NCBI GenBank assembly: GCA_030148225.1 | Contig: JASBTX010000038.1 | Span: forward strand, 152,434 to 216,433 | Source of the DNA: Paracoccaceae bacterium | GTDB lineage: Bacteria; Pseudomonadota; Alphaproteobacteria; Rhodobacterales; Rhodobacteraceae | DNA: 64,000 bases | Direction: 5' to 3' | Shown here: one piece after another, positions 1 to 64,000 of the stretch | Layout of the letters: every line of letters starts with the position of its first letter | Numbering within the stretch: the first letter of the stretch is position 1 | Made by a program: the position numbers and the translations under genes | The notes under the pieces: model-generated | What the model saw: only the letters and a program-made list of their open reading frames with translations | What the model was told of the DNA's origin: nothing | The model's database searches: none

Positions 1-739
1 CTGTGCCCAGGAAAAACCTTGGATTACCGGATGTTGCCGCATCAACAAGGGCGCGGCGATGCGTGTCGCGCTTGGCCACGGGCAGGCAATAATAATGCGG
101 GCGGATACCCCCGGCCAGAATATGATTGCGGTTGATGATCAGGTGATGGGTCGTGATCGTGCCCGCGACCCGCCCCGGTGCGTCGCGCACGTAATCAACA
201 CCCTCGCGCGTCGTCACATGCTCAAGCGTGATCGGCAATTCGGGATTGCGCTGCCGAAGCGGTTCGAGAACGCGGTCCAGAAACACGGCCTCGCGGTCGA
301 ATATATCGACCTCGGTATCCGTGACCTCGCCATGCACGCAAAGTGTCAGGCCAATCTTGGCCATGGTTTCGAGCACGGGCTGTATCCGGTCGAAATCGCG
401 CACGCCTGATGCCGAATTGGTGGTTGCACCGGCAGGATAGAGCTTGACCGCATGCACGATCCCCTCGGCATGAGCGCGCGCCACATCCGCCGGATCAGTA
501 TCCTCGGTCAGGTAGAGCGTCATCAGCGGGGTGAATGCCGCGCCAGCGGGCAGGGCGGCAAGAATCCGGTCGCGATAGGCGCTGGCATCGGCGGCAGTTC
601 TGACCGGCGGCACAAGGTTCGGCATGATGATGGCACGGTCGAAATGTCGGGCCGTTTCGCCGGCGACAGCCTGCAAAATTGCCCCGTCGCGCAGGTGAAG
701 GTGCCAGTCATCCGGCCGCCGGATTGTCAGTTTCATCAT
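1..739 (-). CDS. pyrC: dihydroorotase, class II (3' end outside window)
   Basis: Minus frame is open from the window edge to ATGATG at 739/736. It is absent from the ORF track because no stop lies in the window. My translation [44 protein letters not shown] shows the HxH metal motif and typical PyrC blocks. Confidence 0.85.
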
Positions 740-1029
740 GGTCATCCCCGATTGGCGATCAGCTACACTGTTCGGGCGCGGGATTCCAGTGCCGACAAAA
801 GGGTGCATTTGCATTGTCCGCATCGTTTGGTCACGGCCAATTTCACCGTGGACCGGGGTGAGAATTCTGGTATTGATCGGGCCGTGAGTGCCCGAGCGAG
901 ACCGGTGCCAACCCGATGAGGATTATGGGACTATCATGAATTCAGCCGCGATACAGTGCTCAATTGCTCCCGCCTGCCTGACCCGCAGTGTTGGGCGTGG
1001 CATGGCGGGTCGGTGAAGGGCGGCATAAG

Positions 1030-1302
1030 ATGTTGGCCAGCCTGATCATCGGTGCGATATTTGGCGGTCTCACCCGTCTGGGAGAACCCCATCTGAAAGA
1101 GCTTTTGTCGCGGGTTCTGCCCGAGGATTTCGAGTTATCGAAAACCGAATGGCGCGTGGCGAGTTTCGCTGCGGCGCTTTTTCTGGCGGCGCTCATCATG
1201 CTGCTTTTGGGCGGACGGATAGCGGCCCCGGCGCTGATCCTGGGTGGCGCGCTTGGCTTTTTCGCGGGCCGCATCGGCGAGTTGATCAGCCAGCGCCGCT
1301 AG
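1030..1302 (+). CDS. small hydrophobic membrane protein, function unknown
   Basis: Internal ATG of track ORF 988..1302, preceded by GAAGGG. The product MLASLIIGAIFGG...AALFLAALIMLLLGG...ILGGALGFFAG has 2-3 predicted TM segments. Confidence 0.45.
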   Translation: MLASLIIGAIFGGLTRLGEPHLKELLSRVLPEDFELSKTEWRVASFAAALFLAALIMLLLGGRIAAPALILGGALGFFAGRIGELISQRR

Positions 1303-1441
1303 GGTTTCGCGGTCCTGGATCGGGCCGTTCAGCATTGCAGCCATTGCATATCGGCAATTCGGTTTCGGCGCTAGCTGACGCATGGCCCGCATGTTAGCAG
1401 CGCGCATCCTGAAAACCCGCTCATGAAAAAGGTGTAGCATC

Positions 1442-1618
1442 ATGGCTCAGATCTTCGCATCCTTCCTGCACGCTGCAACGCTGTCCGTTGCAAAGAAACC
1501 CGCACGGTCATTTTATAATGAGCGTCTTTTCGACAAGACCGACGAACAGCTGCGCCGCATGGGCCTGAACCGCGAGCAGCTTGTCTATTCGGCTGTTTCG
1601 GGCAACCAGTTTTCCTGA
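1442..1618 (+). CDS. DUF1127-like small protein (58 aa)
   Basis: Below the track size cut-off; I translated it by hand as 59 codons, ATG to TGA. The C-terminal DEQLRRMGLNREQLV fits the DUF1127 pattern (sD.qL.diGl.R.di). A strong terminator follows. Confidence 0.55.
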   Translation: MAQIFASFLHAATLSVAKKPARSFYNERLFDKTDEQLRRMGLNREQLVYSAVSGNQFS

Positions 1619-1652
1619 GGCGCCAGCCCTCAATCGTTAAATGTGCATAAGG

Positions 1653-1682
1653 GGCGTCGATCGTGTGATCGGCGCCTTTTTT
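1653..1682 (+). terminator. rho-independent terminator
   Basis: GGCGTCGATC-gtgt-GATCGGCGCC forms a 10 bp stem (one G-U) followed by TTTTTT. Confidence 0.8.
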
Positions 1683-1720
1683 CGTGTTTGTGGCTGGTGG
1701 AGGCCCAACAAAATCCGGTC

Positions 1721-1749
1721 TTGACTCATCTGTAAGCGTACACTTACAG
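1721..1749 (+). promoter_or_regulatory. candidate sigma70-type promoter with embedded palindromic operator upstream of the ArsR-family gene
   Basis: TTGACT (1721-1726), 17 nt spacer, TTACAG (1744-1749). The inverted repeat CTGTAAG-cgtaca-CTTACAG (1730-1749) spans the spacer and -10. The ATG lies at 1756. Confidence 0.45.
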
Positions 1750-1755
1750 TAAGTC

Positions 1756-2094
1756 ATGGCTTACGAAAAAATCCTGACCGCACTTGCTGACACGACCCGG
1801 CGCGAAATCTTTGAGGATCTGCGCCGGGGGCCGCAATCGGTTTCCGAACTGGCCAAGGGCAGGGCGGTGTCGCGCCCGGCGGTATCCCAGCACCTCAAGG
1901 TGCTCGATCAGGCCGGTCTGGTGTCTGCCGAGGCGCGCGGAACGGCGCGTATCTACAGGCTGAACCACGCGGGCCTCGCGCCGCTGCGCGCCTATGTCGA
2001 TACGTTCTGGACTGGTGTTCTGGACGCTTTCGCTGCTGAAATTTCAACGCAAATGGAGAATTCGGATGCTTCCACCCGTGATCAAGACGATTGA
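1756..2094 (+). CDS. ArsR/SmtB-family transcriptional regulator
   Basis: The 112 aa product has a winged-HTH signature: LADTTRREIFEDL...SVSELAKGRAVSRPAVSQHLKVLDQAGLV. Confidence 0.85.
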   Translation: MAYEKILTALADTTRREIFEDLRRGPQSVSELAKGRAVSRPAVSQHLKVLDQAGLVSAEARGTARIYRLNHAGLAPLRAYVDTFWTGVLDAFAAEISTQMENSDASTRDQDD

Positions 2095-2527
2095 GGTGCC
2101 CTGCACCCCGGAAAAGGCTTTTACCGTTTTTGCGGAAGACCTTGCCAAGTGGTGGCCCCGGGACAAACACTCGGTCTCGGCCATGCAGGGCAAGGTCGCG
2201 CGCGCCGTGACACTCGAGCCGCGTGCGGGCGGCCAGCTGAGCGAATTGACGGCCGACGGGGAAGAGGTGATCTGGGGGTCGGTCGCGGCCTATGACCCCT
2301 TTGCGCGGCTGGCATTCAACTGGCATATCGCCCGCCCAGCGGACGAAGCGACCACCGTCGATATCAGTTTCGAGGCCAGTGGCACGGGCACACGCGTGAC
2401 CCTGACCCATAGCGGATGGGAGGTTTTCGGAGAAGAGGCCAAAGCCATGCATGACGGATATGCCAGTGGCTGGGTCTTCGTGTTCGAGACCTGCTATCGC
2501 GCGGCCTGCGGAACCGTGACAGCCTGA
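2066..2527 (+). CDS. SRPBCC (AHSA1/START-like) domain protein
   Basis: Internal ATG after GGAG. The sequence (IEVPCTPEKAFTVFAEDLAKWWP...) is typical of the Aha1-like proteins usually paired with ArsR regulators. It overlaps the ArsR gene end by 29 nt. Confidence 0.75.
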   Translation: MLPPVIKTIEVPCTPEKAFTVFAEDLAKWWPRDKHSVSAMQGKVARAVTLEPRAGGQLSELTADGEEVIWGSVAAYDPFARLAFNWHIARPADEATTVDISFEASGTGTRVTLTHSGWEVFGEEAKAMHDGYASGWVFVFETCYRAACGTVTA

Positions 2528-2685
2528 GGGAAAGGATATCGGGAAACATCAGTGATGCGGTGACGACATAGCTAGCGTTGCGCCCTGCGCAACGCCGCAA
2601 TGCAGCATTGTCGGTTGTTCCGGGGTCTGCCTGCACCCACATTCGGGTCAAGTGATACAGGAACCCGTTTGAAAGGAGCCGCGTC

Positions 2686-2913
2686 ATGGCATCGGTAGAT
2701 TTCTCTCATCAATCCCTTTGGGCCCAGATCAGGCACGCTCTGGCCGTACCCTTCATCGCCATCGGCAATTTCATGGTTCAGGCCATGAACGCCAATGGCC
2801 GCCTCGACCAGATCGAGCGTCTGCAGGCGATGAGTGACGAAGATCTGGCAAAGATCGGCATCCGCCGCACCGAGATCGTCACTTATGTATTCCGTGACCG
2901 CTTCTCGGTCTGA
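2686..2913 (+). CDS. DUF1127 domain small protein
   Basis: 75 aa with an AAAGGAG SD upstream. The C-terminal LQAMSDEDLAKIGIRRTEI matches the DUF1127 signature. Confidence 0.7.
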   Translation: MASVDFSHQSLWAQIRHALAVPFIAIGNFMVQAMNANGRLDQIERLQAMSDEDLAKIGIRRTEIVTYVFRDRFSV

Positions 2914-2934
2914 GATCAGCCCTCATGCAAAACG

Positions 2935-2966
2935 AAACGCCACGCAAACCGCGTGGCGTTTTGTCG
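2935..2966 (+). terminator. rho-independent terminator
   Basis: ACGCCACGC-aaacc-GCGTGGCGT forms a perfect 9 bp stem, followed by TTTTGTCGTT. Confidence 0.8.
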
Positions 2967-3009
2967 TTCTGATGCTGTGTCCCGGGCCAAGGCCCGCGCT
3001 GCCCGGTGA

Positions 3010-3999
3010 TCAGGCGGCCTTTTTCAAGAGCGGTTCGGGCAGCGTCCGGCCCTGAACCGTCAGTTGCTTCATCGCATCCTGCAGGGCCCGGCGGAAAAAG
3101 CGGCCTGTGGTCTGCTGCAACACCTTGCGCGTCGCCATGGCCGTCAGATAGGGCCGCTTCATCTTGCGGCTTTGCTCGACGAGACGGCGCAGATAGAAGG
3201 CGTCATTCTTGCGGTTGCGGATGAGGTTATAGAACACCAGCGGTGTCAGCGTGCCGTTGGAGGCACCGTCGATCAGGTTCAGCAGCACCCCGCAGGATTG
3301 CAGCCCCTGTTCGGTATCCGACCCCATGAAACGGCAGCGCATATGGCTGACATGGTCGCCGCGGAACAGCATCGCGTGCATCGTGTCGAGCTTCTGATAG
3401 GGATCAAAGAAGATATAGACCCGCTCGGCCCCGTCGGACATGTAGGGCGCATAGCCATAGCGCGACACGAAATCGAGGCGGCGCGCCTCGGGAAAGCGCG
3501 TGTCCCAGACCGCGTCATCGGCATTCAGCGTCGCCTGCGGATTGAAGGCGAGCACGATCGATCCGGGCGCGGCAACAGAAAACGCAGCAGCGGCATAACC
3601 GCCGGCACCTGCGCCATAGAATATGATCTGATCAAACCCTTCAAAGAATTCCTCGTCGACCATCTGATCGAACAGGGCATAGATCGCGTCGTCGCGGAAC
3701 CATGTGCGCCCCTCGGACACAAAGCAAAGCTGCGCATAGCCCGAATTCTTGTGCAATTCACACCCGACAGGGCAGACATCGGCGAAACTCAGGTCATCCT
3801 CGCCCGCTTCGGCGAAGCTGACAAAGAGGGTCGAGGCCTCGGTATCGAAGATATTGCTGTCATTTTCCAGAAACAGCACCGCATGCGCATCGCCCAGCCG
3901 GTGGTAAAACCCGCCGCGCTCGCCCGCGTCTTCCAGGGCATTATCCAGTTCCCCGCCGATCAGGCGAAAATCTTGCGCAGTATCCATCACACTCGTCAT
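3010..3999 (-). CDS. conserved hypothetical protein, possible alpha/beta-fold without a nucleophile serine
   Basis: Long ORF with normal coding-like composition. The block IIFYGAGAGGYAAAAF resembles a nucleophile elbow, but GxSxG is replaced by GAGAG. Start is uncertain (ATG 3999 or 3987, TTG 4017). Confidence 0.5.
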   Translation of the reverse strand: MTSVMDTAQDFRLIGGELDNALEDAGERGGFYHRLGDAHAVLFLENDSNIFDTEASTLFVSFAEAGEDDLSFADVCPVGCELHKNSGYAQLCFVSEGRTWFRDDAIYALFDQMVDEEFFEGFDQIIFYGAGAGGYAAAAFSVAAPGSIVLAFNPQATLNADDAVWDTRFPEARRLDFVSRYGYAPYMSDGAERVYIFFDPYQKLDTMHAMLFRGDHVSHMRCRFMGSDTEQGLQSCGVLLNLIDGASNGTLTPLVFYNLIRNRKNDAFYLRRLVEQSRKMKRPYLTAMATRKVLQQTTGRFFRRALQDAMKQLTVQGRTLPEPLLKKAA

Positions 4000-4221
4000 C
4001 CTACTCTGGCCCCGCAATAATCAGTTGATCTGATTTGCCGGGAATTTGAGCGTTCATGCGGGCATCAATATGAAAATACAGGGGAAATCAGGCCGCCAAC
4101 TGCCTTAATTCGTGTCAAATCCATGCAATTTGCCACAGTCGCGCCATAATTGGCGCCTGCGAATCGGATGCGCGTCGCCGCGGGCGGGCCGACAGGGATG
4201 TGGCCGGGCGGCACGGTTGCG

Positions 4222-5442
4222 TTAGAAAAACGCCTGAATACCTGTCTGTGCGCGGCCGAGGATCAGCGCGTGGATGTCATGCGTGCCTTCGTAGGTGTTG
4301 ACCGTTTCAAGGTTCATCATGTGCCGGATGACCTGGAATTCCTGACTGATCCCGTTGCCGCCATGCATGTCACGGGCGTTGCGCGCAATCTCGAGTGCCT
4401 TGCCGCAATTGTTGCGCTTCATCAGCGATATCATCTCGGGCGCGGCGCGGCCCTGATCCATCAGCTGGCCCAGCCTCAGTGCGCCTTGCAGGCCCAGCGT
4501 GATTTCCGTCTGCATATCGGCCAGCTTTTTCTGGAAGAGCTGGGTCGCCGCCAGCGGTTTGCCGAATTGCCGGCGGTCCAGCCCGTATTGGCGCGCGGCG
4601 TGCCAGCAGGCCTCGGCGGCGCCCATCACACCCCAGGCGATGCCATAGCGCGCCCGGTTCAGACAACCAAACGGCCCCTTGAGGCCGCTCACCCCGGGCA
4701 AGAGCGCATCTTCGCCCACCTCGACACCGTCCAACACGATCTCGCCGGTGACCGATGCCCTGAGGCTGAGCTTGCCGTGGATCTTGGGGGCCGTCAGACC
4801 CGGCATGCCTTTTTCCAGCACAAATCCCTTGATCTTGCCGTCGTGATGTTCGGATTTGGCCCAGATGACAAAGACATCGGCGATGGGGCTGTTGGAAATC
4901 CACATCTTCGATCCGGTCAGCCGGTAGCCGCCATCGGTTTTCTCGGCCCTTGTCTTCATGCCTGCCGGGTCCGATCCGGCATCGGCCTCGGTCAGTCCGA
5001 AACAACCGATCAGCGCCCCGGCGGCCAGCCCGGGCAGGTATTTCACGCGCTGCTCTTCCGTTCCGTAGGCATAGATCGGATACATCACCAGCGACGACTG
5101 AACCGACATCATCGAGCGATAGCCGCTGTCGACCCGCTCGATCTCGCGCGCGGCCAGCCCATAGGTGACATAGGATGCCCCCAACCCGCCATAGGCCTCG
5201 GGCATGGTGATCCCCAAAAGTCCGGCTTCGCCCATATCGCGCAGCACATCCGGATCGACAACCTCTTTGGCAAAGGATTCGGTTACTTTCTCGGTCAGCT
5301 TGGCCTTTGCGAAATCTCCAGCCGCATCGCGCAGCATACGTTCATCCTCGGTAAGCTGATCGTCGAGCAGAAACGGGTCGTTCCAGTCAAACGCCCCCAG
5401 CTCGGGCGCGTCCTTGGGGTTGATTTTCGTCTCGACATTCAT
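4222..5442 (-). CDS. gcdH: glutaryl-CoA dehydrogenase (acyl-CoA dehydrogenase family)
   Basis: [22 protein letters not shown]..., [11 protein letters not shown] and the C-terminal [14 protein letters not shown] are typical of GCDH. Start set at the internal ATG (MNVETK). Confidence 0.85.
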
Positions 5443-5578
5443 GGCGGGCCTCGCTTCATCCATCACAAGGATTGGTCTACCTGTGACCGGGGACAAGTTC
5501 AATTGCGCGCGCCGGTGTTGACACGGCAGCCGAACGGGTAAAACTGCGCGACGCAATGATCACAGGCCGGGGGATGAG

Positions 5579-6553
5579 GTGAGCAACAGGTTCGATGACG
5601 CGCCCGAAACGGCACTGGCATGGCACCGCGCGGGCCGGGGGGCGGCGCTGGCCACGGTCACGCATACTTGGGGCTCCGCCCCGCGCCGGGCGGGGGCGCA
5701 GCTTGTCATCAGCGGGCGGGGGGAATTTTCCGGCTCGGTCTCGGGGGGGTGCGTCGAACATGCGGTGGTGGCAGAAGCGGTTGACCTGATCGCACGGGGC
5801 GAAATGCGGCACCTGACATTCGGCGTTTCCGACGACGATGCCTTTTCGGCCGGGCTGGCCTGCGGCGGCGAGATCGGCGTGCTGGTCGAACCGGTGGGCA
5901 GCATCCTGACGCCCGACATGCTGGACAGGATGTGCGCCTATCGCGCGGCGCGCCATGCCTTTGCCTATGTCGTTGATATTGCAGCAGGCACCCGGCATTT
6001 TCAGGTGATCGGGAACAGCCCCTATGGCGACCGGTTTCTGGCCGATCAGTCGGGGATGGAAGCGGGCAAATTCGTCTGGATCAGCAATCCCCCGCTCAGG
6101 CTGATCATCGTGGGTGCGGTGCATATCGCGCAGCCCCTTGCCGAGATGGCGTCGATGGCGGGCTATGATGTTACGCTGATCGACCCCAGAGAGGCCTTTG
6201 CCACCGAGGCGCGCTTTCCCGGGCAGACGCTGATCCATGACTGGCCGGATGAGGCGCTGGAAACGCTTGCCCCCGATGCGCGTACCGCCATCGTGCTCTT
6301 GTCGCATGATCCGAAGTTTGACGATCCGGCGCTGGCTGTGGCACTGCCTTCGGCGGCATTTTACGTGGGCGCGCTTGGCTCGCGGCGCACACAGGCCAAA
6401 CGGCAAGAGCGTCTTTTGGCCGGGGGGATGTCGCCGGATGCGCTGGCACGGCTCTCGGCCCCTGTGGGGCTTGATATCGGGGCCGCGACACCGGCGGAAA
6501 TCGCGATATCGGTGCTGGCCGAGATGACCGGGGCCCTGCGCCGCCCGGCATAG
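5579..6553 (+). CDS. XdhC/CoxI-family accessory protein
   Basis: GTG start. N-terminal XdhC block (ATVTHTWGSAPRRAGAQL..SGSVSGGCVE) plus a C-terminal Rossmann-like block (LIIVGAVHIAQPL). Confidence 0.8.
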   Translation: MSNRFDDAPETALAWHRAGRGAALATVTHTWGSAPRRAGAQLVISGRGEFSGSVSGGCVEHAVVAEAVDLIARGEMRHLTFGVSDDDAFSAGLACGGEIGVLVEPVGSILTPDMLDRMCAYRAARHAFAYVVDIAAGTRHFQVIGNSPYGDRFLADQSGMEAGKFVWISNPPLRLIIVGAVHIAQPLAEMASMAGYDVTLIDPREAFATEARFPGQTLIHDWPDEALETLAPDARTAIVLLSHDPKFDDPALAVALPSAAFYVGALGSRRTQAKRQERLLAGGMSPDALARLSAPVGLDIGAATPAEIAISVLAEMTGALRRPA

Positions 6554-6660
6554 CCCGGCAAGTCACCCGTCCCGCACGATCCGGTGAGGCGGGTTTGACG
6601 GGCCGCCCGACCAGCCTATCATGCTGACCAGCAAGGGGGATCAGGGCCATATCCGAGATC

Positions 6661-7044
6661 GTGAACAGTTTTCAGAGCCCGGCGGGCCGGGTACGGGCAT
6701 GGGCGCTGCTGATGCAGGTGCCGGTCAATCTGGCGAGCCTTGCCTTCGTCGCCGAGTTTCTGGGTGAGGTGATCGCACTGCTGGCGGTGGGCGGGCTGCT
6801 GGCGGGTGGTGTCATCGTACTTTGGCAGCGCGGCCTGTCGCGGGCCGTGGCCTTTGGGGTGCTGATCTTCTGGTTGCCGCTGGTGGCGTTGATCTGGTTC
6901 TATCTCGGCAATTTTCGCGCGCCCGAGGTATTTCTGATCTATCTGCGGGTGCTGATGTGGATCAACGCGGCATCGCTGCTGTTTGCGCTGCGGGATGCGT
7001 GGAAATGGTGGCGGGGCGACAGGGCGGTGTTCGGGCGCATATAG
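6661..7044 (+). CDS. hypothetical membrane protein
   Basis: 127 aa with 3-4 hydrophobic helices and no recognisable motif. Start is uncertain (GTG 6661 or ATG 6712). Confidence 0.4.
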   Translation: MNSFQSPAGRVRAWALLMQVPVNLASLAFVAEFLGEVIALLAVGGLLAGGVIVLWQRGLSRAVAFGVLIFWLPLVALIWFYLGNFRAPEVFLIYLRVLMWINAASLLFALRDAWKWWRGDRAVFGRI

Positions 7045-7062
7045 GGCGGGCGCAAATGCAAA

Positions 7063-7089
7063 CGCCCCCGGCCTGACGGATCGGGGGCG
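7063..7089. terminator. hairpin between convergent genes (candidate bidirectional terminator)
   Basis: CGCCCCCG-11 nt-CGGGGGCG, an 8 bp GC stem between the 7044 and 7112 gene ends. Confidence 0.5.
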
Positions 7090-7111
7090 CAATTCGTCGG
7101 GTATCCCGTTC

Positions 7112-7657
7112 TTACTTGGGCAGCGGTCCGATCATCATGACCATCTGGCGGCCTTCAAGCTTGGGCATATTCTCAACCTTGCCCGAACCTTCGACATCCG
7201 CCGCCACACGCTCGAGCAACTGGCGCCCAAGCTCCAGATGCGCCATCTCGCGGCCACGGAAACGCATGGTGATCTTTACCTTGTCGCCATTTTCGAGGAA
7301 CTTGAAGACGTTGCGCATCTTGACGTCATAGTCATGCGTATCGGTATTGGGACGAAACTTGATCTCTTTGACCTCGATCGTCTTCTGCTTCTTGCGCGCC
7401 TCGGATTCCCGCTTTTGCTGTTCGTATTTATACTTGCCGAAATCCATGATCTTGCACACGGGCGGCTGGGCATTGGGGGAAATTTCAACGAGATCCAGAC
7501 CGGCCTGATCGGCAAGATCCATCCCCCTTTCGGGGGAGACGACGCCGACATTTTCGCCTTCGGCACCTATCAGTCTGATTTCGGGGGCACGGATGCGGTC
7601 ATTCACTCTGGGGCCGGTTTCACGCACCGGCGGGGCGTTGTGGGGTCTGCGGGCTAT
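7112..7657 (-). CDS. infC: translation initiation factor IF-3, probable ATA start
   Basis: Highly conserved IF-3 sequence ([19 protein letters not shown]...[18 protein letters not shown]...). There is no in-frame ATG near the conserved N-terminus. ATA at 7657 is preceded by AAAGAGGA with an 8 nt spacer and gives 181 aa. Confidence 0.85.
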
Positions 7658-7810
7658 AGCCGTTATCCTCTTTGTAAATTTAGGTGGGACGAAAATAGAA
7701 TGCCAATGCGCACTCTTCAATAGCTATTGCTTGCACTGGTCGTGAAATCCCGGGGATGCGGCAATTCAATCGCATCATCCCGGGACGGCCTGATCAGCCT
7801 TTTTGATCCG

Positions 7811-8641
7811 TTAGCCCACGAAGGCCTTTTCCACCACGTATTCGGCAGGGTCCGAATTTGCCCCCTCGCGCAGGCCGAATCCTTCGAGGATTTCTTTCAT
7901 GGCCATGTTCAGCCCCATCGAGCCGCAGACCATGGCGCGATCCTCGGCCGGGGTGATGCCGTCAATGCCCAGATGCGCAAAGAGGGTGCCGTCCGTCAGA
8001 TGCGTTGTGACCCTGCCCGTGCGCGCGCTGTCCTCCTGCGTGGTGGTGGCGTAATAGGTCAGCTTATCGCCGACAAACTCGCCGATCAGCGGATCATCGG
8101 CCAGGCCCTCGACCAGCTGGCGGCCATATTCCAGTTCGGCCTTTTCGCGGCATGTATGGGTGATGATCACCTGTTCATAGCGCTCATAGGTTTCCGGATC
8201 GCGCAGGAGAGAGGCAAAGGGTGCAAACCCCGTGCCGGTGGCAAAAAACCAGATGCGTTTGCCCGGCAAAAGCGCGTCATGCACCAGCGTGCCCACCGGC
8301 TTTGGCCGCAGGATGATCTGATCACCCGGCTGAATGTGCTGAAGGCGCGATGTCAGCGGCCCGTCCTGCACCTTGATCGAATAAAACTCCAGCTCGTCAT
8401 CCCATGAAGGCGAAGCGATGGAATAGGCGCGCAATAGCGGGCGGCCGTCATCCTTGAGAAGGCCGATCATCACAAATTCACCGGAACGGAAGCGCAGCGA
8501 TTTCGGGCGCGTCACCCGAAAGGAAAACAGCCGGTCCGTCCAGTGGGTCACCGAGGTGACGGTCTGGGCATCGGGCATTGCGGGCTTGGCGACGGGTTTG
8601 GCCGCCTCGGGGGTCATCACGGGTGTCTGGTCATTCATCAT
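7811..8641 (-). CDS. fpr: ferredoxin--NADP(+) reductase
   Basis: VTSVTHWTDRLFSFRVTRP..FRSGEFVMIGL..RAYSIAS..FFATGTGFAPF are the hallmarks of bacterial Fpr. Confidence 0.85.
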   Translation of the reverse strand: MMNDQTPVMTPEAAKPVAKPAMPDAQTVTSVTHWTDRLFSFRVTRPKSLRFRSGEFVMIGLLKDDGRPLLRAYSIASPSWDDELEFYSIKVQDGPLTSRLQHIQPGDQIILRPKPVGTLVHDALLPGKRIWFFATGTGFAPFASLLRDPETYERYEQVIITHTCREKAELEYGRQLVEGLADDPLIGEFVGDKLTYYATTTQEDSARTGRVTTHLTDGTLFAHLGIDGITPAEDRAMVCGSMGLNMAMKEILEGFGLREGANSDPAEYVVEKAFVG

Positions 8642-8711
8642 GGTGCGCGAAGCGGGGCTTCATCCTCTGGTGATATTGTTCGTATACGAATGTTCTGGTC
8701 TTGGCCAGACC

Positions 8712-9140
8712 CTAGCCGGTTCTCAGGCGGGTCTGGTAATCATGCTGTTGCCAGTCAGCCCGAAAGAGCCATTCTTCGACCGGCTGGCGCGCGGCAACGG
8801 TGTCATGTGTCTCGACCTCATCAAATCCCGATCGCCGCGCCATAGCATACTGATCCGAGATCACGAAACCCCTTGCGCGCAGACGCCCCTGATATCCCAT
8901 CAGCCTGAGCTGGCGGGCGATGGTAAATCCGCGCCCGTCGGCGGCGCTGGGAAAGGAGATACAGATCATCCCCGCCGTATCCAGATAGGGGCGCAGCTGT
9001 TCGGGCGCGACCGTGTTGGGCAGGTCCAGCCCATAGCCTGCTTCGGGTTCAAACCCGCTGGACGAAAGGACATCCCAGTCCAGAATCTCCCGCTTCCAGT
9101 CATCGGCGATAATGCCGGTGTCGTTGATAAGAACGCTCAT
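8712..9140 (-). CDS. DUF934 domain protein (sulfite-reductase-associated)
   Basis: Internal ATG (MSVLINDTG) overlaps the cysH stop as ATGA. The FPSAADGRGFTIARQLR block is typical of DUF934. Confidence 0.7.
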   Translation of the reverse strand: MSVLINDTGIIADDWKREILDWDVLSSSGFEPEAGYGLDLPNTVAPEQLRPYLDTAGMICISFPSAADGRGFTIARQLRLMGYQGRLRARGFVISDQYAMARRSGFDEVETHDTVAARQPVEEWLFRADWQQHDYQTRLRTG

Positions 9141-9892
9141 ATTTCCGCTCCGTCTGGCGCGGCCGCACGCGTGGCCCGGCCGTTGATGAAATGAATGCCG
9201 CATTCGGTTTTGGCCTGTCCTCGCCAGCGCCCGGCGCGATCATCCTCGCCTTCTGCCACGGGCGAGGTGCAGGGACGGCAGCCAATGGACCGGAAACCCT
9301 GCGACACCAGCGGGTGGCGCGGCAGCCGGTTGTTCAGGATATACTCGGCGATGTCATCCCGGCTCCAATGCGCGAGGGGGTTGATCTTGATCCTGTCATC
9401 ATCCTCGTTTTCAAAAAACTCCAGCGCCGCGCGGCTGTTGCCCTGATAGCGTTTGCGCCCGGTGATCCAGCTGTCAAACCCGTGCAGCGCCGCGCCCAGC
9501 GGTATCACCTTGCGCAGCGCACAGCATTGATCTGGATCAGACAGATGCAAGCGCCCGTCTGCATCACCAGCGCTGATCGCGGTGCGGCTGGCATGAACCA
9601 CGCGAATATCGGTCAGGCCCAGTCGGTCGACCACATCCATCTGATATTGCAGCGTTTCTGCGAACAACATCCGCGTATCGACGAACAAAACCGGTGTCGT
9701 CCGATCCATGACCGAGAGCATGTGCAAAAGAACGATACTCTCTGCCCCGAAGGAAGAAACCATCGCGATCCGGCCCAGTTCGGGGTCATAAAGCGCGTGT
9801 GCCAGAACCGCATGTGCCGAGTGATGGCGATAGGTGCGGTTCAGTTCGGCCACACGCTCGGCGACCGGGGCAAGGGGTGCCTCAAGCGGCAT
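9137..9892 (-). CDS. cysH: phosphoadenylyl-sulfate (PAPS/APS) reductase
   Basis: SSFGAESIVLLHM, CCALRKVIPL and the C-terminal ECGIH motif. Start set at MPLEAP; the upstream part of the track ORF overlaps cysI and is not coding. Confidence 0.85.
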   Translation of the reverse strand: MPLEAPLAPVAERVAELNRTYRHHSAHAVLAHALYDPELGRIAMVSSFGAESIVLLHMLSVMDRTTPVLFVDTRMLFAETLQYQMDVVDRLGLTDIRVVHASRTAISAGDADGRLHLSDPDQCCALRKVIPLGAALHGFDSWITGRKRYQGNSRAALEFFENEDDDRIKINPLAHWSRDDIAEYILNNRLPRHPLVSQGFRSIGCRPCTSPVAEGEDDRAGRWRGQAKTECGIHFINGRATRAAAPDGAEI

Positions 9893-11552
9893 GGGCCTCG
9901 GCCTCCTCGGGGTAAAGCGCGGCGCGGAACGGGCCTGCACCCAACCGGCGATAGGTCGCGAGAAAGGTCTCGGCAGGCCCTTCGCGCAGGTCGAGATAGG
10001 CATAGACCAGCCGTTCGACCGCCGGGACGATTTCGTCATAGGCGAAACCGGGACCGGCGCGTTCGCCGATGGCCGCCGTTTCCGTCGCGTCGCCACCCAG
10101 CGTGATCTGGTAATTTTCCACCCCGGCGCGATCCAGCCCCAGAATGCCGATATGACCAACATGATGATGGCCGCAGGCATTGATGCAGCCCGAGATCTTG
10201 ATCTGCAGATGCCCGATATCATGCTCGAGCTTGAGTTCGTCGAACCGCGTGGCAATCTGCTGCGCCACGGGAATGGAACGCGCCGTCGCCAGCGCGCAGT
10301 AGTCCATGCCGGGGCAGGCGATGATATCCGAAATCAGCCCGATATTCGCCGTACCCAGACCAGCGGCCTTGAGGCGGGCATGAACCTCCGGCAGGTGCGA
10401 TTTGTGGACATGGGGCAGAATCACGTTCTGTTCGTGGCTGATCCTGAGTTCGTCATGCGCAAAATCGCGCGCGATATCAGCCATGACCCGCATCTGGGCC
10501 GAGGTCGCATCACCCGGCGTCTGGCCATGCGCCTTGATCGAGACCGTGACAATCGCATAATCGGGATGGCGATGGGCGCTCAGGTTCGTATCGGTCCAGG
10601 ACCGGAACACCGGGTCGGACTGTACTGCCTGCGCATAGCCATCAGTGGGCGCATTCAGGAACGCGGGTGGCTGGAAATGCTGCTCGATTTCCTTCAGCAG
10701 CGCCGCATCGGCACCGGCAAAGCTGGGCTTGATGGTCTGGAAACGCGCTTCGACACGGCGGCGTATATCCTCAAGCCCGTTTTCATGGACCGTAATCTTG
10801 ATACGCGCCTTGTATTTGTTGTCGCGCCGCCCCAGCAGGTTATAGACGCTCAGCACTGCCTCGATATAGGGCAGCAGATCGGCCTGAGGGACAAAATCAC
10901 TCAGCACTTTGCCGATCATCGGCGTCCGGCCCAGCCCGCCACCGACAAAGATGCGATAGCCGATCTCGCCCGTCTCTGATCTGACGATCTGAACCGCCAG
11001 ATCATGGGCGCGCAGCACGGCGCGGTCATTTTCGGCACCGCTGACGGCAATCTTGAACTTGCGGCCCAGGAACTGGAATTCAGGGTGATCGGTCGACCAT
11101 TGGCGGAGCAATTCGGCAATCGGACGGGGATCGGCAATCTCGTCGGCAGCCGCCCCGGCAAAGTGATCCGAGGTCACGTTGCGGATCGTGTTTCCCGAGG
11201 TCTGGATCGCATGCATCCCCACCTCGGCCAGCGCATCCAGCATGTCCGGCACATCGCGCAGTTTCGGCCAGTTGTACTGGATATTCTGGCGGGTGGTGAA
11301 ATGGCCATAGCCCTTGTCCCAGCGATCCGCGATATCGGCCAGCTTGTGCATCTTGGCGCTGTCGAGCGTGCCATAGGGGATGGCAACGCGCAGCATATAG
11401 GCGTGCAGTTGCAGATACAGACCGTTCATCAGCCGCAGGGGTTTGAACTCATCCTCGGTCAGCGAACCGTCGATCCGGCGCTCGACCTGAGCGCGGAACT
11501 GGGCGTTGCGGGCGGCGATGAAATCCGTGTCAAAATCGTTATATGCGTACAT
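9882..11552 (-). CDS. cysI: sulfite reductase hemoprotein (nitrite/sulfite reductase family)
   Basis: 556 aa with a siroheme/4Fe-4S cysteine cluster (ACPGMDYCALA...SGCINACGHHHVGHIGILG). Confidence 0.85.
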   Translation of the reverse strand: MYAYNDFDTDFIAARNAQFRAQVERRIDGSLTEDEFKPLRLMNGLYLQLHAYMLRVAIPYGTLDSAKMHKLADIADRWDKGYGHFTTRQNIQYNWPKLRDVPDMLDALAEVGMHAIQTSGNTIRNVTSDHFAGAAADEIADPRPIAELLRQWSTDHPEFQFLGRKFKIAVSGAENDRAVLRAHDLAVQIVRSETGEIGYRIFVGGGLGRTPMIGKVLSDFVPQADLLPYIEAVLSVYNLLGRRDNKYKARIKITVHENGLEDIRRRVEARFQTIKPSFAGADAALLKEIEQHFQPPAFLNAPTDGYAQAVQSDPVFRSWTDTNLSAHRHPDYAIVTVSIKAHGQTPGDATSAQMRVMADIARDFAHDELRISHEQNVILPHVHKSHLPEVHARLKAAGLGTANIGLISDIIACPGMDYCALATARSIPVAQQIATRFDELKLEHDIGHLQIKISGCINACGHHHVGHIGILGLDRAGVENYQITLGGDATETAAIGERAGPGFAYDEIVPAVERLVYAYLDLREGPAETFLATYRRLGAGPFRAALYPEEAEAHAA

Positions 11553-11600
11553 TCCGTTTCTCCTGACGGGTCGGGGCCGCGTCGCAGTGCCGGGTTTACC

Positions 11601-11912
11601 CTAGGCCTGATTTTCAGTGATCTCGCGTTTTCCATGCGGATAGTTCGAGGGTCCGATACTTCTGAATTCTTCACGAAAATGAATGGGTTCCGGGCCGTTC
11701 TTTCCGCGAACAGCGTCGGCCAGATAGACGCCAGCCACCTCGTGCAGGCGCCGGGCAGCCAGGCGCAGTTTGTCATGGGCGCGCTTTTCATCTTCGAACA
11801 ATTCCGCATCGGCCAGATTTCGGGTCCAGCCCTCGTTGGCATCCAGATAGATTACATCGCCATCCAGCAGGTGATTGGCGGTGACGACTTTGGGGTGGAA
11901 CGGGCGGGCCAT
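11601..11912 (-). CDS. DUF2849 domain protein
   Basis: 103 aa (ANHLLDGDVIYLD..GWT) placed between cysG and cysI, as is typical in alphaproteobacteria. Its start overlaps the cysG stop (TGATG). Confidence 0.65.
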   Translation of the reverse strand: MARPFHPKVVTANHLLDGDVIYLDANEGWTRNLADAELFEDEKRAHDKLRLAARRLHEVAGVYLADAVRGKNGPEPIHFREEFRSIGPSNYPHGKREITENQA

Positions 11913-13312
11913 CAGGCAAACTCCTGCGCGATTGTCTCGGAAATGGTTGCCGCTGCCCGGCGCGGGGCAAGACCCAGAAAGATCAGCGCCGGTCCGGACA
12001 GCCCGGCATCGGCGATATCGCCAGCCAGCGCCGAGAGCGTGGTCGCGATCACGCGCTGGTCGGGGCGCGAGGCGTTTTCGACGATACTGATATCCGTCTC
12101 GGGGCGGGCGCCATGCATCAAAAGACGCCCCTGCACGAACCGTGCAGCGCGCTTGCCCATATATATCGCGGCCACCGCGCCTGGACGGGCCAGTGCGGCC
12201 CAGTCCTGTTCGGCAAGCCCTTTCATGTCGTGGCCTGTCAGAATGCGCAGCGATGAATTGCGTCCCCGGCGTGTCAGCGACTGGCCGATACCGGCAACTG
12301 CTGCCGATGCCGCTGTAATGCCCGGCACGATGCTCCAGTCCAGCCCGGCGGCGTCGCAGGCCGCAATCTCTTCGTCCAGTCGGCCGAAAAGGGTCGGGTC
12401 GCCGGACTTCAGGCGCACAACTTCGCCGCCCCTGGCGGCCTCGTTCACGATGATGCGGTTGATGTCGGATTGCGCCATGGCCGGCCCGAACCCCTCTTTG
12501 CCGACATAGATCATGCGGGCTTCGCGGCGGGCCAGTTCCAGAATGCCCGGCGCGACCAGCCGGTCGTAGATGACCACATCGGCACGATCCAGCGCCTTGC
12601 GCGCCTTCAGCGTCAGCAATTCCGGATCACCCGGGCCCGCGCCGACAAAGGCGACGTGGCCGGGCTGATCGTCCAGCCCCAGATGCGTATTCAGCAGATC
12701 ATCAAGCGCGGTCTCGACCTGATCGGTGCCGCCCTGTGACAGGGCGCGCGGCCCGGTGCGAAAGTAGTATTCCGCCCAGAAATCGCGCCGTGCGCGTCCG
12801 GGCGACAGCGCCTCGGCGGCGCGGCGAAACGCCTTGCCGATGCGCGCCAGAACACCCAGATCTGCGGGCAGCCGCGCCTCGAGATCGGCTTTGATGGCGC
12901 GTGCCAGCACCGGTGCCGCACCTTCCGTACCGATGGCGATGGTGACCGGGTCGCGGTCGACGATGGCGGGCGTGATAAAGGCGCTGTCCTGCAGATTGTC
13001 GACGATGTTGACCAGCGTACCCTGCGCCGCCGCGATCCGGGCCACGCGCTGATCTTCGTCCGCGTCCTCGGTCGCGGCATAGAAAAGCCGCGCATCCGGC
13101 GCATCGCCCCGGACAAAGGCACGGGGTACAAGCGTCAACCGGCCTTCGGCGGCCCAGTCACGTATTTCGCGGGCGGGGCGGGCACTGAAAACGGTGATCC
13201 TGGCCTCGGTTTTCAGCAACAGCCGCAGCTTGGCCAGCGCAGCCTCGCCGCCACCGGCCACGGCAACGGCCTGTCCCTCAAGGGCCAGAAAGATGGGAAA
13301 ATGTTTCATCAT
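11912..13312 (-). CDS. cysG: siroheme synthase (precorrin-2 dehydrogenase/ferrochelatase plus uroporphyrinogen-III C-methyltransferase)
   Basis: N-terminal FPIFLALEGQAVAVAGGGEAALAKLRLL, then the methylase block VAFVGAGPGDPELLTLKA...VVRLKSGDP. Confidence 0.85.
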   Translation of the reverse strand: MMKHFPIFLALEGQAVAVAGGGEAALAKLRLLLKTEARITVFSARPAREIRDWAAEGRLTLVPRAFVRGDAPDARLFYAATEDADEDQRVARIAAAQGTLVNIVDNLQDSAFITPAIVDRDPVTIAIGTEGAAPVLARAIKADLEARLPADLGVLARIGKAFRRAAEALSPGRARRDFWAEYYFRTGPRALSQGGTDQVETALDDLLNTHLGLDDQPGHVAFVGAGPGDPELLTLKARKALDRADVVIYDRLVAPGILELARREARMIYVGKEGFGPAMAQSDINRIIVNEAARGGEVVRLKSGDPTLFGRLDEEIAACDAAGLDWSIVPGITAASAAVAGIGQSLTRRGRNSSLRILTGHDMKGLAEQDWAALARPGAVAAIYMGKRAARFVQGRLLMHGARPETDISIVENASRPDQRVIATTLSALAGDIADAGLSGPALIFLGLAPRRAAATISETIAQEFA

Positions 13313-13443
13313 CGCCTCGTCAGAATTGACTTGAATATAGAACATTGTTCTGGATATTGCGCCCCATATGGATGATTAAGGGAAAAATGTTCCGATATAG
13401 ACTGCGAACGGGACATGGTTTCGAATTGGAAAGGAATATCGGG

Positions 13444-13905
13444 ATGACGGTCCGGCTGGATGATACAGACAGGAAAATCCTTGGCGAGCTGCAGCGCGAT
13501 GCGGGCCAGTCACTGGATGAAATTGCCCGCAAGGTGAACTCGTCCAAGACGCCTGTCTGGAATCGTATCCGCAAGATGCGCGAAGGCGGCGTGATCGGGC
13601 AGACAACCGTGATACTCGACCCGGAAAAGCTGGGATTTGAGGCCTGTTTCTTTGTCCTGATCCGGACCTCGGAACACGAGGCGGAATGGCAGAACAGCTT
13701 TCTGACCGCGCTGCGCGACCGCCCCGAAGTGCAGGAGGCGCATCGCCTGGCCGGTGAGATCGACTATATCCTCAAGGTGCGGGTGGCCAATGCGCGCGCC
13801 TATGATGCGTTCTATCAGGCGCTGATTTCGGATGTGCGCATCTATAATGTCACCGCGCTCTTGTCGATGGAAGAGATCAAATCCACCACCAGCCTGCCGA
13901 TCTGA
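13444..13905 (+). CDS. Lrp/AsnC-family transcriptional regulator
   Basis: LDDTDRKILGELQRDAGQSLDEIARKVNSSKTPVWNRIRKM forms the HTH, followed by a RAM/ACT-like C-terminal half. It is divergent from cysG. Confidence 0.85.
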   Translation: MTVRLDDTDRKILGELQRDAGQSLDEIARKVNSSKTPVWNRIRKMREGGVIGQTTVILDPEKLGFEACFFVLIRTSEHEAEWQNSFLTALRDRPEVQEAHRLAGEIDYILKVRVANARAYDAFYQALISDVRIYNVTALLSMEEIKSTTSLPI

Positions 13906-13924
13906 TCCGCAGGATTGGGGCAGG

Positions 13925-15148
13925 CTAGCCGGCCCGGACCATCAGCGATTTTAACCCGTGAAAGTGGTAGACATCTGCGTATCGGGGCGTTTCTGCCAGT
14001 GCAAGGCCCGGCATTCGTTGAAAAAGGATGGGCAGCGCGATCTGCAGTTCCAGCCTTGCCAGCGGCGCGCCGACACAGAAATGCGGACCGGCCCCAAAGC
14101 TCAGATTTTGCCCGGCGGCGCGGTCCGGGCGGAACATGGCGGGCGCATCAAACCGGTCCGGGTCGCGATTGGCCGCCGCCAGCAGCGCCGCGACCTGATC
14201 ACCCCGCCGGAACCGGTGACCGGCAATCTCGACATCCGCGTAGACCCAGCGGGTAAACATATGCAGCGGCGGGTCAAAGCGCAGTATTTCCTCGACCGTG
14301 TTCACCGGATCAGCGATCAGCGCGTCAACCGCGTGCTGCCCGATCAGCGTGGCAACGCCATTTCCCATCGTGTGCACCGTCGCCTCGTGCCCCGCGTTCA
14401 ACAGCAGGATGCAGGTCGTGATCAGCTCATCCTCGCTCAGCCGGTCGCCATCCATTTCGGCGGCGATGAGTTCGGATATCAGATCATCGCCCGGGTGCGC
14501 GCGCCGCGTGTCGACATAGCCGCGCATGAAGGCCACGAATGCCTCGGTTGCGCTGACGGCGCGATCCTCATCGGCGCGGGTGCGCCCGGCCTGATACATG
14601 CCGACCATTGCGTTTGACCATGCCAGCAGGTCTTCGGCCATCTCTTCGGGGACGCCCAGCAGGCGGGCAATGACGATGACGGGGATTTTCTGCGCATAAT
14701 GCGGCAACAGATCAAATTCACCGGCCGGGAAGCGGTCGATCAGGTCGTGGCAGAGCGCGTCGATCTCGGCACCCATCCCCGCGATCCGGCGCGAGGTGAA
14801 GGCGCGCAAGACAAGGCCGCGCAGCCGCGTGTGGCGCGGCGCCTCCAGTTCCAGCATCGAATGCGCCTCGACCGCGTAAAAGGGCGCCAGATGCGCCGGA
14901 ATTTGAGGGGCAAACTCGGGCGGCGCCTCGCGCCCCAGCGCCCTGTTCTTCAGAATATCCGACGTGGCTGCATAGCCCACGGCCACGGGCATGTCATAGT
15001 CCTCCCACCTCAGGACCGGCCCGAGGCTGCGCATCGCCTCGTAGGCGGGATAAGGATCCTGAACAAATGCCGGAGCGGTGGGGTTTTGGCGAAAGGATTG
15101 CAATTCCGTCTCCTGCGGCTTTGCGGGTTTTGCCAACTGGCCAGACAA
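13925..15148 (-). CDS. cytochrome P450
   Basis: Heme-binding loop FGAGPHFCVGAPLARLE and I-helix LLNAGHEAT. Start is uncertain (TTG 15148, or TTG 15103 after AGGAGA). Confidence 0.85.
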   Translation of the reverse strand: MSGQLAKPAKPQETELQSFRQNPTAPAFVQDPYPAYEAMRSLGPVLRWEDYDMPVAVGYAATSDILKNRALGREAPPEFAPQIPAHLAPFYAVEAHSMLELEAPRHTRLRGLVLRAFTSRRIAGMGAEIDALCHDLIDRFPAGEFDLLPHYAQKIPVIVIARLLGVPEEMAEDLLAWSNAMVGMYQAGRTRADEDRAVSATEAFVAFMRGYVDTRRAHPGDDLISELIAAEMDGDRLSEDELITTCILLLNAGHEATVHTMGNGVATLIGQHAVDALIADPVNTVEEILRFDPPLHMFTRWVYADVEIAGHRFRRGDQVAALLAAANRDPDRFDAPAMFRPDRAAGQNLSFGAGPHFCVGAPLARLELQIALPILFQRMPGLALAETPRYADVYHFHGLKSLMVRAG

Positions 15149-15226
15149 AGCTCAAGCCCGCAGAGGGGGCCTTGACCTTGGCGGGCGGTGTTGCCATCGG
15201 TGAAGCAGATCATGACGGAGGGTGCG

Positions 15227-15973
15227 ATGCGGCGGAAACTGGCAGCGGGAAACTGGAAGATGTTCGGCACAGAGGCCGCGATTGCCGAGGTCGAGGCCTT
15301 GGCCGCGATGTTTCCCGAACCGGCCTGCGATATCCTGATCTGTCCGCCGGCGACCCTGATCTCGCGCATGTCTTTGCGCATGGGCGGCGGGGCCGTCGCC
15401 ATTGGCGGGCAGGATTGCCACCCGGCACCCGAGGGGGCGCATACCGGGGATATTTCCGCCGCGATGCTGGCCGATGCCGGTGCCACGCACGTTATTCTGG
15501 GCCATTCCGAGCGGCGCGCAGATCATGGCGAAACCGATGCGCTGGTTGCCGACAAGGCGCGCGCGGCGCTGTCGGCGGGGCTGGTACCCGTGATCTGCGT
15601 TGGCGAAACCCTGGCCGAGCGTGAGGCCGGTTCGACCCTGTCCGTTGTCACCGCCCAGCTGCAGGGTTCGGTGCCTGACGGGCTGGATATCGGTGCGCTG
15701 ATCATCGCCTATGAACCGGTTTGGGCCATCGGTACCGGAAAGGTTCCCGGCCTTGCTGAAATTGCGGAAGTGCATGATTTCATGCGCGAAAACCTGACAA
15801 CCCGCTTCGGACCGGGGGCGGATGACACGCGGCTTCTCTATGGAGGCTCGGTCAAGCCCGGCAACGCGTCGGACATATTTTCGGTCAGCAATGTCGATGG
15901 TGCGCTGGTGGGTGGCGCATCGCTGGCGGCGGCGGATTTCGGGGCAATCATCGCGGCGCTTGCGGCCTCGTGA
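15227..15973 (+). CDS. tpiA: triose-phosphate isomerase
   Basis: AAGNWKM, ILGHSERR, AYEPVWAIGTG, YGGSV. Start set at the internal ATG after GGAGGG. Confidence 0.9.
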   Translation: MRRKLAAGNWKMFGTEAAIAEVEALAAMFPEPACDILICPPATLISRMSLRMGGGAVAIGGQDCHPAPEGAHTGDISAAMLADAGATHVILGHSERRADHGETDALVADKARAALSAGLVPVICVGETLAEREAGSTLSVVTAQLQGSVPDGLDIGALIIAYEPVWAIGTGKVPGLAEIAEVHDFMRENLTTRFGPGADDTRLLYGGSVKPGNASDIFSVSNVDGALVGGASLAAADFGAIIAALAAS

Positions 15974-17196
15974 CCCCCACGCAAAGGTTCGATGCGGTCA
16001 TCCTCGGGGCAGGGGCGGCGGGCCTCTTTTGTGCGGCCGAAGCCGCCGCGACCGGCGGACGTGTGTTGCTGATCGATCATGCCCGCGCCCCCGGCGAAAA
16101 AATCCGTATTTCGGGCGGCGGGCGCTGCAATTTTACCAATATGGGCTGCGGGCCGCATGCCTTTATCTCTGAAAACCCCCATTTCGCGAAATCCGCGCTC
16201 AGCCGCTATACGCAATGGGATTTCATCGATCTGGTGGCTGGTGCGGGCATCGCCTATCACGAAAAAACGCTGGGGCAGCTTTTCTGCGACGGCTCGGCCC
16301 GGGAAATCATCCGGCTGCTGACCGATCGTCTGGCGGCGGCGGGTGGCACGCTCTGGCTGTCGGCAGAGGTCGGATCGGTCGACAAGGTGCCGGATGGATT
16401 TCGCCTGCAGATAACGCGCGACGGGCGCGAATGCCTGATTGAGACCACCCAACTGGTGATCGCCACCGGCGGCAAATCGATACCCAAGATGGGGGCGAGC
16501 GATTTTGGCTATCGTATCGCGCGCCAGTTCGGCCATGAGATTGTCGAGACGCGCCCAGCGCTGGTGCCGCTGACATTTGGCGACGGCACGATCGAGCCGC
16601 TGCGCGACATGGCGGGAATATCGGCGGATGTCAGCGTCAGCGCCAATGGCCAGTCGTTTCGCGAGGCGCTGTTGTTTACCCATCGCGGATTGTCGGGGCC
16701 GGCCATTTTGCAGATCTCATCCTACTGGCGTCCGGGGCAGGCGATCACCGTCGATCTGATGCCGGGGGGCGGGGCGCGCGAACAGTTGCGCGATCTCAGG
16801 CAATCGTCGGGGGCGCGCTCGGTCGGCAGGTCGCTCGCATCAATCCTGCCACAAAAACTGGCCCGGCACCTTGTAGGCCGCGCCGGACTGACGGGTAACC
16901 TTGCAGACCAGTCAGATGCAGATTTGCAACATCTCGTGACTGCAGCCACTGCGTGGAAACTCTGGCCGACGGGCACCGAGGGCTACCGCACGGCCGAGGT
17001 CACGGCGGGTGGTGTCGACACGGGCGGGGTTTCGTCAAGGACGATGCAATCGACCACCATTCAGGGACTTTACTTCATAGGTGAGGTTCTGGATGTAACC
17101 GGCTGGCTGGGCGGGTATAATTTCCAGTGGGCATGGTCGTCCGGCTGGGCGGCCGGCCAGGCGGTTGCCGAAAGGATCACATCCCTTCGAACTTGA
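15970..17196 (+). CDS. HI0933/BaiN-family NAD(P)/FAD-dependent oxidoreductase
   Basis: FDAVILGAGAAGLFCA..ISGGGRCNFTN...GGYNFQWAWSSG. The GTG start overlaps the tpiA stop. Confidence 0.8.
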   Translation: MTPTQRFDAVILGAGAAGLFCAAEAAATGGRVLLIDHARAPGEKIRISGGGRCNFTNMGCGPHAFISENPHFAKSALSRYTQWDFIDLVAGAGIAYHEKTLGQLFCDGSAREIIRLLTDRLAAAGGTLWLSAEVGSVDKVPDGFRLQITRDGRECLIETTQLVIATGGKSIPKMGASDFGYRIARQFGHEIVETRPALVPLTFGDGTIEPLRDMAGISADVSVSANGQSFREALLFTHRGLSGPAILQISSYWRPGQAITVDLMPGGGAREQLRDLRQSSGARSVGRSLASILPQKLARHLVGRAGLTGNLADQSDADLQHLVTAATAWKLWPTGTEGYRTAEVTAGGVDTGGVSSRTMQSTTIQGLYFIGEVLDVTGWLGGYNFQWAWSSGWAAGQAVAERITSLRT

Positions 17197-17527
17197 TGGA
17201 TTCTCCGCAGCCACAGGCCTCGGTCACGTTGGGGTTGTTAAAGCGGAAACCGGATTCGAGCAGCGTGACCTCGTAATCGATCTCGGTACCAAAAAGGAAC
17301 ATCTGCGCCATGGGTGCGATCATGACCCGCGCGCCGTCCTGTTCGATCACCTCGTCATGCGGATCGACCGTATCGACATATTCCATCGTGTATTCCATGC
17401 CCGCGCAGCCGCCCTTCTTGACGCCAATGCGCAGCCCCTCTCGCCCGTCGCGGGACATGAGCTTGGTGATCTGAGTCACCGCTGCCGGGGTCATCGTCAC
17501 GGCGGCCTTGCCGGGAATGGCGAACAT
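17177..17527 (-). CDS. HesB/IscA/ErpA-family iron-sulfur cluster insertion protein
   Basis: 116 aa with GGCAGMEY and a C-terminal CGCGESIKF. Confidence 0.85.
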   Translation of the reverse strand: MFAIPGKAAVTMTPAAVTQITKLMSRDGREGLRIGVKKGGCAGMEYTMEYVDTVDPHDEVIEQDGARVMIAPMAQMFLFGTEIDYEVTLLESGFRFNNPNVTEACGCGESIKFEGM

Positions 17528-17608
17528 GAAACCTCTCTTTCTGAACCAGAGCTAGGCCCTGGCGATCATCGGATCAAGCCCCTCATCAAGGACCGTCGCA
17601 GACGCCTG

Positions 17609-17962
17609 TCACATAAAGCCCAGTTCGAGCCGCGCCTCGTCGGACATCATGTCCATGCCCCAGGGCGGCTCCCAGACCAGTTCGACATTGACGGTTTTGA
17701 CACCGGGCAGCGGCTCGACCGCGTCGGCGATCCAACCCGGCATTTCACCCGCGACAGGGCAGCCCGGCGCGGTCAGCGTCATGATGATCGACACGTCGCT
17801 TTCGTCCGAGATGTTGATCGTGTATATCAGCCCCAGATCAAAGATATTGACAGGTATTTCAGGGTCATAGACGCTCCGGCAGGCCTCGACCACCGTGTCG
17901 TATAACGGATGTTCGGTGCTCGATTCCCGGATCAGGGCTTCACCTTCGATACGTGCGTCCAT
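17609..17962 (-). CDS. DUF59/SufT-like Fe-S assembly protein
   Basis: VYDPEIPVNIFDLGLIY...LTAPGCPVAG. Start set at the internal ATG (MDARIEG). Confidence 0.7.
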   Translation of the reverse strand: MDARIEGEALIRESSTEHPLYDTVVEACRSVYDPEIPVNIFDLGLIYTINISDESDVSIIMTLTAPGCPVAGEMPGWIADAVEPLPGVKTVNVELVWEPPWGMDMMSDEARLELGFM

Positions 17963-18200
17963 TGCCGAATTTCCGTCTTTGCGCCATTTACCTGAGCGAA
18001 GATATAAGGATTGCACCGCCAGGGGTCCAGAGGCGGCAGTTGCGAAATCTTGCTAGGGCGCGCAGAGCGGCTGTGCACCCGCGCGTGACCGACAGCGGCC
18101 GATTTGGCCATATGCAACAAAATCGACCGGCAATCTGGACAAATTCGGGCGCTGGCCGCAATCTGATTTCAGAAATCCAACACAAGATACGGGGAACATC

Positions 18201-19034
18201 ATGGTCAGATCACGAATTCTTGGCGCTACCGGCATTGCACTGGTGCTGGCGTTTTCGGCAGGCGGGGCGTATGCGGCGGGCGATTGCGCGGCGGGCAAGA
18301 CGATCACGGACGGAGTGCTGACCATCGCGACCGGCAATCCGGCCTATTTCCCTTGGGTCATCGACGACGCGCCTGAAACGGGCAAGGGTTTCGAGGCCGC
18401 CGTCGCCTATGAGGTGGCGATGCGCATGGGCTTTGACGCCGATCAGGTCGCATGGACGCGGACATCCTTTGACCAGGCCATCCAGCCCGGAGCCAAGGAT
18501 TTCGATTTCAACATGCAGCAATATTCGATCACGGCCGACCGCGAGAAGGTCGTCGATTTCTCGGTTCCATATTACCACGCGCCGATGGCGGTGCTGACCA
18601 CGCAATCGGTGGTGGATGGCGGTGCCGCCCCCACGCTTTCGTCGCTTGCCGGGCTGGTCTGGGGGGCCGACAGCAACACCACCGCCGTGCCGATGCTGAA
18701 CGAACTGATCGCACCGGCCAAATCGCCGCTTCTTTATAACGACAATACCGATGTCGTTGAGGCGATGAAGGCCAACCAGATCGATGCGGCGCTTTTCGAT
18801 CTGCCAACCGCGCTCTATCTTGGGGCGGTGGTGCTGGACGGCGGCGTGATCCTGGGGCAGTTTCCGGCTGACCGCAGCGAAAATCCCGACCGGTTCGGCC
18901 TGCTGATGGAAAAGGGCAATCCGCTCAAGGCCTGCGTTGACGACGCGCTGAACGCGATGACCGAGGACGGAACGCTGGCCGGGATCGAGGCGACGTGGCT
19001 CAGCCAGAATACCGGCGTGCCGGTAATCGAGTAA
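18201..19034 (+). CDS. amino-acid ABC transporter substrate-binding protein (family 3)
   Basis: Signal peptide followed by the typical SBP_bac_3 layout (LTIATGNPAYFPW...DFNMQQYSIT..R...VDFS.PYY). Confidence 0.8.
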   Translation: MVRSRILGATGIALVLAFSAGGAYAAGDCAAGKTITDGVLTIATGNPAYFPWVIDDAPETGKGFEAAVAYEVAMRMGFDADQVAWTRTSFDQAIQPGAKDFDFNMQQYSITADREKVVDFSVPYYHAPMAVLTTQSVVDGGAAPTLSSLAGLVWGADSNTTAVPMLNELIAPAKSPLLYNDNTDVVEAMKANQIDAALFDLPTALYLGAVVLDGGVILGQFPADRSENPDRFGLLMEKGNPLKACVDDALNAMTEDGTLAGIEATWLSQNTGVPVIE

Positions 19035-19037
19035 TCC

Positions 19038-19874
19038 ATGGCCAATAGCGGCGTTGGCGGCGGTCTGACCCGCCGCCAGCTTTTTGAGCGCAGGGCGCGC
19101 CGGCGCGCGCTGATCATTGCCAGCACAAGCAGCCTGGCCGTGGTGCTGGCGATTGTCCTTCTTGTGCCGCTGGCGCCGGGTTGGGAGGCGGTCAAGAACA
19201 GCTTTTTCAACGGCGAGGTTTTTCTGCGCACCTTTCCGACGCTGCTCAGGGCCTTCCTGCTGGATATGCTGATCTTTGCGTGGTGCGCGCCGCTGATCGC
19301 CATCTGGGCGCTGGTGATCGCGATTTGCCGCGACGTGCAGTCGCCCGCGCTCTATCCGCTGCGGATATTCGCCACGATCTACACCGATGTGTTTCGCGGT
19401 GTGCCGGTGATCCTGGTGGTGTATCTGATCGGGTTCGGTGTGCCGGGCCTTGGCCTGCCGCGTCCGTGGAACAGCCCCTATATCTGGGGGTCGCTGGCGC
19501 TGATCCTGACCTATTCGGCCTATGTCGCTGAAATCTATCGCTCGGGCATCGAATCGATCCATGCCTCGCAGCGGGCCGCCGCGCATTCGCTGGGCCTCTC
19601 GGGGGCGGATGTCATGCGTTTCGTCATCCTGCCACAGGCCGTGCGCCGGGTGGTGCCGGCCAATATGAACATGCTGATCGCACTGCAAAAGGATGTGGCG
19701 CTTTTGTCCTTTATCGGGCCGGTCGAGATATTCCGCCAGGCCGGTGTCTATAAATCACTTCTGGCCAACTTCACCCCCTATGTGGTGGCCGCCGTGATCT
19801 TTCTGGCGATCACCGTGCCGGCGACGCGGTTTGCCGATGCCCTTTTGGCGCGCCAGAACAGGGCACGCAGCTGA
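19038..19874 (+). CDS. amino-acid ABC transporter permease
   Basis: HisM/GlnP-type permease with an EAA-like loop (ESIHASQRAAAHSLGLSGADVMRFVILPQA). Confidence 0.8.
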   Translation: MANSGVGGGLTRRQLFERRARRRALIIASTSSLAVVLAIVLLVPLAPGWEAVKNSFFNGEVFLRTFPTLLRAFLLDMLIFAWCAPLIAIWALVIAICRDVQSPALYPLRIFATIYTDVFRGVPVILVVYLIGFGVPGLGLPRPWNSPYIWGSLALILTYSAYVAEIYRSGIESIHASQRAAAHSLGLSGADVMRFVILPQAVRRVVPANMNMLIALQKDVALLSFIGPVEIFRQAGVYKSLLANFTPYVVAAVIFLAITVPATRFADALLARQNRARS

Positions 19875-19875
19875 G

Positions 19876-20607
19876 ATGGCCAGACTGGAACTCAGGAATG
19901 TGGCCAAGGGCTTTGGCGGTGTCCCGGTCTGCCGTGATATTTCACTGACCGTAGAGAGCGGTGACATGGTCTGCCTGATCGGGGCCTCGGGCTCGGGCAA
20001 ATCAACGCTTTTGCGTTGCATGAACCTGCTCGAGCCCATCGATGACGGCGCGATCTATCTGGATGGACAGGATATTTCCGAGCCAGAGCTTGATCCCCAG
20101 CCGATCCGGCGCCGCATCGGTATCGTATTTCAGAGCTTCAACCTCTTCCCGCATATGAGCGCGGCGGAAAACGTGATGCTGGCCCCCCGCCGCGTCCATC
20201 ACCGCGACCGCGCATCACTCTTGCCGGAAATTCAGGCGCTTTTCGATCGTTTCGGTCTGGCGGACCGTATGCAGCATTATCCCGATCAGCTCTCGGGGGG
20301 GCAGCAACAGCGCGTGGCCATCATCCGCGCGCTGGCCATGCAGCCCGAGATCATGCTTTTTGACGAGATAACCTCGGCCCTTGACCCGCAGCTGGTGGGT
20401 GAGGTTCTGGACGTGTTGCGACAGCTGAAGTCGCAGGGCATGACAATGGTACTGGCGACGCATGAAATGGGTTTTGCGCGCGAGGCAGCGGACAAGGTCT
20501 GTTTCCTGCATCAGGGTGTGATCGTCGAGGAGGGGCCGCCGGAACAGATCTTTGACGCGCCCGAGGCGCCTGAAACCCGGGCCTTTCTGCAGGCGGTCGT
20601 CAAATGA
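19876..20607 (+). CDS. amino-acid ABC transporter ATP-binding protein
   Basis: GASGSGKST, LSGGQQQRVAIIRAL, LFDEITSALD, ATHEM. Start set at the internal ATG directly after the permease stop. Confidence 0.9.
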   Translation: MARLELRNVAKGFGGVPVCRDISLTVESGDMVCLIGASGSGKSTLLRCMNLLEPIDDGAIYLDGQDISEPELDPQPIRRRIGIVFQSFNLFPHMSAAENVMLAPRRVHHRDRASLLPEIQALFDRFGLADRMQHYPDQLSGGQQQRVAIIRALAMQPEIMLFDEITSALDPQLVGEVLDVLRQLKSQGMTMVLATHEMGFAREAADKVCFLHQGVIVEEGPPEQIFDAPEAPETRAFLQAVVK

Positions 20608-20664
20608 TTTCCGCCCTCTTGCGCGCCGCCCGCACCCCCGATATGGCGCATTCCGGATCGGAGG

Positions 20665-21801
20665 ATGCGCGTGCGCAAACGCTTTTCATTTGAACTTGGC
20701 GCCACGGACGGGCGCGCGCGGACCGGGGTCATCAAAACGCCCCGGGGTGATATCCGCACGCCCGCCTTCATGCCCGTGGGTACCGCCGCGACGGTCAAGG
20801 CCATGCGGCCCGAAGCGGTGCGCGAGACCGGTGCCGATATCCTGTTGGGCAATACCTATCACCTGATGCTGCGCCCGACGGCGGAACGGATTGACCGGCT
20901 GGGCGGGCTGCATGATTTCATGAACTGGCAGCGCCCTATCCTGACCGATAGCGGCGGTTTTCAGGTCATGAGCCTGGCCGGGCTCAGAAAACTGACCGAA
21001 GATGGCGTGACATTCAAATCCCACATTGACGGCGCGTCGTATATGCTCTCGCCCGAAAGGTCGATGGAGATTCAGCGCCTGCTTGGCTCGGATATCGTGA
21101 TGTGTTTCGACGAATGCCCGGCACTGCCCGCCGACCGTGACCACATCGCCGAGAGCATGCGCCTGTCGATGCGGTGGGCGCAGCGCAGCCGCGACGCCTT
21201 TGGCGACCGCCCGGGCCATGCGCTTTTCGGCATTCAGCAGGGCGGGCTGGAGGAGGATCTGCGCGCCGAAAGCGCCGAGGCGCTGCGCGAGATCGGCTTT
21301 GACGGCTATGCCATTGGCGGCCTTGCCGTGGGCGAGGGGCAGGCGGCGATGTTCGCGACGCTGGATTATGCGCCTGCGCAGCTGCCCGCCGATGCGCCGC
21401 GCTATCTGATGGGCGTGGGCAAGCCCGATGATATCGTCGGTGCGGTGGCGCGCGGCGTGGACATGATGGATTGCGTGCTGCCGTCGCGTTCGGGTCGGAC
21501 GGGGCAGGTCTTTACCCGGCGGGGGGTGCTGAATATCAAGAATGCCCGCCATCAGGATGACCCCCGGCCGCTGGATGCGGCCTGCCGCTGCCCTGCCTGC
21601 ACGGGATACAGCCGCGCCTATCTGCACCATGTTTTCCGGTCGCAGGAAATCATCTCGTCGATGCTGCTGACATGGCACAACCTGACCTATTATCAGGATC
21701 TGATGGCCGGCATGCGCGACGCCATCGCCGCAGGTGAATTTGCCCGGTTCACGCGTGAATTCGACGAAGCCCGCGCCGAGGGTGATATCGAACCGCTTTG
21801 A
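20665..21801 (+). CDS. tgt: tRNA-guanine transglycosylase (queuine tRNA-ribosyltransferase)
   Basis: [29 protein letters not shown] and the zinc site CxCxxC...H ([16 protein letters not shown]). Confidence 0.9.
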
Positions 21802-21981
21802 AGTGCTCTGCTGCACCTTTCGTTGCGCGATGCCGCACAATCTGCGGCCACCCGAAGGCGTTGTTGCGTAGCCGGAATTCCCGTGGCCAAAGCTGCTATT
21901 CGGTGGCGGCATTAACCACAATCTTTGCTTGCCCCCGCCCCTGAATAGCGTCATTCTTGCGGCCAATAACAAGAGCCGAGG

Positions 21982-22009
21982 TTGACACGCATCGACAGGG
22001 GCCCCACCT
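21982..22009 (+). promoter_or_regulatory. candidate RpoH (sigma32)-type heat-shock promoter for lon
   Basis: gTTGACA (21982-21987), 14 nt, then CCCCACCT (22002-22009). This resembles CTTGAAA-N13-15-CCCCATNT and lies about 75 nt upstream of the lon ATG. Confidence 0.35.
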
Positions 22010-22085
22010 GAAGTATCCGAATGGAGGGAGCCGGATTTCGCCGTTTCGACGGGAAAAGCGTTCCCTTGCTGAACAAGGACAACAC

Positions 22086-24497
22086 ATGAACGAGCAAATC
22101 AACGCCACCTATCCGGTGCTTCCGCTGCGCGACATCGTCGTCTTTCCCCATATGATCGTGCCGCTTTTTGTTGGTCGGGAAAAATCCGTCCGCGCCCTCG
22201 AAGAGGTGATGCAGGATGACAAGCAGATCCTGCTGTCAAGCCAGACCGACCCGTCGGTCGATGATCCCGATCACGATGGCATCTACGAGATGGGTGTGCT
22301 GGCCAACGTGCTGCAATTGCTGAAACTGCCTGATGGCACCGTCAAGGTTCTGGTCGAAGGCCGCCAGCGTGCGCGCATCGACGCCTATATCGAAAACGAA
22401 AGCTTCTTTGAGGCCCGCGCCACGCTGCTGGAAGAGGACCCCGGCGATCCCGCCACCATCGAGGCGCTGGTGCGTTCGGTCTCGACCGATTTCGAGCGCT
22501 ACGCCAAGGTCAAGAAAAACGTCCCCGAAGAGGCGCTGGCCTCGATCGCGGAAACCCGCGAACCGGCCAAGCTGGCCGATCTGGTCTCTGGCCATCTGGG
22601 CATCGAGGTGATGCACAAGCAGGAATTGCTTGAAACACTCTCTGTAACCGACCGTCTTGAAAAGGTTTTTGGCCTGATGCAGGGCGAGATGAGCGTGCTC
22701 AAGGTCGAAAAGAAGATCAAGACGCGCGTCAAATCGCAGATGGAGCGGACGCAGCGCGAGTATTACCTGAATGAGCAGATGAAGGCCATTCAGAAAGAGC
22801 TGGGCGATGGCGAGGAAGGCCAGAATGAAGTCGCCGAGTTGGAAGAAAAGATCGCCGAGACCAAACTGTCCAAGGAGGCCCGCGAAAAGGCCGAGGCAGA
22901 GGTCAAGAAGCTGAAAAACATGTCGCCCATGTCGGCCGAGGCGACCGTGGTGCGCAATTATCTTGACTGGATGCTTTCGATCCCGTGGGGCAAGAAATCC
23001 CGCGTCAAGAAAAACCTCGATAACGCCCAGAAGGTGCTGGATGACGATCATTACGGCCTTGAAAAGGTCAAGGAACGGATCGTCGAATATCTGGCTGTTC
23101 AGCAGCGCTCGGCCAAGCTGAAAGGGCCGATCATGTGCCTCGTCGGACCGCCCGGCGTGGGCAAGACGTCGCTGGGCAAATCCGTGGCGCGGGCCACGGG
23201 GCGCGAGTTTATCCGGATTTCGCTGGGCGGCGTGCGTGACGAGAGCGAAATTCGCGGCCACCGCCGGACCTATATCGGCTCTATGCCCGGCAAGATCATT
23301 CAGGCGCTGAAAAAGGCCAAGACAACCAATCCGCTGATCCTTCTGGACGAGATCGACAAGATGGGACAAGATTTCCGGGGCGATCCGGCCTCGGCCATGC
23401 TCGAGGTGCTGGACCCCGAGCAGAACTCGACCTTTATCGATCACTATCTCGAGGTCGAATATGACCTCTCGAACGTGATGTTCCTGACCACGGCAAACTC
23501 ATACAACATGCCCAGTCCGCTTCTGGACCGGATGGAGATCATCCCGCTTGCCGGTTACACCGAGCAGGAGAAAAAGGAGATCGCCAAACAGCATCTGATC
23601 GCCAAGCAGGTCAAGAACCACGGGCTGCGCAAGGGTGAATTCGCCATCTCGGACGAAGCGCTGACCGAGGTGATCCGCACCTACACACGCGAGGCCGGTG
23701 TGCGGAACCTCGAACGGGAAATCGCCAAGCTGGCGCGCAAATCCGTAACCCGCATCATCCGCAAGGAAGTCAGCGAAATCAACATTCAACCGGACGACCT
23801 TGAAGCATATCTCGGGGTCAAGCGGTTCCGTTATGGCCTGGCCGAGAAAGAGGATCAGGTCGGGGTTGTCACGGGGCTGGCTTATACCAGCGTCGGGGGT
23901 GATCTGCTCTCGATCGAGGCGCTGAAACTGCCTGGCAAGGGCCGGATGAAGACCACGGGCAAGCTGGGTGATGTGATGAAGGAATCCATCGACGCCGCCG
24001 CATCCTATGTCAGGTCGATCTCGCCGCAGATCGGTGTGAAGCCGCCCAAGTTCGAATCCATTGACATCCACGTCCACGTTCCCGAGGGTGCGACGCCCAA
24101 GGACGGGCCGTCGGCGGGTCTGGCGATGGTCACGTCGATCGTTTCGGTGCTGACGGGCATTCCCGTGCGCAAGGATATCGCCATGACCGGCGAGGTGACG
24201 CTGCGGGGCAATGCGCTGGCGATCGGCGGGCTCAAGGAAAAACTGCTTGCGGCACTGCGTGGCGGTGTCACGACCGTGCTCATCCCCGAAGAGAATGAAA
24301 AGGACCTTTCCGAGATACCTGATGTGGTCAAGGACGGGTTGACGATCATTCCGGTCGGGCATGTGATGGATGTGCTTAAGCACGCGCTGGTTTCTGCGCC
24401 GGAACCCATCGAATGGGATGAAGAAGCCGAAGAGGCCGCGCGCGCGCAGTCAGCACTGGCCGCAGATGACGGCGGCGCTGGCGCGACCGCGCATTAG
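22086..24497 (+). CDS. lon: ATP-dependent Lon protease
   Basis: 803 aa from [23 protein letters not shown]. Walker [10 protein letters not shown] and the protease site PKDGPSAG are present. The upstream extension of the track ORF has no homology logic. Confidence 0.95.
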
Positions 24498-24526
24498 GCG
24501 CACGAGACCGCAAAGAGGTTAAAACA

Positions 24527-24560
24527 GACCGCTCCGGCCATCGGAGCGGTCATTTCTTTG
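24527..24560 (+). terminator. rho-independent terminator of lon
   Basis: GACCGCTCCG-gccat-CGGAGCGGTC forms a perfect 10 bp stem, followed by ATTTCTTTG. Confidence 0.8.
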
Positions 24561-24642
24561 CGAATTGCAATGGTTTTTCGACGGGAATTTGAGGATTTTG
24601 TTGGTAAATCTGGGTATATTCTGACAAGATACCACTAAATAT

Positions 24643-25092
24643 ATGAAAAAGAGCGGGGCAGTCATGGCAACTCCTACCGGGAAACCAACCAAGAAGAAGA
24701 CCACGGCGCGCAAGACGCCGGTGCGTGCAACGGCGCGGACGGCGAAGAAAAAGAAAGCCTCTGCCGTGCAGGAGGCGGTGGTCAAGGCGATCACCAAACC
24801 CGACGCGGTTGCGCCGGTGCGGCTGGATGAAAAGATGGTCGCGATCCGCAAGGGCGAGCTGGCCGAACGGATCGCGGTGAAATCGGGCCTGAAAAAGCGC
24901 GACGCCCGGCTGGCAGCCGAGGCGGCGATTTCGGTGATCACCGCTGCACTCGAAGCCGGCGAAACCATCGTGATCCCACAGGTGGCCAAGCTGATGCCGA
25001 TCAAGCGCCGCGCGCTCGCGCAGGGCGCGGTCGTCACCGCCAAGATCCGGATCAAGGGTGCCGCCGATGCCGCGCCGGAGGCAGCGGAATAA
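24643..25092 (+). CDS. HU-like DNA-binding protein with Lys/Thr/Ala-rich N-terminal tail
   Basis: It sits in the position hupB usually occupies downstream of lon. The core KGELAERIAVKSGLKKRDARLAAEAAISVITAALEAGETIVIP resembles HU helices 1-2. The N-terminus PTGKPTKKKTTARKTPVRATARTAKKKK is histone-H1-like. ATG 24664 is an alternative start. Confidence 0.5.
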   Translation: MKKSGAVMATPTGKPTKKKTTARKTPVRATARTAKKKKASAVQEAVVKAITKPDAVAPVRLDEKMVAIRKGELAERIAVKSGLKKRDARLAAEAAISVITAALEAGETIVIPQVAKLMPIKRRALAQGAVVTAKIRIKGAADAAPEAAE

Positions 25093-25225
25093 AGCGCCCC
25101 GCCGTGATTGAAGGGGGTGTGTGTCCGGGCGGCATGGTTCAATCGGATGCCATGCAAAAAAACCTGAAATAATTGCGCCCGCACCCTTGCAGTGGCGCGG
25201 CGGTTTGGGCTAATTCACCGCTGGC

Positions 25226-25301
<76 letters not shown>

Positions 25302-25529
25302 TTCCCCCAGTTTCTTAGGCCAAGGCATGAAATTCCGCCCGCTTGGGTTGACGCCGTTGGCCTGACACCAGTGGGCTACCTCCGCATCGTCACGTGGACA
25401 CCATTCAATGCGCCGTCGGATTCCTAGTTTCCTGCGCTGCGCACCGCTCGGGTTGCGCAGCATAGGTTGTTCGCCGGAGGATGCCAAATGGGGCCATTCT
25501 CTGCCGGTTCCCGAGCTGGCTGGTGGCCA

Positions 25530-26966
25530 TTACGTATCGTTCACGCGCGGCAGCGCGGCCGTGACGAATGGCCGGGGCAGGGCGCGGCGCAATCTGTCGC
25601 CAAGCGCCTCGTCCAGCCGCTGGCGCTGGCCTTCGATCCTGAGTTCGGCACCCGCCCCCACCGAACGCAGCGCCTTGAATTCATGCCGGTTTATCAGATC
25701 GCTCTGGCTCTCTTGGGTGAGGGTGACATTGATCAGGAAGTTTCCGTCACCTGTCGGGCGCGGCGGTGTTTCGGTATCCAGCCGACCCGAGAGCGGACGT
25801 GTCTCCGCCCCCAGCCCCACGATCCGGATCAGAACGCGCCTTTCGGTGTCGAGTGCGGTCAGAAGATCGCCCGGCACCATCGCGGTAACGGCGTAGGGTC
25901 CCTCATGCGAGGCCGATAATTCGATCACCGGCGCATCCTGTTCAAACACCGCGTTGCCGGTCTGGCGGATGCGATAAATCTCTCCGGTGCTTGGCGCGCG
26001 AATCTCGGGGTTGTCCATGAGCACCTGCAATTGCGAGAGCGCCAGCGAGAGCGCGTCAATGTCACTGCTGAGCGCATGTGCTGCCTGCAGATTTTCCGAT
26101 TGCCGGGTGCTTTCGGCGTCGCGCGCGGCTTTTTCGAGGCGTGCGATATCGCCTTCCAGCAGTGATTTGGTCAGTTTCAGGCTCAACCCGGCGGTAACAT
26201 GGCCCAGCCGCGTCTGCAGGGGGCTATCTCCGTCGCGCGCGCGCCGGGCCAGCAAATTGATGCGGCGTTCAATGATGCGAACCTGCCCACCCATCCGGTC
26301 GATATCGGTCTGACGTTGGGCCGCGTCATCGGCAATTCGGGCCGTCATCAGCGCGCAGGATTTGCGCGCGGCCAGAAAGGCAAACCGCAGATCCGGCCCC
26401 GGGTGCGGCTCGGCCATCATGTCCCACGCGGGAATTGCGCTGTCCGCCGTTTCGGTCCGGGCCGGATTATCCGAGAATTCAGCGGATGTGTCATTGCCGG
26501 CCCGGCTGCCGATTAAACTTTCGCCGGTTTCCATATCCTCGGACGCGGCGGTGATCTGCTCGACGCTAATATTGCCTGTCGGCACGTCTCCGACCAAAAG
26601 GCATTCCCGTCTCAGGCGCAGCGCCACGCGCTGTCGGTTGAGAGCAGCGAATTTCTGCCTCAGCGTCGCCTCGTCCAGCAGAAACAGGATATCGCCCGCA
26701 TCCACCCTGTCGCCTTCGTGCACCAGCATCGTGCTGATGCGGGCATATTTGGGCAGGATGACCTGCTGGCGCGCATCCGCGGCCCGGATTTCACCGTTCA
26801 GCGAAAACCGGGACGGCACGGTGGCCTTGCGGATCAACAGCGCAGCCGAACCCAGCAGAACAAGCGCTGCCATGATGCCGAGGATAACCATCGCCGCCAT
26901 GCGCGGGGTGATCCGGGCGCTGCCATGCGCCTGGACGGCGACAGCTTCTGATGGGTTACCGTGCAT
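25530..26966 (-). CDS. HlyD-family membrane-fusion (periplasmic adaptor) protein
   Basis: N-terminal TM helix (MAAMVILGIMAALVLLGSAALLI), a lipoyl-like block (ARISTMLVHEGDRVDAGDILFLLD), a long coiled-coil middle and a beta-barrel end (IRAPSTGEIYRI). Start is uncertain (26966 overlapping the upstream stop, or 26900). Confidence 0.75.
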   Translation of the reverse strand: MHGNPSEAVAVQAHGSARITPRMAAMVILGIMAALVLLGSAALLIRKATVPSRFSLNGEIRAADARQQVILPKYARISTMLVHEGDRVDAGDILFLLDEATLRQKFAALNRQRVALRLRRECLLVGDVPTGNISVEQITAASEDMETGESLIGSRAGNDTSAEFSDNPARTETADSAIPAWDMMAEPHPGPDLRFAFLAARKSCALMTARIADDAAQRQTDIDRMGGQVRIIERRINLLARRARDGDSPLQTRLGHVTAGLSLKLTKSLLEGDIARLEKAARDAESTRQSENLQAAHALSSDIDALSLALSQLQVLMDNPEIRAPSTGEIYRIRQTGNAVFEQDAPVIELSASHEGPYAVTAMVPGDLLTALDTERRVLIRIVGLGAETRPLSGRLDTETPPRPTGDGNFLINVTLTQESQSDLINRHEFKALRSVGAGAELRIEGQRQRLDEALGDRLRRALPRPFVTAALPRVNDT

Positions 26967-28869
26967 CCTGCACCGCGTTGCGCGGTGCCAGCCGCGGATC
27001 ATATGTGGCGATCTTGACGGTGATCACGCGTTCACCGTTCTGCAGATCGTGGTCGAAATGCTGGCTGCCCCTGATGATCTGCGCCAGCGCCGAGCGCGGG
27101 CGGCCGAGCGCGAGGTTTTCGGCATCCTGACGCGCCCTTGCCATTTGCGTGCTGCCGATGGCGGCGCCCCGGTCGCGCATGCGCAATACGCAATGACCCT
27201 TTTGGTTCTTGAAATCGAAGGTCAGCGTCTGTGCCTCACTTCCCGTTATGTCCTGACAGGACAATGCCAGCATTTCACCGGCGATATTGATGACGTTGCG
27301 CCGGTTCTTTTCATCACCTGAGCGGCGGAAATGCGATCTGATCCAGGATTGGAGCGCGTCTTCGGCCTCGAGGGTGCGCTCGGACACGAGGCGCGACCAG
27401 CCCGACAACCTGCGGGCGCGAATGTCATCCGCTGGCCCCGAATCGATCAGCCGCCCCTCCTCGAGGACGATCAGCGTGTCGCACATTTCCAGTAGCGCGC
27501 GATTGTCGGTGGCAACAACAAAGCTGCGCCCGGCGCGGCGTTCGATCTGGATGCGCTGGCAAAGCGCGGCGATCATCGCTTCGTTGGCGCCATCCTCGGG
27601 CCGGTCAAAGAGATAGAGCGCGGGGTTCATCAGAAACGCGCGCGCCAGTCCCAGGGCCTTTTGCCAGGATGTCGGCAAATCGCGCATATCCGGCGCGGCC
27701 AGAATCATCTCGGCGGTTTCGCGGGAAAAGAGCATCTGTTCGAGGATGCGCACCGCCCGGTCGGCCTGGCCCACGCGCTGAAAACAGGTGATGTTGTTCA
27801 TGCCGCTGGCGGCGAAACCGAGCGGGCGTGGGGGGACATGTGCCACCGGCAGCGCCGCTGGTGCGGAAGATCGCCGCCAGAGCGAGCGGCCATCAAAGCG
27901 GACCCCGCCCTCAACCGACATGCCCGTCAGGTCATGCGGTGCGACAATGGCGTCCAAAAGCAGGCTCTTGCCGGCGCCAGCGCCGCCAATGATGCCGGTC
28001 ATCGTGCCCGGCTCGAGCGAGAGGTTTATCGGCCCCAGAATGGTCTGTCCGCCGCGCCGCATGACATTGAGATCGCTGATCTCCAATCCCCGTTCATCCG
28101 CATCAACAAGGCCCGATTCGCGAACGCGCGCATCGGGCCGCGCGCCGTCGCGCCGGTCCAGTGTATCCTGCAGGAACCGGCCAATCATCTCGGACGACGA
28201 GAGCACGAGGAGCAGGCTTGCCGTCATCGCGACGGGTTCCATCACGCCCCGCATGGCCAGAACCCCCGAGATCAGAAGCGTGGCCAGAAATCCGACAGCA
28301 TTGGTCAGATTGCCCAGCGCAGCCTGCCCGGAAACAGGGAGTGCCGGAGTGGCCTGCGCCAGTTCAAATCCGCGCCGGTCACGGCCTGCCAGAATTGATA
28401 CCGCCTCGGCCGGGTTGAAATCCCAGCGGGCACTGGCAATTGTGGCCCGGAACACGGCCAGTATCAGCCCCGCGCGCAGTGCGACCGCGCCCAAAAGGCC
28501 AAGCCCCAGCAGGGGATGGACGAATTCAAGCGTCAGGAATACAAGGACGCCCATGGCGGCGCGCACGGTGTTCTGCACGCGCGTCGTCCCGCCCAGAAAC
28601 CCCGCCATTGCCCGGTCTTGCGTTAGCTCGAGTATCGTCGCGGCAAGTGCCGGCACAAGACCGGCCAGCGCCAGTATCGGCAAAAGCGATGCATCCTGCA
28701 TATCCAGTACAAAGGATTGAAAAAGCAGTGCAACCAGCGCCAGCGAGAGCCAGAGCACCGACGCCAGCGTTCCCAGGACCCAGCTGAAAATCTGCACCCA
28801 TCCCGGCAATGCGCGGTCCTGACAGGGCAGGGGGATTGCGGTATCCTCTTCAGGTGTCGCTTCTGCCAT
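26956..28869 (-). CDS. ABC-exporter-like protein: membrane domain, degenerate NBD and C-terminal GHKL/RsbW-like domain
   Basis: ATG at 28869 is preceded by GGAGGA. About 240 aa are polytopic. Walker A GGAGAGKS is intact, but the signature motif (LPTSW), Walker B catalytic residue (FDRPEDG), Q-loop and H-loop are all substituted. The last ~150 aa follow an anti-sigma-kinase-like pattern (see findings). Confidence 0.7.
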   Translation of the reverse strand: MAEATPEEDTAIPLPCQDRALPGWVQIFSWVLGTLASVLWLSLALVALLFQSFVLDMQDASLLPILALAGLVPALAATILELTQDRAMAGFLGGTTRVQNTVRAAMGVLVFLTLEFVHPLLGLGLLGAVALRAGLILAVFRATIASARWDFNPAEAVSILAGRDRRGFELAQATPALPVSGQAALGNLTNAVGFLATLLISGVLAMRGVMEPVAMTASLLLVLSSSEMIGRFLQDTLDRRDGARPDARVRESGLVDADERGLEISDLNVMRRGGQTILGPINLSLEPGTMTGIIGGAGAGKSLLLDAIVAPHDLTGMSVEGGVRFDGRSLWRRSSAPAALPVAHVPPRPLGFAASGMNNITCFQRVGQADRAVRILEQMLFSRETAEMILAAPDMRDLPTSWQKALGLARAFLMNPALYLFDRPEDGANEAMIAALCQRIQIERRAGRSFVVATDNRALLEMCDTLIVLEEGRLIDSGPADDIRARRLSGWSRLVSERTLEAEDALQSWIRSHFRRSGDEKNRRNVINIAGEMLALSCQDITGSEAQTLTFDFKNQKGHCVLRMRDRGAAIGSTQMARARQDAENLALGRPRSALAQIIRGSQHFDHDLQNGERVITVKIATYDPRLAPRNAVQDAR

Positions 28870-29067
28870 GAATCCTCCGATTTGGCCCGAAAATCCCCAA
28901 ACGGGACCAGCCGACTTTCACCGATAGGGGCAGAGCGTAAATTTTTGGTTTCGCGGGTCTCGCCGGTCAAAAGGCGTGGGCAAAGGGACGCAATCGTTTC
29001 AAATTTATCGGTTAGAGGGATTTTAACCCCACCCCGCCTAGATCGGCGCAGGTCTGGGACGGGGAGC

Positions 29068-30771
29068 ATGGAAAAAAACCAAATTGAAACCGAAAGGCCG
29101 GCACGGCGTACGGCGGGCTCTGCCGGGTTTTTGGCATTGGGGGCTTTGGCGCTGATAATTGCACTGGCTGCCGGGATCGGACAGATCGCGCGCGGCATGT
29201 TGCTGGCCACGGAAGAGGATATCGATCCGATCATTGCCGGCAGTTCCGAGGATGACATCCCGGCGCTGATGCGCGGCAACCGCCAGAAAGTGACCACCAG
29301 CATGGTCTATCGCGACGAGGAACCGGTACAGAAACCGCCACGCATGTGCGAAATGCCACCGGATTATTTCAATGCCATCAATAGCGCGGAACGCCCCGAG
29401 ATTGGCTATACACGGCGCAATGGTTACGTGCGCCCCTATACCCCCCGGCGGGGCTTTCTGACCGAGCGCGAGATGCGCGCCGCCAAGGTCGCCTGGCATT
29501 ATTTCGAGAAATTCACCCAACCCGATACGGGCCTGGCCAATTCGGTTGGTAATTTCCCCTCGACCACGCTCTGGGACACGGCCTCGTATATTTCCGGGAT
29601 GGTCGCGGCATATGAGCTCTGCCTGATCGAAAAAACCGAGTTTGATGATCGCATCTTTCGCCTGTTAACGACCGTCAAAGGGCTGAAACTCTTCAGAAAA
29701 GAACTGCCAAACAAGGTTTATCACACCAAGACCGGTGCGCAGGTCGACTATACCAACAAGCCCGGTGAAATCGGGTTTTCGGCGCTGGATATCGGGCGGT
29801 TCCTTGTCTGGATGCGTATCCTCAAGAACCGCTATCCCTATCTGGGCAACACGATCGATTCCGTGCTGCTGAAATGGGATTATTCCAATGTGATCGACCC
29901 TCAGGGCCTGCTTGTCGGCGCCTATGTCGACAGCGAAACGAATGAGACGAAATACGCGCAAGAGGGGCGGCTGGGATACGAGGAATATGCCGCCAAGGGC
30001 TTTGCGCTCTGGGGTTTCCGACCGCTTCTCGCGCATCGGGCCGAACCTTTTCTGACAGCCAGTATCTTTGGCGTACAGGTCCCCTATGACGGGCGCGATC
30101 CGCGTATTTTCCATTCGCAGAACTACGTTGTCACCGAATCCTATCTGCTCGACGGGCTCGAGCTGGATTTCGATCTGCCCCATGATGACAGTTCGGGGGA
30201 TCAGGTCCATTCGGATGGCTGGCGCGCCGAGTTTGCCGATCGCATCTACCGTGTCCAGGAGGCGCGCTATCGCAATACCGGCTTTCTGACCGCGCGCTCT
30301 GAACACAACGTCAAAGGGCCGCCATATTTCACCTATGACACCATCTTTTCAGATGGTTATCCGTGGAACACGGTCACACCCCGGGGCGATTACTCTCCCG
30401 ATCATGCGGCCATTGCCTCCAAGGCGGCAATGGGGCTCTGGTCGCTTTGGGATACGCCATATACGCAGCAGCTCTTTGATGCGGTGATCGAGCTTTATAA
30501 CCCTGAAAACGGCATCTACGAGGGGCTCTACGAGCGCGGGCAGGGCAAGATCGAAATCTATACCGCCAATAATAACGGCATCATTCTGGCGGCACTCTTG
30601 CACAAGGTCCAGGGCAAGATCCTGACGCCGCATACCGGCGGGCTCGAGGTCTGGTACACGGCCTTTCGCGATCAGGACGCACGCGAGCGCAAGAACCTGC
30701 CCGATCCGCCATTGCGAGAAGACTGGCTTCCCGCACTCAGACACACGGTCCAAACAGAGGCAGATTTCTGA
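29068..30771 (+). CDS. membrane-anchored DUF3131-like protein (putative glucan-binding/glycoside-hydrolase-like), paralog 1
   Basis: ATG after GGGGAG with an N-terminal TM anchor (FLALGALALIIALAAGIG). Blocks are shared with the 32213..33544 product (A.WHYFE..TQP.TG..NSV..FPSTTLWD; LPNK.Y; DIGRFL; QEGRLGYE.YAA). The DUF3131 assignment is from memory. Confidence 0.6.
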   Translation: MEKNQIETERPARRTAGSAGFLALGALALIIALAAGIGQIARGMLLATEEDIDPIIAGSSEDDIPALMRGNRQKVTTSMVYRDEEPVQKPPRMCEMPPDYFNAINSAERPEIGYTRRNGYVRPYTPRRGFLTEREMRAAKVAWHYFEKFTQPDTGLANSVGNFPSTTLWDTASYISGMVAAYELCLIEKTEFDDRIFRLLTTVKGLKLFRKELPNKVYHTKTGAQVDYTNKPGEIGFSALDIGRFLVWMRILKNRYPYLGNTIDSVLLKWDYSNVIDPQGLLVGAYVDSETNETKYAQEGRLGYEEYAAKGFALWGFRPLLAHRAEPFLTASIFGVQVPYDGRDPRIFHSQNYVVTESYLLDGLELDFDLPHDDSSGDQVHSDGWRAEFADRIYRVQEARYRNTGFLTARSEHNVKGPPYFTYDTIFSDGYPWNTVTPRGDYSPDHAAIASKAAMGLWSLWDTPYTQQLFDAVIELYNPENGIYEGLYERGQGKIEIYTANNNGIILAALLHKVQGKILTPHTGGLEVWYTAFRDQDARERKNLPDPPLREDWLPALRHTVQTEADF

Positions 30772-32141
30772 TGAAACAATTCCTGATCACCACCGCCATC
30801 GCGACCTTGCCCCTGCTTGGTCTGGCACCGTTCACCGCCACGGCCCAGTCGACAACCACCGATTTCAGCCCCGAAAACGCCATCCTCGATACATCGATCC
30901 TCTTTGCTGTCGGCGCGCGCGAGGCGCGTCAGGCATTGCGCAGCGCCTTTGGCTGGGAGATGTTTCAGGAAGGCCTTGTCGAAGGTGTGTATTTTCGTTT
31001 TGATCCAGATGGTTACGCGCGTTTCGCACCGACGCCGCGGCTTGATAGCGACGTCTTCGAGGTTATCTGCCGCCCCCGCACGCGTGTCTGCGAGGCCCGC
31101 AAAGAGGGGCTTGGCGTCTTTCTCGACAGCCGGGGCCGGGTTCAGCTCAGGCTCGAACAATATGTGCCGGGTGACCGCGTCTTCATATCCGAGGGGGTGA
31201 GCGATCTGGAATTGCCCGAGCGCGTGCTTCAGCCGCTGGATGCGCGCTTCGAGGCGCTCTTGTCGACTGGCGGGGAACTGGCGGTGCGGCGCGAGAATGC
31301 GCCCGTCACATCCGCGTCGCTGGTTGGGTTCGCGGCTGTCGTCGCCTATCTGCGCTGGATCAATGCCGGGCAGGACTATACCGTGCTGCCGCGCGACTGG
31401 CCGGTGCCGAACAGCATCGCCGGGGAAACGATCACGCGCACGCCGGAATGGACGTCTTTTACCGGCCGCGACCCCAACCCGGACGGGCGGCAGGTTGCGC
31501 TCGAAGGTGCGCAGGAACTGACCACCGAGATCGAGTTTCTGCGCAAGACGCTCGAGGCGCAGCGCAACGATCAGGAACCCCTGGCTGAGCAGGGGGCCAT
31601 CGCCTTTGATCGCCCATCCGAGCAGATCAGAGAGGGCTTTGTCACCGACAATTCGGCCATGGTCGACCTTGCCTCGCGGGTGACGCGCCTTGAATATGGG
31701 CTGGCTGATCTGCGCACCGAGATCGAGCGCAAGCTGCAATCACTGGAACTGCAGTTGCGGCTGGACGGTCAGGCGGGTGACACCCCTGCCATACCCTCTG
31801 ACGTCCCGATCCCCGATAATACGGATAAGGCGGTTCCCGCGCTCTCCGCCGCCGAAACCGTGCTTGGCTCGGCACCCGCCGAATTGTCACAGCTGGCGGC
31901 ACTTATGGAGATGTTGCAGCAGAACAATGACGTGAGCGACAGCATCATCCCGGTATCGCCCGCGAAGGACGCGATGAACGACCGGATATCGGAACGCTTG
32001 CTCTCGATCATCCTCGAAGAACTGGATCAGCCGCTGGGTGCTGCCCCGGCTGAGGCGCAACCCGCGCAGAATATTGTACCGCGCAACAGCGACTACCAGA
32101 AACTTTCCGACTATCTGAGCGGCCTGACCCAAGGGCAATGA
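30771..32141 (+). CDS. secreted hypothetical protein with coiled-coil segment
   Basis: The start overlaps the upstream stop (TGATG). It has a signal peptide (MKQFLITTAIATLPLLGLAPFTATAQS) and a central heptad-like region (VTRLEYGLADLRTEIERKLQSLELQLRL). No family recognised. Confidence 0.6.
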   Translation: MKQFLITTAIATLPLLGLAPFTATAQSTTTDFSPENAILDTSILFAVGAREARQALRSAFGWEMFQEGLVEGVYFRFDPDGYARFAPTPRLDSDVFEVICRPRTRVCEARKEGLGVFLDSRGRVQLRLEQYVPGDRVFISEGVSDLELPERVLQPLDARFEALLSTGGELAVRRENAPVTSASLVGFAAVVAYLRWINAGQDYTVLPRDWPVPNSIAGETITRTPEWTSFTGRDPNPDGRQVALEGAQELTTEIEFLRKTLEAQRNDQEPLAEQGAIAFDRPSEQIREGFVTDNSAMVDLASRVTRLEYGLADLRTEIERKLQSLELQLRLDGQAGDTPAIPSDVPIPDNTDKAVPALSAAETVLGSAPAELSQLAALMEMLQQNNDVSDSIIPVSPAKDAMNDRISERLLSIILEELDQPLGAAPAEAQPAQNIVPRNSDYQKLSDYLSGLTQGQ

Positions 32142-32212
32142 GGCCCGGTTTTTTGCAATTCCCCACCCCGGCATGAAGGCAGGCTTTGCACACGGGCCGG
32201 ACCGTCGGCACC

Positions 32213-33544
32213 TCAGTTCTCGGTTTGGTTGCTATTCCGGGTTCTGCGCTTCAGAAACGGACCGAACTGGCGATAATGCAGCGCCTCGAGGATGACGGCG
32301 TTTGTATTCAGGCTGAGCGCCGCGTTGATCTGCCCGTCAGCCTCGTAGATACCGCCCGCCCAGCCACGCGCCGGGTTCTCCAGCGGCGCGATTTCGGCCA
32401 TCAACCGGGTGGTATAGGCGGTCGACAGTAGCGCATGCCAGGCAAATACCGATTTCGTGCTCAATGTCCTGAGCCCGGGATAAAGGGTGCCGACCTCATC
32501 GATCACGGCCCAGTCCTGCCCGTTGGCAAAGACCGAACTATAGAGGAAATAGGGTGCCCGGTCGATGTGGTCTTCCGACACCATCAGGGCGCGCCCTGTC
32601 CTCTCTCCCTCTGCCGCCTGTGCCTCGTAAATTCGCATGGCGGGCAGGCTCATCTCGGTCCCGGCGCCGAATTCCAGCAGCGACAGCACATATGGCTCGC
32701 TCAATATGGGTGTGATCGCGCCGAAATCGGCGTAACGACGCCGATCCGTGGCGACCTCGCGCCCCGAAATGCGGCGCCACCGGATCTTGTCTGCTGCCCG
32801 GATCGCCTGGCTGGTATCGATCCCGTAAAGCGACAGCGCGCGCGCGGCATATTGCTCATAGCCGAGCCGCCCTTCCTGCAGGCGGCGCCACGTGCCGTCC
32901 TCGCGCGCGGCACCCATCAGATCGCCGTCGCGGACAAGATCATCCAGCACCCATGCATCTGTGACGGCGGCGATCTCGGCGGCCAGTTCCGGTGCCTGCC
33001 GCCCAAGCGCCGACAGTGCGGCCAGAAACCGTCCGATATCCAGCACCGACCAGCCGATCCCGTCCGCGGCCGCGTTGTTCAGATAGTCCGTCTGGGTAAG
33101 GGTCAGCGTGTTATAGGCCTTGTTCGGCAGCCGCCCTTCAAAAAGCGGCAATGCCGCCGTGCTGCGCAGGAATTGCCGCGCCCTGTCCAGAAACGCCGCG
33201 TCGCCGATCAGGTCCAGTCTGCGCGCGGCGATGAGCGCAAAGACATAGGCCCCCTGATCCCAGAGTGTCGAGGATGGAAACCCGTCCACCGCGTTTACCC
33301 AGCCGGTTTCGGGCTGGGTGTTGCGCTCGATATACCGCCAGGCCGTTCTGGCGGCGCGCAATTCGTTGGCGGTCAGCGGGCGCTGCACCAGAGCGGCGAA
33401 ATCGCGGGTCGCCTCGGCGTAGCCATCCAGTTCAGAGATGCGCGAGAGCGGCCGGGACACGGCGGTATCCAACCCCAGAGCAAGGCCCGCCGCGCCGACG
33501 AGACCCGCCAAAAATATCAGGTTTGACACGTATTTCGGGCGCAT
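32213..33544 (-). CDS. DUF3131-like protein, paralog 2 (signal/anchor plus periplasmic domain)
   Basis: ATG 33544 is preceded by AGAGGGA and lies 4 nt after the GT2 stop. N-terminus MRPKYVSNLIFLAGLVGAAGLALG. It is clearly paralogous to the 29068..30771 product. Confidence 0.65.
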   Translation of the reverse strand: MRPKYVSNLIFLAGLVGAAGLALGLDTAVSRPLSRISELDGYAEATRDFAALVQRPLTANELRAARTAWRYIERNTQPETGWVNAVDGFPSSTLWDQGAYVFALIAARRLDLIGDAAFLDRARQFLRSTAALPLFEGRLPNKAYNTLTLTQTDYLNNAAADGIGWSVLDIGRFLAALSALGRQAPELAAEIAAVTDAWVLDDLVRDGDLMGAAREDGTWRRLQEGRLGYEQYAARALSLYGIDTSQAIRAADKIRWRRISGREVATDRRRYADFGAITPILSEPYVLSLLEFGAGTEMSLPAMRIYEAQAAEGERTGRALMVSEDHIDRAPYFLYSSVFANGQDWAVIDEVGTLYPGLRTLSTKSVFAWHALLSTAYTTRLMAEIAPLENPARGWAGGIYEADGQINAALSLNTNAVILEALHYRQFGPFLKRRTRNSNQTEN

Positions 33545-33548
33545 GGCG

Positions 33549-35261
33549 TTATCCCTCTGTCGCATGAGCAGTGCAGGCACCCACCCCGTGCGGCGGGCGC
33601 CAGAATCCGGCAAGGATCGGGGCGGCCAGCGCATAGCTGTTCCAACCGATCCAGAATGTATTGACCAAGACCAGCGTCGCATCCAGCGTGCCGGGCCAGA
33701 GCCAGAGACGAAGCAACGCCCAGATCACGGCGGCAAATCCGGCGCCGATCAGGGCCAGATGCAGCCGGCAATAGCGGAGCGACGCGGCCCCGCCGGGGGT
33801 TTTCGGTGTCGGTGCAAAACGGATCTCGCGCCCCCGCAGAACCAGCCAGAGCGCGCGCAGATTGATCTGAAGTGCAGCCAGGTTCTGGCGGGTACCATAG
33901 GTCGGATCATGGCCCCAGCAGCCGACGATCAGCGCCAGCTCATTGACCACCAGCAGCGGAATGAGCCGCATAAAAAACTCGGTCGAATAGGCGGAAACCG
34001 GGGCGATACCCGTCACCAGCGTCAAGATCGGCGCAAGAAGGAGCACCAGCACCCAGACAATCGAGAGATATGAGGAGAACGTGGCCAGATAATGCAGCTT
34101 GATCCGCCAAGGCATGGTGCGGCACATCAGCAGGTTGTGGCGCAGCATGATATCGAATGTGCCACCGGCATATTTAAGCTTTTGCCCGGCCCAGGCACGC
34201 AGGCTCCATGGTGAGAGCATCCTGCACTCGATCCGGGGGTGATAGACCGACCGCCAGTGCCGCGACGATGCGCCATGCAGCCGGATCGAGGTCAGGATAT
34301 CCTCGGATACATGATAGCAAAACGGGCGGAGATCCGCGGCCTGCGAAGCTGAACTGCCGGCATATTTGCGTGTGGCAAGCGCGGCCTCGAAAAGCGCCTC
34401 CGTTCGGTGCAGAGAGCCCGCGCCGCAGCAAAACGAGGCACCGTTGCGGTTGCGCCGTCGCTGGATGATGTCGAAAAACAACCCGGGATCGGCCTGAAAC
34501 GGATCGGCCCGGCCAGACAGCCATTGGCGAAACGATGTCCGCCGCCCGGGTTCGGGAATGTCGTAAAACCAGTGCGGCGTCTGAACCCATGCCACGCGCG
34601 CATCGCGGAAATAGCCCAATGTATTTTGCAGGAAAGCCGGGAAAAGCCGGGTGTCAGCATCGCAGATCACCGCGAAATCGGCGTCCGAGTGAAAGAGACC
34701 ATTCTTGAGATTCCCGGCCTTGAAACCGGTATTCTGCCGCCGCGCGACATAGCCTGCGCCCTCCTGTCGGGCGATCTCGGCCATCGCGGGGCGGGCGCCA
34801 TCATCGAGCACTGTGATGCGCAGGGCCGTGCCCGCAGGCGGGCGGACAGCCGCCGCATCCCGGATACTGAGGCGCACGAGTTCCGGGCTCTCGTCAAAGG
34901 TGGCGATGAAAATCTCCACCCGGACAGGCCCATCGCCTGCCAGATGCAGATCGGCGCGCTGCGCGGGCGGGGCTGGCGCGGGCGTGTCCGCGCTTGCCCA
35001 GATGTCGTGAAAAAAGAGCAGCGTTGCCAGATAGGCCATGGTCTCGGCGCTGAGCACGATCACCGAAAAGATCGGTGCCTCGGGGTTGATCGAGGCCGTC
35101 CAGCGCCAGCCAAGATACCACGCGCCAAGCCCGATGGTCAGCGCGGCCAGGAACTGCCAGAGCGCCTCGCGCAGGGGGCTTTCTGCCACCGGTTCGGGGG
35201 GGCAGCGATCCTCGTAAGCGTCAAAGTAGAATGCGGGCATGCGGGCCTGACTATCCGGCAC
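33549..35261 (-). CDS. processive family-2 glycosyltransferase, cellulose/curdlan-synthase-like, no PilZ domain
   Basis: Multi-TM protein with GT2 blocks: VLDDGAR, ICDADTRL, FCCGAGSLHRTEAL, SEDILTSIRLH, and QKLKYAGG where QxxRW is expected. Start is GTG 35261 or ATG 35240. Confidence 0.8.
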   Translation of the reverse strand: MPDSQARMPAFYFDAYEDRCPPEPVAESPLREALWQFLAALTIGLGAWYLGWRWTASINPEAPIFSVIVLSAETMAYLATLLFFHDIWASADTPAPAPPAQRADLHLAGDGPVRVEIFIATFDESPELVRLSIRDAAAVRPPAGTALRITVLDDGARPAMAEIARQEGAGYVARRQNTGFKAGNLKNGLFHSDADFAVICDADTRLFPAFLQNTLGYFRDARVAWVQTPHWFYDIPEPGRRTSFRQWLSGRADPFQADPGLFFDIIQRRRNRNGASFCCGAGSLHRTEALFEAALATRKYAGSSASQAADLRPFCYHVSEDILTSIRLHGASSRHWRSVYHPRIECRMLSPWSLRAWAGQKLKYAGGTFDIMLRHNLLMCRTMPWRIKLHYLATFSSYLSIVWVLVLLLAPILTLVTGIAPVSAYSTEFFMRLIPLLVVNELALIVGCWGHDPTYGTRQNLAALQINLRALWLVLRGREIRFAPTPKTPGGAASLRYCRLHLALIGAGFAAVIWALLRLWLWPGTLDATLVLVNTFWIGWNSYALAAPILAGFWRPPHGVGACTAHATEG

Positions 35262-36729
35262 GCAAGAGGGCAGGGGTGACAGCGATATCTTGCGGTGCGG
35301 GCGCGGTGCGTGGGCCTTGGGCGGTGGTCAGCGCCGTCTCTTCGGTTGCGGGTACGGCGGGGTAGATGCCCGAAATGCTCCAGTCATTGCTGATGATCTG
35401 ATCACAGTGTATCGCGCCCGTCTCGATTGCCGTGCCGGGCAGGATCACGCTTGCCCTGATCGAGCTGCGGGCGGGAATGGTTGTATTCGCTCCGATCACC
35501 ACGGGCCCGGTGATGTGGGCGCCGGGTGCGATATCGACACCTTCGCCCACCCAGATCGGCCCGTGAAAATTGCGCCGTTTCCCGATCAGGGTCAGCCGCG
35601 CCGCGCCGGGGCCGACAAATGCCGTCTGGCCGGGCGGCACCGCGCGCAGTGCGGCGATGTTTTCACGAAAGAAATCAAGGGGAGTGCCGATATCCCGCCA
35701 GTCGAAACCGGCGCTCCAGACGCAGATTTTGCCGCCTTGGGCCATCACCGCCGGAATGAGGTCACGGGCGATATCCTGCCCGGCGGCGGGGCCGATCGCG
35801 TTCAGCACCCCAGGCGACATCACATAGACCCCGATATTGGCCAGCCGCGAGCGGGCCTCTGCCGGGTCCGGCTTTTCCTGAAATCCCGTGACGGTGCCGC
35901 AAGGCGTGGCGGCGATGATCCCGTATTTCGACACGTCGCATTCCGCCACCTCCCGCGCGGCGATGGTGATCTCTGCCCCGCTTGCCTGATGTGCATCCAT
36001 GAGGGCGGCAAGGTCAGGATCGACCAGCGCATCGCCGCAAAAGACGAAGAACGGCGCGTCGAAACAGCTGAGCGCGGATTGCATCCGGCGAAGTGTCGAG
36101 GCCGAGCCCAGCGGTTCGTCAATCCATTCCCCGTCCCGATAGGCACCCTCGTTGAGATATGTCATGCGGATGTTCTGCCCGCGCCCGCTGCCGAAATAGT
36201 CGTGGATCTGCGGGCCCAGATAGCCCGGATTGGTCAGGATATCGCGCACACCGAACCGGGCCAGATGATCCAGCTGGTGATGCAGGATCGGGCGGCCAAG
36301 GATGGGCAGCATCGGTTTGGGATAACGAAGCGTCAGGGGGCGGCACCGCGTTCCCTTGCCCGCCGCCAACAGCACCGCCCGCCGCCCCGCCAGCCGGTGA
36401 CGACGGCCCCAAGGTGAGGTCAGCGCAGCCGATTTGGTGGCAAAATACCGAAGGCTCTCTATCAGCTCTGACCGTCTGAGCCGGTCTGCCACGCCGTCGC
36501 GGGCACCGAAAAAACCGGTCTGGGGGCGGCTGGCATGCAACTCAGCCAGCGCCGCCAGCCCGCCAAAGTTTATTGTGCGCACGCCCGACAGATCCAGAAG
36601 CGCCGCGCGCTGCCCGACATCGTACTCCGAAAGCGCGTTCTGCAATTCGCTCAGGGCATTGGCGCGCAGCATACGGGCGCTGACGCGGAATACGGCCAGA
36701 TCGCCATATCGTTCGATTTGGGTCATCAT
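35251..36729 (-). CDS. STAS domain fused to an NDP-sugar pyrophosphorylase with C-terminal left-handed beta-helix
   Basis: The start ATGATG overlaps the upstream stop (ATGA). Residues 1-~105 have an anti-sigma-antagonist-like layout. This is followed by LLAAGKGTRCRPLTLRYPKPMLPI (GxGTRxxPLT motif) and hexapeptide-like repeats near the C-terminus. The 95-codon upstream extension in the track is antisense-overlap noise. Confidence 0.75.
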   Translation of the reverse strand: MMTQIERYGDLAVFRVSARMLRANALSELQNALSEYDVGQRAALLDLSGVRTINFGGLAALAELHASRPQTGFFGARDGVADRLRRSELIESLRYFATKSAALTSPWGRRHRLAGRRAVLLAAGKGTRCRPLTLRYPKPMLPILGRPILHHQLDHLARFGVRDILTNPGYLGPQIHDYFGSGRGQNIRMTYLNEGAYRDGEWIDEPLGSASTLRRMQSALSCFDAPFFVFCGDALVDPDLAALMDAHQASGAEITIAAREVAECDVSKYGIIAATPCGTVTGFQEKPDPAEARSRLANIGVYVMSPGVLNAIGPAAGQDIARDLIPAVMAQGGKICVWSAGFDWRDIGTPLDFFRENIAALRAVPPGQTAFVGPGAARLTLIGKRRNFHGPIWVGEGVDIAPGAHITGPVVIGANTTIPARSSIRASVILPGTAIETGAIHCDQIISNDWSISGIYPAVPATEETALTTAQGPRTAPAPQDIAVTPALLRAG

Positions 36730-37883
36730 GGTTTGGGGCTCCGGATTGTTGGACGGCGATAGGGGATCAGGCGACCGGGATCGAACCGGGGGCGGGGGCC
36801 CAGACCGATGGTCCATGCCATCGTCGGCCAGCGCCCGATCAACCAGACAAATCCCGATGTCGCCAGCAGCACGAAAACGATCTTGGTCAGTACGAATGGC
36901 CCGGGGTGCAGCGCCAGCCCGGCCAGTCCGATTTCGGCCAGATCCATGAAAACCGGATGCGTGAGGTAGATGCCGAAACTGTAGGGCGCGAGCCGCGACA
37001 GCAGCACAGGCCATTTCCTGTCCGCCAGCAAAAGGCAGATCAGGAACAGGATCACCGGCATGATGAAATCGGCCCAGTAGGCGGGCGTGTAGTTATATTG
37101 CCAGTCACCCGCCAGTGCGACGCGGTAGGTATAGATGAGCTTGATCAGAAAGAGGCCAAGGCCAAGATAGATCACGACGCTGACCCATTGTCTGGCAACC
37201 GCGCCGGTGGGCCGCATCCGGTAAAGCCCCAGACAGGCACCCGCCGCCATGCCATAGCCCAGATAGGTAAAAAGTTTGATCCCTCGTACGAGGTAGTCAA
37301 AGCCGTCAAGCCACTGAAGTTCCGACCAGATAAACAGATCGGCCTCGCGCTTGATCAGCAGGCTGGGGATCAGGATCAGCCCCAGCCATGGATTGGCTAC
37401 CGCCAGCCGGAAGAGCGGATAGGCCAGCACCAGAGCAAAGAGGGTCGGGATGAAGTGCATGTGATATTTCACGGCCCCCAGCAGCAGATATTCCGCCCAC
37501 GCGGCGGGGCTGCGCATCTCGGCGATGGCCGAGGGCAGATAGCCAAAGCTCGTTGCCTTGATCAGGTTCCAGAACGCAAAGAACAGAGTCCAGAAGAGAA
37601 ACGGCACCAAAAGCCGCGCCGCCTGTTCGCGAATGATTTCACCATAGCTGCGCGGACGCCGGTCGAGCGCCATCAGCAACAGAAAGAGCGATATGATGAT
37701 GAAAAGCTCGGTCCGCGCGGTATAGACCACGACCCGGATCAGCAGGGGGACCAGACGCTCGGACGGGGTGGCATCGGGGAAGGGCTGGCCGGTCGGGTCG
37801 GCGGTGGCATGCAGCCCCACCATCGACACGCCCGCAATCAGGCGCAGGGCATCCAGCCAGATCAATCTCGAATGTTCGCGCAC
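36726..37883 (-). CDS. acyltransferase-3 family membrane protein (OpgC/OafA-like O-acyl/succinyl transferase)
   Basis: About 10 TM helices, N-terminal RLIWLDALRLIAGVSMVGLH and C-terminal SFGIYLTHP. GTG 37883 is preceded by GGAGG with a 5 nt spacer. The track start (TTG 37958) is less likely. Confidence 0.75.
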   Translation of the reverse strand: MREHSRLIWLDALRLIAGVSMVGLHATADPTGQPFPDATPSERLVPLLIRVVVYTARTELFIIISLFLLLMALDRRPRSYGEIIREQAARLLVPFLFWTLFFAFWNLIKATSFGYLPSAIAEMRSPAAWAEYLLLGAVKYHMHFIPTLFALVLAYPLFRLAVANPWLGLILIPSLLIKREADLFIWSELQWLDGFDYLVRGIKLFTYLGYGMAAGACLGLYRMRPTGAVARQWVSVVIYLGLGLFLIKLIYTYRVALAGDWQYNYTPAYWADFIMPVILFLICLLLADRKWPVLLSRLAPYSFGIYLTHPVFMDLAEIGLAGLALHPGPFVLTKIVFVLLATSGFVWLIGRWPTMAWTIGLGPRPRFDPGRLIPYRRPTIRSPKP

Positions 37884-38045
37884 CGCCGCCTCCGTCGTTG
37901 TCACGACTAGGGACGGCAAAGTCAAAAAATTGGTTAACCGGGGCGGCGTTTTGCACAAGAAAATTTTTATCCACCGGCGCGGGCTGCTTTTACGAATTCT
38001 TATCGCCTTCCGGCGCAGTCTTGCCGCAGATCAAAGGAGGTGGTG

Positions 38046-38546
38046 ATGCGGGCGGTGTTGATGGCGGTAGGATTATTCTGGGCAACGGCCCTGGGGGCGC
38101 AGGTCAGTGATGATACCTGCCGCGTGGTGGCGCTGCAGCTCGATATCGATCCGTCAAAATGTGATGCGCCCGCGTCGGAAACTCCGGCAACATCCACCCC
38201 CGCCGAACGCGATTATCGCATCCATTTCCCAGAAGGATCGATTATTCTGGTCGATGAGTACCGGCGTCATCTGGATATGCTGGTCGGGCTTCTGCGCACG
38301 GAATTGCTGCATGACACCTGCCTCAGACTGGTGGGTCATAGCGATGCCACGGGCAAGGCCGCGGCAAATCAGAAACTCTCGGTCGCGCGTGCAGATGCGG
38401 TCAAGGCCTATATTGTTGAGCAATATCCCGAAGTCGCACCGCGTGTCGAAACCGCCGGGTTGGGCGATACCCTGCCGCTGGCGGGTTTTTCGGCGCGTGA
38501 TCCCTTTAACAGGCGGGTCGAGATTTTTGCCCGCCGCTGCCTTTGA
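38046..38546 (+). CDS. OmpA-like (peptidoglycan-associating) domain protein, secreted
   Basis: AAAGGAGG lies 5 nt before the ATG. Signal peptide MRAVLMAVGLFWATALGAQV. OmpA_C-like block LVGHSDATGKAAANQKLSVARADAVKAYI...NRRVEI. Confidence 0.7.
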   Translation: MRAVLMAVGLFWATALGAQVSDDTCRVVALQLDIDPSKCDAPASETPATSTPAERDYRIHFPEGSIILVDEYRRHLDMLVGLLRTELLHDTCLRLVGHSDATGKAAANQKLSVARADAVKAYIVEQYPEVAPRVETAGLGDTLPLAGFSARDPFNRRVEIFARRCL

Positions 38547-38603
38547 TCGCCGCACGGGTTTGGTGGCAGAACCGATCAGATCACAGGGCTGAGACGCCGG
38601 GTG

Positions 38604-41138
38604 CTAGTCGCGCGCGCGCAGAACCCGAGCCGGTCGCGCCGCAAGCGGCCTGAGCGCAAAGAACAGCCCGGCCAGCACCGTGGCCGCGCCGCCGCCAAAA
38701 ACGATCAGAAACGCAGATAGCCAGTTCATCTCGAACGCACTTTCCATCACGAACCGCATCACCGCCCATGCCGCAACGGTCCCGGCGATCAGGGCGATGA
38801 TCCCGGCCACCATACCCAAGAGCGCCGAACGGAGCGCAAAGCTGAAAAGAATGCGCGCGCGCGTGGCCCCCAATGTCCTGAGGATCGCTGCCTCGTACCG
38901 GCGCGCGGTTTCGCCCGCCGCCGAGGCCCCGATCAGCACGACAAGCCCCGTGGCCAGCGTCACACCCGCCCCGTAGGAAATCGCCGACGCCACACCGCGC
39001 AGGATATCGCTGACCCGGGCAATCGCGTCTCGCACGCGAATCGCCGTGATGTTGGGATATTGCCCGGCCAGATCGCGCAGGATCGCCGCCTCGGCATCCT
39101 CGCTGGCATAGACGGTCGAAATAAAGGTATGCGGTGCACCAGCCAGCGCCGAGGGGTTCATCGACAGGATAAAGCCGATCCCCACGGTCGAGAAATCAAC
39201 CTCGCGCAGGCTCGTCAGACGCGCTTCGATATCACGGCCCAGTATGTTGATCGTCAGCGTATCGCCCAGCTTCAGCCCCATCTCTGCGGCTTCGTCGGCG
39301 GCAAAACTGACCTGCGGCGGCCCGTCGTATTCGGGCGGCCACCATTCTCCGGCGGTCAGCTTGGTGCCGTCGGGCGGTAATGGCGAATAGGTCACGCCGC
39401 GATCGCCTTCGATCACCCAGTGATCACCCACAACCTCGCGCGCGGGGCGTCCGTTGATCCGAGTGATCAGCCCGCGCAGCATCGGCGCGGTATCAACCCG
39501 CGTCACCGCCGCATCACCCGATAGTCGTTCCATGAACCCGTCGATCTGGTCATTCTGGATGTCGACAAAGAAATACGACGGTGCCACCTCGGGCAGATCG
39601 CGGGAAATCGCGGCGCGCAGGTTGAAATCGACCTGTCCGATTGTGGCCAGCACCGTCAGCCCCAACCCCAGCGACAAGAGGACCGAGGTAGACTGTTCAC
39701 GCGGGCTGGCGATTGCCGCCAGCGCCAGACGGACCGCCGGTGCCCCGTGCAATGTACGGCGTCGCGCCAGCCATGCCGCCGCCAAACGCGTCAGGCCCGC
39801 CAGGAGGATCAGCACAAGGAATACCGCCATGATCCCGCCCGCCGTCCACAGCGCGAGGTCGGGATCGGTAGAGAAAAGCGTGATCGTGGCCAGAAGCAGC
39901 AGAATCAGCGACAGCGTCCAGACCAGATAGCGCCGCCGGGGCAGGGCGGGTGCTGCATCCAGCGCGTCCCGGAAAAGCGTTGCGGCACGGATATCCTCGG
40001 TCCGGGCCAGCGGCCAGAGCGTAAAAAGCGCTGCTGTCAGCGCACCGTAGAGCGCCGCCAGCAAAAGCGGGCCGGGATAAAGCGCCAGATCAAGCGGCAC
40101 CGGCAGGCGCGCCGTGATCACCGGGGAAACCAGCCAGGGCAGTACCAGCCCAAGGATCAGGCCCAGTACGATGCCCGCAATCGTCAGCACCGCGATCTGC
40201 AGCCCATAGCTCAGGAACACGACCTGCCGTTCGGCCCCGACGGAACGCAGGGTAGCGATCGTGTCGGTCTTGCGGCCCAGATAGACGCGGACGGCGGCGG
40301 ATATGCCGACCCCGCCCACTGCCAGCCCGGCCAGCCCCACCAGCACCAGAAAGGCCCCCAGATGCTCGATTACGTCTTCGATACCGGGTGCTGCATTCCG
40401 GGAATCCCGCCATCCCATGCCGGTGTCGCGAAACATCGTTTCAGCATCCTGCTGAATTGCGGGCAGTGCCGCGCCATCCTCCAGCAGCAGGCGGTATTTG
40501 GTTGAAAAGAGCGTCCCCGGTGTGATCAGCCCGGTACCATCCAGCGCCCGGCTCTGTACCAATGTGCGCGGTCCGAGTTCGAATCCACCGCCTGCGTTGT
40601 CCGGCTCGCTCAGGATCAGGGCGCGCAGTTCGAAATTGCCGGTGCCCATCGCAAACCGGTCGCCGGGTGACAGCCCCAGCCGGTCTGCCAGAATGGGTGC
40701 GATCACGGCCCCCGCCAATCCGTCGCGTTCTGACAGGGCCTCGGCCAGCGGCATCGCGGGCGAAAGCGTAACCTCACCGATCAGCGGATAGGCATCATCC
40801 ACCGCCTTGACCTGGGTCAGCCCACGCTCGGCCTGCCCGTCGCGTTCAACCACCACCATCGAGCGGAAATCGACGATCTCGGATACTGCACGGGCATTGT
40901 CTGTCATCCATGCCTGCTCGTCCTCGGCGGCAAAGCGATAGGTAAACTCCATCTGCGCATCACCACCCAAAAGCGTTGCGCCCTCGCGCGCCAGCCCCGA
41001 CAGGATCGCCTCGCGCACGGTGCCCACGGCGGCGATGGCCCCGACACCCAAGGCCAGACAGATCAGAAAGATGCGGAAACCGGCAATGCCGCCGCGCAGT
41101 TCGCGCCGGGCGATGCGCGCCGACTGGCCGAGCTTCAT
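38604..41138 (-). CDS. FtsX-family ABC transporter permease (YbbP-like, duplicated FtsX domains)
   Basis: 844 aa with about 10 TM helices and two FtsX-like repeats. It is translationally coupled to the upstream ATPase gene (ATGA overlap at 41135-41138). Confidence 0.8.
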   Translation of the reverse strand: MKLGQSARIARRELRGGIAGFRIFLICLALGVGAIAAVGTVREAILSGLAREGATLLGGDAQMEFTYRFAAEDEQAWMTDNARAVSEIVDFRSMVVVERDGQAERGLTQVKAVDDAYPLIGEVTLSPAMPLAEALSERDGLAGAVIAPILADRLGLSPGDRFAMGTGNFELRALILSEPDNAGGGFELGPRTLVQSRALDGTGLITPGTLFSTKYRLLLEDGAALPAIQQDAETMFRDTGMGWRDSRNAAPGIEDVIEHLGAFLVLVGLAGLAVGGVGISAAVRVYLGRKTDTIATLRSVGAERQVVFLSYGLQIAVLTIAGIVLGLILGLVLPWLVSPVITARLPVPLDLALYPGPLLLAALYGALTAALFTLWPLARTEDIRAATLFRDALDAAPALPRRRYLVWTLSLILLLLATITLFSTDPDLALWTAGGIMAVFLVLILLAGLTRLAAAWLARRRTLHGAPAVRLALAAIASPREQSTSVLLSLGLGLTVLATIGQVDFNLRAAISRDLPEVAPSYFFVDIQNDQIDGFMERLSGDAAVTRVDTAPMLRGLITRINGRPAREVVGDHWVIEGDRGVTYSPLPPDGTKLTAGEWWPPEYDGPPQVSFAADEAAEMGLKLGDTLTINILGRDIEARLTSLREVDFSTVGIGFILSMNPSALAGAPHTFISTVYASEDAEAAILRDLAGQYPNITAIRVRDAIARVSDILRGVASAISYGAGVTLATGLVVLIGASAAGETARRYEAAILRTLGATRARILFSFALRSALLGMVAGIIALIAGTVAAWAVMRFVMESAFEMNWLSAFLIVFGGGAATVLAGLFFALRPLAARPARVLRARD

Positions 41139-41824
41139 GCCGCTGCCCCTTGTGCAACTTCCAGCCTGCCGTCGCGCAAACCGACCGTGCGCGACGTGCG
41201 CGCGGCAAGGCTGCGGGAATGGGTGACCAGAACCAGCGTCGCGCCATGCCGTTCCGTCAGCGAAAACAAAAGATCGACAATCATGTCGCCAGTGGCACTG
41301 TCTAGGTTGCCCGTCGGCTCATCAGCCAGCAGGATTGCGGGCCGGGGGGCGGCGGCGCGGGCCAGCGCGACTCGCTGTTGTTCCCCGCCGGACATCTGCG
41401 CCGGGTAATGATCGGCGCGCGCCTCCAGCCCGACGGCGCTCAGCGCCTCATGCGCGCGGTCAAACGCATCGCCAACGCCTGCGAGTTCCAGCGGCGTGGC
41501 CACGTTTTCCAGCGCCGTCATCGTCGGGATCAGGTGAAAGGATTGGAAAACGATGCCCATATTGTCGCGCCGGAACCGCGCCAGCGCGTCTTCGTCCATA
41601 TGGGTCAGATCATGGCCCAGCGCCCGCACCTCGCCACCCGTGGCGGCCTCCAGCCCCCCCATCAGCATCAGGAGTGATGATTTGCCCGAACCGGACGGGC
41701 CGACAAGGCTGACGGTTTCACCGGCCTGAACCTCGAGCGTGATTCCATGCAGAATTTCGACCATTCCGGCATTGCCTTTCAGGGTCAGGCTTGCATCTTT
41801 GAGGGATAGGACAGGAGATTGCAT
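41135..41824 (-). CDS. ABC transporter ATP-binding protein (YbbA-like)
   Basis: GPSGSGKSSLL, MSGGEQQRVALARA, LLADEPTGNLD, VTHS. Start is ATG 41824 (MQSPVLSL) or 41830. Confidence 0.85.
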   Translation of the reverse strand: MQSPVLSLKDASLTLKGNAGMVEILHGITLEVQAGETVSLVGPSGSGKSSLLMLMGGLEAATGGEVRALGHDLTHMDEDALARFRRDNMGIVFQSFHLIPTMTALENVATPLELAGVGDAFDRAHEALSAVGLEARADHYPAQMSGGEQQRVALARAAAPRPAILLADEPTGNLDSATGDMIVDLLFSLTERHGATLVLVTHSRSLAARTSRTVGLRDGRLEVAQGAAA

Positions 41825-42518
41825 GATCATGACCACTCGAAAACCGGATTGTTCATGGGGATATGGTGCTCTGTCGTGGCTCCGCAAGGGGGTTTTCTGC
41901 GCGATCCTGCTTTGGGCGGTGCCGTTGCATGCGCAACCGGTCACCATTGCCGCGCTTGGCGACAGCCTGACACAAGGCTATGGCCTGCCCGATGGCGATG
42001 GTCTGGTGCCGCAATTGCAGCGCTATCTGGACGCCGCCGGAGAGGAGGTAACGCTGATCAATGCCGGTGTCTCGGGCGATACCACGGCGGGCGGGCTGGC
42101 CCGGATTGGCTGGACGCTTGGTGATGATATCGATGCGCTGATCGTGACGCTTGGCGGCAATGACGTTCTGCGCGGGATCGCCCCCGAAGTGGCGCGCGCC
42201 AATCTCGACGGGATACTCGGTGCCGCAGGTGCGCTGCCGGTCCTTTTGATCGGGATCGAGGCGCCGGGGAATTACGGCCCGGATTACAAACGCGATTTTG
42301 AGGCGATATATCCCGACTTATCAGATAAATACGGCACGCTTCTGATCCAAAATTTCTTTGATGCCCTTCAGGATGATAGCGGCGCCATCGGTAATGCGCG
42401 CGACTTCATGCAAAGCGACGGCATCCACCCCAACGCCAATGGCGTGGCCCGCATCGTCAACCGGATGGGCCCTGTGGTTCAGGAGTTGATTGCAAAGGCG
42501 CGCAGCAGGCAAGATTAG
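41823..42518 (+). CDS. SGNH/GDSL arylesterase / acyl-CoA thioesterase I-like
   Basis: AGGAGA lies 5 nt before the ATG. Signal-like N-terminus, catalytic GDSLTQGYG, and GGND and DGIHPN blocks. The arrangement matches tesA-ybbA-ybbP of enterobacteria. Confidence 0.8.
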   Translation: MIMTTRKPDCSWGYGALSWLRKGVFCAILLWAVPLHAQPVTIAALGDSLTQGYGLPDGDGLVPQLQRYLDAAGEEVTLINAGVSGDTTAGGLARIGWTLGDDIDALIVTLGGNDVLRGIAPEVARANLDGILGAAGALPVLLIGIEAPGNYGPDYKRDFEAIYPDLSDKYGTLLIQNFFDALQDDSGAIGNARDFMQSDGIHPNANGVARIVNRMGPVVQELIAKARSRQD

Positions 42519-42560
42519 GGGCTGAGCCCAGACCGCTGCGCGCCGAAAAGGGGCCGTCCG

Positions 42561-43613
42561 TCAGGAGGCCCGGCGCCTGCGCCGTCCGCCCGCGCGGCCG
42601 CCGCCGCCCGCCGCATCGGCAGGTTTGTTAAAGGCAATCCATGCCCCGCCATGCGGATCGTTATCGGTCAGGAAATTCGCTGCGCGGATTGCCGCCATCT
42701 CGCTGCCCGGGCGCGATTTGGTCGAGCCGAGGCCCGTCAGCCCCGCCAGCACCTCAGGATCGATATCCTCGGGCACGATGATGCCCGCCGCCGCCAGCTC
42801 CTGCTTTTTGGCTTCGAGTTTGGCGGCGCCGACGGGCAGGGCGACCGGGTTCATGATCGCCGAGGTCATGCCCGCCCCCATCGCCATCGGCAGAAAGGCA
42901 TTGTTGATCCCGTGCCGGTTTGGCAGGCCGAACGAGATATTCGAGGCCCCGCAGGTCGTGTTCACGCCAAGTTCCTCGCGCAGACGTCTGACCAGCGCAA
43001 AAACCTGAAGCCCTGCCGTTGCCATCGCGCCCACCGGCATGACCAGCGGATCGACCACGATATCATGGGCGGGAATGCCGAAATCGGCGGCACGCTCGAC
43101 GATTTTCCGCGCGACGGCAAAGCGGACATCGGGGTCCTCGGAAATGCCGGTATCGTCATTCGAAATCGCCACGACGGGCACGTTGTATTTCTTGACCAAG
43201 GGCAGGATCGCTTCCAGCCGCTCTTCCTCGCCCGTGACCGAGTTCAGAAGCGGGCGGCCCTCGCAGACCTCAAGCCCTTTTTCCAGCGCGCCCGGCACCG
43301 AACTGTCGATGCAAAGCGGCACATCCACCAGCCCCTGTACCAGTTCGATCATCCGGCCCATCAGTGGCGGCTCTGTCTGGTTGGGATCGGGGTTGGAGTT
43401 GTAAACAACGCCCGCATTCACATCCAGAATATTGGCCCCGGCGGCAACCTGTGCCAGCGCGTCCTTTTCGACGGTCGAAAAATCGCCCGCCTCCAGTTCA
43501 GCAGCCAGTTTCTTACGCCCGGTCGGATTGATCCGTTCACCGATCACGCAAAAAGGCTGATCAAAGCCGATGACGGCGGTTTTCGTTTTGGATTCGACGA
43601 CGGTCTTGGTCAT
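42561..43613 (-). CDS. methyltetrahydrofolate:corrinoid methyltransferase (stand-alone MetH pterin-binding module)
   Basis: FCVIGERINPTGRKK..., ILDVNAG, LCIDSS, LNSV and GASNISFGLP are typical of the pterin-binding/MeTr TIM barrel. The C-terminus ends GGRRRRRAS. Confidence 0.8.
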   Translation of the reverse strand: MTKTVVESKTKTAVIGFDQPFCVIGERINPTGRKKLAAELEAGDFSTVEKDALAQVAAGANILDVNAGVVYNSNPDPNQTEPPLMGRMIELVQGLVDVPLCIDSSVPGALEKGLEVCEGRPLLNSVTGEEERLEAILPLVKKYNVPVVAISNDDTGISEDPDVRFAVARKIVERAADFGIPAHDIVVDPLVMPVGAMATAGLQVFALVRRLREELGVNTTCGASNISFGLPNRHGINNAFLPMAMGAGMTSAIMNPVALPVGAAKLEAKKQELAAAGIIVPEDIDPEVLAGLTGLGSTKSRPGSEMAAIRAANFLTDNDPHGGAWIAFNKPADAAGGGGRAGGRRRRRAS

Positions 43614-43624
43614 CCTCGGGCCTT

Positions 43625-44551
43625 TCAGGCTTGGGCCGCGGGAACGCCCGATGCGCCCCCATGCTCGATCGCCCAGTTTGCGTTGGTCTTGATGCCGCCC
43701 AGCGGAAAGAAATGCACCCGTTCGATGTTGAAATCCGGGTTGGCAGCCTTGTGCCGGGCAAGATCGGCAATGAATTCGTCCGGCTCGAAGGGCAGCAACA
43801 GCTTGGTCACGTCCTTTGCCCGCCGCTGCAGCACCCGCAGGGACGCGCCGACGCCGCAGGCGATTGAAAACTTGATCAAAGTCTGAAGCTTGGCCGGTCC
43901 GGCCACGCCGATATGAACCGGAATGTCGATCCCGTTTTCACGCAGCATATCGGCCCATTCGATGACGGGTCCGGCCTCGAAACAGAACTGGGTCGCCAGC
44001 GCCATTTCGGCATCCGTCCGCTGGGAAAATGCCTGTTTCCAGCCCAGCGCATCCATCACATTGCGGGTCGAGCCGTCGGGATCGATATCCTTGTTGCCCT
44101 CGGGATGGCCGGCGACATGCAGACGTTTAAAACCCGCCTTGTCAAAAAGCCCGGTTTCCAGAAGCTGCATGGACGAGTGGAAATCGCCATAGGGTTTATC
44201 GACACCACCGGCCAGCAACAATGCCTGCGAAACACCGGCCTCACCCTGATAGCGCGCGATCCAGTCCCCCAGCATTGCCGCGTCCTGAATGATGCGGGCG
44301 GGAAAATGCGGCATGACCACATAGCCTTCACCGGCCAGCCGACTGGCGGTTTTGACCATGTCCTCGATCGGTGTGCCTTCGATATGGGCGATATAGACCC
44401 GCGTCCCCGCGGGCAGCAGCGCGCGGAAATCCTCGATCTTTTCGGCTGTGCGCGGCATCACCTCGATGGAATAGCCGTCCAGAAATGCCTCGACCTCGGG
44501 TGTTACCGCCGCGGGGGTCTCTTCCTTGCGTTTGAACTGCAAAAGCGACAT
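43625..44551 (-). CDS. methylenetetrahydrofolate reductase family protein
   Basis: MTHFR-like TIM-barrel pattern (YSIEVMPRT...HVAGHPEG...ATQFCFE). Start set at MSLLQFKRK after AAGGA; the track ORF extends to 44602. Confidence 0.7.
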   Translation of the reverse strand: MSLLQFKRKEETPAAVTPEVEAFLDGYSIEVMPRTAEKIEDFRALLPAGTRVYIAHIEGTPIEDMVKTASRLAGEGYVVMPHFPARIIQDAAMLGDWIARYQGEAGVSQALLLAGGVDKPYGDFHSSMQLLETGLFDKAGFKRLHVAGHPEGNKDIDPDGSTRNVMDALGWKQAFSQRTDAEMALATQFCFEAGPVIEWADMLRENGIDIPVHIGVAGPAKLQTLIKFSIACGVGASLRVLQRRAKDVTKLLLPFEPDEFIADLARHKAANPDFNIERVHFFPLGGIKTNANWAIEHGGASGVPAAQA

Positions 44552-44585
44552 CAGCCAATCCTTCATTGCACGCGGGGGCGGGGCC

Positions 44586-44882
44586 TCATGCCCAGCCGTC
44601 ATTATCGATCAGCGCCCTGATCCGGTCAGCGGTGTAATCCGCCTCCAGCCGTGCCGCTTCGCTTTGGGCGATATCGGTGGCCTCACCCTCGATCTGAACC
44701 GGCGGCGCCTTGCGCCATTCCGCCAGATAGGAATCGGTATCCTTGGCGTCAATCTTCATCGCACAGCGGTCAATCGCCTGCTCGAAACGCTCGGCAAGCT
44801 GCACCTTCGCGCCTCGCCGTCCCTTGCCCACGATCACCTGGGCCGGAATATCGCGCCAGTACACAATTGTCACATCAGGCAT
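44586..44882 (-). CDS. small protein of the so-called virulence-factor family, usually linked to MTHFR/MeTr genes
   Basis: 98 aa (MPDVTIVYWRDIPAQVIVGKG...). It is the first gene of the three-gene minus-strand unit. The family call is from memory. Confidence 0.55.
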   Translation of the reverse strand: MPDVTIVYWRDIPAQVIVGKGRRGAKVQLAERFEQAIDRCAMKIDAKDTDSYLAEWRKAPPVQIEGEATDIAQSEAARLEADYTADRIRALIDNDGWA

Positions 44883-45090
44883 GTTGATTCCCCGCTATAC
44901 GGATCGCTTGTAGGCGAGGTGCCGCCCCACACCCGGTCTTTTTTCGACATCACACGAAACGCCAGCGACGCCCGGCACACCCGCTCATAGCCCAGCGGCG
45001 CGTATCGCAACAGCCCGCAAAGGCCGCTGACGCCATGAAATCTCTGCATCACCATTATGAGAGATACGCGCCCACCCCGGAACGACCGGC

Positions 45091-45726
45091 TCAGAAATCG
45101 TGGGCCACCGCCCCTGATATCGCCAGAAAATAGCAGATCGTGCCCGCCAGCACAAAGATATGCCAGATCGCGATGGAAAACCTGAGCCGCTCCCAGAGAA
45201 AGAAAATCAGCCCCGACGTATAGATCACGCCCCCCAGCACCATCAGCAGCGCGACCTCCGGCGCCTCGGTATAGATCGGGCGAAACAGCGTCAGCCCGAA
45301 CCAGGCCAGCGGCACATATATCGCCAGGTCCAGCATCACCGGCAACCGCGAAAACCAGAGCTTCTGCGCCGCCGCCATCAGCGCCACCACCCAGACCAGC
45401 GCCAGAACCACATGCGCATAGCCTGTGCCCAGCATCAGCGCCAGCGGCGTATAGGTGCCCGCGATCTTGATGAAAATCGCGGCCTGATCGAAGCGGCGCA
45501 GCATCGGGCGGCTCCGCTCGTACGGGGTCATGTGATAGGCGCAGGAAAAGGCCAGCATCAGGATCAGCGTAACCGCATAAATGCCCAGCCCGACAGCTTC
45601 GGTCAGCGTGACACGGTCCGAGAACAGGATCGCGGCAAAAATGATCCCCAACACCGCCGTCGAGAGACCAAAGGCGTGCACCACGCCATCGGCCATCTTT
45701 TCTCGCATTACGGTTTCCGGATTCAT
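45091..45726 (-). CDS. hemolysin III / PAQR-family membrane protein
   Basis: 7 TM helices, with YHMT...RRFDQAAIFIKIAGTYTP and a C-terminal HIFVLAG motif. Confidence 0.8.
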   Translation of the reverse strand: MNPETVMREKMADGVVHAFGLSTAVLGIIFAAILFSDRVTLTEAVGLGIYAVTLILMLAFSCAYHMTPYERSRPMLRRFDQAAIFIKIAGTYTPLALMLGTGYAHVVLALVWVVALMAAAQKLWFSRLPVMLDLAIYVPLAWFGLTLFRPIYTEAPEVALLMVLGGVIYTSGLIFFLWERLRFSIAIWHIFVLAGTICYFLAISGAVAHDF

Positions 45727-45921
45727 CTCGCTCGGCCCCGGTTTGATTTCATTCTTGTTCTTTCAGGCGTTCCGCCCGGTCCGAATGCAAAAATCGGCGG
45801 CGCGAAAGCCCCATTCCCGGACATGGAATCACAAAAATCGGGCGCCAATAGGGCAATCTCGGGGCTTGCGGGATTTGCGGCGGCTGATTACGCTCAACCC
45901 AACAAGTGAAAGGCCAGTCAG

Positions 45922-47049
45922 ATGGCGCCCCGCAAAATCCAAGGCGCGGGGCCGTTCCCGAAACCGGTTGAGCGCGCCGCGCCTCAGATCATTTCGCAAC
46001 CGCCCGATCCGGCGGACCTTTACGCTGCGCTCGATCTCGGCACCAATTCCTGCCGTATGCTGATCGCCCAGCCCAAGGGTACGCAGTTGCATGTCGTCGA
46101 CAGCTTTTCCAAATCCGTGCAGCTTGGCAGCGGGCTCGAGGCCTATGGCCGCCTGTCGCGGGCATCGATGGCGCGTGCCATCGGGGCGCTGAAAATCTGC
46201 CAGAAGAAACTTTCGCGCCACAAGGTGCGCCGCATGCGCCTCGTGGCGACCGAGGCCTGCCGCCGCGCCTCGAACGCGCGCGAATTCATCCGCCTCGTCA
46301 AACGCGAAACCGGGCTTGAGCTGTCCATCATCGAACCCGAGGAAGAGGCCCGCCTCGCGGTCGTGTCCTGCGCGCCGCTGGTCTCAACCAAGACCGAGCA
46401 GCTTCTCGTGATGGATATCGGCGGCGGCTCGACCGAGCTTGTCTGGATCGATATCAGCCGCGTGCCCAAACATGACCGCCCGCGCGCCATCATGCGCCTG
46501 CATTCGGGCTTCGAGGCCGGGGCCAGTGAATTGCCCGGCGCCAAGGTCGTGGACTGGATATCCGTCCCTCTCGGCGTCGCCACGCTCAAGGATCAGTTCG
46601 ACGATGTCGATGACGATGCCGGTCGCTTTGCGCTGATGAGCTGGTTTTTCGAGGAAAACCTCGCCGATTTTTCCCCTTACAAGGATGCCGAGGGCGTGCG
46701 CGAGGGTTTTCAGATCATCGGCACCAGCGGCACGGTCACCACCGTCGCCGCCAGCCATCTCGGCCTCAAGCGCTATGACCGCAACAAGGTCGACGGTCTG
46801 CGCATGACATCCGACCAGATCGATTCCGTCATTCAGGGCTACCTGGCCATGGGCCCCGCCGGGCGCCGCGCCGATGCCCGGATCGGGCGCGACCGTCACA
46901 CCCTGATCATGAGCGGCGCCGCCATCCTGCAGGCGCTCCTGCGTGTCTGGCCGACCGACCGGCTGTCGGTGGCCGACCGTGGCCTGCGCGAAGGGCTGCT
47001 TTATGCTCAGATGAGCGAGGATGGCGTGCTCGATGACGGCCCGTTCTGA
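45922..47049 (+). CDS. Ppx/GppA-family phosphatase (exopolyphosphatase-like)
   Basis: ALDLGTNSCRMLIA, DIGGGSTE and GTSGTVTT are actin-like ATPase-fold motifs of Ppx/GppA. Confidence 0.8.
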   Translation: MAPRKIQGAGPFPKPVERAAPQIISQPPDPADLYAALDLGTNSCRMLIAQPKGTQLHVVDSFSKSVQLGSGLEAYGRLSRASMARAIGALKICQKKLSRHKVRRMRLVATEACRRASNAREFIRLVKRETGLELSIIEPEEEARLAVVSCAPLVSTKTEQLLVMDIGGGSTELVWIDISRVPKHDRPRAIMRLHSGFEAGASELPGAKVVDWISVPLGVATLKDQFDDVDDDAGRFALMSWFFEENLADFSPYKDAEGVREGFQIIGTSGTVTTVAASHLGLKRYDRNKVDGLRMTSDQIDSVIQGYLAMGPAGRRADARIGRDRHTLIMSGAAILQALLRVWPTDRLSVADRGLREGLLYAQMSEDGVLDDGPF

Positions 47050-47115
47050 ACCGTCTTTCATTGTTCTGACAATACCTTGGGGGTGAATGCGGTCCGGCGG
47101 CACGCCGGATCGGAG

Positions 47116-47139
47116 AGGGGGCAACGCCCCTTGTTCTTG
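47116..47139 (+). terminator. weak candidate terminator after ppx-like gene
   Basis: GGGGC-aac-GCCCC, extendable by G-U and A-U pairs, followed by TTGTTCTTG. The stem is short and the loop minimal. Confidence 0.3.
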
Positions 47140-47207
47140 CCCCGTCGGACCTGCCGTCAGATTTCCGCAGGCTTGCAACACCCCGCCCGAGGCGCTATCG
47201 CCCGCCC

Positions 47208-47909
47208 ATGCCCAGGAAATCATCCGGCCGCGGGCGGCGCGACCTCACGGTCAAGGTCAAATCGGCGCGCGGTCGCAAACTCAGCTCCACGCTCTGGCTT
47301 CAGCGCCAGCTCAACGATCCTTACGTCCGCCGCGCCCAGGCCGAGGGCTATCGCGGTCGTGCGGCCTACAAGATCCTCGAACTGGATGACAAGTACCGCT
47401 TTCTGGTGCCCGGTGCCCGCGTGGTCGATCTTGGCTGCGCGCCGGGGGGCTGGTGTCAGGTGGCGGTGGCGCGGGTCAACGCACTGGGGCAGCGCCCCGA
47501 CAAAAAGACGGGCAGGGTCCTTGGCATCGACCTGCAGGAGGTGGAGCCGATTGCCGGGGCCGAGATCCACCAGCTCGATTTCATGTCCGATGATGCCGAC
47601 CAGCAGGTGAAAACCTGGCTGGGTGGGCGGGCGGATGTCGTCATGAGCGATATGGCCGCAGCCTCTTCGGGCCATAAACAGACCGATCACCTCCGGATCA
47701 TCGCGCTTTGCGAGGCGGCCGCCTATCTCGCCTTTGACGTGCTCGAAGAGGGGGGCACGTTTGTCTCCAAGGTGCTGGCGGGCGGGGCCGAGGGCGATCT
47801 GCAGAAACTGCTCAAGCAGAAATTTGCCAGGGTGGCCAATGTCAAACCACCCGCCAGCCGCGCCGACAGTTCGGAAAAATTCGTGGTCGCGACAGGCTTC
47901 AGGGCCTAG
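47208..47909 (+). CDS. rlmE: 23S rRNA (uridine2552-2'-O)-methyltransferase
   Basis: [12 protein letters not shown]...GYR.RAAYKL.ELD, DLG.APGGW, and DVVMSDMA. Confidence 0.9.
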
Positions 47910-48367
47910 CGGCGGACGCTGCGCCGGTTGTTGGCGCCGATCACCTCGATCCGGTGAACATCCTTCAGCGCGATATTGGACAGGACCGTCGCCACGACAA
48001 CCTCTCGCGTCCGCTTGGTGCCCACGCCCTCATTACCCGGGGGCGGCGCGATGCGGAATTCATAGCTCAGTACACCCTTGACCGGCTCGCCGTCATTCTG
48101 CGCCAATAGTTCCCCCTGCCAGAAGCCCTGGGTCGGCGGTACGCCCGTGGCCCGGATGATCGCTCCGCTGGAGGTGCGCTCGACCCTCAGCGTAGCGACT
48201 TCGGCCACCAGCGGGCGCGGATCGGCATCGGCGACCTCTTCGCTGGCCTCAACCTCGACATTCTTGTCGCCACCGAACCAGTTCAGCGGGTTCAGACGGC
48301 TTTCGCGCACTCCGCCGCAGGCCGACAGGAACAGCATAAATCCCAAAAGAACAGCGATACGTGCCAT
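47906..48367 (-). CDS. lipoprotein, function unknown
   Basis: Lipobox [17 protein letters not shown]; 153 aa. Only the 3' half of track ORF 47906..48838 looks coding. Confidence 0.6.
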
Positions 48368-48490
48368 GGCCAAGACCTCCCATTCTGCCGGATGAACATC
48401 TACAGGACCGCGCAGGACTTGAAAAGCGTCGGGGCACTGGACCTTTTGCCCCGGCAAGCCTAATTCAGCCGGGACAGAGGAAGGTTGGTT

Positions 48491-48925
48491 ATGGCGCAGG
48501 CAGAATTCGAAGAGATCGTGGATACGTTTGCATTCCTCGATGACTGGGAAGACCGCTATCGCCACATCATCGACATGGGCAAGGCAATGCCACCGCTGGC
48601 CGAGGGGGAGCGGACCGCGTCTACCCGGGTCGAGGGTTGCGCCAGTCAGGTCTGGCTGATGCCCGATATAACCGGCAGGGGCGGCGACGCCGTCATGACA
48701 TTTCGCGGCGACAGCGACGCCATGATCGTGCGCGGACTGATCGCGACGCTGATCGCGCTTTATTCCGGCCTGAGCGCGTCCGAGGTGCTTGACGTGGACG
48801 CGGCGGAAGAAATGCGGCGGCTGGAACTGGACGGGCATCTGTCCGCGCAGCGCTCGAACGGGTTGCGCGCCATGGTCGAGCGTGTGCGCGCGCTGGCCGT
48901 TGCGGCCCAGGACAGCACTGCCTAA
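48491..48925 (+). CDS. sufE: SufE-family sulfur acceptor protein
   Basis: GAGGAAGG lies upstream of ATG 48491. FAFLDDWEDRYRHIIDMG...VEGCASQVWL contains the conserved Cys loop. Confidence 0.8.
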   Translation: MAQAEFEEIVDTFAFLDDWEDRYRHIIDMGKAMPPLAEGERTASTRVEGCASQVWLMPDITGRGGDAVMTFRGDSDAMIVRGLIATLIALYSGLSASEVLDVDAAEEMRRLELDGHLSAQRSNGLRAMVERVRALAVAAQDSTA

Positions 48926-48931
48926 TCTGGT

Positions 48932-49990
48932 TTAGCTTCGCGTCGTAAACTCCGTTAATCGCAGAAATATTGCCATCGAGAATATGGTGAATGCGATCCG
49001 CAGGATGTGATGCAGGACGACGATGGCGGAATTTCCGGAAAGCGCCAGCGCCATCAGCCCCATCTCGGTCAGCCCGCCCGGCGCAAAGGTCAGGATCAGC
49101 ATCTCGGGTGATTGGCCGTCAAACCGGGTGACAACGCTGGCAATCGCCATGCCGATGCCGATCATGGCGCTGACGGTCAGCAGGTTCATCACCATCGCCT
49201 GGCGCACGATCCGTCCGCTCATGCCGAAAAACCGCGCCCCGAGCGCCGATCCGACGACGCATTGCGCCACCCAGATCACCCATGTCGGCATCGCCATGTC
49301 GACCCCTGTGAGCCCCGAGAGAATCGCGGTCAGAAACAAGGGGCCGGTCAGGTGCTTGGCAGGCAGGCGCAAGAGCCGCCCCAGCCCATAGCCAGCCGCC
49401 GCGGCCAGCGGCACCATGAGCACGAGCACGGGCGACAACCCCAGGTCAAATCCACCCCCGGTGCGGTCGACCCCGATCACCTCGCCCAGATAAATCGACA
49501 GCCCCGCGGGCACTGCCACAACGACCAGCACGATGCGGATGAAATGCTGCAAGGCCACAACGCGGATATCGGCGCCGGCCTCTTCGGCCATGGCCGTACT
49601 TTCGATCAGGCCACCCGGTGCGCCGGCATAGTAGGCCTCGGCCCGGGCAAATCCGCCGACGCGCCGCAAAATCTGATAGCTGGTGACATGCGCAAGCGGC
49701 ACAAAGATCAGGACACCGGTCAGGCTGGGAATGAATTCGGGCAGCCGCGCCAGCAGGTCCGGCGTGATCTGGCCGCCGATGGCAACGCCCACCAGCGCGA
49801 GGAAACTGATGCGCAACCGCCCGGGAAACAGATAATCCACCGGAAACCGGCCCGGTGCAATTGTTGCGAAAAGCGCGTTGGCAACCAGCGCGCCCACCAT
49901 GAACGGCATCGGTACGCTCAGCCGATAAGCCAGCGCACCGCCGGCCGCCCCGATGCCAAGAAGCAGAGTGGTAAATGCAATCCGGGCCAT
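48932..49990 (-). CDS. AbrB-family (putative ammonia-monooxygenase-like) membrane protein
   Basis: 352 aa of internally duplicated polytopic membrane protein (GAAGGALAYRLSVPMPFMVGAL...). Family call from memory. Confidence 0.55.
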   Translation of the reverse strand: MARIAFTTLLLGIGAAGGALAYRLSVPMPFMVGALVANALFATIAPGRFPVDYLFPGRLRISFLALVGVAIGGQITPDLLARLPEFIPSLTGVLIFVPLAHVTSYQILRRVGGFARAEAYYAGAPGGLIESTAMAEEAGADIRVVALQHFIRIVLVVVAVPAGLSIYLGEVIGVDRTGGGFDLGLSPVLVLMVPLAAAAGYGLGRLLRLPAKHLTGPLFLTAILSGLTGVDMAMPTWVIWVAQCVVGSALGARFFGMSGRIVRQAMVMNLLTVSAMIGIGMAIASVVTRFDGQSPEMLILTFAPGGLTEMGLMALALSGNSAIVVLHHILRIAFTIFSMAIFLRLTEFTTRS

Positions 49991-50030
49991 GCCCCTGCCT
50001 TAGGCGGAACCGGCCCGGCTGTCGAGCCGA

Positions 50031-50693
50031 TCAGGCCCAGTCGCGCAGCCGCGTCTCCAGATCACCATAGCCCGTGTGGCGATGTTCGAATTCCAGCCCC
50101 AGCCGACCGGCGCATTCGCGCGCCTTGTCCACAAGCGCCGGGTCGCGGGTTTGGGACTGATAGACAAGTTTGGTGTAATTGCCGAAAATCATATCCCTCA
50201 GCTCTGGATGCCGGTCCAGCCCCATGGGCCGCCAGACGAACGCATCGAACTGCTTGACCAGAAAATCGGTCAGGTAAAAGGCCGAAATCTCGGTTTCACA
50301 CCGTGCCGCAAATTTCTGATTTCCCTCGAAAAATGAATAGCAATGCGGGCCTTCGATCATCTCGACCCCCAGTGCGTTGCATTTCGCGGCAAGCAGGCCA
50401 CCGGTGCCGCAATCTGCATAGACCACGTAGATCGCGTCATAGTCACCCTGGTGGCGCCCGACGGCTGCCTCGACCTCGTCAACGATCTGGTCGGGATAAA
50501 GATGCAGTTTGGCGGGCAGGCATTTCAGATCGAAATGGGTCCAGCCGTTCATGTCGCAGATAGCTAGAATCTCGCGCGCAAGTGCGCCGCAGGCCAAAAG
50601 CAGGTAGCGTCCGCCGCGCCCTTCACCTGCCAGCCCGTGCTCGGTTAGCTCCCCGTCACTGGGGGCGGTGATATCCGGGCCCTTGCCCGTCAT
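50031..50693 (-). CDS. DUF1638 domain protein
   Basis: LLACGALAREI...YADCGTGG...GPHCY pattern. It sits next to the corrinoid protein gene. Confidence 0.65.
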   Translation of the reverse strand: MTGKGPDITAPSDGELTEHGLAGEGRGGRYLLLACGALAREILAICDMNGWTHFDLKCLPAKLHLYPDQIVDEVEAAVGRHQGDYDAIYVVYADCGTGGLLAAKCNALGVEMIEGPHCYSFFEGNQKFAARCETEISAFYLTDFLVKQFDAFVWRPMGLDRHPELRDMIFGNYTKLVYQSQTRDPALVDKARECAGRLGLEFEHRHTGYGDLETRLRDWA

Positions 50694-51025
50694 GGGCGGC
50701 CCGGCTGGTGCAGGTTGGTGACATAGGCCGCGTCGGAATAAGTGATGCCGAGGGAAAAGGCGCAGGCCACCGGGATCATCGCCTTGATCGCCTGCTCCAG
50801 CGCGTCGCGCAGGGCAGCGGTGAACTCCGCATCGCGATAGGGGCGCGACAACATCGAAACGGCGATCAGGATGTGGCTGTGCTGATAGACCTCTGCCGGA
50901 TAGGCCCGACCCTTACAATCACCCGCCTTCGGGTCGTGTTCGGCGATCACCTGTTCGATCCGCCGCAGGATATCCGCCGCGTCAATCGGCAGGTCAGTGC
51001 TGTATTTCAGCTCTGCATGCGGCAA
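50690..51025 (-). CDS. 5-carboxymethyl-2-hydroxymuconate isomerase-like (tautomerase superfamily) protein
   Basis: 111 aa starting MPHAELKYS, with a length and pattern similar to HpcD-type isomerases. Its stop overlaps the DUF1638 start (ATGA). Confidence 0.5.
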   Translation of the reverse strand: MPHAELKYSTDLPIDAADILRRIEQVIAEHDPKAGDCKGRAYPAEVYQHSHILIAVSMLSRPYRDAEFTAALRDALEQAIKAMIPVACAFSLGITYSDAAYVTNLHQPGRP

Positions 51026-51102
51026 TGGAACCTCCTGAAATCAAAGGCCCCGGATCAGTCTGCGCTGAACCGGGGCCGTCAGAGCGAATTGCGGTCCGTG
51101 GA

Positions 51103-51807
51103 TCAGCCGGCGGCGAGTTGATTGTGTTTGCGCGCCATGAAATCCTTGGCGGTTTCAACGGCCACGGCGGCATCGCGGCAATAGGCATCGGCGCCGATGG
51201 CCTTGCCAAATTCCTCGTTCAGCGGCGCGCCGCCCACCAGCACCGTGTAATCGTCACGGATACCCTTTTCGACCATCGTGTCGATCACAACCTTCATGTA
51301 CGGCATGGTCGTGGTCAGCAGCGCAGACATGCCCAGAATGTCGGGCTCTTCTGTTTCCAGCGCTTCCAGATAGCTTTCGACCGGGTTGTTGATACCCAGA
51401 TCGACAACCTCGAAACCCGCGCCTTCCATCATCATGGACACAAGGTTCTTGCCGATATCGTGGATATCGCCCTTGACGGTGCCGATCACCATCTTGCCGA
51501 CGCGCGGCGCGCCGGTTTCGGCCAGAAGGGGCTTGAGGATGGCCATGCCACCCTTCATCGCGTTGGCTGCCAAGAGCACCTCGGGCACAAAGAGGATACC
51601 ATCGCGGAAATCATTGCCGACGATGGTCATGCCCCCCACCAGCGCCTCGGTCAGGATGCGGTAAGGCTCCCACTTGCGCTCGAGCAGGATGTTAACGCCT
51701 TCCTCGATCTCTTCCTTGAGCCCGTCGTAAAGGTCGTCAAACATCTGCGCGACGAGTTCCTCGTCGTTCAGTTCGGACAGGATGATGTCGTCTTCTTCTT
51801 CGTCCAT
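51103..51807 (-). CDS. corrinoid (B12-binding) protein, stand-alone MetH cap plus Rossmann module
   Basis: B12-binding motif GDIHDIGKN...SALLTTT...GGAP. The N-terminal 18 aa are highly acidic (MDEEEDDIILSELNDEEL). Confidence 0.85.
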   Translation of the reverse strand: MDEEEDDIILSELNDEELVAQMFDDLYDGLKEEIEEGVNILLERKWEPYRILTEALVGGMTIVGNDFRDGILFVPEVLLAANAMKGGMAILKPLLAETGAPRVGKMVIGTVKGDIHDIGKNLVSMMMEGAGFEVVDLGINNPVESYLEALETEEPDILGMSALLTTTMPYMKVVIDTMVEKGIRDDYTVLVGGAPLNEEFGKAIGADAYCRDAAVAVETAKDFMARKHNQLAAG

Positions 51808-51997
51808 TGAAAACCCCTATGTCTGAGCCGCGATAGGGACAAATGGCGGAAATCACGGCGGATCATCTGCGCATTTTGCGACACTGCCGGGGTCACAACC
51901 GACGATTTCACCGCGTTTTTGGCTACCCGATCGAACAAGCCTCTTTCGGGGCGCAGTTTTTTGCGATATGTTCACGTAATGTTCTTGTTCATGCCAC

Positions 51998-53089
51998 ATG
52001 CCCCGAAATCAGAGTGATACGCTTGATCCCGCGCGGCTCAGGGGGCGGGGTGCAACCTATAATCCCCCGATCCGGTTCGAGGATCAGTCGCGCCAGCGGG
52101 TTGGTGATGGCTGGGCGGGGGATGAAGACCTGCCGCCCCTGCGCACCGAGGTCAACATCGAAGCGCCGAGAACCATCATCGCGCGCAACAGCTCGCCCGA
52201 TCTGGGCTTCAGCCAGTCGATCAATCCCTATCGCGGCTGCGAACATGGCTGCATCTATTGCTTTGCCCGGCCCAGCCACGCCTTTCTGGGCCTGTCGCCT
52301 GGTGTCGATTTCGAAACCCGGCTGATTGCCCGCCCGACAGCACCCGATCTGTTGCGCAAGGCCCTGTCTTCGCGACGCTACACGCCGTCTGTCATTGCCA
52401 TCGGAACCAACACAGACCCCTATCAACCGATTGAAAAAAAGCATGAAATTATGCGATCTTTGCTGGCGGTGCTTTTGGAGTTCCGCCATCCGGTCGTGAT
52501 CGTGACCAAGGGCACATTGATCGAACGCGACGTCGATGTTCTGCAGGCGCTGAACGCGCTAGATCTGGTGCGTGTCGGGCTGAGCGTGACCACGCTCGAT
52601 AACACCCTGTCGCGTCGGATGGAGCCGCGGGTGCCACCCCCGGCGCGGCGGCTGAAAACCATGGAGCGGCTGGCGGCGGCGGGCATCCCGGTCAAGGTCA
52701 TGGCATCGCCCATGATTCCCGCGCTGAATGACAGCGAGATGGAGGCAATCCTGAAATCCGGCGCTGACGCGGGCGCCCGGGCGGCATCCTGGATATTGCT
52801 GCGCCTGCCGCATGAGGTCAGCCCGCTCTTTCGTGACTGGCTGGCGGCGCATTATCCGGCGCGGGCGGCGCGGGTGATGGGGCTGTTGCGGGACATCCGG
52901 GGCGGGGCGGATTACGATGCGAATTTCGGCACGCGCATGCGCGGGCAGGGTACATATGCCCGGCTGATGGCGCAGCGTTTCGAGATCGCGCGCCGACGCG
53001 CGGGCCTTGCCGACAGCCTGCCGCCCATGCCGCTCAATCTCTTTCGCGTGCCGGCGGCGGGCGGGCGTCAGCCCGATCTTTTTGATTGA
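51998..53089 (+). CDS. radical SAM protein (PA0069-like family)
   Basis: INPYRGCEHGCIYCFARPSH contains the CxxxCxxC motif; N-terminal RGRGATYNPPIRFE. Confidence 0.8.
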   Translation: MPRNQSDTLDPARLRGRGATYNPPIRFEDQSRQRVGDGWAGDEDLPPLRTEVNIEAPRTIIARNSSPDLGFSQSINPYRGCEHGCIYCFARPSHAFLGLSPGVDFETRLIARPTAPDLLRKALSSRRYTPSVIAIGTNTDPYQPIEKKHEIMRSLLAVLLEFRHPVVIVTKGTLIERDVDVLQALNALDLVRVGLSVTTLDNTLSRRMEPRVPPPARRLKTMERLAAAGIPVKVMASPMIPALNDSEMEAILKSGADAGARAASWILLRLPHEVSPLFRDWLAAHYPARAARVMGLLRDIRGGADYDANFGTRMRGQGTYARLMAQRFEIARRRAGLADSLPPMPLNLFRVPAAGGRQPDLFD

Positions 53090-53103
53090 TTGCTCAACCC
53101 GGC

Positions 53104-54120
<1,017 letters not shown>

Positions 54121-54214
54121 CAGCGCCCGCCTTGTTTTCTGGCGCTGTGGCACGGCAAATCTGTTTATACAAACTCATAATCCTCAAGAAGATTATGAGT
54201 TTGATTTATATGCC

Positions 54215-54529
54215 TCAGATCTCTTCCATCAGCTGTGCCTTGGCCTCGGTCATGAGGCTGGCCATCTGCGCGCGGATCGTCGCCTCGTCAGCCCGGTCAC
54301 CCAGATCGCCGGCGACCTTGCGATAGACATCCTCGTCGCCCGCTTCCTCGAAATCGGATTTGACCACGTCCTTGGCATAAGCCTCGGCATCATCGCCGGA
54401 TTTGCCCATCAGACCGGCCGCCCACAACCCCAAGAGCTTGTTGCGCCGTGCTTCCGCCTTGAACTGCATCTCAGCGTCATGGGCGTATTTAGTTTCAAAG
54501 GCATTCTCGCGATCTTCAAACGTGCTCAT
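54215..54529 (-). CDS. ATP synthase inhibitor zeta subunit (DUF1476)
   Basis: The 104 aa product MSTFEDRENAFETKYAHDAEMQFKAEARRNKLLGLWAA... closely parallels the Paracoccus zeta subunit as I remember it. Confidence 0.75.
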   Translation of the reverse strand: MSTFEDRENAFETKYAHDAEMQFKAEARRNKLLGLWAAGLMGKSGDDAEAYAKDVVKSDFEEAGDEDVYRKVAGDLGDRADEATIRAQMASLMTEAKAQLMEEI

Positions 54530-54679
54530 ATGGTCCTCGGCGCTACGGGGTTTGTGTTCCCTCTTTATATGGCGATCCTTGCGCATGGTTGCAAGCAATC
54601 CGACCCGCCTTGCGACACCAACGACCATGGCCTATAGGGGGCGCGAAGGGCCACCCGGCCCGGCGAGGAAAGGCTCCCC

Positions 54680-55441
54680 ATGTCGCGGCGCAAGAAGGTT
54701 TACGAAGGCAAGGCCAAGATCCTGTACGAAGGGCCCGAGCCGGGAACCTATGTTCAGTATTTCAAGGATGACGCCACCGCGTTCAACGCCGAGAAAAAGG
54801 ACGTGATCGAGGGCAAGGGCGCGCTGAACAACCGCCTGTCGGAATTTTTCATGACCGGCCTCAGCAATATCGGCGTACCCAACCATTTTTTGCGGCGGCT
54901 GAACATGCGCGAACAGCTCATCCGCCAGGTCGAGATCATCCCGCTCGAGGTGATCGTGCGCAATTTCGCTGCCGGTTCGCTGTCCAAGCGGCTGGGGATC
55001 GAAGAGGGCACGGCACTGCCGCGCCCGATCGTCGAATTCAGCTACAAGGATGACAGTCTTGGCGATCCGCTGGTGGCTGAAGAGCATATCATCGCCTTTG
55101 GCTGGGCCAGCCAGCAGGATCTGGATGACATCATCGCGCTGGCGCTGCGCGTCAACGATTTCCTTTCGGGCACTTTGTATGGCGTCGGCATCAAGCTGGT
55201 GGATTTCAAGATCGAGATCGGCCGCATCTGGGACAATGATTTCCATCGCCTGATCGTAGCCGACGAAATCAGCCCCGACAGTTGCAGGCTCTGGGATATG
55301 AAAACCGGTCAGAAACTGGACAAGGACGTGTTTCGCCGCGATCTCGGCAATCTGGCCGACGCCTATACCGAGGTCGCGCGGCGTCTGGGCGTTCTGCCTG
55401 CCAATGCGCAGCCCGTCACCAAACCCACATTGATCAACTAA
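54680..55441 (+). CDS. purC: phosphoribosylaminoimidazole-succinocarboxamide (SAICAR) synthase
   Basis: [20 protein letters not shown] and [12 protein letters not shown]. Confidence 0.9.
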
Positions 55442-55450
55442 GAGGTCCCG

Positions 55451-55693
55451 ATGCACGCCAGAATTCACATCACGCTGAAAAACGGGGTGCTGGACCCGCA
55501 GGGCGAGGCCGTGCACCACGCGCTGGGATCGCTGGGTTTCGAGGGGCTGAGCAATGTGCGTCAGGGCAAGGTGATCGACATGGATATCGCCGGTGACGAT
55601 CCCGACGCTGCCCGCGCCAGTGTCGAGGCGATGTGCCAGCAGCTTCTGGCCAATACAGTGATCGAGAGCTACCAGATCGAGCTGACGGAATGA
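55451..55693 (+). CDS. purS: phosphoribosylformylglycinamidine synthase subunit PurS
   Basis: 80 aa with V.LK.GVLDPQGEAV..AL..LGF. Confidence 0.9.
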   Translation: MHARIHITLKNGVLDPQGEAVHHALGSLGFEGLSNVRQGKVIDMDIAGDDPDAARASVEAMCQQLLANTVIESYQIELTE

Positions 55694-56358
55694 AAGCCGC
55701 CGTCGTCGTCTTTCCCGGCTCCAACTGCGACAGAGACCTTGCCGTCGCGCTGAAAAATGCCGGGGCCGATGTCACGATGATCTGGCACAAAGATACCGAT
55801 CTGCCCGCGGGTCTGGATTTCGTGGGCATTCCCGGCGGGTTTTCCTTTGGCGACTATCTGCGTTGCGGTGCCATCGCGGCCCGCTCGCCGATCTGCCGAT
55901 CGATCATCGATTTTGCCGGTCGGGGCGGTTATGTGCTGGGCATCTGCAACGGCTTTCAGATCCTGACGGAAACCGGGCTGTTGCCCGGGGCGCTGTTGCG
56001 CAACGCGGCGCTGAAATATATCTGCAAACCCGTCGAACTTGAGGTGCGCAGCACGCAGAGCGTCTATACCGAGGGTTATCGCGCCGGGCAGACCATCACC
56101 GTGCCCATCGCCCATCACGACGGCAACTATACCGCCGCGCCAGAGACGCGCATCGCGCTGGCCGATCAGGACCGCATTGCCTTTGCCTATGCCGACAACC
56201 CCAACGGCTCGGATGATGACATCGCCGGCATCCTGTCGGAAAACCGGCGTGTGCTGGGGATGATGCCACATCCCGAGCGGATGGCCGAACTGGCGCATGG
56301 TGGCGAGGATGGCGCGGTACTGTTTCGTACGCTGATGAATGCGCTGATCCCCGCCTAG
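55690..56358 (+). CDS. purQ: phosphoribosylformylglycinamidine synthase glutaminase subunit PurQ
   Basis: The ATGA overlap with the purS stop marks the start. MKAAVVVFPGSNCDRD, catalytic GICNGFQ, and HPER. Confidence 0.9.
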   Translation: MKAAVVVFPGSNCDRDLAVALKNAGADVTMIWHKDTDLPAGLDFVGIPGGFSFGDYLRCGAIAARSPICRSIIDFAGRGGYVLGICNGFQILTETGLLPGALLRNAALKYICKPVELEVRSTQSVYTEGYRAGQTITVPIAHHDGNYTAAPETRIALADQDRIAFAYADNPNGSDDDIAGILSENRRVLGMMPHPERMAELAHGGEDGAVLFRTLMNALIPA

Positions 56359-56407
56359 GGGGTGCCGCCTGCTTGAGCGTCCGGTGACGCAGGGCTAAAA
56401 CACCCTT

Positions 56408-58168
56408 ATGAATGCTGCTCGCAGTGCCGCGCGAAAGACCCGGGCCCTGCGTCCCGTTTGGGGCGCGCGCCTGGCATTTCTGCTGATCGTCGCCACGGCG
56501 GCGGTCACCGTCTGGCTGACCAATATCTGGATGACCGACCGCTTTACCGCCGATACGCGCGCGCGCGCCGAGGTCCGCTCGACGCTTTATGCCGGTAATA
56601 TCATCAGCGAGTTGCAGCGCACATCCGTCGTGCCGCTGTTGCTGTCGCGTGACCCGGCCATCATCAGTTCGCTCGCCACGGGCGATTTCGCGGCCACTTC
56701 GCAACGCCTGATTTCCTATCAGGACGAGATCGAGGCCGCATCGCTGATCCTGCTGGATTCGGGCGGTCGGACCGTTGCCGCGACCGACCGCAGCCAGTTG
56801 GGCACCATCCACCGCAACCACCATTATTTTATCGAGGCGATCCGCTCCAATGGCACCGTTTTCGTCGCCAACGAGCTGGAGACGGGCGCGTTTTCGTTCA
56901 CCTATTCGCGCCGCATCGAGTTTGAAAAAGAGGGGCTGGGCGTCATCGTTGTCGAGGCCGATCTCAACCAGTTCGAAGATCGCTGGTCGGCGATTTCAAA
57001 CGCGGTCCTGATCTCGAATTCCGAGGGCCGCGTCATGCTCTCGACCGAAGGGCGCTGGGTGGGCAGGACGCTGGAAGAGGCGCTTGACGATACCAGCCCG
57101 CCTTCGGCGCTGGCGCGGGCACTGAATGCGGCGGGCGAATGGAGCAGCCTGAACCCGGACGCCTATTTTCGCGGTCAGGCCATCATGCAGACCGATATCC
57201 GCATCCCCTTTCAGGGCTGGAACCTGACAACATTCACCTCCTACGCCTCGGTGCGCGATCAGGTGAACGGGATATTGGCGCTCGAAATCATGGCCTTTGC
57301 CATCATCCTCGCGCTGGCTTTCTATTTCCTCAGTCGGCGCGCGCAGTCGAAGTCGCTGTTCTTTCAGCGTGAATCGGCGGACCTTCGCCAATTGAACGAT
57401 GCACTACAGCGGGAAATCGCCGAACGCAAAAGGGTGGAAAAGACGCTGGAAGTGGCCGAACAGACACTGGCGCAATCCTCGAAACTGGCCGCTCTGGGCG
57501 AGATGTCGGCAGCCGTCAGCCACGAGCTGAACCAGCCGCTGGCGGCGATGAAAACCTACCTTGCCGGGGCCAAGCTTTTGTTGCAGCGCCGCCGCCCGTC
57601 CGAGGCGCTGTCATCCTTTCAGCGCATCGATGATCTGATCGAACGCATGGGCGCGATCACCCGGCAACTGAAATCCTATGCGCGCAAGGGCGATGAAGCG
57701 TTTGAGCCAATAGATATGAGGGTTTCGGTGTCATCGGCATTGGCGATGATGGAGCCGCAGCTCAAGCAGATCAAGGTCACAATCACCAACCAGTCACCCT
57801 CGGAACCGGTGATGGTCGAGGCTGATCCGCTGCGGCTTGAACAGGTGATTGTCAACCTCTTGCGCAACGCGCTTGATGCGGTCGGCGGGGTGACGGACCC
57901 GCGCGTCGATCTGATCCTTTCCGCGGGCGAGGTGGCGACACTGACGGTGCGCGACAACGGGGTCGGCATCGACGATCTGGACGCGCTTTTCGAACCCTTC
58001 TACACGACCAAGCGCCCGGGTGATGGCGTGGGTCTGGGGCTTGCCATTTCCTCCGGCATTGTCAACGATCTGGGGGGGCGGCTGAGGGCGCGAAACAGTT
58101 CCACGCACGGGGCTGTATTCGAGGTCGAACTCCCCATATTGAGCAGGCAGACCGAGGCAGCGGAGTAA
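56408..58168 (+). CDS. sensor histidine kinase, DctB-like
   Basis: TM, periplasmic domain and second TM, H-box SHELNQPLAA, N-box LLRNALDA, and G-boxes DNGVGI and GVGLGLAIS. Confidence 0.8.
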   Translation: MNAARSAARKTRALRPVWGARLAFLLIVATAAVTVWLTNIWMTDRFTADTRARAEVRSTLYAGNIISELQRTSVVPLLLSRDPAIISSLATGDFAATSQRLISYQDEIEAASLILLDSGGRTVAATDRSQLGTIHRNHHYFIEAIRSNGTVFVANELETGAFSFTYSRRIEFEKEGLGVIVVEADLNQFEDRWSAISNAVLISNSEGRVMLSTEGRWVGRTLEEALDDTSPPSALARALNAAGEWSSLNPDAYFRGQAIMQTDIRIPFQGWNLTTFTSYASVRDQVNGILALEIMAFAIILALAFYFLSRRAQSKSLFFQRESADLRQLNDALQREIAERKRVEKTLEVAEQTLAQSSKLAALGEMSAAVSHELNQPLAAMKTYLAGAKLLLQRRRPSEALSSFQRIDDLIERMGAITRQLKSYARKGDEAFEPIDMRVSVSSALAMMEPQLKQIKVTITNQSPSEPVMVEADPLRLEQVIVNLLRNALDAVGGVTDPRVDLILSAGEVATLTVRDNGVGIDDLDALFEPFYTTKRPGDGVGLGLAISSGIVNDLGGRLRARNSSTHGAVFEVELPILSRQTEAAE

Positions 58169-58171
58169 GAC

Positions 58172-59497
58172 ATGCCGGAATCCATGAAGATCGCGATTGT
58201 CGATGACGAGCAGGATATGCGCCAGTCGATCAGCCAGTGGCTGGCCCTGTCGGGGTTCGAGACCGAGACCTATCCGAGTGCCGAAGAGGCGCTGAAATCC
58301 ATCGGTCAGGGCTATCCCGGCATCGTCGTCAGCGACATCAAGATGCCCGGCATGGACGGGATGAGTTTTCTCAAACGGCTGATGAGCATGGACAGCGCCC
58401 TGCCGGTGATCATGATCACCGGTCACGGTGACGTGCCTGTCGCGGTCGAGGCGATGCGCATCGGCGCCTATGATTTCATGGAAAAGCCGTTCAATCCCGA
58501 CCGCATGACCGATCTGGCGCGCCGTGCTACCCAGACCCGCCGCCTGACGCTGGACAACCGCGCGCTGCGCAAGGAGCTCAGCGATGGCACGGTCCTGATG
58601 CGCAAGCTGATCGGATCGTCGCCGGTCATGGAACGGCTGCGCGAGGACATACTCGATCTGGGTCAGGCCGACGGGCATGTGTTCATCGAGGGCGAGACCG
58701 GCACCGGAAAAACACTGGTGGCGCATGCGCTGCACGCTGTCGGCCCGCGCGCCGGGCGCAGCTTTGTCGTGCTCAGCTGCGCGGCCTATGACGAGGACCG
58801 GCTGGTTGAACTGCTTTTCAAGGGTGCCGATGACCGCCTACCGCTGGTCGAAGAGGCACGCGGCGGGACGCTGGTGCTCGAGGATATCGAGGCGTTGCCG
58901 CAGGCGCTGCAGGCGCGGCTTCTGACCTTCATCAACGATCAGGGCGCGGCAGCCGAGACGCGCATCATCGCCATCTGCAACCTGCAAGAGGCCGACACGA
59001 ATTCAGAGGACATGATCCGCCCCGATCTCTTTTACCGGCTCGCGGCCATGCGCATCACCATGCCGCCCCTGCGCCAGCGGGGCGAGGATGTGCTGACATT
59101 GTTCAACCGCTTTACCCAGCAATTCGCCGAGGAATACGGCTGTGACGCGCCCGAGGTTACCGCGCAGGAGGCCGCGCAATTGTTGCAGTCGGCATGGCCC
59201 GGCAATGTGCGCCAGCTGATCAACATTGCCGAACGCGCCGTATTACAAAGCCGCCGCGGCTCGGGCTCGATCTCTTCGCTCTTGATGTCGGATACGACCG
59301 AAATTCAGCCCACCATCACCACCGAGGGCAAACCGCTCAAGGAATATGTCGAGGCGTTCGAGCGGATGCTGATTGATAATACGATGCGCCGCCACAAGGG
59401 CTCGATCGCCGGTGTGATGGAAGAGCTTTGCCTGCCACGCCGGACGCTGAACGAGAAAATGGCCAAATATTCACTCAGCCGGTCAGATTATCTCTGA
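58172..59497 (+). CDS. NtrC/DctD-family response regulator (REC, AAA+ and Fis-HTH) lacking the GAFTGA loop
   Basis: REC domain (IVDDE...DIKMPGMDG), Walker A GETGTGKT, WPGNVRQL, and a C-terminal HTH. No GAFTGA motif is present (see findings). Confidence 0.8.
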   Translation: MPESMKIAIVDDEQDMRQSISQWLALSGFETETYPSAEEALKSIGQGYPGIVVSDIKMPGMDGMSFLKRLMSMDSALPVIMITGHGDVPVAVEAMRIGAYDFMEKPFNPDRMTDLARRATQTRRLTLDNRALRKELSDGTVLMRKLIGSSPVMERLREDILDLGQADGHVFIEGETGTGKTLVAHALHAVGPRAGRSFVVLSCAAYDEDRLVELLFKGADDRLPLVEEARGGTLVLEDIEALPQALQARLLTFINDQGAAAETRIIAICNLQEADTNSEDMIRPDLFYRLAAMRITMPPLRQRGEDVLTLFNRFTQQFAEEYGCDAPEVTAQEAAQLLQSAWPGNVRQLINIAERAVLQSRRGSGSISSLLMSDTTEIQPTITTEGKPLKEYVEAFERMLIDNTMRRHKGSIAGVMEELCLPRRTLNEKMAKYSLSRSDYL

Positions 59498-60411
59498 TGC
59501 AGAATGCCGGGCCCGACGCCGCGCTCGACTGGAGTAGCGACGATATCCGGCGGCTCAGAATACACTATGATTCAGAATGCAGGGTCTTTCGTAACGACGC
59601 GCCAAAAGACGTTGAATTCAAAAAGTTTTCGGTGCTTGGCCTTTCGGGAATTCACTTTACGCCGCCCGAGGTGACCTCGGCGGTGCCGATCCTCTATTTT
59701 CACGGCGGTGGCTGGTGCGTGGGGTCGCCCGAAACGCATTTCGCCCTGTGTGCCACGCTCGCCGCTGTCACCTGCCGTGAAGTGTTGTCCGTGCGCTACC
59801 GGCTGACGCCCGAGCATGCCTTTCCGGCGCAGGCGGTTGATGCGGTCACGGCGCTCAATGCCTTTCTTCAGGGGCGGTTGGTGCCCTTTGACCCGCCGCT
59901 CAGGGTAGCGCTTGCCGGGGACAGCGCCGGAGCGGCCATGGCGCTCTGGGCCGAGGCGGGGCTCTCGGCAGATCAATTGCCGATGATCGAACAGATCGTG
60001 GGGTTTTACGGTGCGTTCGGGCTGCGCGACAGCGGCTCGATCCGCCGGAACGATCCCGAACAAAGCGGCATTTCAAAGCGCGACATGCAGGCCTTTTACG
60101 ACCGGCTTGGCCCGGCGCTGCCTGTGGATATGCGCCAGAGCTTTCGCGCAAACGGGGCGCCGGTGACGTTGTTGGCCTGCGAAAATGACCCTTATCGGGA
60201 CGATTCCGCGATGCTGGCCAACTGGTTTACCTCGGAAGGGCGGGATGCCCGGCTCCTGATGGTGCCGGGTGGGCTGCACGGGTTTCTCAAACAGGCCGGA
60301 CGGTCGCGCGACGCGGCGCTTTGGATGAAGCGCGCCTTTGCCGGCAGGCCCAGCTTTTACGCCCGCGCGCGGCCGGCAGCGGCATTGGGCCAGCAGGGCG
60401 AGACGCTCTAG
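59497..60411 (+). CDS. alpha/beta hydrolase (HSL/esterase-lipase type)
   Basis: The start overlaps the dctD-like stop (TGATG). Oxyanion motif FHGGGW and nucleophile elbow GDSAGA. Confidence 0.75.
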   Translation: MQNAGPDAALDWSSDDIRRLRIHYDSECRVFRNDAPKDVEFKKFSVLGLSGIHFTPPEVTSAVPILYFHGGGWCVGSPETHFALCATLAAVTCREVLSVRYRLTPEHAFPAQAVDAVTALNAFLQGRLVPFDPPLRVALAGDSAGAAMALWAEAGLSADQLPMIEQIVGFYGAFGLRDSGSIRRNDPEQSGISKRDMQAFYDRLGPALPVDMRQSFRANGAPVTLLACENDPYRDDSAMLANWFTSEGRDARLLMVPGGLHGFLKQAGRSRDAALWMKRAFAGRPSFYARARPAAALGQQGETL

Positions 60412-60453
60412 CGGTGTATAAAAGATCGGAACAGGTGATCGCGCCCGATCGCG

Positions 60454-61281
60454 TCAGCCGCCCGTCGGCAATGAATCGGGCAGGTGGATGCTGGCCACCT
60501 GTTCGGCAATCGGATCCGCCGAAAGGGGATGGGTATCCGTGCGGAACGCCGCCGCATCCTTCATCGGTGTCCAGGCCCCGCGATAATAGATATCCAGCGC
60601 CGAGAACTTGGACTTGTAATCCATTTTCTCGCTGCCCGGCACCCAATAGCCTAGATAGACATAGGGCAGCCCCGCCTCTTGCGCGATGCGGATATGGTCC
60701 AGAATGACATATGTGCCGAAAGACCGACGCGGCTGGTCGGACTGGTAGAAGGAATAGACCATCGACAAGCCGTCATCGAGCACATCCGTCAGGCAGACCG
60801 CCGCCAGATCGCGCTGACCCTGATCCTCGATCGCATATTCCACCAGACGCGAGCGCACAGGTGTCTCTTCGATCATCGCGGCGAATTCGAAAATATCCAT
60901 ATCCGCCATGCCGCCATCGGCATGTCGCGTATCCAGATAGCTGCGGAACAGGTCATATTGCTCTTCCGTGGCCCAGGGCGACGTGGCGTCGCGCACGATA
61001 TCGCTGTTGCGGTTGAGCACACGGCGCTGACTGCGCGACATTTTGAAATCATCCACCCGGATCCGGGCCGAAAGACAGGCAGCGCATTCCGCACAGGATG
61101 GGCGGTAGAGCACGTTCTGAGATCGGCGAAACCCTTGTTTCGACAGCGAATCATTCAGCTTTCCGGCATGGTCCCCCTGCAGCGCAGTAAAAAGCTTGCG
61201 CTCGGTCCGGCCCTCAAGATATGGGCATGGCTGCGGCGCCGTCACATAGAACTGGGGCGCAATAGGGAGGGTATGGCGCAT
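60454..61281 (-). CDS. bpt: arginyltransferase-family protein (bacterial Bpt, aspartate/glutamate leucyltransferase)
   Basis: [26 protein letters not shown] and YVYLGYWV are hallmarks of ATE/Bpt. Confidence 0.85.
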
Positions 61282-61350
61282 GGGTATTCAGCCGGGGTCA
61301 GATTTTTCCCAGCCTAGCAACTCGGTCGCGAAGCGCAAACAGAGAATGGG

Positions 61351-61863
61351 TTAACGGCTACGATTGATCGCGGCTGTGCCCAAAACGACATCAGTCAGTC
61401 CCTGTTTGCGCACGCTCATTAGCATCATAGCAATCGATACGATCTGGGGAAAGACCATGGCGCTCGAGAGGGCGAAACCGGCCGTGTGCATCACCGCCAT
61501 CAGCGTATCGAAACGCCGTCCACGGTGATCGCGAAATTCGAGCGCAACCAGCGACATGCCCGGCGTGGCCGAATTGCGCGCGATGAACACCACCCGGTAG
61601 AGAAAGAAGATGAGCGGCACGAACAGCATCACAAGACCCAGCGTCAGGGGTATGGTGATCATGACGATCAGGCCGATCAGGATCGTATCGACAATCCATG
61701 CCACCAGCCGCTTTGTCGGTACATCCTGATAGAAATCAGGCTGGCGGTCGGGGTCGGGCAGGCCGGGATAATCGTCGGTTTGGCGCATGGCGTGTTCTAT
61801 CATGTCAGCATGTCCTGCGAAACGGGCCGGCGAACCGGCCCGTTCGGGATGATCAGGCATCAT
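61351..61863 (-). CDS. RDD-family membrane protein
   Basis: KRLVAWIVDTILIGLIV...TPGMSLVALEF..HRG. Start uncertain; I chose the MMPDHP ATG that overlaps the upstream gene end by 11 nt. Confidence 0.6.
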   Translation of the reverse strand: MMPDHPERAGSPARFAGHADMIEHAMRQTDDYPGLPDPDRQPDFYQDVPTKRLVAWIVDTILIGLIVMITIPLTLGLVMLFVPLIFFLYRVVFIARNSATPGMSLVALEFRDHRGRRFDTLMAVMHTAGFALSSAMVFPQIVSIAMMLMSVRKQGLTDVVLGTAAINRSR

Positions 61864-62248
61864 CGTCTGTCTTGTTGGCGGATTTCGCGGCCTTGGCACG
61901 CTCGTCCATAAACTGGTCGAACTCGGATTTGTCCTTGGCATCGCGCAGGCGCTGCAGGAAATCCTCGAATGCGCGCTGCTCGCTTTCGAGCCGGGCCAGC
62001 GTTTCGGATTTATAGCTGTCAAAGGCCGAGTTGCCGGTAGAACGGAACTGGCCGGAACGGCTGCGATGGGCGCGGCCTGCGCCACAGGAATTGAACATGC
62101 GTTTGCTCCAGATCATGTAAAACAGAAGGGCGAGGCCCACAGGCCAGAAGAAGATGAAGCCAAGGACCATGGCCGCAATCCACGCGGGCTTTCCACGTTC
62201 ATCCAGCCAGTTTTCAGCGGTTGATGGCCAGGTTGCGACAGTGCTCAT
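61853..62248 (-). CDS. DUF2852 domain protein
   Basis: 131 aa with an N-terminal TM helix (AWIAAMVLGFIFFWPVGLALLFYMIW) followed by FDSYKSETLARLE.EQ.AFEDFL.RLR.AKDK.EFD.FM. Confidence 0.65.
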   Translation of the reverse strand: MSTVATWPSTAENWLDERGKPAWIAAMVLGFIFFWPVGLALLFYMIWSKRMFNSCGAGRAHRSRSGQFRSTGNSAFDSYKSETLARLESEQRAFEDFLQRLRDAKDKSEFDQFMDERAKAAKSANKTDDDA

Positions 62249-62276
62249 TTCGGGTCTCCGTAGGGTTTGAGGTTAA

Positions 62277-62291
62277 GTGAATGTTATTCAC
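62277..62291. promoter_or_regulatory. perfect inverted repeat GTGAAT-gtt-ATTCAC in an AT-rich leader (candidate operator)
   Basis: Read directly from the sequence. It lies 29 nt upstream of the DUF2852 ATG (62248) within the AT-rich 62249..62392 spacer. Confidence 0.35.
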
Positions 62292-62392
62292 ATTAACATA
62301 GATGGCACCTGTCATGCGTGCCTGCAAGAGGGGAAGCGAAAAAATGTTAATCTGATTTACAATATTCGGTTTATCGTATTGTTATAATGCAA

Positions 62393-62866
62393 TTATATTT
62401 CCGTAAATTCTCCAACGACACCCCCGGTCAACCCGGGCAGAAGGCGCGGATCAATGGCAAAAAGGTGATGCGGCGTGCCGGCGGCCGCATAGACCAGATC
62501 AAAATCCAGCAGCCTTTTGTCGATAAAGCTGGGCGTTGGATGGATATGGCCCACCGGCGACACGCCGCCTATGGCAAACCCCGTACGCGCACGGATCAGC
62601 GCCGCATCCGCCTTGGCCAGCGTTTGACCTGCCAGATTACCCGCCAGCCCCGGATCAACCTGCCTGCCACCTGCCGTGACAAAAAGGACAACCCCGGCCC
62701 CATCATCGGTGGCAAAGATGATCGATTTGGCAATCTGATCGATGCCGCAGCCCACCGCATTCGCCGCAGCCTCTGCGGTTTTTGTCCCCGCCTGCAACTC
62801 CACCACCTCGGCCGCGATATCCGCTGCCGCCAGCGCCGCCCTGACCCGTTTCAGACTTTTGCTCAT
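62393..62866 (-). CDS. YbaK/EbsC-family aminoacyl-tRNA deacylase
   Basis: 157 aa: TKTAEAAANAVGC...IAKSIIF...GGVSPVG. Confidence 0.8.
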   Translation of the reverse strand: MSKSLKRVRAALAAADIAAEVVELQAGTKTAEAAANAVGCGIDQIAKSIIFATDDGAGVVLFVTAGGRQVDPGLAGNLAGQTLAKADAALIRARTGFAIGGVSPVGHIHPTPSFIDKRLLDFDLVYAAAGTPHHLFAIDPRLLPGLTGGVVGEFTEI

Positions 62867-62950
62867 GATCCTTCCTTTTCCGCTGCACTGTCAGTGCTAA
62901 GGCGGCAAAGTGGCGTTGACCATAGGCAGGGGGCGGGTCACTCTGGCGCT

Positions 62951-64000
62951 ATGGAATTTCTGTCACGGATCACCGCGCTGCCGCTGGCATTTGACCCCGA
63001 AATCGGCGCGGATACCGCAAAGCTGTGTCCGGGCCTGACATCCCCGGGGCGCGACCTCTTGGCAGGGGCGGCAGGTTCCAGCCCCTATCTGGCCGGGCTG
63101 ATCCGCAAAGAGGCCAACTGGCTGAGCGACGCGCTGATCCGCCCGCCCGAGGATTGCCTGAGCGAAATCCTGGATGAAGACGCGTCGCCTGATCCAGGGC
63201 GCGCCCTCAGGCAGGCCAAGCGGCGGGTGGCCCTTTTGACGGCTTTGGCCGATCTTGGTGGGGTCTGGTCGCTGGCCGAGGTGACCGGCGCGCTGACGCG
63301 ATTTGCCGATCACGCGCTGGGTGTCGCCGCGCGCCACCATCTGGCGCCCGAGATCGCGCGGGGCCGGTTGCCGGGGCAGGGGGAAGAAGCGCTGGATGAT
63401 CTGGGCGGGCTGGTCTTTTTCGCCATGGGCAAGATGGGCGCGCATGAGCTGAACTATTCCTCGGATATCGACCTCGTCGCGTTTTTCGACGAAAGCCGCT
63501 ACGCGCCGGACATGGTCATGGACGCGCGGCGCGTCTTTGTCCGCGTCACGCGCGCCGCCGCCGCCACGCTGTCGGACCTGACGGGCGAAGGCTATGTCTT
63601 TCGCACCGATCTCAGGCTGCGTCCCGACCCGTCGGTTACGCCCGTCTGCATCGCCATGGACCCGGCAGAGAGCTATTATGAAACTCAGGGGCGTACATGG
63701 GAACGCGCCGCCTGGATCAAGGCGCGTCCTGCCGCCGGAGATTTCGCGGCGGGCGATCGGTTTCTGGAACGACTGCGCCCCTTTGTCTGGCGCAGGCATC
63801 TTGATTTCGCGGCCATCGAGGATGCCCATGACATCCGCCTCAGGATACGCGCGCATAAGGGGCTTTTCCGTCAGATCCGGCTGGAGGACCACAATATCAA
63901 GCTGGGCACCGGCGGCATCCGCGATATCGAGTTCTTTACCCAGACACGCCAGCTGATTTCGGGTGGCCGCGATCCGTCATTGCGCTGCCGGGCGACGCAG
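62951..64000 (+). CDS. glnE: glutamine synthetase adenylyltransferase/adenylyl-removing enzyme (5' part, continues beyond window)
   Basis: Frame open from ATG 62951 to the window end (350 codons; no stop, so absent from the track). My translation includes GKMGAHELNYSSDIDLV..., GYVFRTDLRLRP, and WERAAWIKARP. Confidence 0.85.
   Translation, partial: MEFLSRITALPLAFDPEIGADTAKLCPGLTSPGRDLLAGAAGSSPYLAGLIRKEANWLSDALIRPPEDCLSEILDEDASPDPGRALRQAKRRVALLTALADLGGVWSLAEVTGALTRFADHALGVAARHHLAPEIARGRLPGQGEEALDDLGGLVFFAMGKMGAHELNYSSDIDLVAFFDESRYAPDMVMDARRVFVRVTRAAAATLSDLTGEGYVFRTDLRLRPDPSVTPVCIAMDPAESYYETQGRTWERAAWIKARPAAGDFAAGDRFLERLRPFVWRRHLDFAAIEDAHDIRLRIRAHKGLFRQIRLEDHNIKLGTGGIRDIEFFTQTRQLISGGRDPSLRCRATQ

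Follow-up and report, generated by a model that had tools for sequence, protein, structure and literature searches.

A GT2-DUF3131 locus of a Paracoccaceae bacterium and its possible role in the synthesis of an O-acylated beta-glucan

Layout and gene content of the locus

Which polymer would be made by a locus that joins a family-2 glycosyltransferase (GT2) to two DUF3131 proteins, and does this locus correspond to a polysaccharide system that is already characterised? We addressed this question for nine genes within a 64-kb window (the whole stretch of 64,000 nucleotides analysed, from a Paracoccaceae bacterium). The gene coordinates, both divergent intergenic regions and the tRNA-Val position given in a preliminary description were checked against the ORF list, the intergenic sequence and ARAGORN and were exact, with the boundaries of both intergenic regions correct to the single base. 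The features are as follows.

25226..25301, plus strand: tRNA-Val, anticodon TAC (ARAGORN), left boundary of the locus
25530..27002, minus strand: HlyD-type periplasmic adaptor (MFP), weak TIGR01843, RND_mfp and HlyD_3 matches
26956..28869, minus strand: ABC-like membrane protein, ABC_tran match
28870..29067: divergent spacer with the ABC/MFP operon on one side and the operon of DUF3131 paralog 1 and the 456-aa protein on the other, with RBS-like elements
29068..30771, plus strand: DUF3131 paralog 1, 567 aa, PF11329
30771..32141, plus strand: secreted protein of 456 aa, signal peptide, no family
32213..33544, minus strand: DUF3131 paralog 2, 443 aa, PF11329, predicted to be a membrane-anchored (alpha/alpha)6-barrel enzyme of the periplasm
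33549..35261, minus strand: predicted processive BcsA-like GT2, CelA TIGR03030 and 7lby matches
35251..36732, minus strand: NDP-sugar pyrophosphorylase with N-terminal STAS-like domain, NTP_transferase match
36726..37883, minus strand: acyltransferase-3 membrane O-acyltransferase, 385 aa from GTG 37883, PF01757
37884..38045: divergent spacer that separates the OmpA-like gene from the acyltransferase operon, RBS-like elements at either end
38046..38546, plus strand: small secreted OmpA_C-like protein, PF00691

Shine-Dalgarno-like sequences lie upstream of ATG 28869(-) (GGAGGA), ATG 29068(+) (GGGGAG), GTG 37883(-) and ATG 38046(+), and the 28870..29067 region also contains a sigma-70-like match at 28970..28941(-), which is a consensus match only. 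The acyltransferase is the first gene of a four-gene operon that continues with the pyrophosphorylase, whose start overlaps the acyltransferase stop, the GT2 and, directly downstream, DUF3131 paralog 2. The start of the GT2 is 35261 (GTG) or 35240 (ATG), that of the MFP is probably ATG 26966 or 26900, and that of paralog 2 is settled because a 443-aa database protein (P0121) is 100% identical.

Domains were called by Pfam and NCBIfam searches of the nine products, and membrane topology was derived by hydropathy analysis. The searches upheld the earlier domain calls, the weaker part being the STAS domain, and hydropathy backed the predicted topology of membrane-anchored DUF3131 proteins and a secreted 456-aa protein. 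As the preliminary description had claimed, no PilZ, GGDEF, Wzx/Wzy/Wza or OpgG domain was found in the nine products (Pfam, NCBIfam); BcsB and BcsC were likewise not found among them (Pfam), and E. coli OpgG, OpgH and OpgC and a Rhizobium Cgs fragment, used as tblastn queries, had no match in the window.

The GT2 synthase and the DUF3131 proteins

The GT2 matches the CelA model TIGR03030 (NCBIfam, E 5e-44), yet far below the model cut-off, and it aligns with BcsA (7lby) over the catalytic and channel-forming region (aa 38-546, E 3e-30). It retains DDG, KAGN, CDAD and the catalytic Asp within HVSED, but has QxxKY, HVSED and FCCGAGS where BcsA-type synthases have QxxRW, TED and FFCGS; no exception to these clade motifs was seen among 120 orthologs or at any of 77 distant loci. 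Identity within the clade is at least 40% (plasmid copies), versus about 28% to rhizobial and enterobacterial BcsA/BgsA-type synthases, the match to rhizobial BgsA/CelA-type GT2s covering half of the protein. There is no BLASTP similarity to E. coli OpgH, the known GT2 beta-1,2-glucan synthase. Judged by its sequence, the GT2 belongs to a distinct BcsA-like clade, separate from BcsA, and is a predicted processive synthase/translocase.

The locus differs from the textbook systems in several respects. BcsA of the bcs system resembles the GT2, but PilZ (absent from the GT2 itself as well), BcsB and BcsC are all missing here, and in comparison with opg BLASTP shows no resemblance of the GT2 to OpgH, or of the acyltransferase to OpgC, of E. 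coli. The earlier statement that the locus fits none of the bcs, opg, ndv/chv and bgs textbook loci is thus borne out. Two of these systems are nevertheless precedents for the pathway proposed below: OpgH acts together with OpgG and OpgD, which have beta-1,2-glucanase or transglycosylase activity (PMC10514313, PMC11228985), and in P. aeruginosa NdvB a BcsA-like GT2 is joined to a periplasmic GH17 domain proposed to cleave and cyclise the product (PMC10237404). Synteny of the nine-gene block with a characterised polysaccharide locus, which the preliminary description had named as evidence against it, was looked for and none was found, nor did we find a study in the literature on the function of the GT2-DUF3131 core pair.

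Each of the two DUF3131 proteins carries a single membrane helix at its N-terminus and matches PF11329 (Pfam; E 4e-116 for paralog 1 and 1e-120 for paralog 2). In paralog 1 a linker of ~80-110 aa joins the TM segment (aa 14-47) to a periplasmic domain of (alpha/alpha)6 type. Its orthologs in Roseobacter loci show 72-78% identity. The two paralogs are 35% identical and share D169, E224, E230, D267, E291, E324 and E401 (paralog-2 numbering), of which those from D169 to E324 are 92-98% conserved, counting acidic residues, among 64 diverse members. When the AF2 model of paralog 2 (pLDDT 94.2, pTM 0.90) was compared with the PDB by Foldseek, the best 19 matches were exclusively beta-1,2-glucan enzymes (GH144, GH192, GH194, GH189/Cgs and GH162; E 5e-11 to 4e-6, TM ~0.6), with other (alpha/alpha)6 families ranking after them. 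The DUF3131 profile also matches 8wy1, a GH189 cyclisation domain (E 1.4e-5), as well as Cgs 8rf9, hhalign against Cgs cyclisation domains assigns the N-terminal ~105 residues (aa 46-151) a probability of 95%, and reciprocally the Pfam DUF3131 model matches the N-termini of a Rhizobium Cgs domain and of an archaeal 'glucoamylase'. The GH189 catalytic residues (E1356/E1442, TiCGS) had no significant mapping onto DUF3131 (hhalign of the C-terminal halves, Prob 0.06). That same alignment contains E-x-R-L and V-S-E motif matches, which are suggestive only.

These models and profiles place DUF3131 as a predicted structural member of the SGL (GH-S, beta-1,2-glucanase/transglycosylase) clan and not as an orphan fold, a point that is new relative to the preliminary description. 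The biochemically characterised families of this clan all act on beta-1,2-glucan (PMC12102758, PMC10834661). However, membership at the level of fold does not fix specificity; Group 4 of the clan displayed no beta-1,2-glucan activity (PMC12102758). The reading that we prefer, at a probability of roughly 0.45, is that the locus encodes a synthase-dependent pathway, of an uncharacterised kind, for an O-acylated beta-glucan on which DUF3131 glycanases or transglycosylases would act in the periplasm; the most likely linkage would be beta-1,2.

Less probable, but to be taken seriously, is an extracellular biofilm or capsule beta-glucan of another linkage (curdlan-like beta-1,3, mixed beta-1,3/1,4 or cellulose-like beta-1,4), with DUF3131 proteins as BcsZ-like trimming endoglucanases and with the polymer expelled by the MFP/ABC-like pair and, probably, a TolC-type channel, as proposed for BgsB-BgsA-TolC. 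Cellulose synthases are indeed the only significant characterised relatives of the GT2, and BcsZ, an (alpha/alpha)6 enzyme, is among the weaker Foldseek matches of paralog 2 (E 3e-4). A Sphingobium GT2 of the same clade (43% identity, identical motifs) lies near BcsS and a GH16 gene, without any DUF3131 gene within 9 kb; the typical specificity of the GH16 family is beta-1,3 or beta-1,3-1,4. The locus does contain an MFP, and BgsA functions with the MFP BgsB and TolC (PMC13438883). The curdlan operon likewise has a GT2 together with CrdA and CrdC, two proteins that are essential but whose function is unknown, although there all three genes point the same way (PMC10819609) and here the two DUF3131 genes belong to operons that converge. 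The likeness to crdA-crdS-crdC drawn in the preliminary description is one of gene layout only. What argues against another linkage is that beta-1,2-glucan enzymes are all 19 of the top structural matches and the sole sequence-level relatives of DUF3131, that throughout the clade QxxKY takes the place of QxxRW, the acceptor-binding motif in synthases of the cellulose type, that PilZ, BcsB and BcsC are missing, that most core-sharing loci lack the MFP/ABC-like pair, and that the resemblance to rhizobial BgsA/CelA-type GT2s is so low and partial.

Conservation of the locus and its accessory proteins

The GT2-DUF3131 core was found in at least 596 species-level genomes spread over Alpha- and Gammaproteobacteria, Bacteroidota and cyanobacteria; STAS/SpoIIE regulators are frequent neighbours. 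Neighbourhoods were counted in the best 80 of at least 596 loci: the GT2 was present in 79 of these 80, a DUF3131 gene began no more than 300 nt downstream of it on the same strand in 74, two or more DUF3131 genes occurred in 49, and the pyrophosphorylase was co-located in 45. Divergent DUF3131 genes of Nostoc, Mesorhizobium and Sulfitobacter likewise adjoin GT2 genes. In Rhodobacterales bacterium HTCC2150 all nine genes keep the same order and orientation relative to one another, with different flanks, and the block recurs in this arrangement in 14-20 further Roseobacter-group loci and is shared by many genera of that group; the arrangement is therefore more than chance. The parts list, earlier described as unusual, is thus shared well beyond this genome. 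No significance was shown for the adjacent tRNA-Val: the adjacency is not conserved, HTCC2150 having other flanking genes, and no second copy of the tRNA 3' end, which would mark an island as a tRNA-derived repeat, was found elsewhere within the window.

The remaining four products are less widely shared. The MFP has one N-terminal membrane helix (aa 30-62) and scores 47.5 bits with TIGR01843 and 37.6 bits with RND_mfp, both below cut-off (HlyD_3, E 7e-4); it is poorly conserved (24% identity), and its HTCC2150 counterpart has a weak BSH_YknX match. In the ABC-like protein ~4-5 TM segments (aa 1-210) precede a degenerate nucleotide-binding domain (aa 260-490; ABC_tran E 1.7e-10, confined to aa 280-424) and a C-terminal domain (aa 490-637) for which no family match was found; the nearest solved relatives of the protein are ABCB-type exporters (E 1e-15). 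Its Walker A is GGAGAGKS, LPTSW stands in place of LSGGQ and DR in place of the Walker B DE, the 'DRPE' being kept in 14 of 14 orthologs. The MFP/ABC-like pair described earlier is present as genes, but it is doubtful that the ABC-like protein exports as a canonical ATPase, because the Walker-B Glu is Arg in all 15 sequences compared. The pair occurs in only 14 of the 80 best core-sharing loci, so export by it cannot be the general mechanism.

The 456-aa protein has a signal peptide with an AxA-type site (...ATAQS), a conserved beta-rich domain (aa ~65-200; AF2 pLDDT 89-97 over aa 70-200, low elsewhere) and a variable C-terminal part modelled as long helices. It had no Pfam or NCBIfam match and nothing under E 0.3 by Foldseek against the PDB, and its 303 homologs are all 'hypothetical', those with an organism name all being from Rhodobacterales. 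The OmpA-like protein (PF00691, E 2.7e-11), with a signal-like N-terminus and no lipobox, is by sequence a putative peptidoglycan-binding protein, and its gene is found in 20 of the 80 loci, each time divergently upstream of the acyltransferase (Roseobacter loci).

It is conceivable, but unlikely, that only the four-gene operon, perhaps with DUF3131 paralog 1, forms one system and that the ABC-like/MFP pair and the OmpA-like and 456-aa proteins are unrelated neighbours: these genes are missing from most core-sharing loci, the ABC domain is degenerate and the MFP is barely conserved, whereas the nine genes keep together in at least 14 Roseobacter-group loci and HTCC2150, and DUF3131 paralog 1 overlaps at its stop codon with the start of the 456-aa gene.

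Sugar supply, acylation and a proposed pathway

The pyrophosphorylase has an NTP_transferase domain (E 2e-36), a hexapeptide repeat match, a C-terminal left-handed beta-helix and an N-terminal STAS-like domain. The STAS and STAS_2 matches are sub-threshold (Pfam), but STAS motifs are visible in orthologs (496 aa in HTCC2150), and in Thiothrix a separate canonical STAS ORF lies just upstream of the homolog. A STAS-fused glycosyltransferase is known to be under partner switching control (PMC13555669). The best solved relative is 8x7s, annotated 'UTP--glucose-1-phosphate uridylyltransferase' (E 6e-56, 193 bits), compared with 5e-30 to 2.5e-25 and at most 108 bits for the next-best solved entries, GDP-mannose enzymes included; the enzyme is thus probably a CugP-like UDP-glucose pyrophosphorylase. 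The acyltransferase (PF01757, Acyl_transf_3, E 2.5e-30) has ~10 hydrophobic segments, and its orthologs in Roseobacter loci show 50-55% identity. The locus is thus biosynthetic for a polysaccharide, most probably a glucan, and has its own NDP-glucose enzyme, acyltransferase and MFP/ABC-like pair, as was first proposed.

It is improbable that the NDP-sugar enzyme makes GDP-mannose or UDP-hexosamine for a non-glucan polymer that the GT2 would polymerise and DUF3131 cleave as its glycanase: in NCBIfam the pyrophosphorylase scores best with a model for mycobacterial mannose-1-phosphate guanylyltransferase (158 bits against a cut-off of 440) and with an archaeal GlmU-like one, the Nostoc locus carries a PIG-L deacetylase, a hint of non-glucose sugars there, and enterobacterial loci end with a GH2 gene, but 8x7s is by far the better match, glucan synthases are nearest to the GT2, and the SGL clan is glucan-specific wherever tested (PMC12102758).

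What the analysis establishes is the gene content, the folds, the homologies and the conserved gene neighbourhood; for the preferred O-acylated beta-glucan we infer the sugar, linkage, catalytic activity, step order and role of each accessory protein as follows. The CugP-like pyrophosphorylase would supply UDP-glucose in the cytoplasm, with its STAS-like domain as the link between a regulatory partner and either this supply or the activity of the synthase. The PilZ-less GT2 would polymerise glucose and pass the chain across the membrane by a channel of its own to the periplasm, where the two membrane-anchored DUF3131 enzymes would receive it and cut it, limit its size and possibly transglycosylate or cyclise it. 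The acyltransferase-3 protein would then O-acylate the product, and in the Roseobacter group the 456-aa and OmpA-like proteins and the MFP/ABC-like pair may hold it in the envelope or pass it outward. Observations that count against a beta-1,2-glucan pathway are the Sphingobium locus with GH16 and no DUF3131, the lack of GT2-OpgH similarity and the Nostoc PIG-L gene, as well as the ABC-like domain that lacks the catalytic Glu and the weak MFP and STAS calls.

If the polymer is beta-1,2-linked, it would be an OPG-like or cyclic-glucan-like envelope glucan, and the GT2-DUF3131 pathway would represent a third route to such glucans besides OpgGH and Cgs.

Organization of the locus and its accessory proteins

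The window carries a locus for synthase-dependent polysaccharide biosynthesis. At its conserved core stands a distinct BcsA-like synthase (GT2) together with one to four periplasmic enzymes of the SGL clan (clan GH-S, the beta-1,2-glucanases and the GH189 transglycosylase), and this core is often joined by an O-acyltransferase, STAS-based regulators, and a pyrophosphorylase of the UDP-glucose type. Nine genes are present, in three transcription units and a divergent OmpA-like gene, and tRNA-Val forms the left limit.

Features of the nine-gene locus (ORF coordinates, window positions)
25226-25301, tRNA-Val
26966 (approximate) to 25530, minus, HlyD-type adaptor (MFP), second gene of unit 1
28869 to 26956, minus, ABC-like protein, first gene of unit 1
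29068-30771, plus, DUF3131-1 (paralog 1, 567 aa), first gene of unit 2, divergent from unit 1
30771-32141, plus, secreted 456-aa protein, second gene of unit 2
33544-32213, minus, DUF3131-2 (paralog 2), fourth gene of unit 3
35261-33549, minus, GT2 synthase, third gene of unit 3
36732-35251, minus, STAS-like/NTP-transferase protein (pyrophosphorylase), second gene of unit 3
37883-36726, minus, acyltransferase-3 protein, first gene of unit 3
38046-38546, plus, small OmpA-like protein, divergent from unit 3

The start of the 456-aa gene overlaps the stop of DUF3131-1. Unit 3 is a tightly coupled four-gene operon, convergent with unit 2, whose three junctions are overlapping or 4 nt apart. Pfam and NCBIfam searches upheld each domain that a preliminary description had named, and the two divergent intergenic intervals that it had placed at 28870-29067 and 37884-38045 proved exact to the base, with plausible ribosome-binding sites on both sides.

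Both flanks consist of housekeeping genes: on the left tgt, lon, and an ABC importer for amino acids, on the right a YbbP/YbbA-like ABC transporter (ybbAP-like) and a GDSL lipase. The GC content of the locus is near that of its surroundings (~0.62-0.64) except for a dip to 0.57 at 29001-31000, over DUF3131-1. With 72-78% identity among Roseobacter loci, this gene is also the best conserved of the nine. A genomic island at tRNA-Val was rejected, since the 3' end of the tRNA has no repeat elsewhere in the window, the GC content is near that of the surroundings, both flanks are housekeeping, and in Rhodobacterales bacterium HTCC2150 the identical nine-gene block is bordered by unrelated genes. 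Between lon and tRNA-Val lies a 221-aa ORF (24519-25184, minus) with a weak match to DUF2834 (E 0.008).

With 193 bits (E 6e-56), the nearest solved relative of the pyrophosphorylase is 8x7s, deposited as a UTP-glucose-1-phosphate uridylyltransferase; the solved entries that came next, GDP-mannose enzymes among them, scored 108 bits or less. We take the enzyme to resemble the cyanobacterial CugP type. The preliminary description had called it STAS-fused. The N-terminal ~115 residues scored below threshold with both Pfam models (STAS_2, 19.7 bits; STAS, 17.4 bits) and had no match in the PDB, but a STAS-like fold is supported by the typical segment '(L/V)DLS.V..(I/V)..(S/A)G(L/I)AAL' of the orthologs and by a Thiothrix locus (L022), in which a separate canonical STAS ORF (…DLSQVTFMDSSSLGAL…), with DSSS, lies directly upstream of the pyrophosphorylase gene. 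The STAS module is thus stand-alone in Thiothrix, whereas in Roseobacter-group loci it is fused to the pyrophosphorylase. Some fused orthologs have a putative phospho-Ser (TQSG, ARSG, TKSG); the window copy has NFGG at this position, which fits a locus that has neither a kinase nor a phosphatase gene.

The ABC-like protein consists of ~210 hydrophobic N-terminal residues, a nucleotide-binding domain (NBD) distantly related to those of ABCB exporters, and a C-terminal domain of ~150 aa that had no Pfam match. In the NBD, Walker A alone is intact; LPTSW stands for the LSGGQ signature, and in Walker B an Arg occupies the position of the catalytic Glu ('hhhhDRPE'). The protein thus departs from canonical ABC exporters and type I secretion ABCs, which have all three motifs intact and a six-helix TMD. 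Because 14 of 14 Roseobacter orthologs share the Walker-B and signature substitutions, we read the NBD as a conserved non-canonical one and not as the product of decay. An RsbW-like STAS partner was considered for the C-terminal domain and dropped for lack of Pfam support. The MFP is weakly but consistently HlyD-like. The 456-aa protein matched no family in Pfam or NCBIfam, all of its homologs with an organism name are from Rhodobacterales, and a search of the PDB with its confidently modeled beta-rich domain (aa ~65-200) gave no structural neighbor (best E 0.3).

The GT2 clade and its neighborhood

The GT2 resembles the Bcs synthases in being a processive membrane enzyme that can be aligned with E. 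coli and Rhodobacter BcsA across the catalytic and channel-forming helices (7lby, E 3e-30, aa 38-546), with the DDG, KAGN, and DxD (CDAD) motifs and the catalytic Asp in place. The TIGR03030 model matched it at an E value of 5e-44, yet with 150 bits against a cut-off of 699. Identity to Bcs is ~28%, and three motifs differ: FFCGS is replaced by FCCGAGS, TED by (HV)SED, and QxxRW by Q(K/R)xKY (QKLKY in the window copy). All of 120 Rhodobacterales orthologs show these substitutions, as do 77 of 77 loci of other orders and the copies of Pantoea, Salmonella, Pseudooceanicola, and Sphingobium. Plasmid GT2s are 40-43% identical within the clade, compared with 30% or less to BcsA, BgsA, and CelA-type enzymes. 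Judged by sequence, the GT2 is a separate clade of BcsA-like synthases. Pfam searches gave no match to BcsB or to PilZ, a domain that the GT2 C-terminus lacks and that the preliminary description had found missing from the locus; BcsC and BcsZ are likewise absent from the locus.

The neighborhood was scanned in one genome per species, which yielded at least 596 DUF3131 loci. Among the best 80 of these at least 596 loci, the GT2 clade was present in 79, a DUF3131 gene of the paralog 2 type started within 300 nt downstream of the GT2 on the same strand in 74, and two to four DUF3131 genes were found in 49; the same 80 included an NTP-transferase gene in 45 loci, an acyltransferase in 25, an OmpA-like gene in 20, the 456-aa gene in 17, and the ABC-like gene in 14. 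Among the carriers are genera of the Roseobacter group, Thiothrix, Leucothrix, Vibrio, Photobacterium, Aliivibrio, Budvicia, and Bacteroidota. In Mesorhizobium and Sulfitobacter, too, divergent DUF3131 genes come after GT2 genes.

Plasmids of Pseudooceanicola and Nostoc combine DUF3131, the GT2, and SpoIIE/STAS modules, to which the Pseudooceanicola plasmid adds an anti-sigma-type kinase and an acyltransferase, and the Nostoc plasmid, in place of these, a PIG-L deacetylase. Two enterobacterial plasmids have the module in two divergent arms.

Gene content of two enterobacterial modules
Salmonella Rubislaw plasmid, first arm: OpgC-like acyltransferase, hypothetical gene, SpoIIE phosphatase, STAS, anti-sigma-type kinase
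Salmonella Rubislaw plasmid, divergent arm: GT2, three DUF3131 genes, globin, hybrid response regulator, GH2
Pantoea stewartii pDSJ10, first arm: anti-sigma-type kinase ('ATP-binding protein'), IS66 insertion, SpoIIE phosphatase, hypothetical gene
Pantoea stewartii pDSJ10, divergent arm: GT2, three DUF3131 genes, globin, response regulator, GH2

A STAS or OpgC gene was not among the annotations of the pDSJ10 locus. Both layouts match an uncharacterized accessory block of Klebsiella pneumoniae that is associated with an ecological gradient (PMC12974863). In the two enterobacterial modules the globin, hybrid response regulator, and GH2 genes lie directly downstream of the three DUF3131 genes, and in Pseudooceanicola a heme-NO-binding protein and a kinase are encoded upstream of the module; the globin and regulator genes together with this latter pair hint that the module may respond to gas or redox signals. 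A separate side observation concerns Klebsiella variicola pE25a (IncF) and plasmids of E. coli, other Klebsiella, and Paracoccus pantotrophus.

One exception to the linkage of the two genes is plasmid pBSY17_1 of Sphingobium sp. RAC03 (8998-15004). Its GT2 belongs to the clade (43% identical; motifs QRFKYA, HVSED, FCCGAAS) but has no DUF3131 gene within 9 kb. Its neighbors encode a SPOR protein, a STAS/kinase/SpoIIE partner-switching module, BcsS, and a GH16 enzyme. This variant could reveal the linkage made by the GT2 clade.

Fold and relatives of DUF3131

Both window paralogs matched PF11329 over their full length (388.5 and 403.1 bits, model positions 1-367; cut-off 20.3). Each is anchored by a single membrane helix at its N-terminus, which should place the catalytic domains in the periplasm. 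The length of DUF3131-2, whose residue numbers are used here, was set at 443 aa by a 100%-identical database protein, and its AlphaFold2 model, built from a 63-sequence alignment, reached a pLDDT of 94.2 and a pTM of 0.90. When this model was compared with the PDB using Foldseek, ranks 1-19 were occupied exclusively by enzymes of beta-1,2-glucan metabolism.

Foldseek matches of the DUF3131-2 model by family
GH144: 4qt9, 3eu8, 5gzh/5gzk, 4gl3, 5z06, 8xul
GH192: 8xuj
GH194: 8xuk
GH189/Cgs (cyclic glucan synthase): 8wy1 (cyclization domain); 8rf0 and 8rf9 (whole Cgs)
GH162: 6imu (fungal)

The remaining six-hairpin enzymes (cellobiose 2-epimerases, glucoamylases, and BcsZ) ranked after 19, with E values of 7e-5 or weaker. 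As modeled, DUF3131 is an (alpha/alpha)6-barrel of the SGL clan / clan GH-S fold, all of its top matches lying in that clan, and it is absent from the groups defined in a 2025 clan survey (PMC12102758). The clan members known as stand-alone proteins are glucanases of catabolism; DUF3131, by contrast, is linked to a synthase.

At the sequence level, a single-sequence phmmer search of the PDB with DUF3131 gave no match. Profiles of 12 or 64 DUF3131 proteins matched 8wy1 (E 1.4e-5) and Agrobacterium Cgs, making the GH189 cyclization domain the sole solved protein that the profiles reached; GH144, GH162, GH192, and GH194 were matched by neither the single-sequence nor the profile searches of the PDB. 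Alignment by hhalign in local mode with the cyclization domains of five plasmid-borne Cgs genes gave a probability of 95%, restricted to residues 46-151, and the global mode was disrupted by the long GH189 insertion. In the reciprocal direction, the Pfam DUF3131 model matched two proteins over their N-terminal ~90-120 residues: a Rhizobium Cgs domain (18.7 bits) and, above the cut-off, a stand-alone 'glucoamylase' of Haladaptatus (24.8 bits). The C-terminal halves of the Rhizobium domain and of this archaeal enzyme are covered by PF10091 (Glycoamylase) (record L083, 2341-4260, the Cgs GH189 domain; record L088, 2239-3648, the archaeal stand-alone enzyme). Since the two models occur in the same proteins, one N-terminal and the other C-terminal, the two Pfam families represent halves or variants of a single fold.

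The S-x-x-D-x-G-x-L motif of DUF3131 (D169) aligns with VDSGN of GH189. Six residues (D169, E224, E230, D267, E291, and E324) are 92-98% conserved among 64 diverse members, acidic residues being counted, and all are kept in DUF3131-1 and DUF3131-2, so that both are probably active enzymes. Of the two catalytic glutamates of GH189, which are separated by 86 residues, one belongs to the motif DLLASE and the other to WGxSE (PMC11842490). E224 and E324 may be their counterparts (E1356 and E1442 in TiCGS), the C-terminal alignment being not significant; as the C-terminal halves of DUF3131 and Cgs aligned with an hhalign Prob of 0.06, the resemblances of QEGRL to ASExRL and of VSED to GISE are suggestive only. 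The hallmark of the SGL clan is a Glu (the general acid), a Phe, and a Tyr equivalent to E239, F286, and Y367 of XcSGL (PMC12102758). DUF3131 has conserved E224/E230, F333/Y335, and Y377, and its C-terminal half gave no significant alignment to any SGL-clan member.

Known glucan systems and the product of the locus

The preliminary description found no match to the bcs, opg, ndv/chv, or bgs loci, and comparison with the Bcs, OPG, Cgs, and bgsBA systems agrees with it. The locus is like Bcs in having a dedicated periplasmic (alpha/alpha)6 glycanase partner, which is BcsZ there and DUF3131 here, and unlike it in that the DUF3131 partners belong to another fold family than GH8. Like Cgs, it couples a glucan synthase to an SGL-clan domain, and the GH189 domain is among the top structural matches. 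Cgs, however, is a single cytoplasm-facing protein of ~2,800 aa with GT84 and GH94 and requires a separate ABC exporter, whereas the window has a BcsA-like GT2 as its synthase and encodes the SGL-like enzymes as separate proteins, anchored in the membrane and periplasmic. No ORF of the GT84-GH189-GH94 architecture (~2,800 aa) and no tblastn match to Cgs was found in the window. DUF3131 also falls outside GH189 itself: the sequence alignment is limited to ~105 N-terminal residues, the long GH189-specific helical insertion (alpha4-alpha5) is absent, and equivalence to E1356/E1442 is not significant.

In the OPG pathway, too, a membrane GT2 delivers beta-glucan to the periplasm and an acyltransferase-3-type membrane protein decorates it, and paralogous periplasmic glucanase or transglycosylase enzymes process the glucan (PMC10514313, PMC11228985). 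OpgG and OpgD differ from DUF3131 in being GH186 beta-sandwich proteins and not (alpha/alpha)6 barrels. Membership in this pathway was rejected: by BLASTP the GT2 had no similarity to E. coli OpgH (E 0.35) nor the acyltransferase to E. coli OpgC (E 6.4), and tblastn found no match to OpgG, OpgH, or OpgC in the window, which bears out the earlier statement that OpgG-type genes are lacking.

NdvB of P. aeruginosa, a cyclic beta-1,3-glucan synthase, likewise couples a BcsA-like GT2 without PilZ to a periplasmic GH-type domain, which is proposed to cleave and cyclize the nascent chain (PMC10237404). That domain is a fused GH17 TIM barrel, in contrast to the (alpha/alpha)6 proteins of the DUF3131 family, two or three in number and not fused to the synthase. 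In the mixed-linkage glucan locus bgsBA (+TolC) and the curdlan locus crdASC, too, a GT2 glucan synthase that lacks PilZ is accompanied by few accessory genes, which encode an HlyD-type MFP in bgs and two essential proteins of unknown function (CrdA and CrdC) in crd. BgsA has a C-terminal c-di-GMP site and is preceded by the MFP BgsB; the window locus has no such arrangement, its MFP gene lying in another operon than the GT2, alongside the ABC-like gene, and the best Sinorhizobium megaplasmid GT2 matches are 28% identical over 46% of the query. A bgsBA-like locus on an Agrobacterium plasmid has no DUF3131. The crdASC genes are co-directional (PMC10819609), unlike those of the window locus; the tblastn search with DUF3131 covered plasmids and returned no Agrobacterium record, crd being chromosomal and thus outside it. 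We regard the system as a new form of synthase-dependent beta-glucan machinery.

The affinities of the pyrophosphorylase and the GT2 point to a glucan as the polymer. The DUF3131 enzymes would act on the nascent chain in the periplasm, as suggested by their topology, by the fact that they are obligately linked to the synthase, and by the parallels in BcsZ, OpgG/OpgD, and the NdvB GH17 domain (PMC10237404, PMC10514313). A beta-1,2 linkage is suggested by the fact that every characterized relative of DUF3131 acts on beta-1,2-glucan. It is the weakest step, because the fold does not dictate specificity and SGL Group 4 is inactive on this substrate (PMC12102758). A beta-1,3 or mixed-linkage product is a live alternative in view of the GH16 gene near the Sphingobium GT2 of the same clade and of a possible kinship of CrdA/CrdC with DUF3131. 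By precedent, the synthase would be under STAS control, as in a STAS-fused glycosyltransferase of Anabaena (PMC13555669), and release would be assisted by MFP and TolC, as in BgsB-BgsA-TolC (PMC13438883).

Our fullest reading is that GT2(QxxKY)-DUF3131 constitutes a third independent beta-1,2-glucan route, its product possibly cyclic or size-defined and OPG-like; that DUF3131 is a new GH or transglycosylase family of clan GH-S, whose periplasmic substrate is the chain as it emerges from a BcsA-like synthase; that STAS partner switching takes the place of c-di-GMP; and that the route extends over hundreds of marine, plant-associated, and enteric species (among them Vibrio, Photobacterium, Pantoea, and accessory DNA of Klebsiella and Salmonella). 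This reading is tentative, and we put its probability at roughly 0.3.

Osmoadaptation, symbiosis, and virulence require the beta-1,2-glucans of the envelope, namely cyclic glucans and OPGs, and to our knowledge Cgs and OpgGH are the only two synthetic routes to them. In the literature searched, outside of which most subscription journals lay, we found no functional study of DUF3131 or of the GT2 clade; 'DUF3131' appeared there in four papers, in gene-table or block entries only, and 'PF11329' was not mentioned. A domain hitherto of unknown function is here linked to the fold of enzymes that cut or cyclize beta-1,2-glucans, and it is genetically bound to a distinct cellulose-synthase-like clade in at least several hundred species, among them abundant marine bacteria of the Roseobacter group and Vibrionaceae, as well as in accessory DNA of Pantoea, Salmonella, and Klebsiella. 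DUF3131 thereby gains a testable function and becomes a candidate new CAZy family, and the module a candidate for c-di-GMP-independent control of a processive synthase through STAS. Should the linkage be other than beta-1,2, the module would still be an undescribed synthase-dependent polysaccharide system; if it is beta-1,2, these bacteria would possess a third route to such glucans and clan GH-S a new GH family.

What the first reader, a model, noticed from the sequence alone, without database searches (positions are those of the whole stretch)
26956..28869. ABC-exporter-like protein with a gutted ATPase site and a C-terminal RsbW/SpoIIAB-like pseudo-kinase domain
Walker A is intact (GGAGAGKS). 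Aligned by eye to HlyB-type NBDs, four other catalytic positions are substituted. The Q-loop Gln is Pro (VAHVPP) and the signature LSGGQ reads LPTSW. The catalytic Glu after the Walker B Asp is Arg (LYLFDRPEDG), and the H-loop His is Asp (VVATDN). As a homodimer, this protein would have no competent hydrolysis site. After the NBD, about 150 aa follow a GHKL anti-sigma-kinase layout: NIAGEMLALSCQ at the N-box position (without the Mg-ATP Asn), then TLTFDFKNQKGHCVLRMRDRGAAIG (a DxG-like G1 box), then GRPRSALAQIIRGSQHFDHDLQNGERVITVKIA. The same locus encodes a STAS domain (35251..36729). STAS plus an RsbW-like domain is the core of partner-switching modules. Here both are fused to polysaccharide machinery instead of controlling a sigma factor.
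Basis: partly seen in the sequence, partly recalled or inferred. Interest (0 to 1): 0.8.

Follow-up and report, generated by a model that had tools for sequence, protein, structure and literature searches.

The report
Dead ABC exporter with anti-sigma-like tail
A marine Roseobacter-group polysaccharide gene cluster encodes a membrane ABC-type protein that has lost every ATP-splitting residue and carries an unannotated tail predicted to fold like an anti-sigma-factor kinase, while a sugar-activating enzyme in the same cluster carries the matching STAS partner domain, which suggests a built-in protein-docking switch on a sugar-polymer export machine.

Summary
ORF 26956..28869(-) encodes a 637-aa protein with three parts: a compact 6-helix membrane domain, an ABC nucleotide-binding domain (NBD), and a conserved C-terminal domain of about 140 aa.

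- **NBD.** In 58 relatives the Walker A Lys and Walker B Asp are invariant. None has the catalytic Glu (Arg in 52/58) or the Q-loop Gln. The H-loop His survives in 1/58 and a canonical LSGGQ in 1/58.
- **C-terminal domain.** No Pfam hit reaches threshold. Its AlphaFold model (pLDDT 88) matches SpoIIAB, UsfX and RsbW as its top 11 PDB hits (E 4e-6, TM 0.6-0.7). It lacks the N-box Asn and the G1/G2 glycines.
- **Partner gene.** The N-terminus of the 35251..36729 product is a STAS domain (profile E 5e-8 to anti-sigma antagonists). It has no conserved phospho-serine.
- **Co-occurrence.** Both fusions sit in one BcsA-like (no PilZ) synthase cluster, found only in Rhodobacterales (55 species).

Best reading: a non-hydrolysing scaffold or regulator of the export apparatus that docks the STAS-tagged enzyme without phosphorylation. 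The interaction itself is untested. I class it as a new variant of known kinds; interest is about 0.62.

The parts
26956..28869 (-). Gene for the 637-aa three-domain ABC-like protein (family representative P0001)
   Evidence: ORF; SD GGAGG upstream of the ATG; 16 full-length homologs at 36-49% identity; 55 species loci
28150..28806 (-). Compact membrane domain (aa ~22-240). It has six long helices plus a highly conserved cytoplasmic loop between TM4 and TM5 (E-P-x-W-D-F-x-P-x-E-A...G-R-D, aa 146-171), which is a likely coupling helix.
   Evidence: Secondary structure of the AF2 model; column conservation; no ABC_membrane Pfam hit and no PDB profile hit; the full-length model aligns to PrtD/IrtAB/TmrAB/HlyB at E 1e-16 but TM only 0.33-0.41
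27421..28086 (-). Degenerate ABC nucleotide-binding domain (aa ~262-483)
   Evidence: Pfam ABC_tran 1.7e-10; residue-level alignment to BSEP; family statistics
27964..27987 (-). Walker A, GGAGAGKS (aa 295-302); intact and invariant
   Evidence: G295 58/58, K301 58/58, S/T302 58/58
27583..27618 (-). Walker B and former catalytic site, LYLFDRPEDGAN (aa 418-429). D422 is kept, the catalytic Glu is replaced by R423, and P424 and E425 are invariant.
26992..27402 (-). C-terminal domain (aa ~490-626), predicted Bergerat/GHKL fold closest to anti-sigma Ser-kinases. It lacks the N-box Asn and the G1/G2 glycines. Invariant motifs are F-R-R-x-G-D-E-x-N-R-R (514-524), F-D-F-K-H (551-555) and T-Y-D-P-R (622-626).
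   Evidence: AF2 model; Foldseek; register from hhalign; column statistics; a profile search of 1.84e9 proteins finds the domain essentially only at the C-terminus of 640-700-aa proteins
25530..27002 (-). HlyD/T1SS-type membrane-fusion (periplasmic adaptor) protein. It overlaps or abuts the ABC-like gene; its start codon is uncertain (ATGs at 27002, 26966, 26900).
   Evidence: NCBIfam type_I_hlyD 1.3e-12 and Pfam HlyD_3 7e-4, both below cut-off; a ~410-445-aa gene follows the ABC-like gene in the gene-called related loci, except L004 where a 57-aa gene intervenes
35251..36729 (-). STAS + sugar-1-phosphate nucleotidyltransferase + left-handed beta-helix protein (492 aa)
   Evidence: Pfam NTP_transferase 2e-36, Hexapep, sub-threshold STAS/STAS_2; NCBIfam mannose-1-P guanylyltransferase-like, below cut-off
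36415..36729 (-). N-terminal STAS (anti-sigma-antagonist-like) domain, aa 1-105. The canonical phospho-Ser column is occupied by Phe here and varies across the family.
   Evidence: Profile A3 against PDB: 4qtp 5e-8, RsfB 1.3e-7, SpoIIAA 4e-4, MlaB homologs 1e-3; alignment
33549..35261 (-). BcsA/CelA-like processive GT2 synthase without a PilZ domain
   Evidence: Pfam GT2 families; NCBIfam CelA 5e-44, below cut-off; phmmer to BcsA 7lby E 3e-30, covering BcsA residues 202-683 only
36726..37958 (-). Acyl_transf_3 membrane O-acyltransferase; first gene of the synthase operon; start uncertain
   Evidence: Pfam 2.5e-30; conserved position in related loci
32213..33682 (-). DUF3131 protein b, downstream of GT2; start uncertain
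   Evidence: Pfam DUF3131 1.4e-120
29068..30771 (+). DUF3131 protein a, membrane-anchored and divergent from the ABC-like gene. It is the most conserved protein of the cluster (70-80% identity across genera).
   Evidence: Pfam DUF3131 3.9e-116; tblastn identities; start at MEKNQ checked
30771..32141 (+). Conserved 456-aa protein with a signal peptide and no family assignment, co-transcribed with DUF3131a
   Evidence: No Pfam or NCBIfam hit; translation; conserved next to DUF3131a in nearly all loci
38040..38546 (+). OmpA-family protein divergent from the acyltransferase; marks the cluster boundary
   Evidence: Pfam OmpA 2.7e-11; an OmpA gene is in the same position in L002, L004, L005, L062-L065

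Best explanation
**What it is.** The gene encodes an inner-membrane protein that descends from T1SS/HlyB-type ABC half-transporters and no longer works as an ATP-hydrolysing pump.

**Shown**
- The NBD keeps only the phosphate-binding P-loop and the Walker B Asp. It has lost the A-loop aromatic, Q-loop Gln, signature motif, catalytic Glu and H-loop His across the whole family.
- The replacements are themselves conserved: D-R-P-E-D, and an acidic residue at the H-loop position. The altered site is therefore under selection, not decaying.
- The NBD is joined by a 2-residue linker to a domain predicted to have the Bergerat fold of the anti-sigma Ser-kinases SpoIIAB/RsbW/UsfX. That domain lacks the Mg-ATP-binding Asn and the glycine-rich G1/G2 lid.
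- The gene is co-transcribed with a HlyD-type adaptor. It sits in a synthase-dependent polysaccharide cluster: BcsA-like GT2 without PilZ, O-acyltransferase, two DUF3131 proteins, a secreted unknown protein and OmpA.
- The cluster's nucleotidyltransferase carries an N-terminal STAS domain with no conserved phospho-acceptor.

**Inferred**
- The ABC-like protein, presumably a homodimer, forms with the adaptor the inner-membrane/periplasmic scaffold of the polymer export route. This is analogous to the proposed BgsA-BgsB-TolC complex for mixed-linkage glucan.
- Its RsbW-like tail docks the STAS domain of the nucleotidyltransferase without phosphorylation, as the kinase-negative anti-sigma factor UsfX/RsbW1 binds RsfA/RsfB.
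- Docking would recruit or regulate precursor supply, or the synthase complex, at the export site. It would stand in for the c-di-GMP/PilZ control that this synthase lacks.
- Nucleotide binding, not hydrolysis, in the retained P-loop may set the conformation of the NBD/tail dimer and so the affinity for STAS.
For: - **Architecture and degeneracy:**
- **Fold of the tail:**. The top 11 PDB hits are all anti-sigma kinases (E 4e-6 to 5e-4, TM 0.58-0.74). HATPase_c_2 is the most recurrent, though sub-threshold, Pfam family among members.
- **Loss of kinase motifs:**
- **STAS identity and missing phospho-Ser:**
- **Both partners of solved kinase/antagonist complexes (8ih8, 1tid, 1th8) are matched by the two fusion proteins:**
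- **Genomic linkage in both directions:**
- **STAS outlasts the enzyme.** STAS is retained in the ~8 lineages where the G-x-G-T/S-R motif of the nucleotidyltransferase is destroyed. This suggests the conserved role of that protein is binding or regulation rather than catalysis.
- **Co-evolution hint.** Pairwise distances of STAS track the ABC tail (r 0.71; partial 0.56 controlling for GT2) slightly better than they track the NBD (0.67; 0.44) or STAS's own fused enzyme domain (0.60; 0.44). This is weak support.
- **No phosphatase or sigma factor.** None was found among about 30 larger ORFs of the window.
- **The synthase lacks PilZ**.
- **Precedents.** Kinase-negative anti-sigma factors bind STAS antagonists (PMC7693655). 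Partner switches control polysaccharide and c-di-GMP outputs (PMC7647112). An MFP plus TolC works with a GT2 glucan synthase (PMC13438883).
Against: - No interaction was predicted or measured.
- The GHKL assignment rests on a predicted structure built from 15 sequences. Sequence-profile tests are below threshold.
- In 8-10 species loci with full 10-kb flanks, the synthase/STAS sub-cluster is not near the ABC-like gene. I could not check whether it lies elsewhere in those genomes.
- The STAS domain is the least conserved part (26% mean identity), which is low for an obligate interface.
- STAS profiles also weakly match MlaB, which binds an ABC NBD rather than a kinase-like domain.
- The invariant E425, two residues after the lost catalytic Glu, could conceivably rescue some hydrolysis.
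- The membrane domain cannot be placed in ABC_membrane by sequence.
Confidence: 0.45

Rival explanations
1. MlaB-like mode. The STAS domain binds the degenerate NBD itself, as MlaB binds MlaF. The C-terminal domain would then be a dimerisation or regulatory domain under the NBDs, like the C-terminal domains of MalK, MetN and ModC, with no specific link to STAS.
For: The STAS profile also hits MlaB homologs (7d06_C, 6z5u_C, 6ic4_K at about 1e-3; E. coli MlaB at 0.02). The tail follows the last NBD helix after only two residues, which is the position of known ABC regulatory domains. NBD-STAS distance correlation (0.67) is only slightly below tail-STAS (0.71).
Against: The best STAS matches are anti-sigma antagonists, four to five orders of magnitude better than MlaB. 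The tail's nearest structures are exactly the proteins that bind such antagonists.
Confidence: 0.2
2. Ligand-sensor tail. The GHKL-like domain keeps a remnant pocket (E532, D566) and binds a small molecule such as a nucleotide, second messenger or NDP-sugar. It would replace the missing PilZ domain as the allosteric input to export. STAS would act elsewhere.
For: The counterparts of SpoIIAB E46 and the adenine-binding G1 Asp are conserved (53/58 and 54/58). A CA domain that binds c-di-GMP (CckA, 5idm) is among the structural matches (rank 43). The synthase has no PilZ.
Against: The Mg-binding Asn is replaced by Phe/Leu in all members, and the G1/G2 glycines of the ATP lid are gone. No ligand evidence exists. 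This reading does not explain why a STAS domain co-occurs.
Confidence: 0.15
3. Still a working pump. The protein hydrolyses ATP, or another NTP, through non-canonical residues such as the invariant E425, and actively exports the polymer or a lipid-linked intermediate. The tail would be an accessory or substrate-recognition domain like the C-terminal domain of Wzt.
For: Walker A, Walker B Asp and an invariant acidic residue at +3 are all retained. The TM4-TM5 cytoplasmic loop is strongly conserved, which suggests NBD-to-membrane-domain coupling still matters. The gene is paired with an adaptor like real T1SS pumps.
Against: Five of the seven canonical NBD motifs are lost in all or nearly all of 58 members, including both residues of the catalytic dyad. 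No second ABC half-transporter in the cluster could supply a competent site. The tail's fold is a kinase fold, not a carbohydrate-binding beta-sandwich.
Confidence: 0.1
4. The anti-sigma-kinase resemblance is an artefact of a shallow-alignment structure prediction, or convergence on a common alpha/beta sandwich. On this reading the tail is an unrelated family-specific domain.
For: No sequence-based method reaches significance: the profile against PDB finds nothing, hhalign probability is 7.5%, and Pfam best E is 0.06. The model was built from only 15 sequences. RMSD is 4-5 Å.
Against: Model confidence is high (pLDDT 87.8, pTM 0.82, all five models 83-88). All 50 listed matches are GHKL domains, and the top 11 are the anti-sigma subfamily. 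The independent hhalign register places the conserved Glu and Asp on the N-box Glu and G1 Asp. HATPase_c_2 is the most recurrent weak Pfam match. A STAS partner is encoded in the same cluster.
Confidence: 0.1

Closest known systems
Kinase-negative anti-sigma factors UsfX (M. tuberculosis) / RsbW1 (M. smegmatis) with STAS antagonists RsfA/RsfB (PDB 8ih8)
   Same: Same predicted GHKL fold. The STAS partner is of the same family. Binding occurs without the anti-sigma factor phosphorylating its antagonist (PMC7693655).
   Different: Here the domain is fused to the C-terminus of a membrane ABC protein, and no sigma factor gene is associated. The N, G1 and G2 boxes are more thoroughly erased. The STAS partner is fused to an enzyme.
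SpoIIAB-SpoIIAA and RsbW-RsbV partner-switching modules (PDB 1tid, 1th8, 6m36)
   Same: These are the best structural matches for the tail and significant profile matches for the STAS domain.
   Different: There is no kinase chemistry (Asn 0/58, glycine boxes lost) and no conserved phospho-Ser on STAS. No PP2C phosphatase or sigma factor was found in the window.
Type I secretion ABC exporters with HlyD adaptors (PrtD 5l22, HlyB 7sgr)
   Same: They are the nearest structures for the full-length model and the nearest NCBIfam models for the NBD. An HlyD-type adaptor gene is adjacent.
   Different: Scores are far below family cut-offs (61 bits against 510-693). The membrane domain is about 60 residues shorter and has no ABC_membrane signal. 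All catalytic residues are lost. A C-terminal domain has been added.
BgsA-BgsB-TolC mixed-linkage beta-glucan system of Sinorhizobium meliloti, with its separate Bgr partner-switching regulators
   Same: An alphaproteobacterial BcsA-like GT2 synthase works with an HlyD-type adaptor (PMC13438883). It is regulated by a STAS/RsbW-type partner switch acting on a non-sigma target (PMC7647112).
   Different: The Bgr proteins are free-standing, use phosphorylation (BgrU/BgrW/BgrV) and act through a diguanylate cyclase and a c-di-GMP-binding synthase. Here the modules are fused to structural and enzymatic components, the kinase is dead, the synthase has no PilZ-type domain, and an ABC-like protein is present.
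MlaFEDB: STAS protein MlaB bound to ABC ATPase MlaF
   Same: A STAS domain partners with an ABC transporter. There is a weak profile match of this STAS family to MlaB.
   Different: MlaF is a competent ATPase with no GHKL-like domain, and MlaB is a free protein. The match to MlaB is far weaker than the match to anti-sigma antagonists.
ABC exporters with one degenerate nucleotide-binding site (TM287/288, TmrAB, BSEP/ABCB11 NBD1, CFTR)
   Same: They show the same kinds of substitution at the catalytic Glu, H-loop and signature positions. BSEP NBDs are the best sequence matches in the PDB.
   Different: Those proteins keep one consensus site. This is a half-transporter with no partner gene, so a homodimer would have two dead sites.

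Membership tests
ABC ATPase domain (Pfam PF00005 ABC_tran) | Profile match above the curated cut-off | tested here: met
   42.1 bits against a cut-off of 25, residues 280-424
ABC ATPase domain (Pfam PF00005 ABC_tran) | Walker A GxxGxGK[ST] and Walker B hhhhD | tested here: met
   GGAGAGKS; K301, S/T302 and D422 in 58/58
ABC ATPase domain (Pfam PF00005 ABC_tran) | Catalytic Glu after Walker B, and H-loop His | tested here: not met
   Position 423 is R52 Q3 K1 G1 W1. Position 455 is E26 D20 Q5 and others, His 1/58
ABC ATPase domain (Pfam PF00005 ABC_tran) | Q-loop Gln, LSGGQ signature, A-loop aromatic | tested here: not met
   Gln 0/58 at position 347. LPTSW here; canonical LSGGQ in 1/58. No conserved aromatic at 268-274
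Type IV ABC exporter / T1SS permease-ATPase (PF00664; TIGR01842, TIGR03375) | ABC_membrane transmembrane-domain profile | tested here: not met
   No Pfam hit. A profile of the membrane domain finds no PDB relative
Type IV ABC exporter / T1SS permease-ATPase (PF00664; TIGR01842, TIGR03375) | NCBIfam family score above cut-off | tested here: not met
   61 and 59.5 bits against cut-offs of 693 and 510; only the NBD region aligns
Type IV ABC exporter / T1SS permease-ATPase (PF00664; TIGR01842, TIGR03375) | Overall fold like solved exporters | tested here: inconclusive
   Foldseek top hits are PrtD, IrtAB, TmrAB and HlyB at E 1e-16 over about 550 columns. However, TM is only 0.33-0.41 and RMSD 11-14 Å
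Type IV ABC exporter / T1SS permease-ATPase (PF00664; TIGR01842, TIGR03375) | Adjacent HlyD-family adaptor gene | tested here: met
   25530..27002(-): type_I_hlyD 1.3e-12, HlyD_3 7e-4, both sub-threshold. The position is conserved in related loci
GHKL anti-sigma Ser-kinase (HATPase_c_2, RsbW/SpoIIAB/UsfX) | Bergerat alpha/beta fold | tested here: met
   Tested on a predicted structure only. Top 11 PDB matches are anti-sigma kinases, E 4e-6 to 5e-4, TM 0.58-0.74
GHKL anti-sigma Ser-kinase (HATPase_c_2, RsbW/SpoIIAB/UsfX) | Significant sequence-profile match | tested here: not met
   Pfam has none for the window protein. HATPase_c_2 matches 3/15 members with best E 0.061. hhalign probability is 7.5%. 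The PDB profile search is empty
GHKL anti-sigma Ser-kinase (HATPase_c_2, RsbW/SpoIIAB/UsfX) | N-box Asn, G1 DxGxG, G2 GxG (ATP/Mg binding) | tested here: not met
   The Asn position is F28 L23 V4 Y2 H1. The G1 Asp is kept in 54/58, but Gly survives in 10/58 and 1/58. G2 positions are P50 and A50
GHKL anti-sigma Ser-kinase (HATPase_c_2, RsbW/SpoIIAB/UsfX) | Binds a sigma factor and/or a STAS antagonist | not testable with these tools
   No multimer prediction was available. Only genomic linkage and weak mirror-tree support could be obtained
STAS / anti-sigma-factor antagonist (PF01740, PF13466), for the 35251..36729 product | Profile match to solved antagonists | tested here: met
   4qtp 5.2e-8, RsfB 1.3e-7, SpoIIAA 3.7e-4. 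Pfam STAS is sub-threshold in the window protein but is recorded without a weak mark for one homolog, L062, and as weak or faint for others
STAS / anti-sigma-factor antagonist (PF01740, PF13466), for the 35251..36729 product | Conserved phosphorylatable Ser/Thr (DS*SGLG position) | tested here: not met
   The column reads F, M, H, S, E, Y, R, A and others across 28 members; it is Phe in the window (aligned by eye to SpoIIAA)
Canonical partner-switching system | PP2C phosphatase and a switchable output partner (sigma factor or DGC) encoded nearby | tested here: not met
   No SpoIIE/PP2C, sigma factor or GGDEF among about 30 larger ORFs of the window or in the gene tables of related loci. Small ORFs were not scanned

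The most novel reading that the evidence does not exclude
This would be a kinase-free partner switch built into the secretion machinery. Nucleotide occupancy of a catalytically dead ABC NBD, rather than of the GHKL pocket, would set the conformation of a fused RsbW-like dimer. That dimer would capture or release a STAS-tagged nucleotidyltransferase, or in some lineages a STAS-tagged pseudoenzyme. Cellular energy or precursor status would thereby be coupled directly to gating of a synthase-dependent glucan export channel. In Roseobacters this logic would replace c-di-GMP/PilZ control.
Probability: 0.15. Interest if true: 0.85.

Novelty: new variant of a known kind. Interest (0 to 1): 0.62.

Why it matters
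If the docking model is right, three well-studied modules are combined in a way I did not find described: an ABC exporter scaffold, the anti-sigma kinase fold and the STAS antagonist.

- It would be a homodimeric ABC half-transporter in which ATP hydrolysis has been selected away but the P-loop kept. That makes it a natural test case for what nucleotide binding alone does in ABC proteins.
- It would extend partner-switching from transcription and c-di-GMP control to direct physical control of a polysaccharide export machine and its precursor enzyme.
- It would suggest how a BcsA-like synthase without PilZ is regulated.

The family is confined to the marine Roseobacter group (55 species-level genomes). 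Surface polysaccharides in that group govern attachment to algae and particles, so the cluster is also a candidate determinant of that lifestyle. Practically, the C-terminal domain is an unannotated family (83 representatives at 50% identity) that deserves a profile model.

Tried and rejected
- **C-terminal profile against PDB sequences:** only chance hits.
- **hhalign of the C-terminal family against a 3-sequence SpoIIAB/RsbW alignment:** probability 7.5%. It was useful only for the motif register.
- **The search for homologous proteins with the STAS alignment A3:** returned nothing, not even family members, so one capped search was lost. I repeated it with the full-length protein.
- **Membrane-domain profile against PDB:** nothing relevant.
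- **DUF3131a against PDB:** no relative, so the polymer type could not be inferred that way.
- **Literature search for DUF3131 and for this architecture:** no description of the family in the held library.
- **Sinorhizobium APS cluster (apsS/apsH/apsE):** considered as the same system, but I had no sequences to test it and dropped it.
- **Rfam scan for a c-di-GMP or other riboswitch in the cluster:** only a tRNA.
- **Mirror-tree analysis:** gives only a small excess for tail-STAS. I treat it as weak because all the genes share one phylogeny and no significance test is valid.
- **Pseudogene or decay explanation:** rejected. All three domains are conserved at 34-46% identity across 58 sequences, and the substituted residues are themselves conserved.

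Full report
**1. Observation**

A GGAGG lies 5 nt upstream of its ATG. Its third-position GC (0.74) matches neighbouring genes.

Pfam recognises only an ABC_tran domain at residues 280-424 (42 bits against a cut-off of 25). It finds no ABC_membrane domain and nothing in the last 150 residues. NCBIfam's nearest models are T1SS permease/ATPases and CydD. Scores are about 60 bits against cut-offs of 435-693, and only the NBD aligns.

| Motif | Canonical | Here |
|---|---|---|
| Walker A | GxxGxGK[ST] | GGAGAGKS, intact |
| Q-loop | Gln | P347 |
| Signature | LSGGQ | LPTSW |
| Walker B | hhhhD | D422 kept |
| Catalytic residue | Glu | R423 |
| H-loop | His | D455 |

**2. The degeneracy is ancient and selected**

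A word-indexed search of 5.8 billion proteins found only 16 full-length relatives at 36-49% identity. Beyond them were ordinary exporters matching the NBD alone at E about 1e-9. A scan of one genome per species found the gene in 55 species, all Rhodobacterales/Roseobacter-group. Examples are HTCC2150, Pseudoruegeria, Shimia, Cognatishimia, Phaeobacter italicus, Tropicimonas, Actibacterium, Amylibacter and Planktomarina.

Counts in 58 non-redundant sequences:
- Walker A Lys is present in 58/58, Ser/Thr in 58/58, and Walker B Asp in 58/58.
- The catalytic-Glu position is R52 Q3 K1 G1 W1; Glu never occurs.
- The two following residues, P424 and E425, are invariant.
- The Q-loop position never holds Gln.
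- The H-loop position is acidic in 46/58 and His once.
- A canonical LSGGQ occurs once.
- No A-loop aromatic residue is conserved.

Mean pairwise identity is 34% for the membrane domain, 46% for the NBD and 46% for the tail. This is a conserved non-canonical site, not a decaying one. The cluster holds no second ABC half-transporter. A homodimer would therefore have two non-consensus sites; this step is inference.

**3. The C-terminal domain**

Sequence methods fail to place it:
- The profile against PDB sequences finds nothing.
- Pfam finds nothing for the window protein.
- hhalign against SpoIIAB/RsbW gives 7.5% probability.

Scanning 15 members one by one, HATPase_c_2 is the family hit by the most members, but always below threshold (3/15, best E 0.061).

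Structure prediction is clearer. The full-length model has pLDDT 80. The isolated tail has pLDDT 87.8 and pTM 0.82, with a beta-alpha-alpha-beta-beta-alpha-alpha-beta-beta order.

Foldseek against the PDB returns anti-sigma Ser-kinases as the 11 best hits. These are SpoIIAB (1tid, 1th8, 1til, 1l0o; E 4e-6 to 1e-4), UsfX (8ih8) and RsbW (6m36, 6m37; target TM up to 0.74). Histidine-kinase CA domains follow.

- SpoIIAB E46 aligns to E532 (Glu in 53/58).
- The N-box Asn50 aligns to L536 (F/L/V/Y/H; Asn 0/58).
- The G1 Asp81 aligns to D566 (54/58), but its glycines are lost.
- The G2 glycines align to Pro/Ala.

"GHKL fold, kinase motifs erased" is therefore supported at the level of a predicted structure. 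A profile of the tail searched against 1.84 billion representatives finds 83 proteins. Essentially all carry the domain at the C-terminus of 640-700-aa proteins or are fragments, and none is a free-standing anti-sigma factor.

**4. The membrane domain and adaptor**

The model has six long helices within 240 residues. A very conserved cytoplasmic loop lies between TM4 and TM5 (W149, E155, G162, R163 and D164 nearly invariant), where exporters carry a coupling helix.

The whole model's best PDB matches are PrtD, IrtAB, TmrAB and HlyB (E 1e-16 over about 550 columns). TM is only 0.33-0.41, and a sequence profile of the domain finds nothing. "ABC-exporter-like" is thus plausible but not established for the membrane part.

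The downstream, overlapping gene 25530..27002 is a weak HlyD/T1SS adaptor. A ~410-445-aa gene follows the ABC-like gene in the gene-called related loci, except L004, where a 57-aa gene intervenes.

**5. The locus**

The cluster runs from 25530 to 38546:

| Coordinates | Strand | Product |
|---|---|---|
| 25530..27002 | - | HlyD-type adaptor |
| 26956..28869 | - | ABC-like protein |
| 29068..30771 | + | Membrane-anchored DUF3131 |
| 30771..32141 | + | Secreted 456-aa unknown protein |
| 32213..33682 | - | Second DUF3131 |
| 33549..35261 | - | BcsA-like GT2 |
| 35251..36729 | - | STAS-nucleotidyltransferase-LbH |
| 36726..37958 | - | Acyl_transf_3 |
| 38040..38546 | + | OmpA-family protein |

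The GT2 aligns to BcsA residues 202-683 only, at E 3e-30, so it has no PilZ domain. Flanking genes are housekeeping (Lon, TGT, sulfite reductase, a YbbA/YbbP-type ABC system). I found no PP2C phosphatase, sigma factor or GGDEF protein among about 30 larger ORFs, and no riboswitch.

**6. The STAS partner**

Pfam's STAS hits on the window protein are below threshold. I therefore collected the gene between the acyltransferase and GT2 from 28 loci.

A profile of their first ~105 residues matches solved anti-sigma antagonists:
- 4qtp at E 5e-8
- RsfB (8ih8_A) at 1.3e-7
- SpoIIAA (1tid_B) at 3.7e-4
- MlaB homologs at about 1e-3

The same crystal complexes (8ih8, 1tid, 1th8) are thus hit on their kinase chain by the ABC tail and on their antagonist chain by this domain.

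The column of the phosphorylated Ser (DS*SGLG) is Phe in the window and varies across the family. That fits a dead kinase and an absent phosphatase.

In about 8 lineages (Cognatishimia, Tropicimonas, L008, L014, L038, L054, L060) the G-x-G-T/S-R motif of the nucleotidyltransferase is destroyed while STAS remains. The conserved job of this protein may therefore be binding rather than catalysis.

**7. Co-occurrence**

An HMM scan shows a STAS-family domain immediately upstream of GT2 in every locus where that position lies inside the fetched DNA (31 loci). The GT2 sub-cluster is within 10 kb of the ABC-like gene in 37 of 55 species loci. In 8-10 loci with full flanks it is not, and I could not search the rest of those genomes.

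In the reverse direction, STAS-fused nucleotidyltransferases form about 28 clusters. The next-best relatives are unfused ~385-aa betaproteobacterial NDP-sugar synthases. All three complete loci fetched from the STAS side contain the ~660-aa ABC_tran-only gene plus adaptor. A fourth is cut off just at the DUF3131a gene.

A mirror-tree comparison gives tail-STAS r = 0.71 (partial 0.56 controlling for GT2). NBD-STAS gives 0.67 (0.44), and STAS against its own enzyme domain gives 0.60 (0.44). This is suggestive only.

**8. Mechanism**

*Shown:* the three-domain architecture; a conserved P-loop with all catalytic residues lost; a predicted anti-sigma-kinase fold without ATP-binding motifs; a bona fide STAS domain without a phospho-acceptor; and tight genomic linkage inside a synthase-dependent polysaccharide cluster lacking PilZ.

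*Inferred:* the ABC-like dimer and its adaptor form the scaffold of the export route, as proposed for BgsA-BgsB-TolC (PMC13438883). Its tail binds the STAS domain without phosphorylation, as kinase-negative UsfX/RsbW1 binds RsfA/RsfB (PMC7693655). This would tether or regulate the nucleotidyltransferase, or a pseudoenzyme, at the machine. Nucleotide binding in the P-loop may tune the interaction. Partner switches that act on non-sigma targets and control polysaccharides are known: Bgr, SiaABCD and HsbA (PMC7647112).

*Rivals:*
- STAS binds the NBD in the MlaB manner.
- The tail is a small-ligand sensor.
- The protein retains non-canonical ATPase activity.
- The fold assignment is an artefact.

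I give the docking model 0.45. The architecture itself I hold at about 0.85.

**9. Novelty**

Each ingredient is known: degenerate ABC sites, kinase-dead anti-sigma factors, STAS fusions, and partner switches that control exopolysaccharide. Three features together are not described in the literature I could search, and the tail is not covered by Pfam or NCBIfam:
- an RsbW-like pseudokinase fused to an ABC half-transporter with no consensus site;
- STAS fused to an NDP-sugar enzyme;
- both restricted to one cluster type in Roseobacters.

I class it as a new variant of a known kind, with interest about 0.62.

Noticed in passing
L002 2302-3675; L008 553-2028; L014 6669-8081; L036/L053; L038 16039-17544; L054 15900-17339; L060 1864-3411: In about 8 lineages the STAS-fused nucleotidyltransferase has lost its G-x-G-T/S-R nucleotide-binding motif (for example LNLSETSIELS in Cognatishimia). 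It keeps the STAS domain and its overall length, so these look like pseudoenzymes retained for a non-catalytic role.
   Followed up: partly
window 29068-30771 (+) and its orthologs in L001-L060: The membrane-anchored DUF3131 protein divergent from the ABC-like gene is 70-80% identical across genera. The synthase is 45-55% identical and the ABC-like protein 35-47%. DUF3131a is therefore by far the most constrained protein of the cluster. It has no relative among solved structures.
   Followed up: partly
window 27583-27618 and 27499-27519 (aa 422-426 and 455): The canonical Glu-His catalytic dyad is replaced by Arg423 plus an acidic residue at 455 (E/D in 46/58). This may be a charge-swapped salt bridge. 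P424 and E425 are invariant, giving a D-R-P-E-D motif.
   Followed up: partly
L062 18204-18983; L063 7001-7846; L064 7082-7849; L065 4220-4996: A GH16 glycoside hydrolase gene (the laminarinase/lichenase family) recurs beside the cluster in related loci, hinting that the polymer is a beta-1,3 or mixed-linkage glucan. I saw no GH16 in the window cluster.
   Followed up: no
L005 6748-7959 and 11325-12595; L062 15451-18242; L064 4457-7096: PG_binding_1, Peptidase_C14 (caspase-like) and a second OmpA gene recur between the two halves of the cluster in several genomes. They are absent from the window.
   Followed up: no
L021 2724-3569; L033 2712-3446; L034 2282-3037; L062 11498-12262; L063 11494-12246; L065 9332-10099: Many relatives carry an extra ~250-aa gene with no Pfam hit between the STAS-nucleotidyltransferase and the GT2 synthase. 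The window lacks it.
   Followed up: no
window 33549-35261 (-): The GT2 synthase aligns to BcsA residues 202-683 (E 3e-30) and ends there. It lacks the C-terminal PilZ domain through which c-di-GMP activates cellulose synthase.
   Followed up: partly
L001/L037 4491-6307: In an uncultured Pseudoruegeria genome, IS elements (HTH_Tnp_1, rve) sit directly next to the unk456-DUF3131a-ABC-adaptor half-cluster, and the synthase half is not within 10 kb. This suggests the cluster can be split by transposition.
   Followed up: no
window 25226-25298 (+): A tRNA gene (Rfam RF00005, 68 bits) lies just downstream of the adaptor gene, at the edge of the cluster. Lon protease (21957-24497) is beyond it.
   Followed up: no
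window 30771-32141 (+): This conserved 456-aa protein has a clear signal peptide (MKQFLITTAIATLPLLGLAPFTATAQS) and an acidic, low-complexity C-terminal half. It has no family assignment and is always paired with DUF3131a.
   Followed up: no
window 56408-59497 (+): A histidine kinase (HisKA + HATPase_c) and a sigma-54-dependent response regulator pair lie about 18 kb from the cluster. No link to the cluster was examined.
   Followed up: no

What the first reader, a model, noticed from the sequence alone, without database searches (positions are those of the whole stretch)
35251..36729. STAS (anti-sigma-antagonist-like) domain fused to an NDP-sugar pyrophosphorylase, with the phospho-serine position lost
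Residues 1-~105 (MMTQIERYGDLAVFRVSARMLRANALSELQNAL...AALLDLSGVRTINFGGLAALAEL...) follow the SpoIIAA/RsbV pattern. Where the DSSGL motif carries the phosphorylatable Ser, the sequence reads INFGGL, so Gly replaces Ser. The remainder is a sugar-1-phosphate nucleotidyltransferase (AAGKGTRCRPLTLRYPKPMLPI) with a C-terminal hexapeptide-repeat region. I know STAS domains on SulP transporters and in sigma-factor cascades, but not on a precursor-forming enzyme. A non-phosphorylatable STAS paired with a kinase-dead RsbW-like domain suggests a docking or allosteric switch. It could couple NDP-sugar supply to the membrane export complex.
Basis: partly seen in the sequence, partly recalled or inferred. 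Interest (0 to 1): 0.75.

Follow-up and report, generated by a model that had tools for sequence, protein, structure and literature searches.

The report
STAS-fused sugar-nucleotide enzyme, fossil partner switch
A sugar-activating enzyme in a marine Rhodobacterales beta-glucan gene cluster carries a signalling (STAS) domain left over from a kinase/phosphatase "partner switch", and its likely binding partner, a dead kinase domain, sits on a membrane ABC-like protein in the same cluster, which suggests a hard-wired link between sugar supply or sensing and polymer export.

Summary
The gene lies on the minus strand (36729..35251, 492 aa). It encodes an N-terminal STAS domain, an intact NDP-sugar pyrophosphorylase core and a C-terminal beta-helix. 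One correction: Phe55 occupies the phospho-serine position, and Gly56 replaces the following serine.

The catalytic part is closest to a solved UDP-glucose pyrophosphorylase (8x7s, E 6e-56). The gene sits in a cluster conserved across Rhodobacterales. The cluster holds an acyltransferase, a PilZ-less BcsA-like synthase, two DUF3131 proteins, and a degenerate ABC-like protein with a HlyD-like adaptor. The C-terminal domain of the ABC-like protein folds like the anti-sigma kinases SpoIIAB, UsfX and RsbW, but appears to lack the N-box Asn and the G2 box.

The main new result concerns the closest unfused relatives, which are betaproteobacterial or come from unassigned metagenome contigs. There the enzyme gene is flanked by a complete partner-switching module: REC-PP2C phosphatase, STAS with canonical DSSGL, and an intact RsbW-type kinase. 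A BcsA-like synthase follows in three of these loci, with DUF3131 genes in the one locus long enough to show them. The window therefore holds a fused, phosphorylation-free derivative. About a third of the fused family has lost the catalytic residues but keeps STAS, so the conserved role looks regulatory or scaffolding.

STAS to pseudokinase docking is inferred, not shown. This is a new variant of a known kind. The precedents are STAS-fused glycosyltransferases in cyanobacteria.

The parts
35251..36729 (-). STAS-fused NDP-sugar pyrophosphorylase gene, 492 aa, the finding itself
   Evidence: All 28 close homologues start at the same Met.
36415..36729 (-). STAS domain, residues 1-105. The canonical partner-binding motif is D46-L-S-G-V-R-T-I-N-F55-G-G-L.
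   Evidence: Pfam and PDB profile hits. AlphaFold2 pLDDT 87-95 for most of the domain, 76 for residues 31-40.
36565..36567 (-). Codon of Phe55, the position of the phosphorylated Ser58 of SpoIIAA
   Evidence: Alignment to SpoIIAA and RsfB. Ser or Thr in 3 of 82 family members.
36382..36414 (-). Structured linker, residues 106-116. Its length fits translation of the ~35-nt STAS-to-enzyme spacer of the unfused loci.
   Evidence: Helices 99-104 and 106-112 with pLDDT >90. L060 gene coordinates are 9645-9965 and 10001-11167. The origin of the linker is an inference.
35659..36381 (-). Nucleotidyltransferase catalytic domain, residues 117-357, with G-K-G-T-R, PKP, CGD and EKP motifs intact
   Evidence: Pfam E 1.3e-36. 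Best solved relative is 8x7s, UTP--glucose-1-phosphate uridylyltransferase, E 6e-56. All 6 of 6 catalytic marker residues are kept.
35365..35574 (-). Left-handed beta-helix (hexapeptide) region, residues ~386-455, followed by a disordered tail 456-492
   Evidence: Hexapep and LbH_EIF2B below cut-off. The alignment to 8x7s runs to residue 431. pLDDT is 58-68 across most of it, and 36-53 at its start.
36726..37883 (-). Membrane acyltransferase (Acyl_transf_3), translationally coupled to the finding by the ATGA overlap
   Evidence: Conserved upstream neighbour in the related loci.
33549..35240 (-). BcsA-like processive GT2 glucan synthase without a PilZ domain. It starts 10 nt after the stop codon of the finding.
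   Evidence: PDB BcsA E 3e-30 over residues 38-546. CelA TIGR03030 E 5e-44, below cut-off. No PilZ hit.
32213..33544 (-). DUF3131 protein a, anchored by an N-terminal hydrophobic segment
   Evidence: Pfam E 1e-120. Hydropathy. No solved relative by sequence.
30771..32141 (+). Secreted 456-aa protein with no known domain
   Evidence: Found next to the ABC-like gene in nearly all related loci.
29068..30771 (+). DUF3131 protein b, anchored by an N-terminal hydrophobic segment
   Evidence: 64-79% identical across most loci, making it the best-conserved gene of the cluster.
26956..28869 (-). ABC-like membrane protein, 637 aa: about 4-6 TM helices, a degenerate nucleotide-binding domain and a C-terminal RsbW-like domain
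   Evidence: Walker A GAGAGKS is kept. Walker B reads F-D-R-P-E-D, with no Glu after the Asp. There is no H-loop His.
26980..27408 (-). RsbW/SpoIIAB-like pseudokinase domain, residues ~488-630 of the ABC-like protein. This is the proposed partner of the STAS domain.
   Evidence: AlphaFold2 pLDDT 86.5. Foldseek top hits are SpoIIAB 1til/1l0o/1th8, UsfX 8ih8_C and RsbW 6m36. Sequence evidence is weak only.
25530..26900 (-). HlyD-type periplasmic adaptor, directly downstream of the ABC-like gene
38046..38546 (+). Small OmpA-like protein, a conserved divergent neighbour of the acyltransferase gene
   Evidence: Gene calls in L001, L143 and L144.

Best explanation
The gene encodes a cytoplasmic, probably active NDP-sugar pyrophosphorylase. 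The most likely product is UDP-glucose, made by a CugP-like enzyme. Its N-terminal STAS domain is the fused remnant of the antagonist component of a partner-switching module.

In the closest unfused relatives (betaproteobacteria), the enzyme gene sits between a REC-PP2C phosphatase, a phosphorylatable STAS protein and an RsbW-type serine kinase. A BcsA-like synthase gene follows in three of those loci, with four DUF3131 genes in the one locus long enough to show them. In Rhodobacterales the switch has become phosphorylation-independent and hard-wired. STAS is fused to the enzyme with its Ser lost. The kinase survives only as a pseudokinase domain on the C-terminus of a degenerate ABC-like protein that pairs with a HlyD adaptor. 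No PP2C phosphatase is present.

Proposed mechanism (inferred): the STAS domain docks on the pseudokinase domain. This places the enzyme, or in some lineages a catalytically dead and possibly sugar-nucleotide-sensing version of it, at the membrane machine. That machine polymerises UDP-glucose (BcsA-like GT2), modifies the glucan (acyltransferase, DUF3131 proteins) and exports it (ABC-like/HlyD). Precursor availability and synthesis or export are thereby coupled without c-di-GMP/PilZ control.

Shown here: domain identities, loss of the motifs, gene-cluster conservation, and the unfused module in relatives. Inferred: the physical STAS-pseudokinase contact, the nature of the sugar, and the direction of regulation.
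For: - STAS identity.
- Loss of the phospho-site across the family.
- Catalytic core intact and closest to UDP-glucose pyrophosphorylase 8x7s (193 bits, against 107 bits for GDP-mannose enzymes).
- The partner domain folds like SpoIIAB, UsfX and RsbW.
- A weak profile alignment puts Leu at the N-box Asn, keeps the G1 Asp in a DxxxP[IV] motif that resembles the DxGxPIP of the unfused kinases, and shows no G2 glycines.
- Co-location: 55 Rhodobacterales loci carry the ABC-pseudokinase gene. In 29 of them the enzyme gene lies within 10 kb, and it carries a detectable STAS domain in every one. Three further loci have the gene without a detectable STAS: two are cut by the locus edge and one is too diverged to assign.
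- The reverse look-up from two STAS-enzyme homologues gives the same cluster.
- Unfused ancestor-like module: all 10 loci whose enzyme is at least 56% identical to P0031 carry STAS (IDSSGLG) next to the enzyme. Nine of them also carry REC-SpoIIE and an HATPase_c_2 kinase with N, G1 and G2 boxes; the tenth is a 2.1-kb contig that ends after STAS. Three of them also carry the BcsA-like GT2, and L060 carries four DUF3131 genes. The ~70 loci at 51-55% identity have none of these.
- These unfused enzymes are the best non-fused hits of the window protein.
- No PP2C in the 64-kb window.
- STAS outlasts catalysis. 9 of about 31 Rhodobacterales loci, and 41 of 112 fused proteins, have lost GxGTR and Lys but keep STAS and the beta-helix.
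- Precedent for partner-switch control of polysaccharide enzymes: PMC13555669 and Baena 2019 as cited in PMC13438883.
Against:
- A mirror-tree comparison gave no specific co-evolution signal. STAS vs RsbW-like r was 0.48, and STAS vs GT2 r was 0.50.
- The pseudokinase domain has no significant sequence similarity to HATPase_c_2. Best Pfam E was 0.068, in 3 of 15 members, and the hhalign probability was low. Homology therefore rests on the fold and on context.
- About 20 of the 55 ABC-pseudokinase loci have no STAS-enzyme operon within 10 kb. Whether it lies elsewhere in those genomes is unknown.
- By the domain-fusion (Rosetta stone) argument, the fusion itself points to a STAS-enzyme interaction in cis. 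That could be the whole story.
- Sugar and nucleotide specificity are not established. The best NCBIfam hit is a mannose-1-phosphate guanylyltransferase model, far below its cut-off.
Confidence: 0.5

Rival explanations
1. Cis-regulatory module. The STAS domain acts only within its own polypeptide, as an allosteric, oligomerisation or ligand-binding domain of the pyrophosphorylase. In the unfused systems, unphosphorylated STAS likewise binds and activates the enzyme. The pseudokinase on the ABC-like protein is either an unrelated relic or only a sequestering inhibitor.
For: Domain fusion predicts a STAS-enzyme contact. The linker is structured and conserved (A102 and L113; helices with pLDDT >90), and the whole-chain pTM is 0.81, which suggests a fixed STAS-enzyme orientation. 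In Anabaena the STAS of All4160 controls the enzyme it is fused to.
Against: It does not explain why a SpoIIAB-like domain is kept, with 20 invariant and 14 nearly invariant positions, in every ABC-like homologue of the cluster. It also does not explain why the most conserved STAS segment is the canonical kinase-binding motif DLSGV..SGL. It is not exclusive with the best explanation.
Confidence: 0.25
2. MlaB-like accessory. The STAS domain binds the nucleotide-binding domain of the ABC-like protein directly, as MlaB binds MlaF, and stabilises or gates it. The C-terminal GHKL-like domain is not the docking site.
For: The family STAS profile also hits MlaB-type STAS subunits of ABC transporters (6zy2, 6xbd, 6xgy; E 1e-3 to 3e-3). 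The partner protein does carry an ABC domain with Walker A intact.
Against: Hits to anti-sigma antagonists are about a million-fold better (1e-9). The unfused relatives pair this STAS with an RsbW-type kinase and have no ABC protein in the module.
Confidence: 0.1
3. Evolutionary relic. Both the STAS domain and the pseudokinase domain are decaying leftovers of a lost partner switch and have no present function. The protein is simply the cluster's dedicated UDP-glucose pyrophosphorylase.
For: The phospho-site, the kinase motifs and the phosphatase are all gone. The window protein's own STAS score is only borderline.
Against: STAS stays detectable in 29 Rhodobacterales loci and 82 fused database proteins, 112 sequences once combined. 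It is kept even where the catalytic site has decayed, so it is under stronger constraint than catalysis. The pseudokinase domain is among the best-conserved parts of the ABC-like protein, for example WIRSHFRRxGDExNRR.
Confidence: 0.07

Closest known systems
Canonical partner-switching systems (SpoIIAA/SpoIIAB/SpoIIE, RsbV/RsbW/RsbU, mycobacterial RsfB/UsfX)
   Same: The STAS domain matches these antagonists best. The partner domain matches their kinases best by fold. The closest unfused relatives of the enzyme sit inside a complete module of this kind.
   Different: There is no phosphorylatable Ser, no N-box Asn or G2 box, no PP2C phosphatase and no sigma factor. Both components are fused to other proteins, an enzyme and an ABC-like membrane protein. 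The output is metabolic or secretory, not transcriptional.
STAS-fused polysaccharide glycosyltransferases of cyanobacteria (All4160 with HenR and Alr3423; XssP), PMC13555669
   Same: An N-terminal STAS domain sits on a polysaccharide-pathway enzyme. A REC-PP2C phosphatase of the HenR type is found in the unfused betaproteobacterial relatives. Regulation acts on an enzyme, not on a sigma factor.
   Different: There the fusion partner is a 'bacterial sugar transferase', the switch depends on phosphorylation, and the authors report the architecture as nearly confined to cyanobacteria. Here the partner is an NDP-sugar pyrophosphorylase, the Ser is lost, and the lineage is Rhodobacterales.
BgrU/BgrV/BgrW partner switch controlling mixed-linkage beta-glucan synthesis in Sinorhizobium meliloti (Baena et al. 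2019, as cited in PMC13438883), and the BgsA/BgsB(HlyD)/TolC machine
   Same: In an alphaproteobacterium, a BcsA-like glucan synthase works with a HlyD-type adaptor, and a partner switch decides whether the glucan is made.
   Different: There the switch acts on a diguanylate cyclase, and BgsA is activated by c-di-GMP. Here the synthase has no PilZ or c-di-GMP domain that I could detect, and the switch components are fused to the precursor enzyme and to an ABC-like protein.
SypA/SypE of Vibrio fischeri (STAS protein controlling Syp polysaccharide; PMC10120452, listed; details from my own knowledge)
   Same: A STAS protein controls exopolysaccharide production after transcription, with an RsbW-like kinase partner.
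   Different: SypA is a stand-alone, phosphorylatable STAS whose target is unknown. It is not fused to an enzyme.
MlaB-MlaF (a STAS subunit bound to an ABC ATPase)
   Same: A STAS domain is associated with an ABC-type nucleotide-binding protein. Weak profile hits were found.
   Different: MlaB is a stand-alone protein that binds the ATPase itself. Here a dedicated GHKL-like domain is available, and the ancestry points to kinase binding.
CugP-type UDP-glucose pyrophosphorylase (PDB 8x7s, tlr0611) and the GMPPA/GMPPB pair
   Same: The catalytic domain plus beta-helix aligns with 8x7s over residues 115-431 (E 6e-56). As with GMPPA (my own knowledge), a catalytically degenerate paralogue class exists that may bind sugar nucleotide as a regulator.
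   Different: Neither has a STAS domain. Substrate specificity of the window enzyme is untested.

Membership tests
STAS domain (Pfam PF01740/PF13466, SpoIIAA-like fold) | Significant match to the STAS profile over most of its length | tested here: met
   The window protein alone is borderline (E 1e-4, 22.5 bits against a cut-off of 22.6, profile positions 3-104 of 106). 21 of 26 homologues match at E<0.01, and the family profile hits solved STAS proteins down to 1e-9.
STAS domain (Pfam PF01740/PF13466, SpoIIAA-like fold) | Four-stranded beta-sheet with helices in the order beta-beta-alpha-beta-alpha-beta-alpha-alpha | tested here: inconclusive
   The AlphaFold2 model gives E2-8, E11-16, H25-36, E42-46, H55-67, E71-74, H78-86, H99-104 with pLDDT 87-95 for most of it and 76 for residues 31-40. 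The fold search of the whole model was dominated by the nucleotidyltransferase part, so the STAS domain was not searched on its own.
Canonical partner-switching system | Phosphorylatable Ser or Thr at the start of STAS helix 2 (DSSGL) | tested here: not met
   The window reads N54-F55-G56-G57-L58. The position is Ser or Thr in 3 of 82 fused proteins. The unfused relatives have IDSSGLG.
Canonical partner-switching system | RsbW/SpoIIAB-type serine kinase with N, G1 and G2 boxes | tested here: not met
   The fold matches. No significant HATPase_c_2 sequence match was found. A weak alignment gives Leu for the N-box Asn and no G2 glycines, with the G1 Asp kept.
Canonical partner-switching system | PP2C (SpoIIE/RsbU-type) phosphatase encoded with the pair | tested here: not met
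   An iterated profile search of all ORFs of the 64-kb window found only an NtrC-type regulator, through its receiver domain. The phosphatase is present in the unfused loci.
Canonical partner-switching system | Physical STAS-kinase complex that alternates with a kinase-target complex | not testable with these tools
   No complex prediction was available. The mirror-tree comparison was uninformative.
NDP-sugar pyrophosphorylase (PF00483) | G-x-G-T-R-x(n)-K signature and catalytic Asp and Lys | tested here: met
   The sequence LAAGKGTRCRPLT..PKPML, CGD, FQEKP keeps 6 of 6 marker residues.
CugP-type UDP-glucose pyrophosphorylase | UTP + glucose-1-phosphate specificity | not testable with these tools
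   The closest solved relative is named a UTP--glucose-1-phosphate uridylyltransferase, and the neighbouring synthase is BcsA-like. No NCBIfam equivalog cut-off is reached.
STAS-fused polysaccharide enzymes of the All4160/XssP type | STAS fused to a 'bacterial sugar transferase' domain and switched by phosphorylation | tested here: not met
   The fusion partner is NTP_transferase and the Ser is absent. The family description comes from PMC13555669.
ABC exporter (partner protein) | Walker A, Walker B with catalytic Glu, signature motif, H-loop His | tested here: not met
   Walker A is kept. Walker B reads D-R/Q-P-E-D across the family. LSGGQ is reduced to L-S-x-x-Q. There is no H-loop His. The ABC_tran match is weak, E 1.7e-10.

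The most novel reading that the evidence does not exclude
The STAS-(pseudo)pyrophosphorylase is not mainly a precursor supplier. Instead it is a UDP-glucose-sensing regulatory subunit. Through phosphorylation-independent STAS-pseudokinase docking it gates a non-hydrolysing ABC-like/HlyD conduit and a PilZ-less glucan synthase. This would be a metabolite-driven partner switch without kinase or phosphatase. In the unfused betaproteobacterial and enterobacterial versions, the same enzyme would be the direct output of a classical partner switch.
Probability: 0.2. Interest if true: 0.8.

Novelty: new variant of a known kind. Interest (0 to 1): 0.62.

Why it matters
Partner switches are best known as sigma-factor controls. 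Cases where they act directly on enzymes are few and recent. This locus preserves the wiring of one as two gene fusions. The fusions imply that the switch belongs to an NDP-sugar pyrophosphorylase and to a membrane export complex of a BcsA-like, PilZ-less beta-glucan system.

The fusions also give a concrete hypothesis for the unfused module (REC-PP2C, STAS, enzyme, RsbW kinase). Going by published annotations that I did not verify here, gene clusters with a cellulose synthase, DUF3131 proteins, OpgC and an anti-sigma factor with its antagonist also occur on accessory islands of Klebsiella pneumoniae and Salmonella (PMC12974863, PMC3401170). Their polymer and regulation are uncharacterised.

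Catalytically dead members that still keep STAS suggest a regulatory pseudoenzyme class comparable to GMPPA. If confirmed, this would be a c-di-GMP-independent way of controlling synthase-dependent glucan secretion.

Tried and rejected
1. The plus-strand reading of the coordinates is interrupted by stops. The gene is on the minus strand.
2. Sequence-only proof that the ABC C-terminal domain is a GHKL kinase failed. The profile against PDB gave only chance hits. Pfam HATPase_c_2 reached E 0.068 in 3 of 15 members. hhalign against a SpoIIAB sequence recalled from memory was not significant. hhalign against an alignment of the unfused kinases gave a topologically sensible but low-probability alignment. 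Only the fold search was clear.
3. The mirror-tree and partial-correlation test of STAS against the pseudokinase gave no specific signal.
I used the ABC family instead.
5. The plasmid collection holds no fused homologue.
6. The YbbA/YbbP-like ABC pair at 38604-41947 is not part of the cluster, because it is absent from related loci.
7. A 250-aa ORF between the enzyme and synthase genes in 18 related loci was checked as a possible hidden RsbW. It is a secreted protein, and it is absent from the window.
8. Apparent stand-alone copies of the pseudokinase domain turned out to be a frameshifted ABC gene (L146) and a truncated remnant (L145).
9. The Collimonas and Tepidimonas homologues have no switch genes. 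The association is therefore specific to one clade of the enzyme.
10. DUF3131 has no solved relative by sequence, so the glucan linkage could not be inferred.
11. The organism name could not be recovered.

Full report
**1. What is at the coordinates.**
The plus strand of 35251-36729 is interrupted by stops. The longest ORF starts further upstream. The real start is the ATG at 36729. It overlaps the TGA of the upstream gene as ATGA. It is the start used by an independent gene call on an identical contig (492 aa). It is also the start shared by all 28 close homologues.

**2. Domains.**
Pfam gives three regions:
- NTP_transferase at residues 118-357 (E 1.3e-36).
- Hexapeptide/LbH matches at 392-447 that stay below the cut-offs.
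- STAS at residues 4-100 over nearly the whole profile, but only at E 0.003.

On the isolated N-terminus the STAS score is 22.5 bits against a cut-off of 22.6. The family settles the question. 21 of 26 homologous N-termini hit STAS at E<0.01. A profile of them finds solved anti-sigma-factor antagonists over their full length: 4qtp at 1e-9, RsfB 8ih8 at 7e-9, TM1442 at 3e-5, SpoIIAA at 1e-4. It finds MlaB-type STAS subunits more weakly, at about 1e-3. The AlphaFold2 model (28-sequence alignment, pTM 0.81) has pLDDT 87-95 for most of residues 1-112 (76 for residues 31-40), with alternating strands and helices and a structured linker.

**3. The phospho-site.**
Against SpoIIAA D-S58-S-G-L and RsfB, the window reads N54-F55-G56-G57-L58. 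Phe, not Gly, occupies the phospho-serine position, and Gly replaces the next serine. No hydroxyl residue is available at any of the three positions. In 82 fused proteins the S58-equivalent is Ser or Thr in only 3; Ala (18) and Phe (11) are the most common. The surrounding motif DLSGV..SGL is nevertheless the best-conserved part of the domain.

**4. The enzyme part.**
The signature residues are all present: GKGTR, PKP, CGD, EKP. The best solved relative by sequence is 8x7s (tlr0611). Its depositors name it UTP--glucose-1-phosphate uridylyltransferase (E 6e-56, 193 bits, residues 115-431). GDP-mannose pyrophosphorylases reach about 107 bits. The fold search gives the same order. No NCBIfam equivalog cut-off is reached. 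UDP-glucose is therefore the most likely product, but this is not shown. From my own knowledge this is the CugP class of non-GalU enzymes. I could not confirm that from the paper library.

**5. The neighbourhood.**
On the minus strand, in order:
- Acyl_transf_3 membrane acyltransferase, 37883-36726.
- The finding.
- A GT2, 35240-33549, that aligns with BcsA over residues 38-546 and has no PilZ domain.
- A DUF3131 protein.

On the plus strand there is a second DUF3131 protein and a secreted 456-aa protein with no known domain.

On the minus strand again there is a 637-aa membrane protein followed by a HlyD-type adaptor. The 637-aa protein has about 4-6 TM helices and a degenerate ABC domain. 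Walker A is kept. Walker B reads D-R-P-E-D, with no Glu after the Asp. There is no H-loop His, and this holds across the family. It also has a strongly conserved C-terminal domain of about 150 residues.

**6. The RsbW-like partner.**
Sequence methods alone do not identify that C-terminal domain. Its AlphaFold2 model is confident (pLDDT 86.5). The best PDB fold matches are the partner-switch kinases: SpoIIAB (1til, 1l0o, 1tid, 1th8; E 3e-5 to 3e-4; TM 0.58-0.68), UsfX (8ih8_C) and RsbW (6m36). These rank ahead of histidine-kinase catalytic domains. A low-probability profile alignment to the unfused kinases is topologically consistent with this. It places Leu57 at the N-box Asn. It keeps the G1 Asp in a DxxxP[IV] motif that recalls the DxGxPIP of those kinases. 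It shows no G2 glycines. "Kinase-dead RsbW-like domain" is therefore supported at the level of fold and motifs.

**7. Conservation of the pair.**
The ABC-pseudokinase family is small. It was found in 55 loci of GTDB species representatives. Every locus with a genus- or family-level label is Rhodobacterales, and some are labelled only Pseudomonadota or Alphaproteobacteria. The DUF3131b gene and the 456-aa gene accompany it almost everywhere.
- In 29 loci the enzyme gene lies within the 10-kb flank, and it carries a detectable STAS domain in every one.
- Three further loci have the gene without a detectable STAS. Two are cut by the locus edge, and one (L057) is too diverged to assign.
- Look-ups starting from two STAS-enzyme homologues return the same cluster.
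- About 20 loci have no operon within 10 kb. I could not test whether it lies elsewhere in those genomes.
- A full scan of 1.8 billion representatives found 53 further fused representatives among the top 150, beyond those already found.

**8. Where the fusion came from.**
The best non-fused hits of the window protein are enzymes of 385-392 aa.
- Around one of them in Sphaerotilus the gene order is: REC-SpoIIE phosphatase, a 106-aa STAS, the enzyme, a 158-aa HATPase_c_2 protein, a BcsA-like GT2, four DUF3131 genes and, further on, an OpgC-like gene.
- A metagenome contig has the same four-gene module in another context.
- Among 80 further metagenome loci plus those already fetched, all 10 whose enzyme is at least 56% identical to P0031 carry STAS next to the enzyme. 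Nine of them also carry the phosphatase and the kinase; the tenth is a 2.1-kb contig that ends after STAS. The orders seen are PP2C-STAS-enzyme-kinase(-GT2), PP2C-enzyme-STAS-kinase and enzyme-PP2C-STAS-kinase.
- The ~70 loci at 51-55% identity have none of these genes.
- Collimonas and Tepidimonas homologues have none either.

In these unfused systems the STAS has canonical IDSSGLG. The kinase has its N-box (TEVLTNVVRHG), G1 box (DQGSPIP) and G2 box (GGMGLA). The 35-nt gap between STAS and enzyme in L060 matches the 10-12-residue linker of the fused protein. That is what loss of a stop codon would produce (inference). The window has no PP2C gene.

**9. Degenerate members.**
In several Rhodobacterales lineages (Boseongicola, Cognatishimia, Tropicimonas, Roseivivax, Planktomarina) Pfam no longer recognises the nucleotidyltransferase domain, or barely does. 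STAS and the beta-helix are still found in all but the Planktomarina locus, L057, where only the beta-helix is found. In alignment the GxGTR, Lys and EKP motifs are gone. Scored on six marker residues, 65 of 112 fused proteins keep all six, and 41 keep four or fewer. Alignment of such divergent sequences is imperfect, so these numbers are approximate. The window protein keeps all six. In this family the STAS domain is therefore under stronger constraint than catalysis.

**10. Mechanism.**
The most economical reading is a fossilised partner switch. The antagonist (STAS) and the kinase survive as a docking pair. The antagonist is welded to the enzyme, and the kinase remnant is welded to a non-canonical ABC-like/HlyD membrane complex. 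Phosphorylation has been abandoned: no Ser, no ATP-binding motifs, no phosphatase. Docking would bring or hold the (pseudo)pyrophosphorylase at the machine that polymerises, modifies and exports a glucan. With no PilZ domain on the synthase, this could replace c-di-GMP control.

The contact itself is inferred. The mirror-tree test was uninformative and no complex prediction could be run. Three rivals remain:
- A purely cis-acting STAS. The fusion logic and the rigid linker support this.
- MlaB-like binding to the ABC domain.
- A non-functional relic. Conservation argues against this.

**11. What is known.**
- STAS fused to polysaccharide glycosyltransferases, switched by a REC-PP2C (HenR) and a kinase, was described in Anabaena in 2026. 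Its authors call it nearly cyanobacteria-specific (PMC13555669).
- A partner switch controls mixed-linkage glucan synthesis through a diguanylate cyclase in Sinorhizobium (Baena 2019, cited in PMC13438883). That glucan machine is BgsA/HlyD-type BgsB/TolC.
- Papers on Klebsiella and Salmonella list accessory islands with a cellulose synthase, DUF3131 proteins, OpgC, a sensor kinase and an anti-sigma factor with its antagonist, without functional study.
- I found no paper that links a STAS domain to an NDP-sugar pyrophosphorylase, and none on DUF3131 function.

**12. Verdict.**
It is also sharpened: the pair is a phosphorylation-free, fused derivative of a partner switch that in relatives surrounds the same enzyme, and the conserved role is probably regulatory or scaffolding. 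This is a new variant of a known kind, of moderate to good interest.

Noticed in passing
L011:6669-8081(-), L055:2053-3609(+), L056:15070-16434(+), L057:1864-3411(+), L035, L051, L033, L050: In these Rhodobacterales loci the STAS-fused protein has lost the nucleotidyltransferase signature (GxGTR, Lys, EKP), and Pfam no longer finds that domain. STAS and the beta-helix remain in all but L057, where only the beta-helix is found. These look like pseudoenzymes. About 41 of 112 fused proteins score 4 or fewer of 6 catalytic markers.
   Followed up: partly
L060:8376-20807 (Sphaerotilus), L061:8363-11684, L063-L069, L101: The enzyme sits next to a REC-SpoIIE phosphatase, a canonical STAS and an HATPase_c_2 kinase in nine loci, in three gene orders; a tenth, L067, is a 2.1-kb contig showing only the enzyme and STAS. 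A BcsA-like GT2 follows in three of the loci, and L060 also has four DUF3131 genes. This appears to be an undescribed partner switch whose output is probably the enzyme.
   Followed up: partly
window 26956-28869 (-): The ABC domain of the 637-aa protein keeps Walker A. Across the family it has D-R/Q-P-E-D instead of D-E-P-T, has no H-loop His and has a reduced signature motif. It probably binds nucleotide without normal hydrolysis. An invariant Glu sits two positions after the usual catalytic Glu.
   Followed up: partly
window 28717-32141 (+) and 55 related loci: The trio of ABC-pseudokinase, DUF3131b (64-79% identical across most loci, the best-conserved gene of the cluster) and a secreted 456-aa protein of unknown fold stays together. 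This holds even in about 20 loci where the biosynthetic operon is not within 10 kb.
   Followed up: no
L143:18204-18983(-), L144:7001-7846(-): A GH16 glycoside hydrolase (the laminarinase/licheninase family) lies next to the cluster in two relatives. This hints that the polymer could contain beta-1,3 linkages. I did not look for one in the window.
   Followed up: no
L143:11498-12262, L144:11494-12246 and 16 further loci: A secreted ~250-aa protein with no known domain is inserted between the STAS-enzyme gene and the synthase gene in 18 related loci. It is absent from the window, where the two genes are 10 nt apart.
   Followed up: yes
window 36726-36729: An ATGA start/stop overlap joins the acyltransferase gene and the STAS-enzyme gene, which suggests translational coupling.
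   Followed up: yes
L145:2198-2866: A 222-aa ORF consisting essentially of the pseudokinase domain sits directly before a HlyD-like gene, with no ABC part. It may be a truncated remnant.
   Followed up: partly
window 38604-41947 (-), 21957-24497 (+), 20665-21801 (+), 58169-59494 (+): These are ordinary flanking genes: a YbbA/YbbP-like ABC pair, Lon protease, tRNA-guanine transglycosylase and an NtrC-type regulator. None of the three searched for in the related loci (the ABC pair and Lon) is conserved next to the cluster there.
   Followed up: yes
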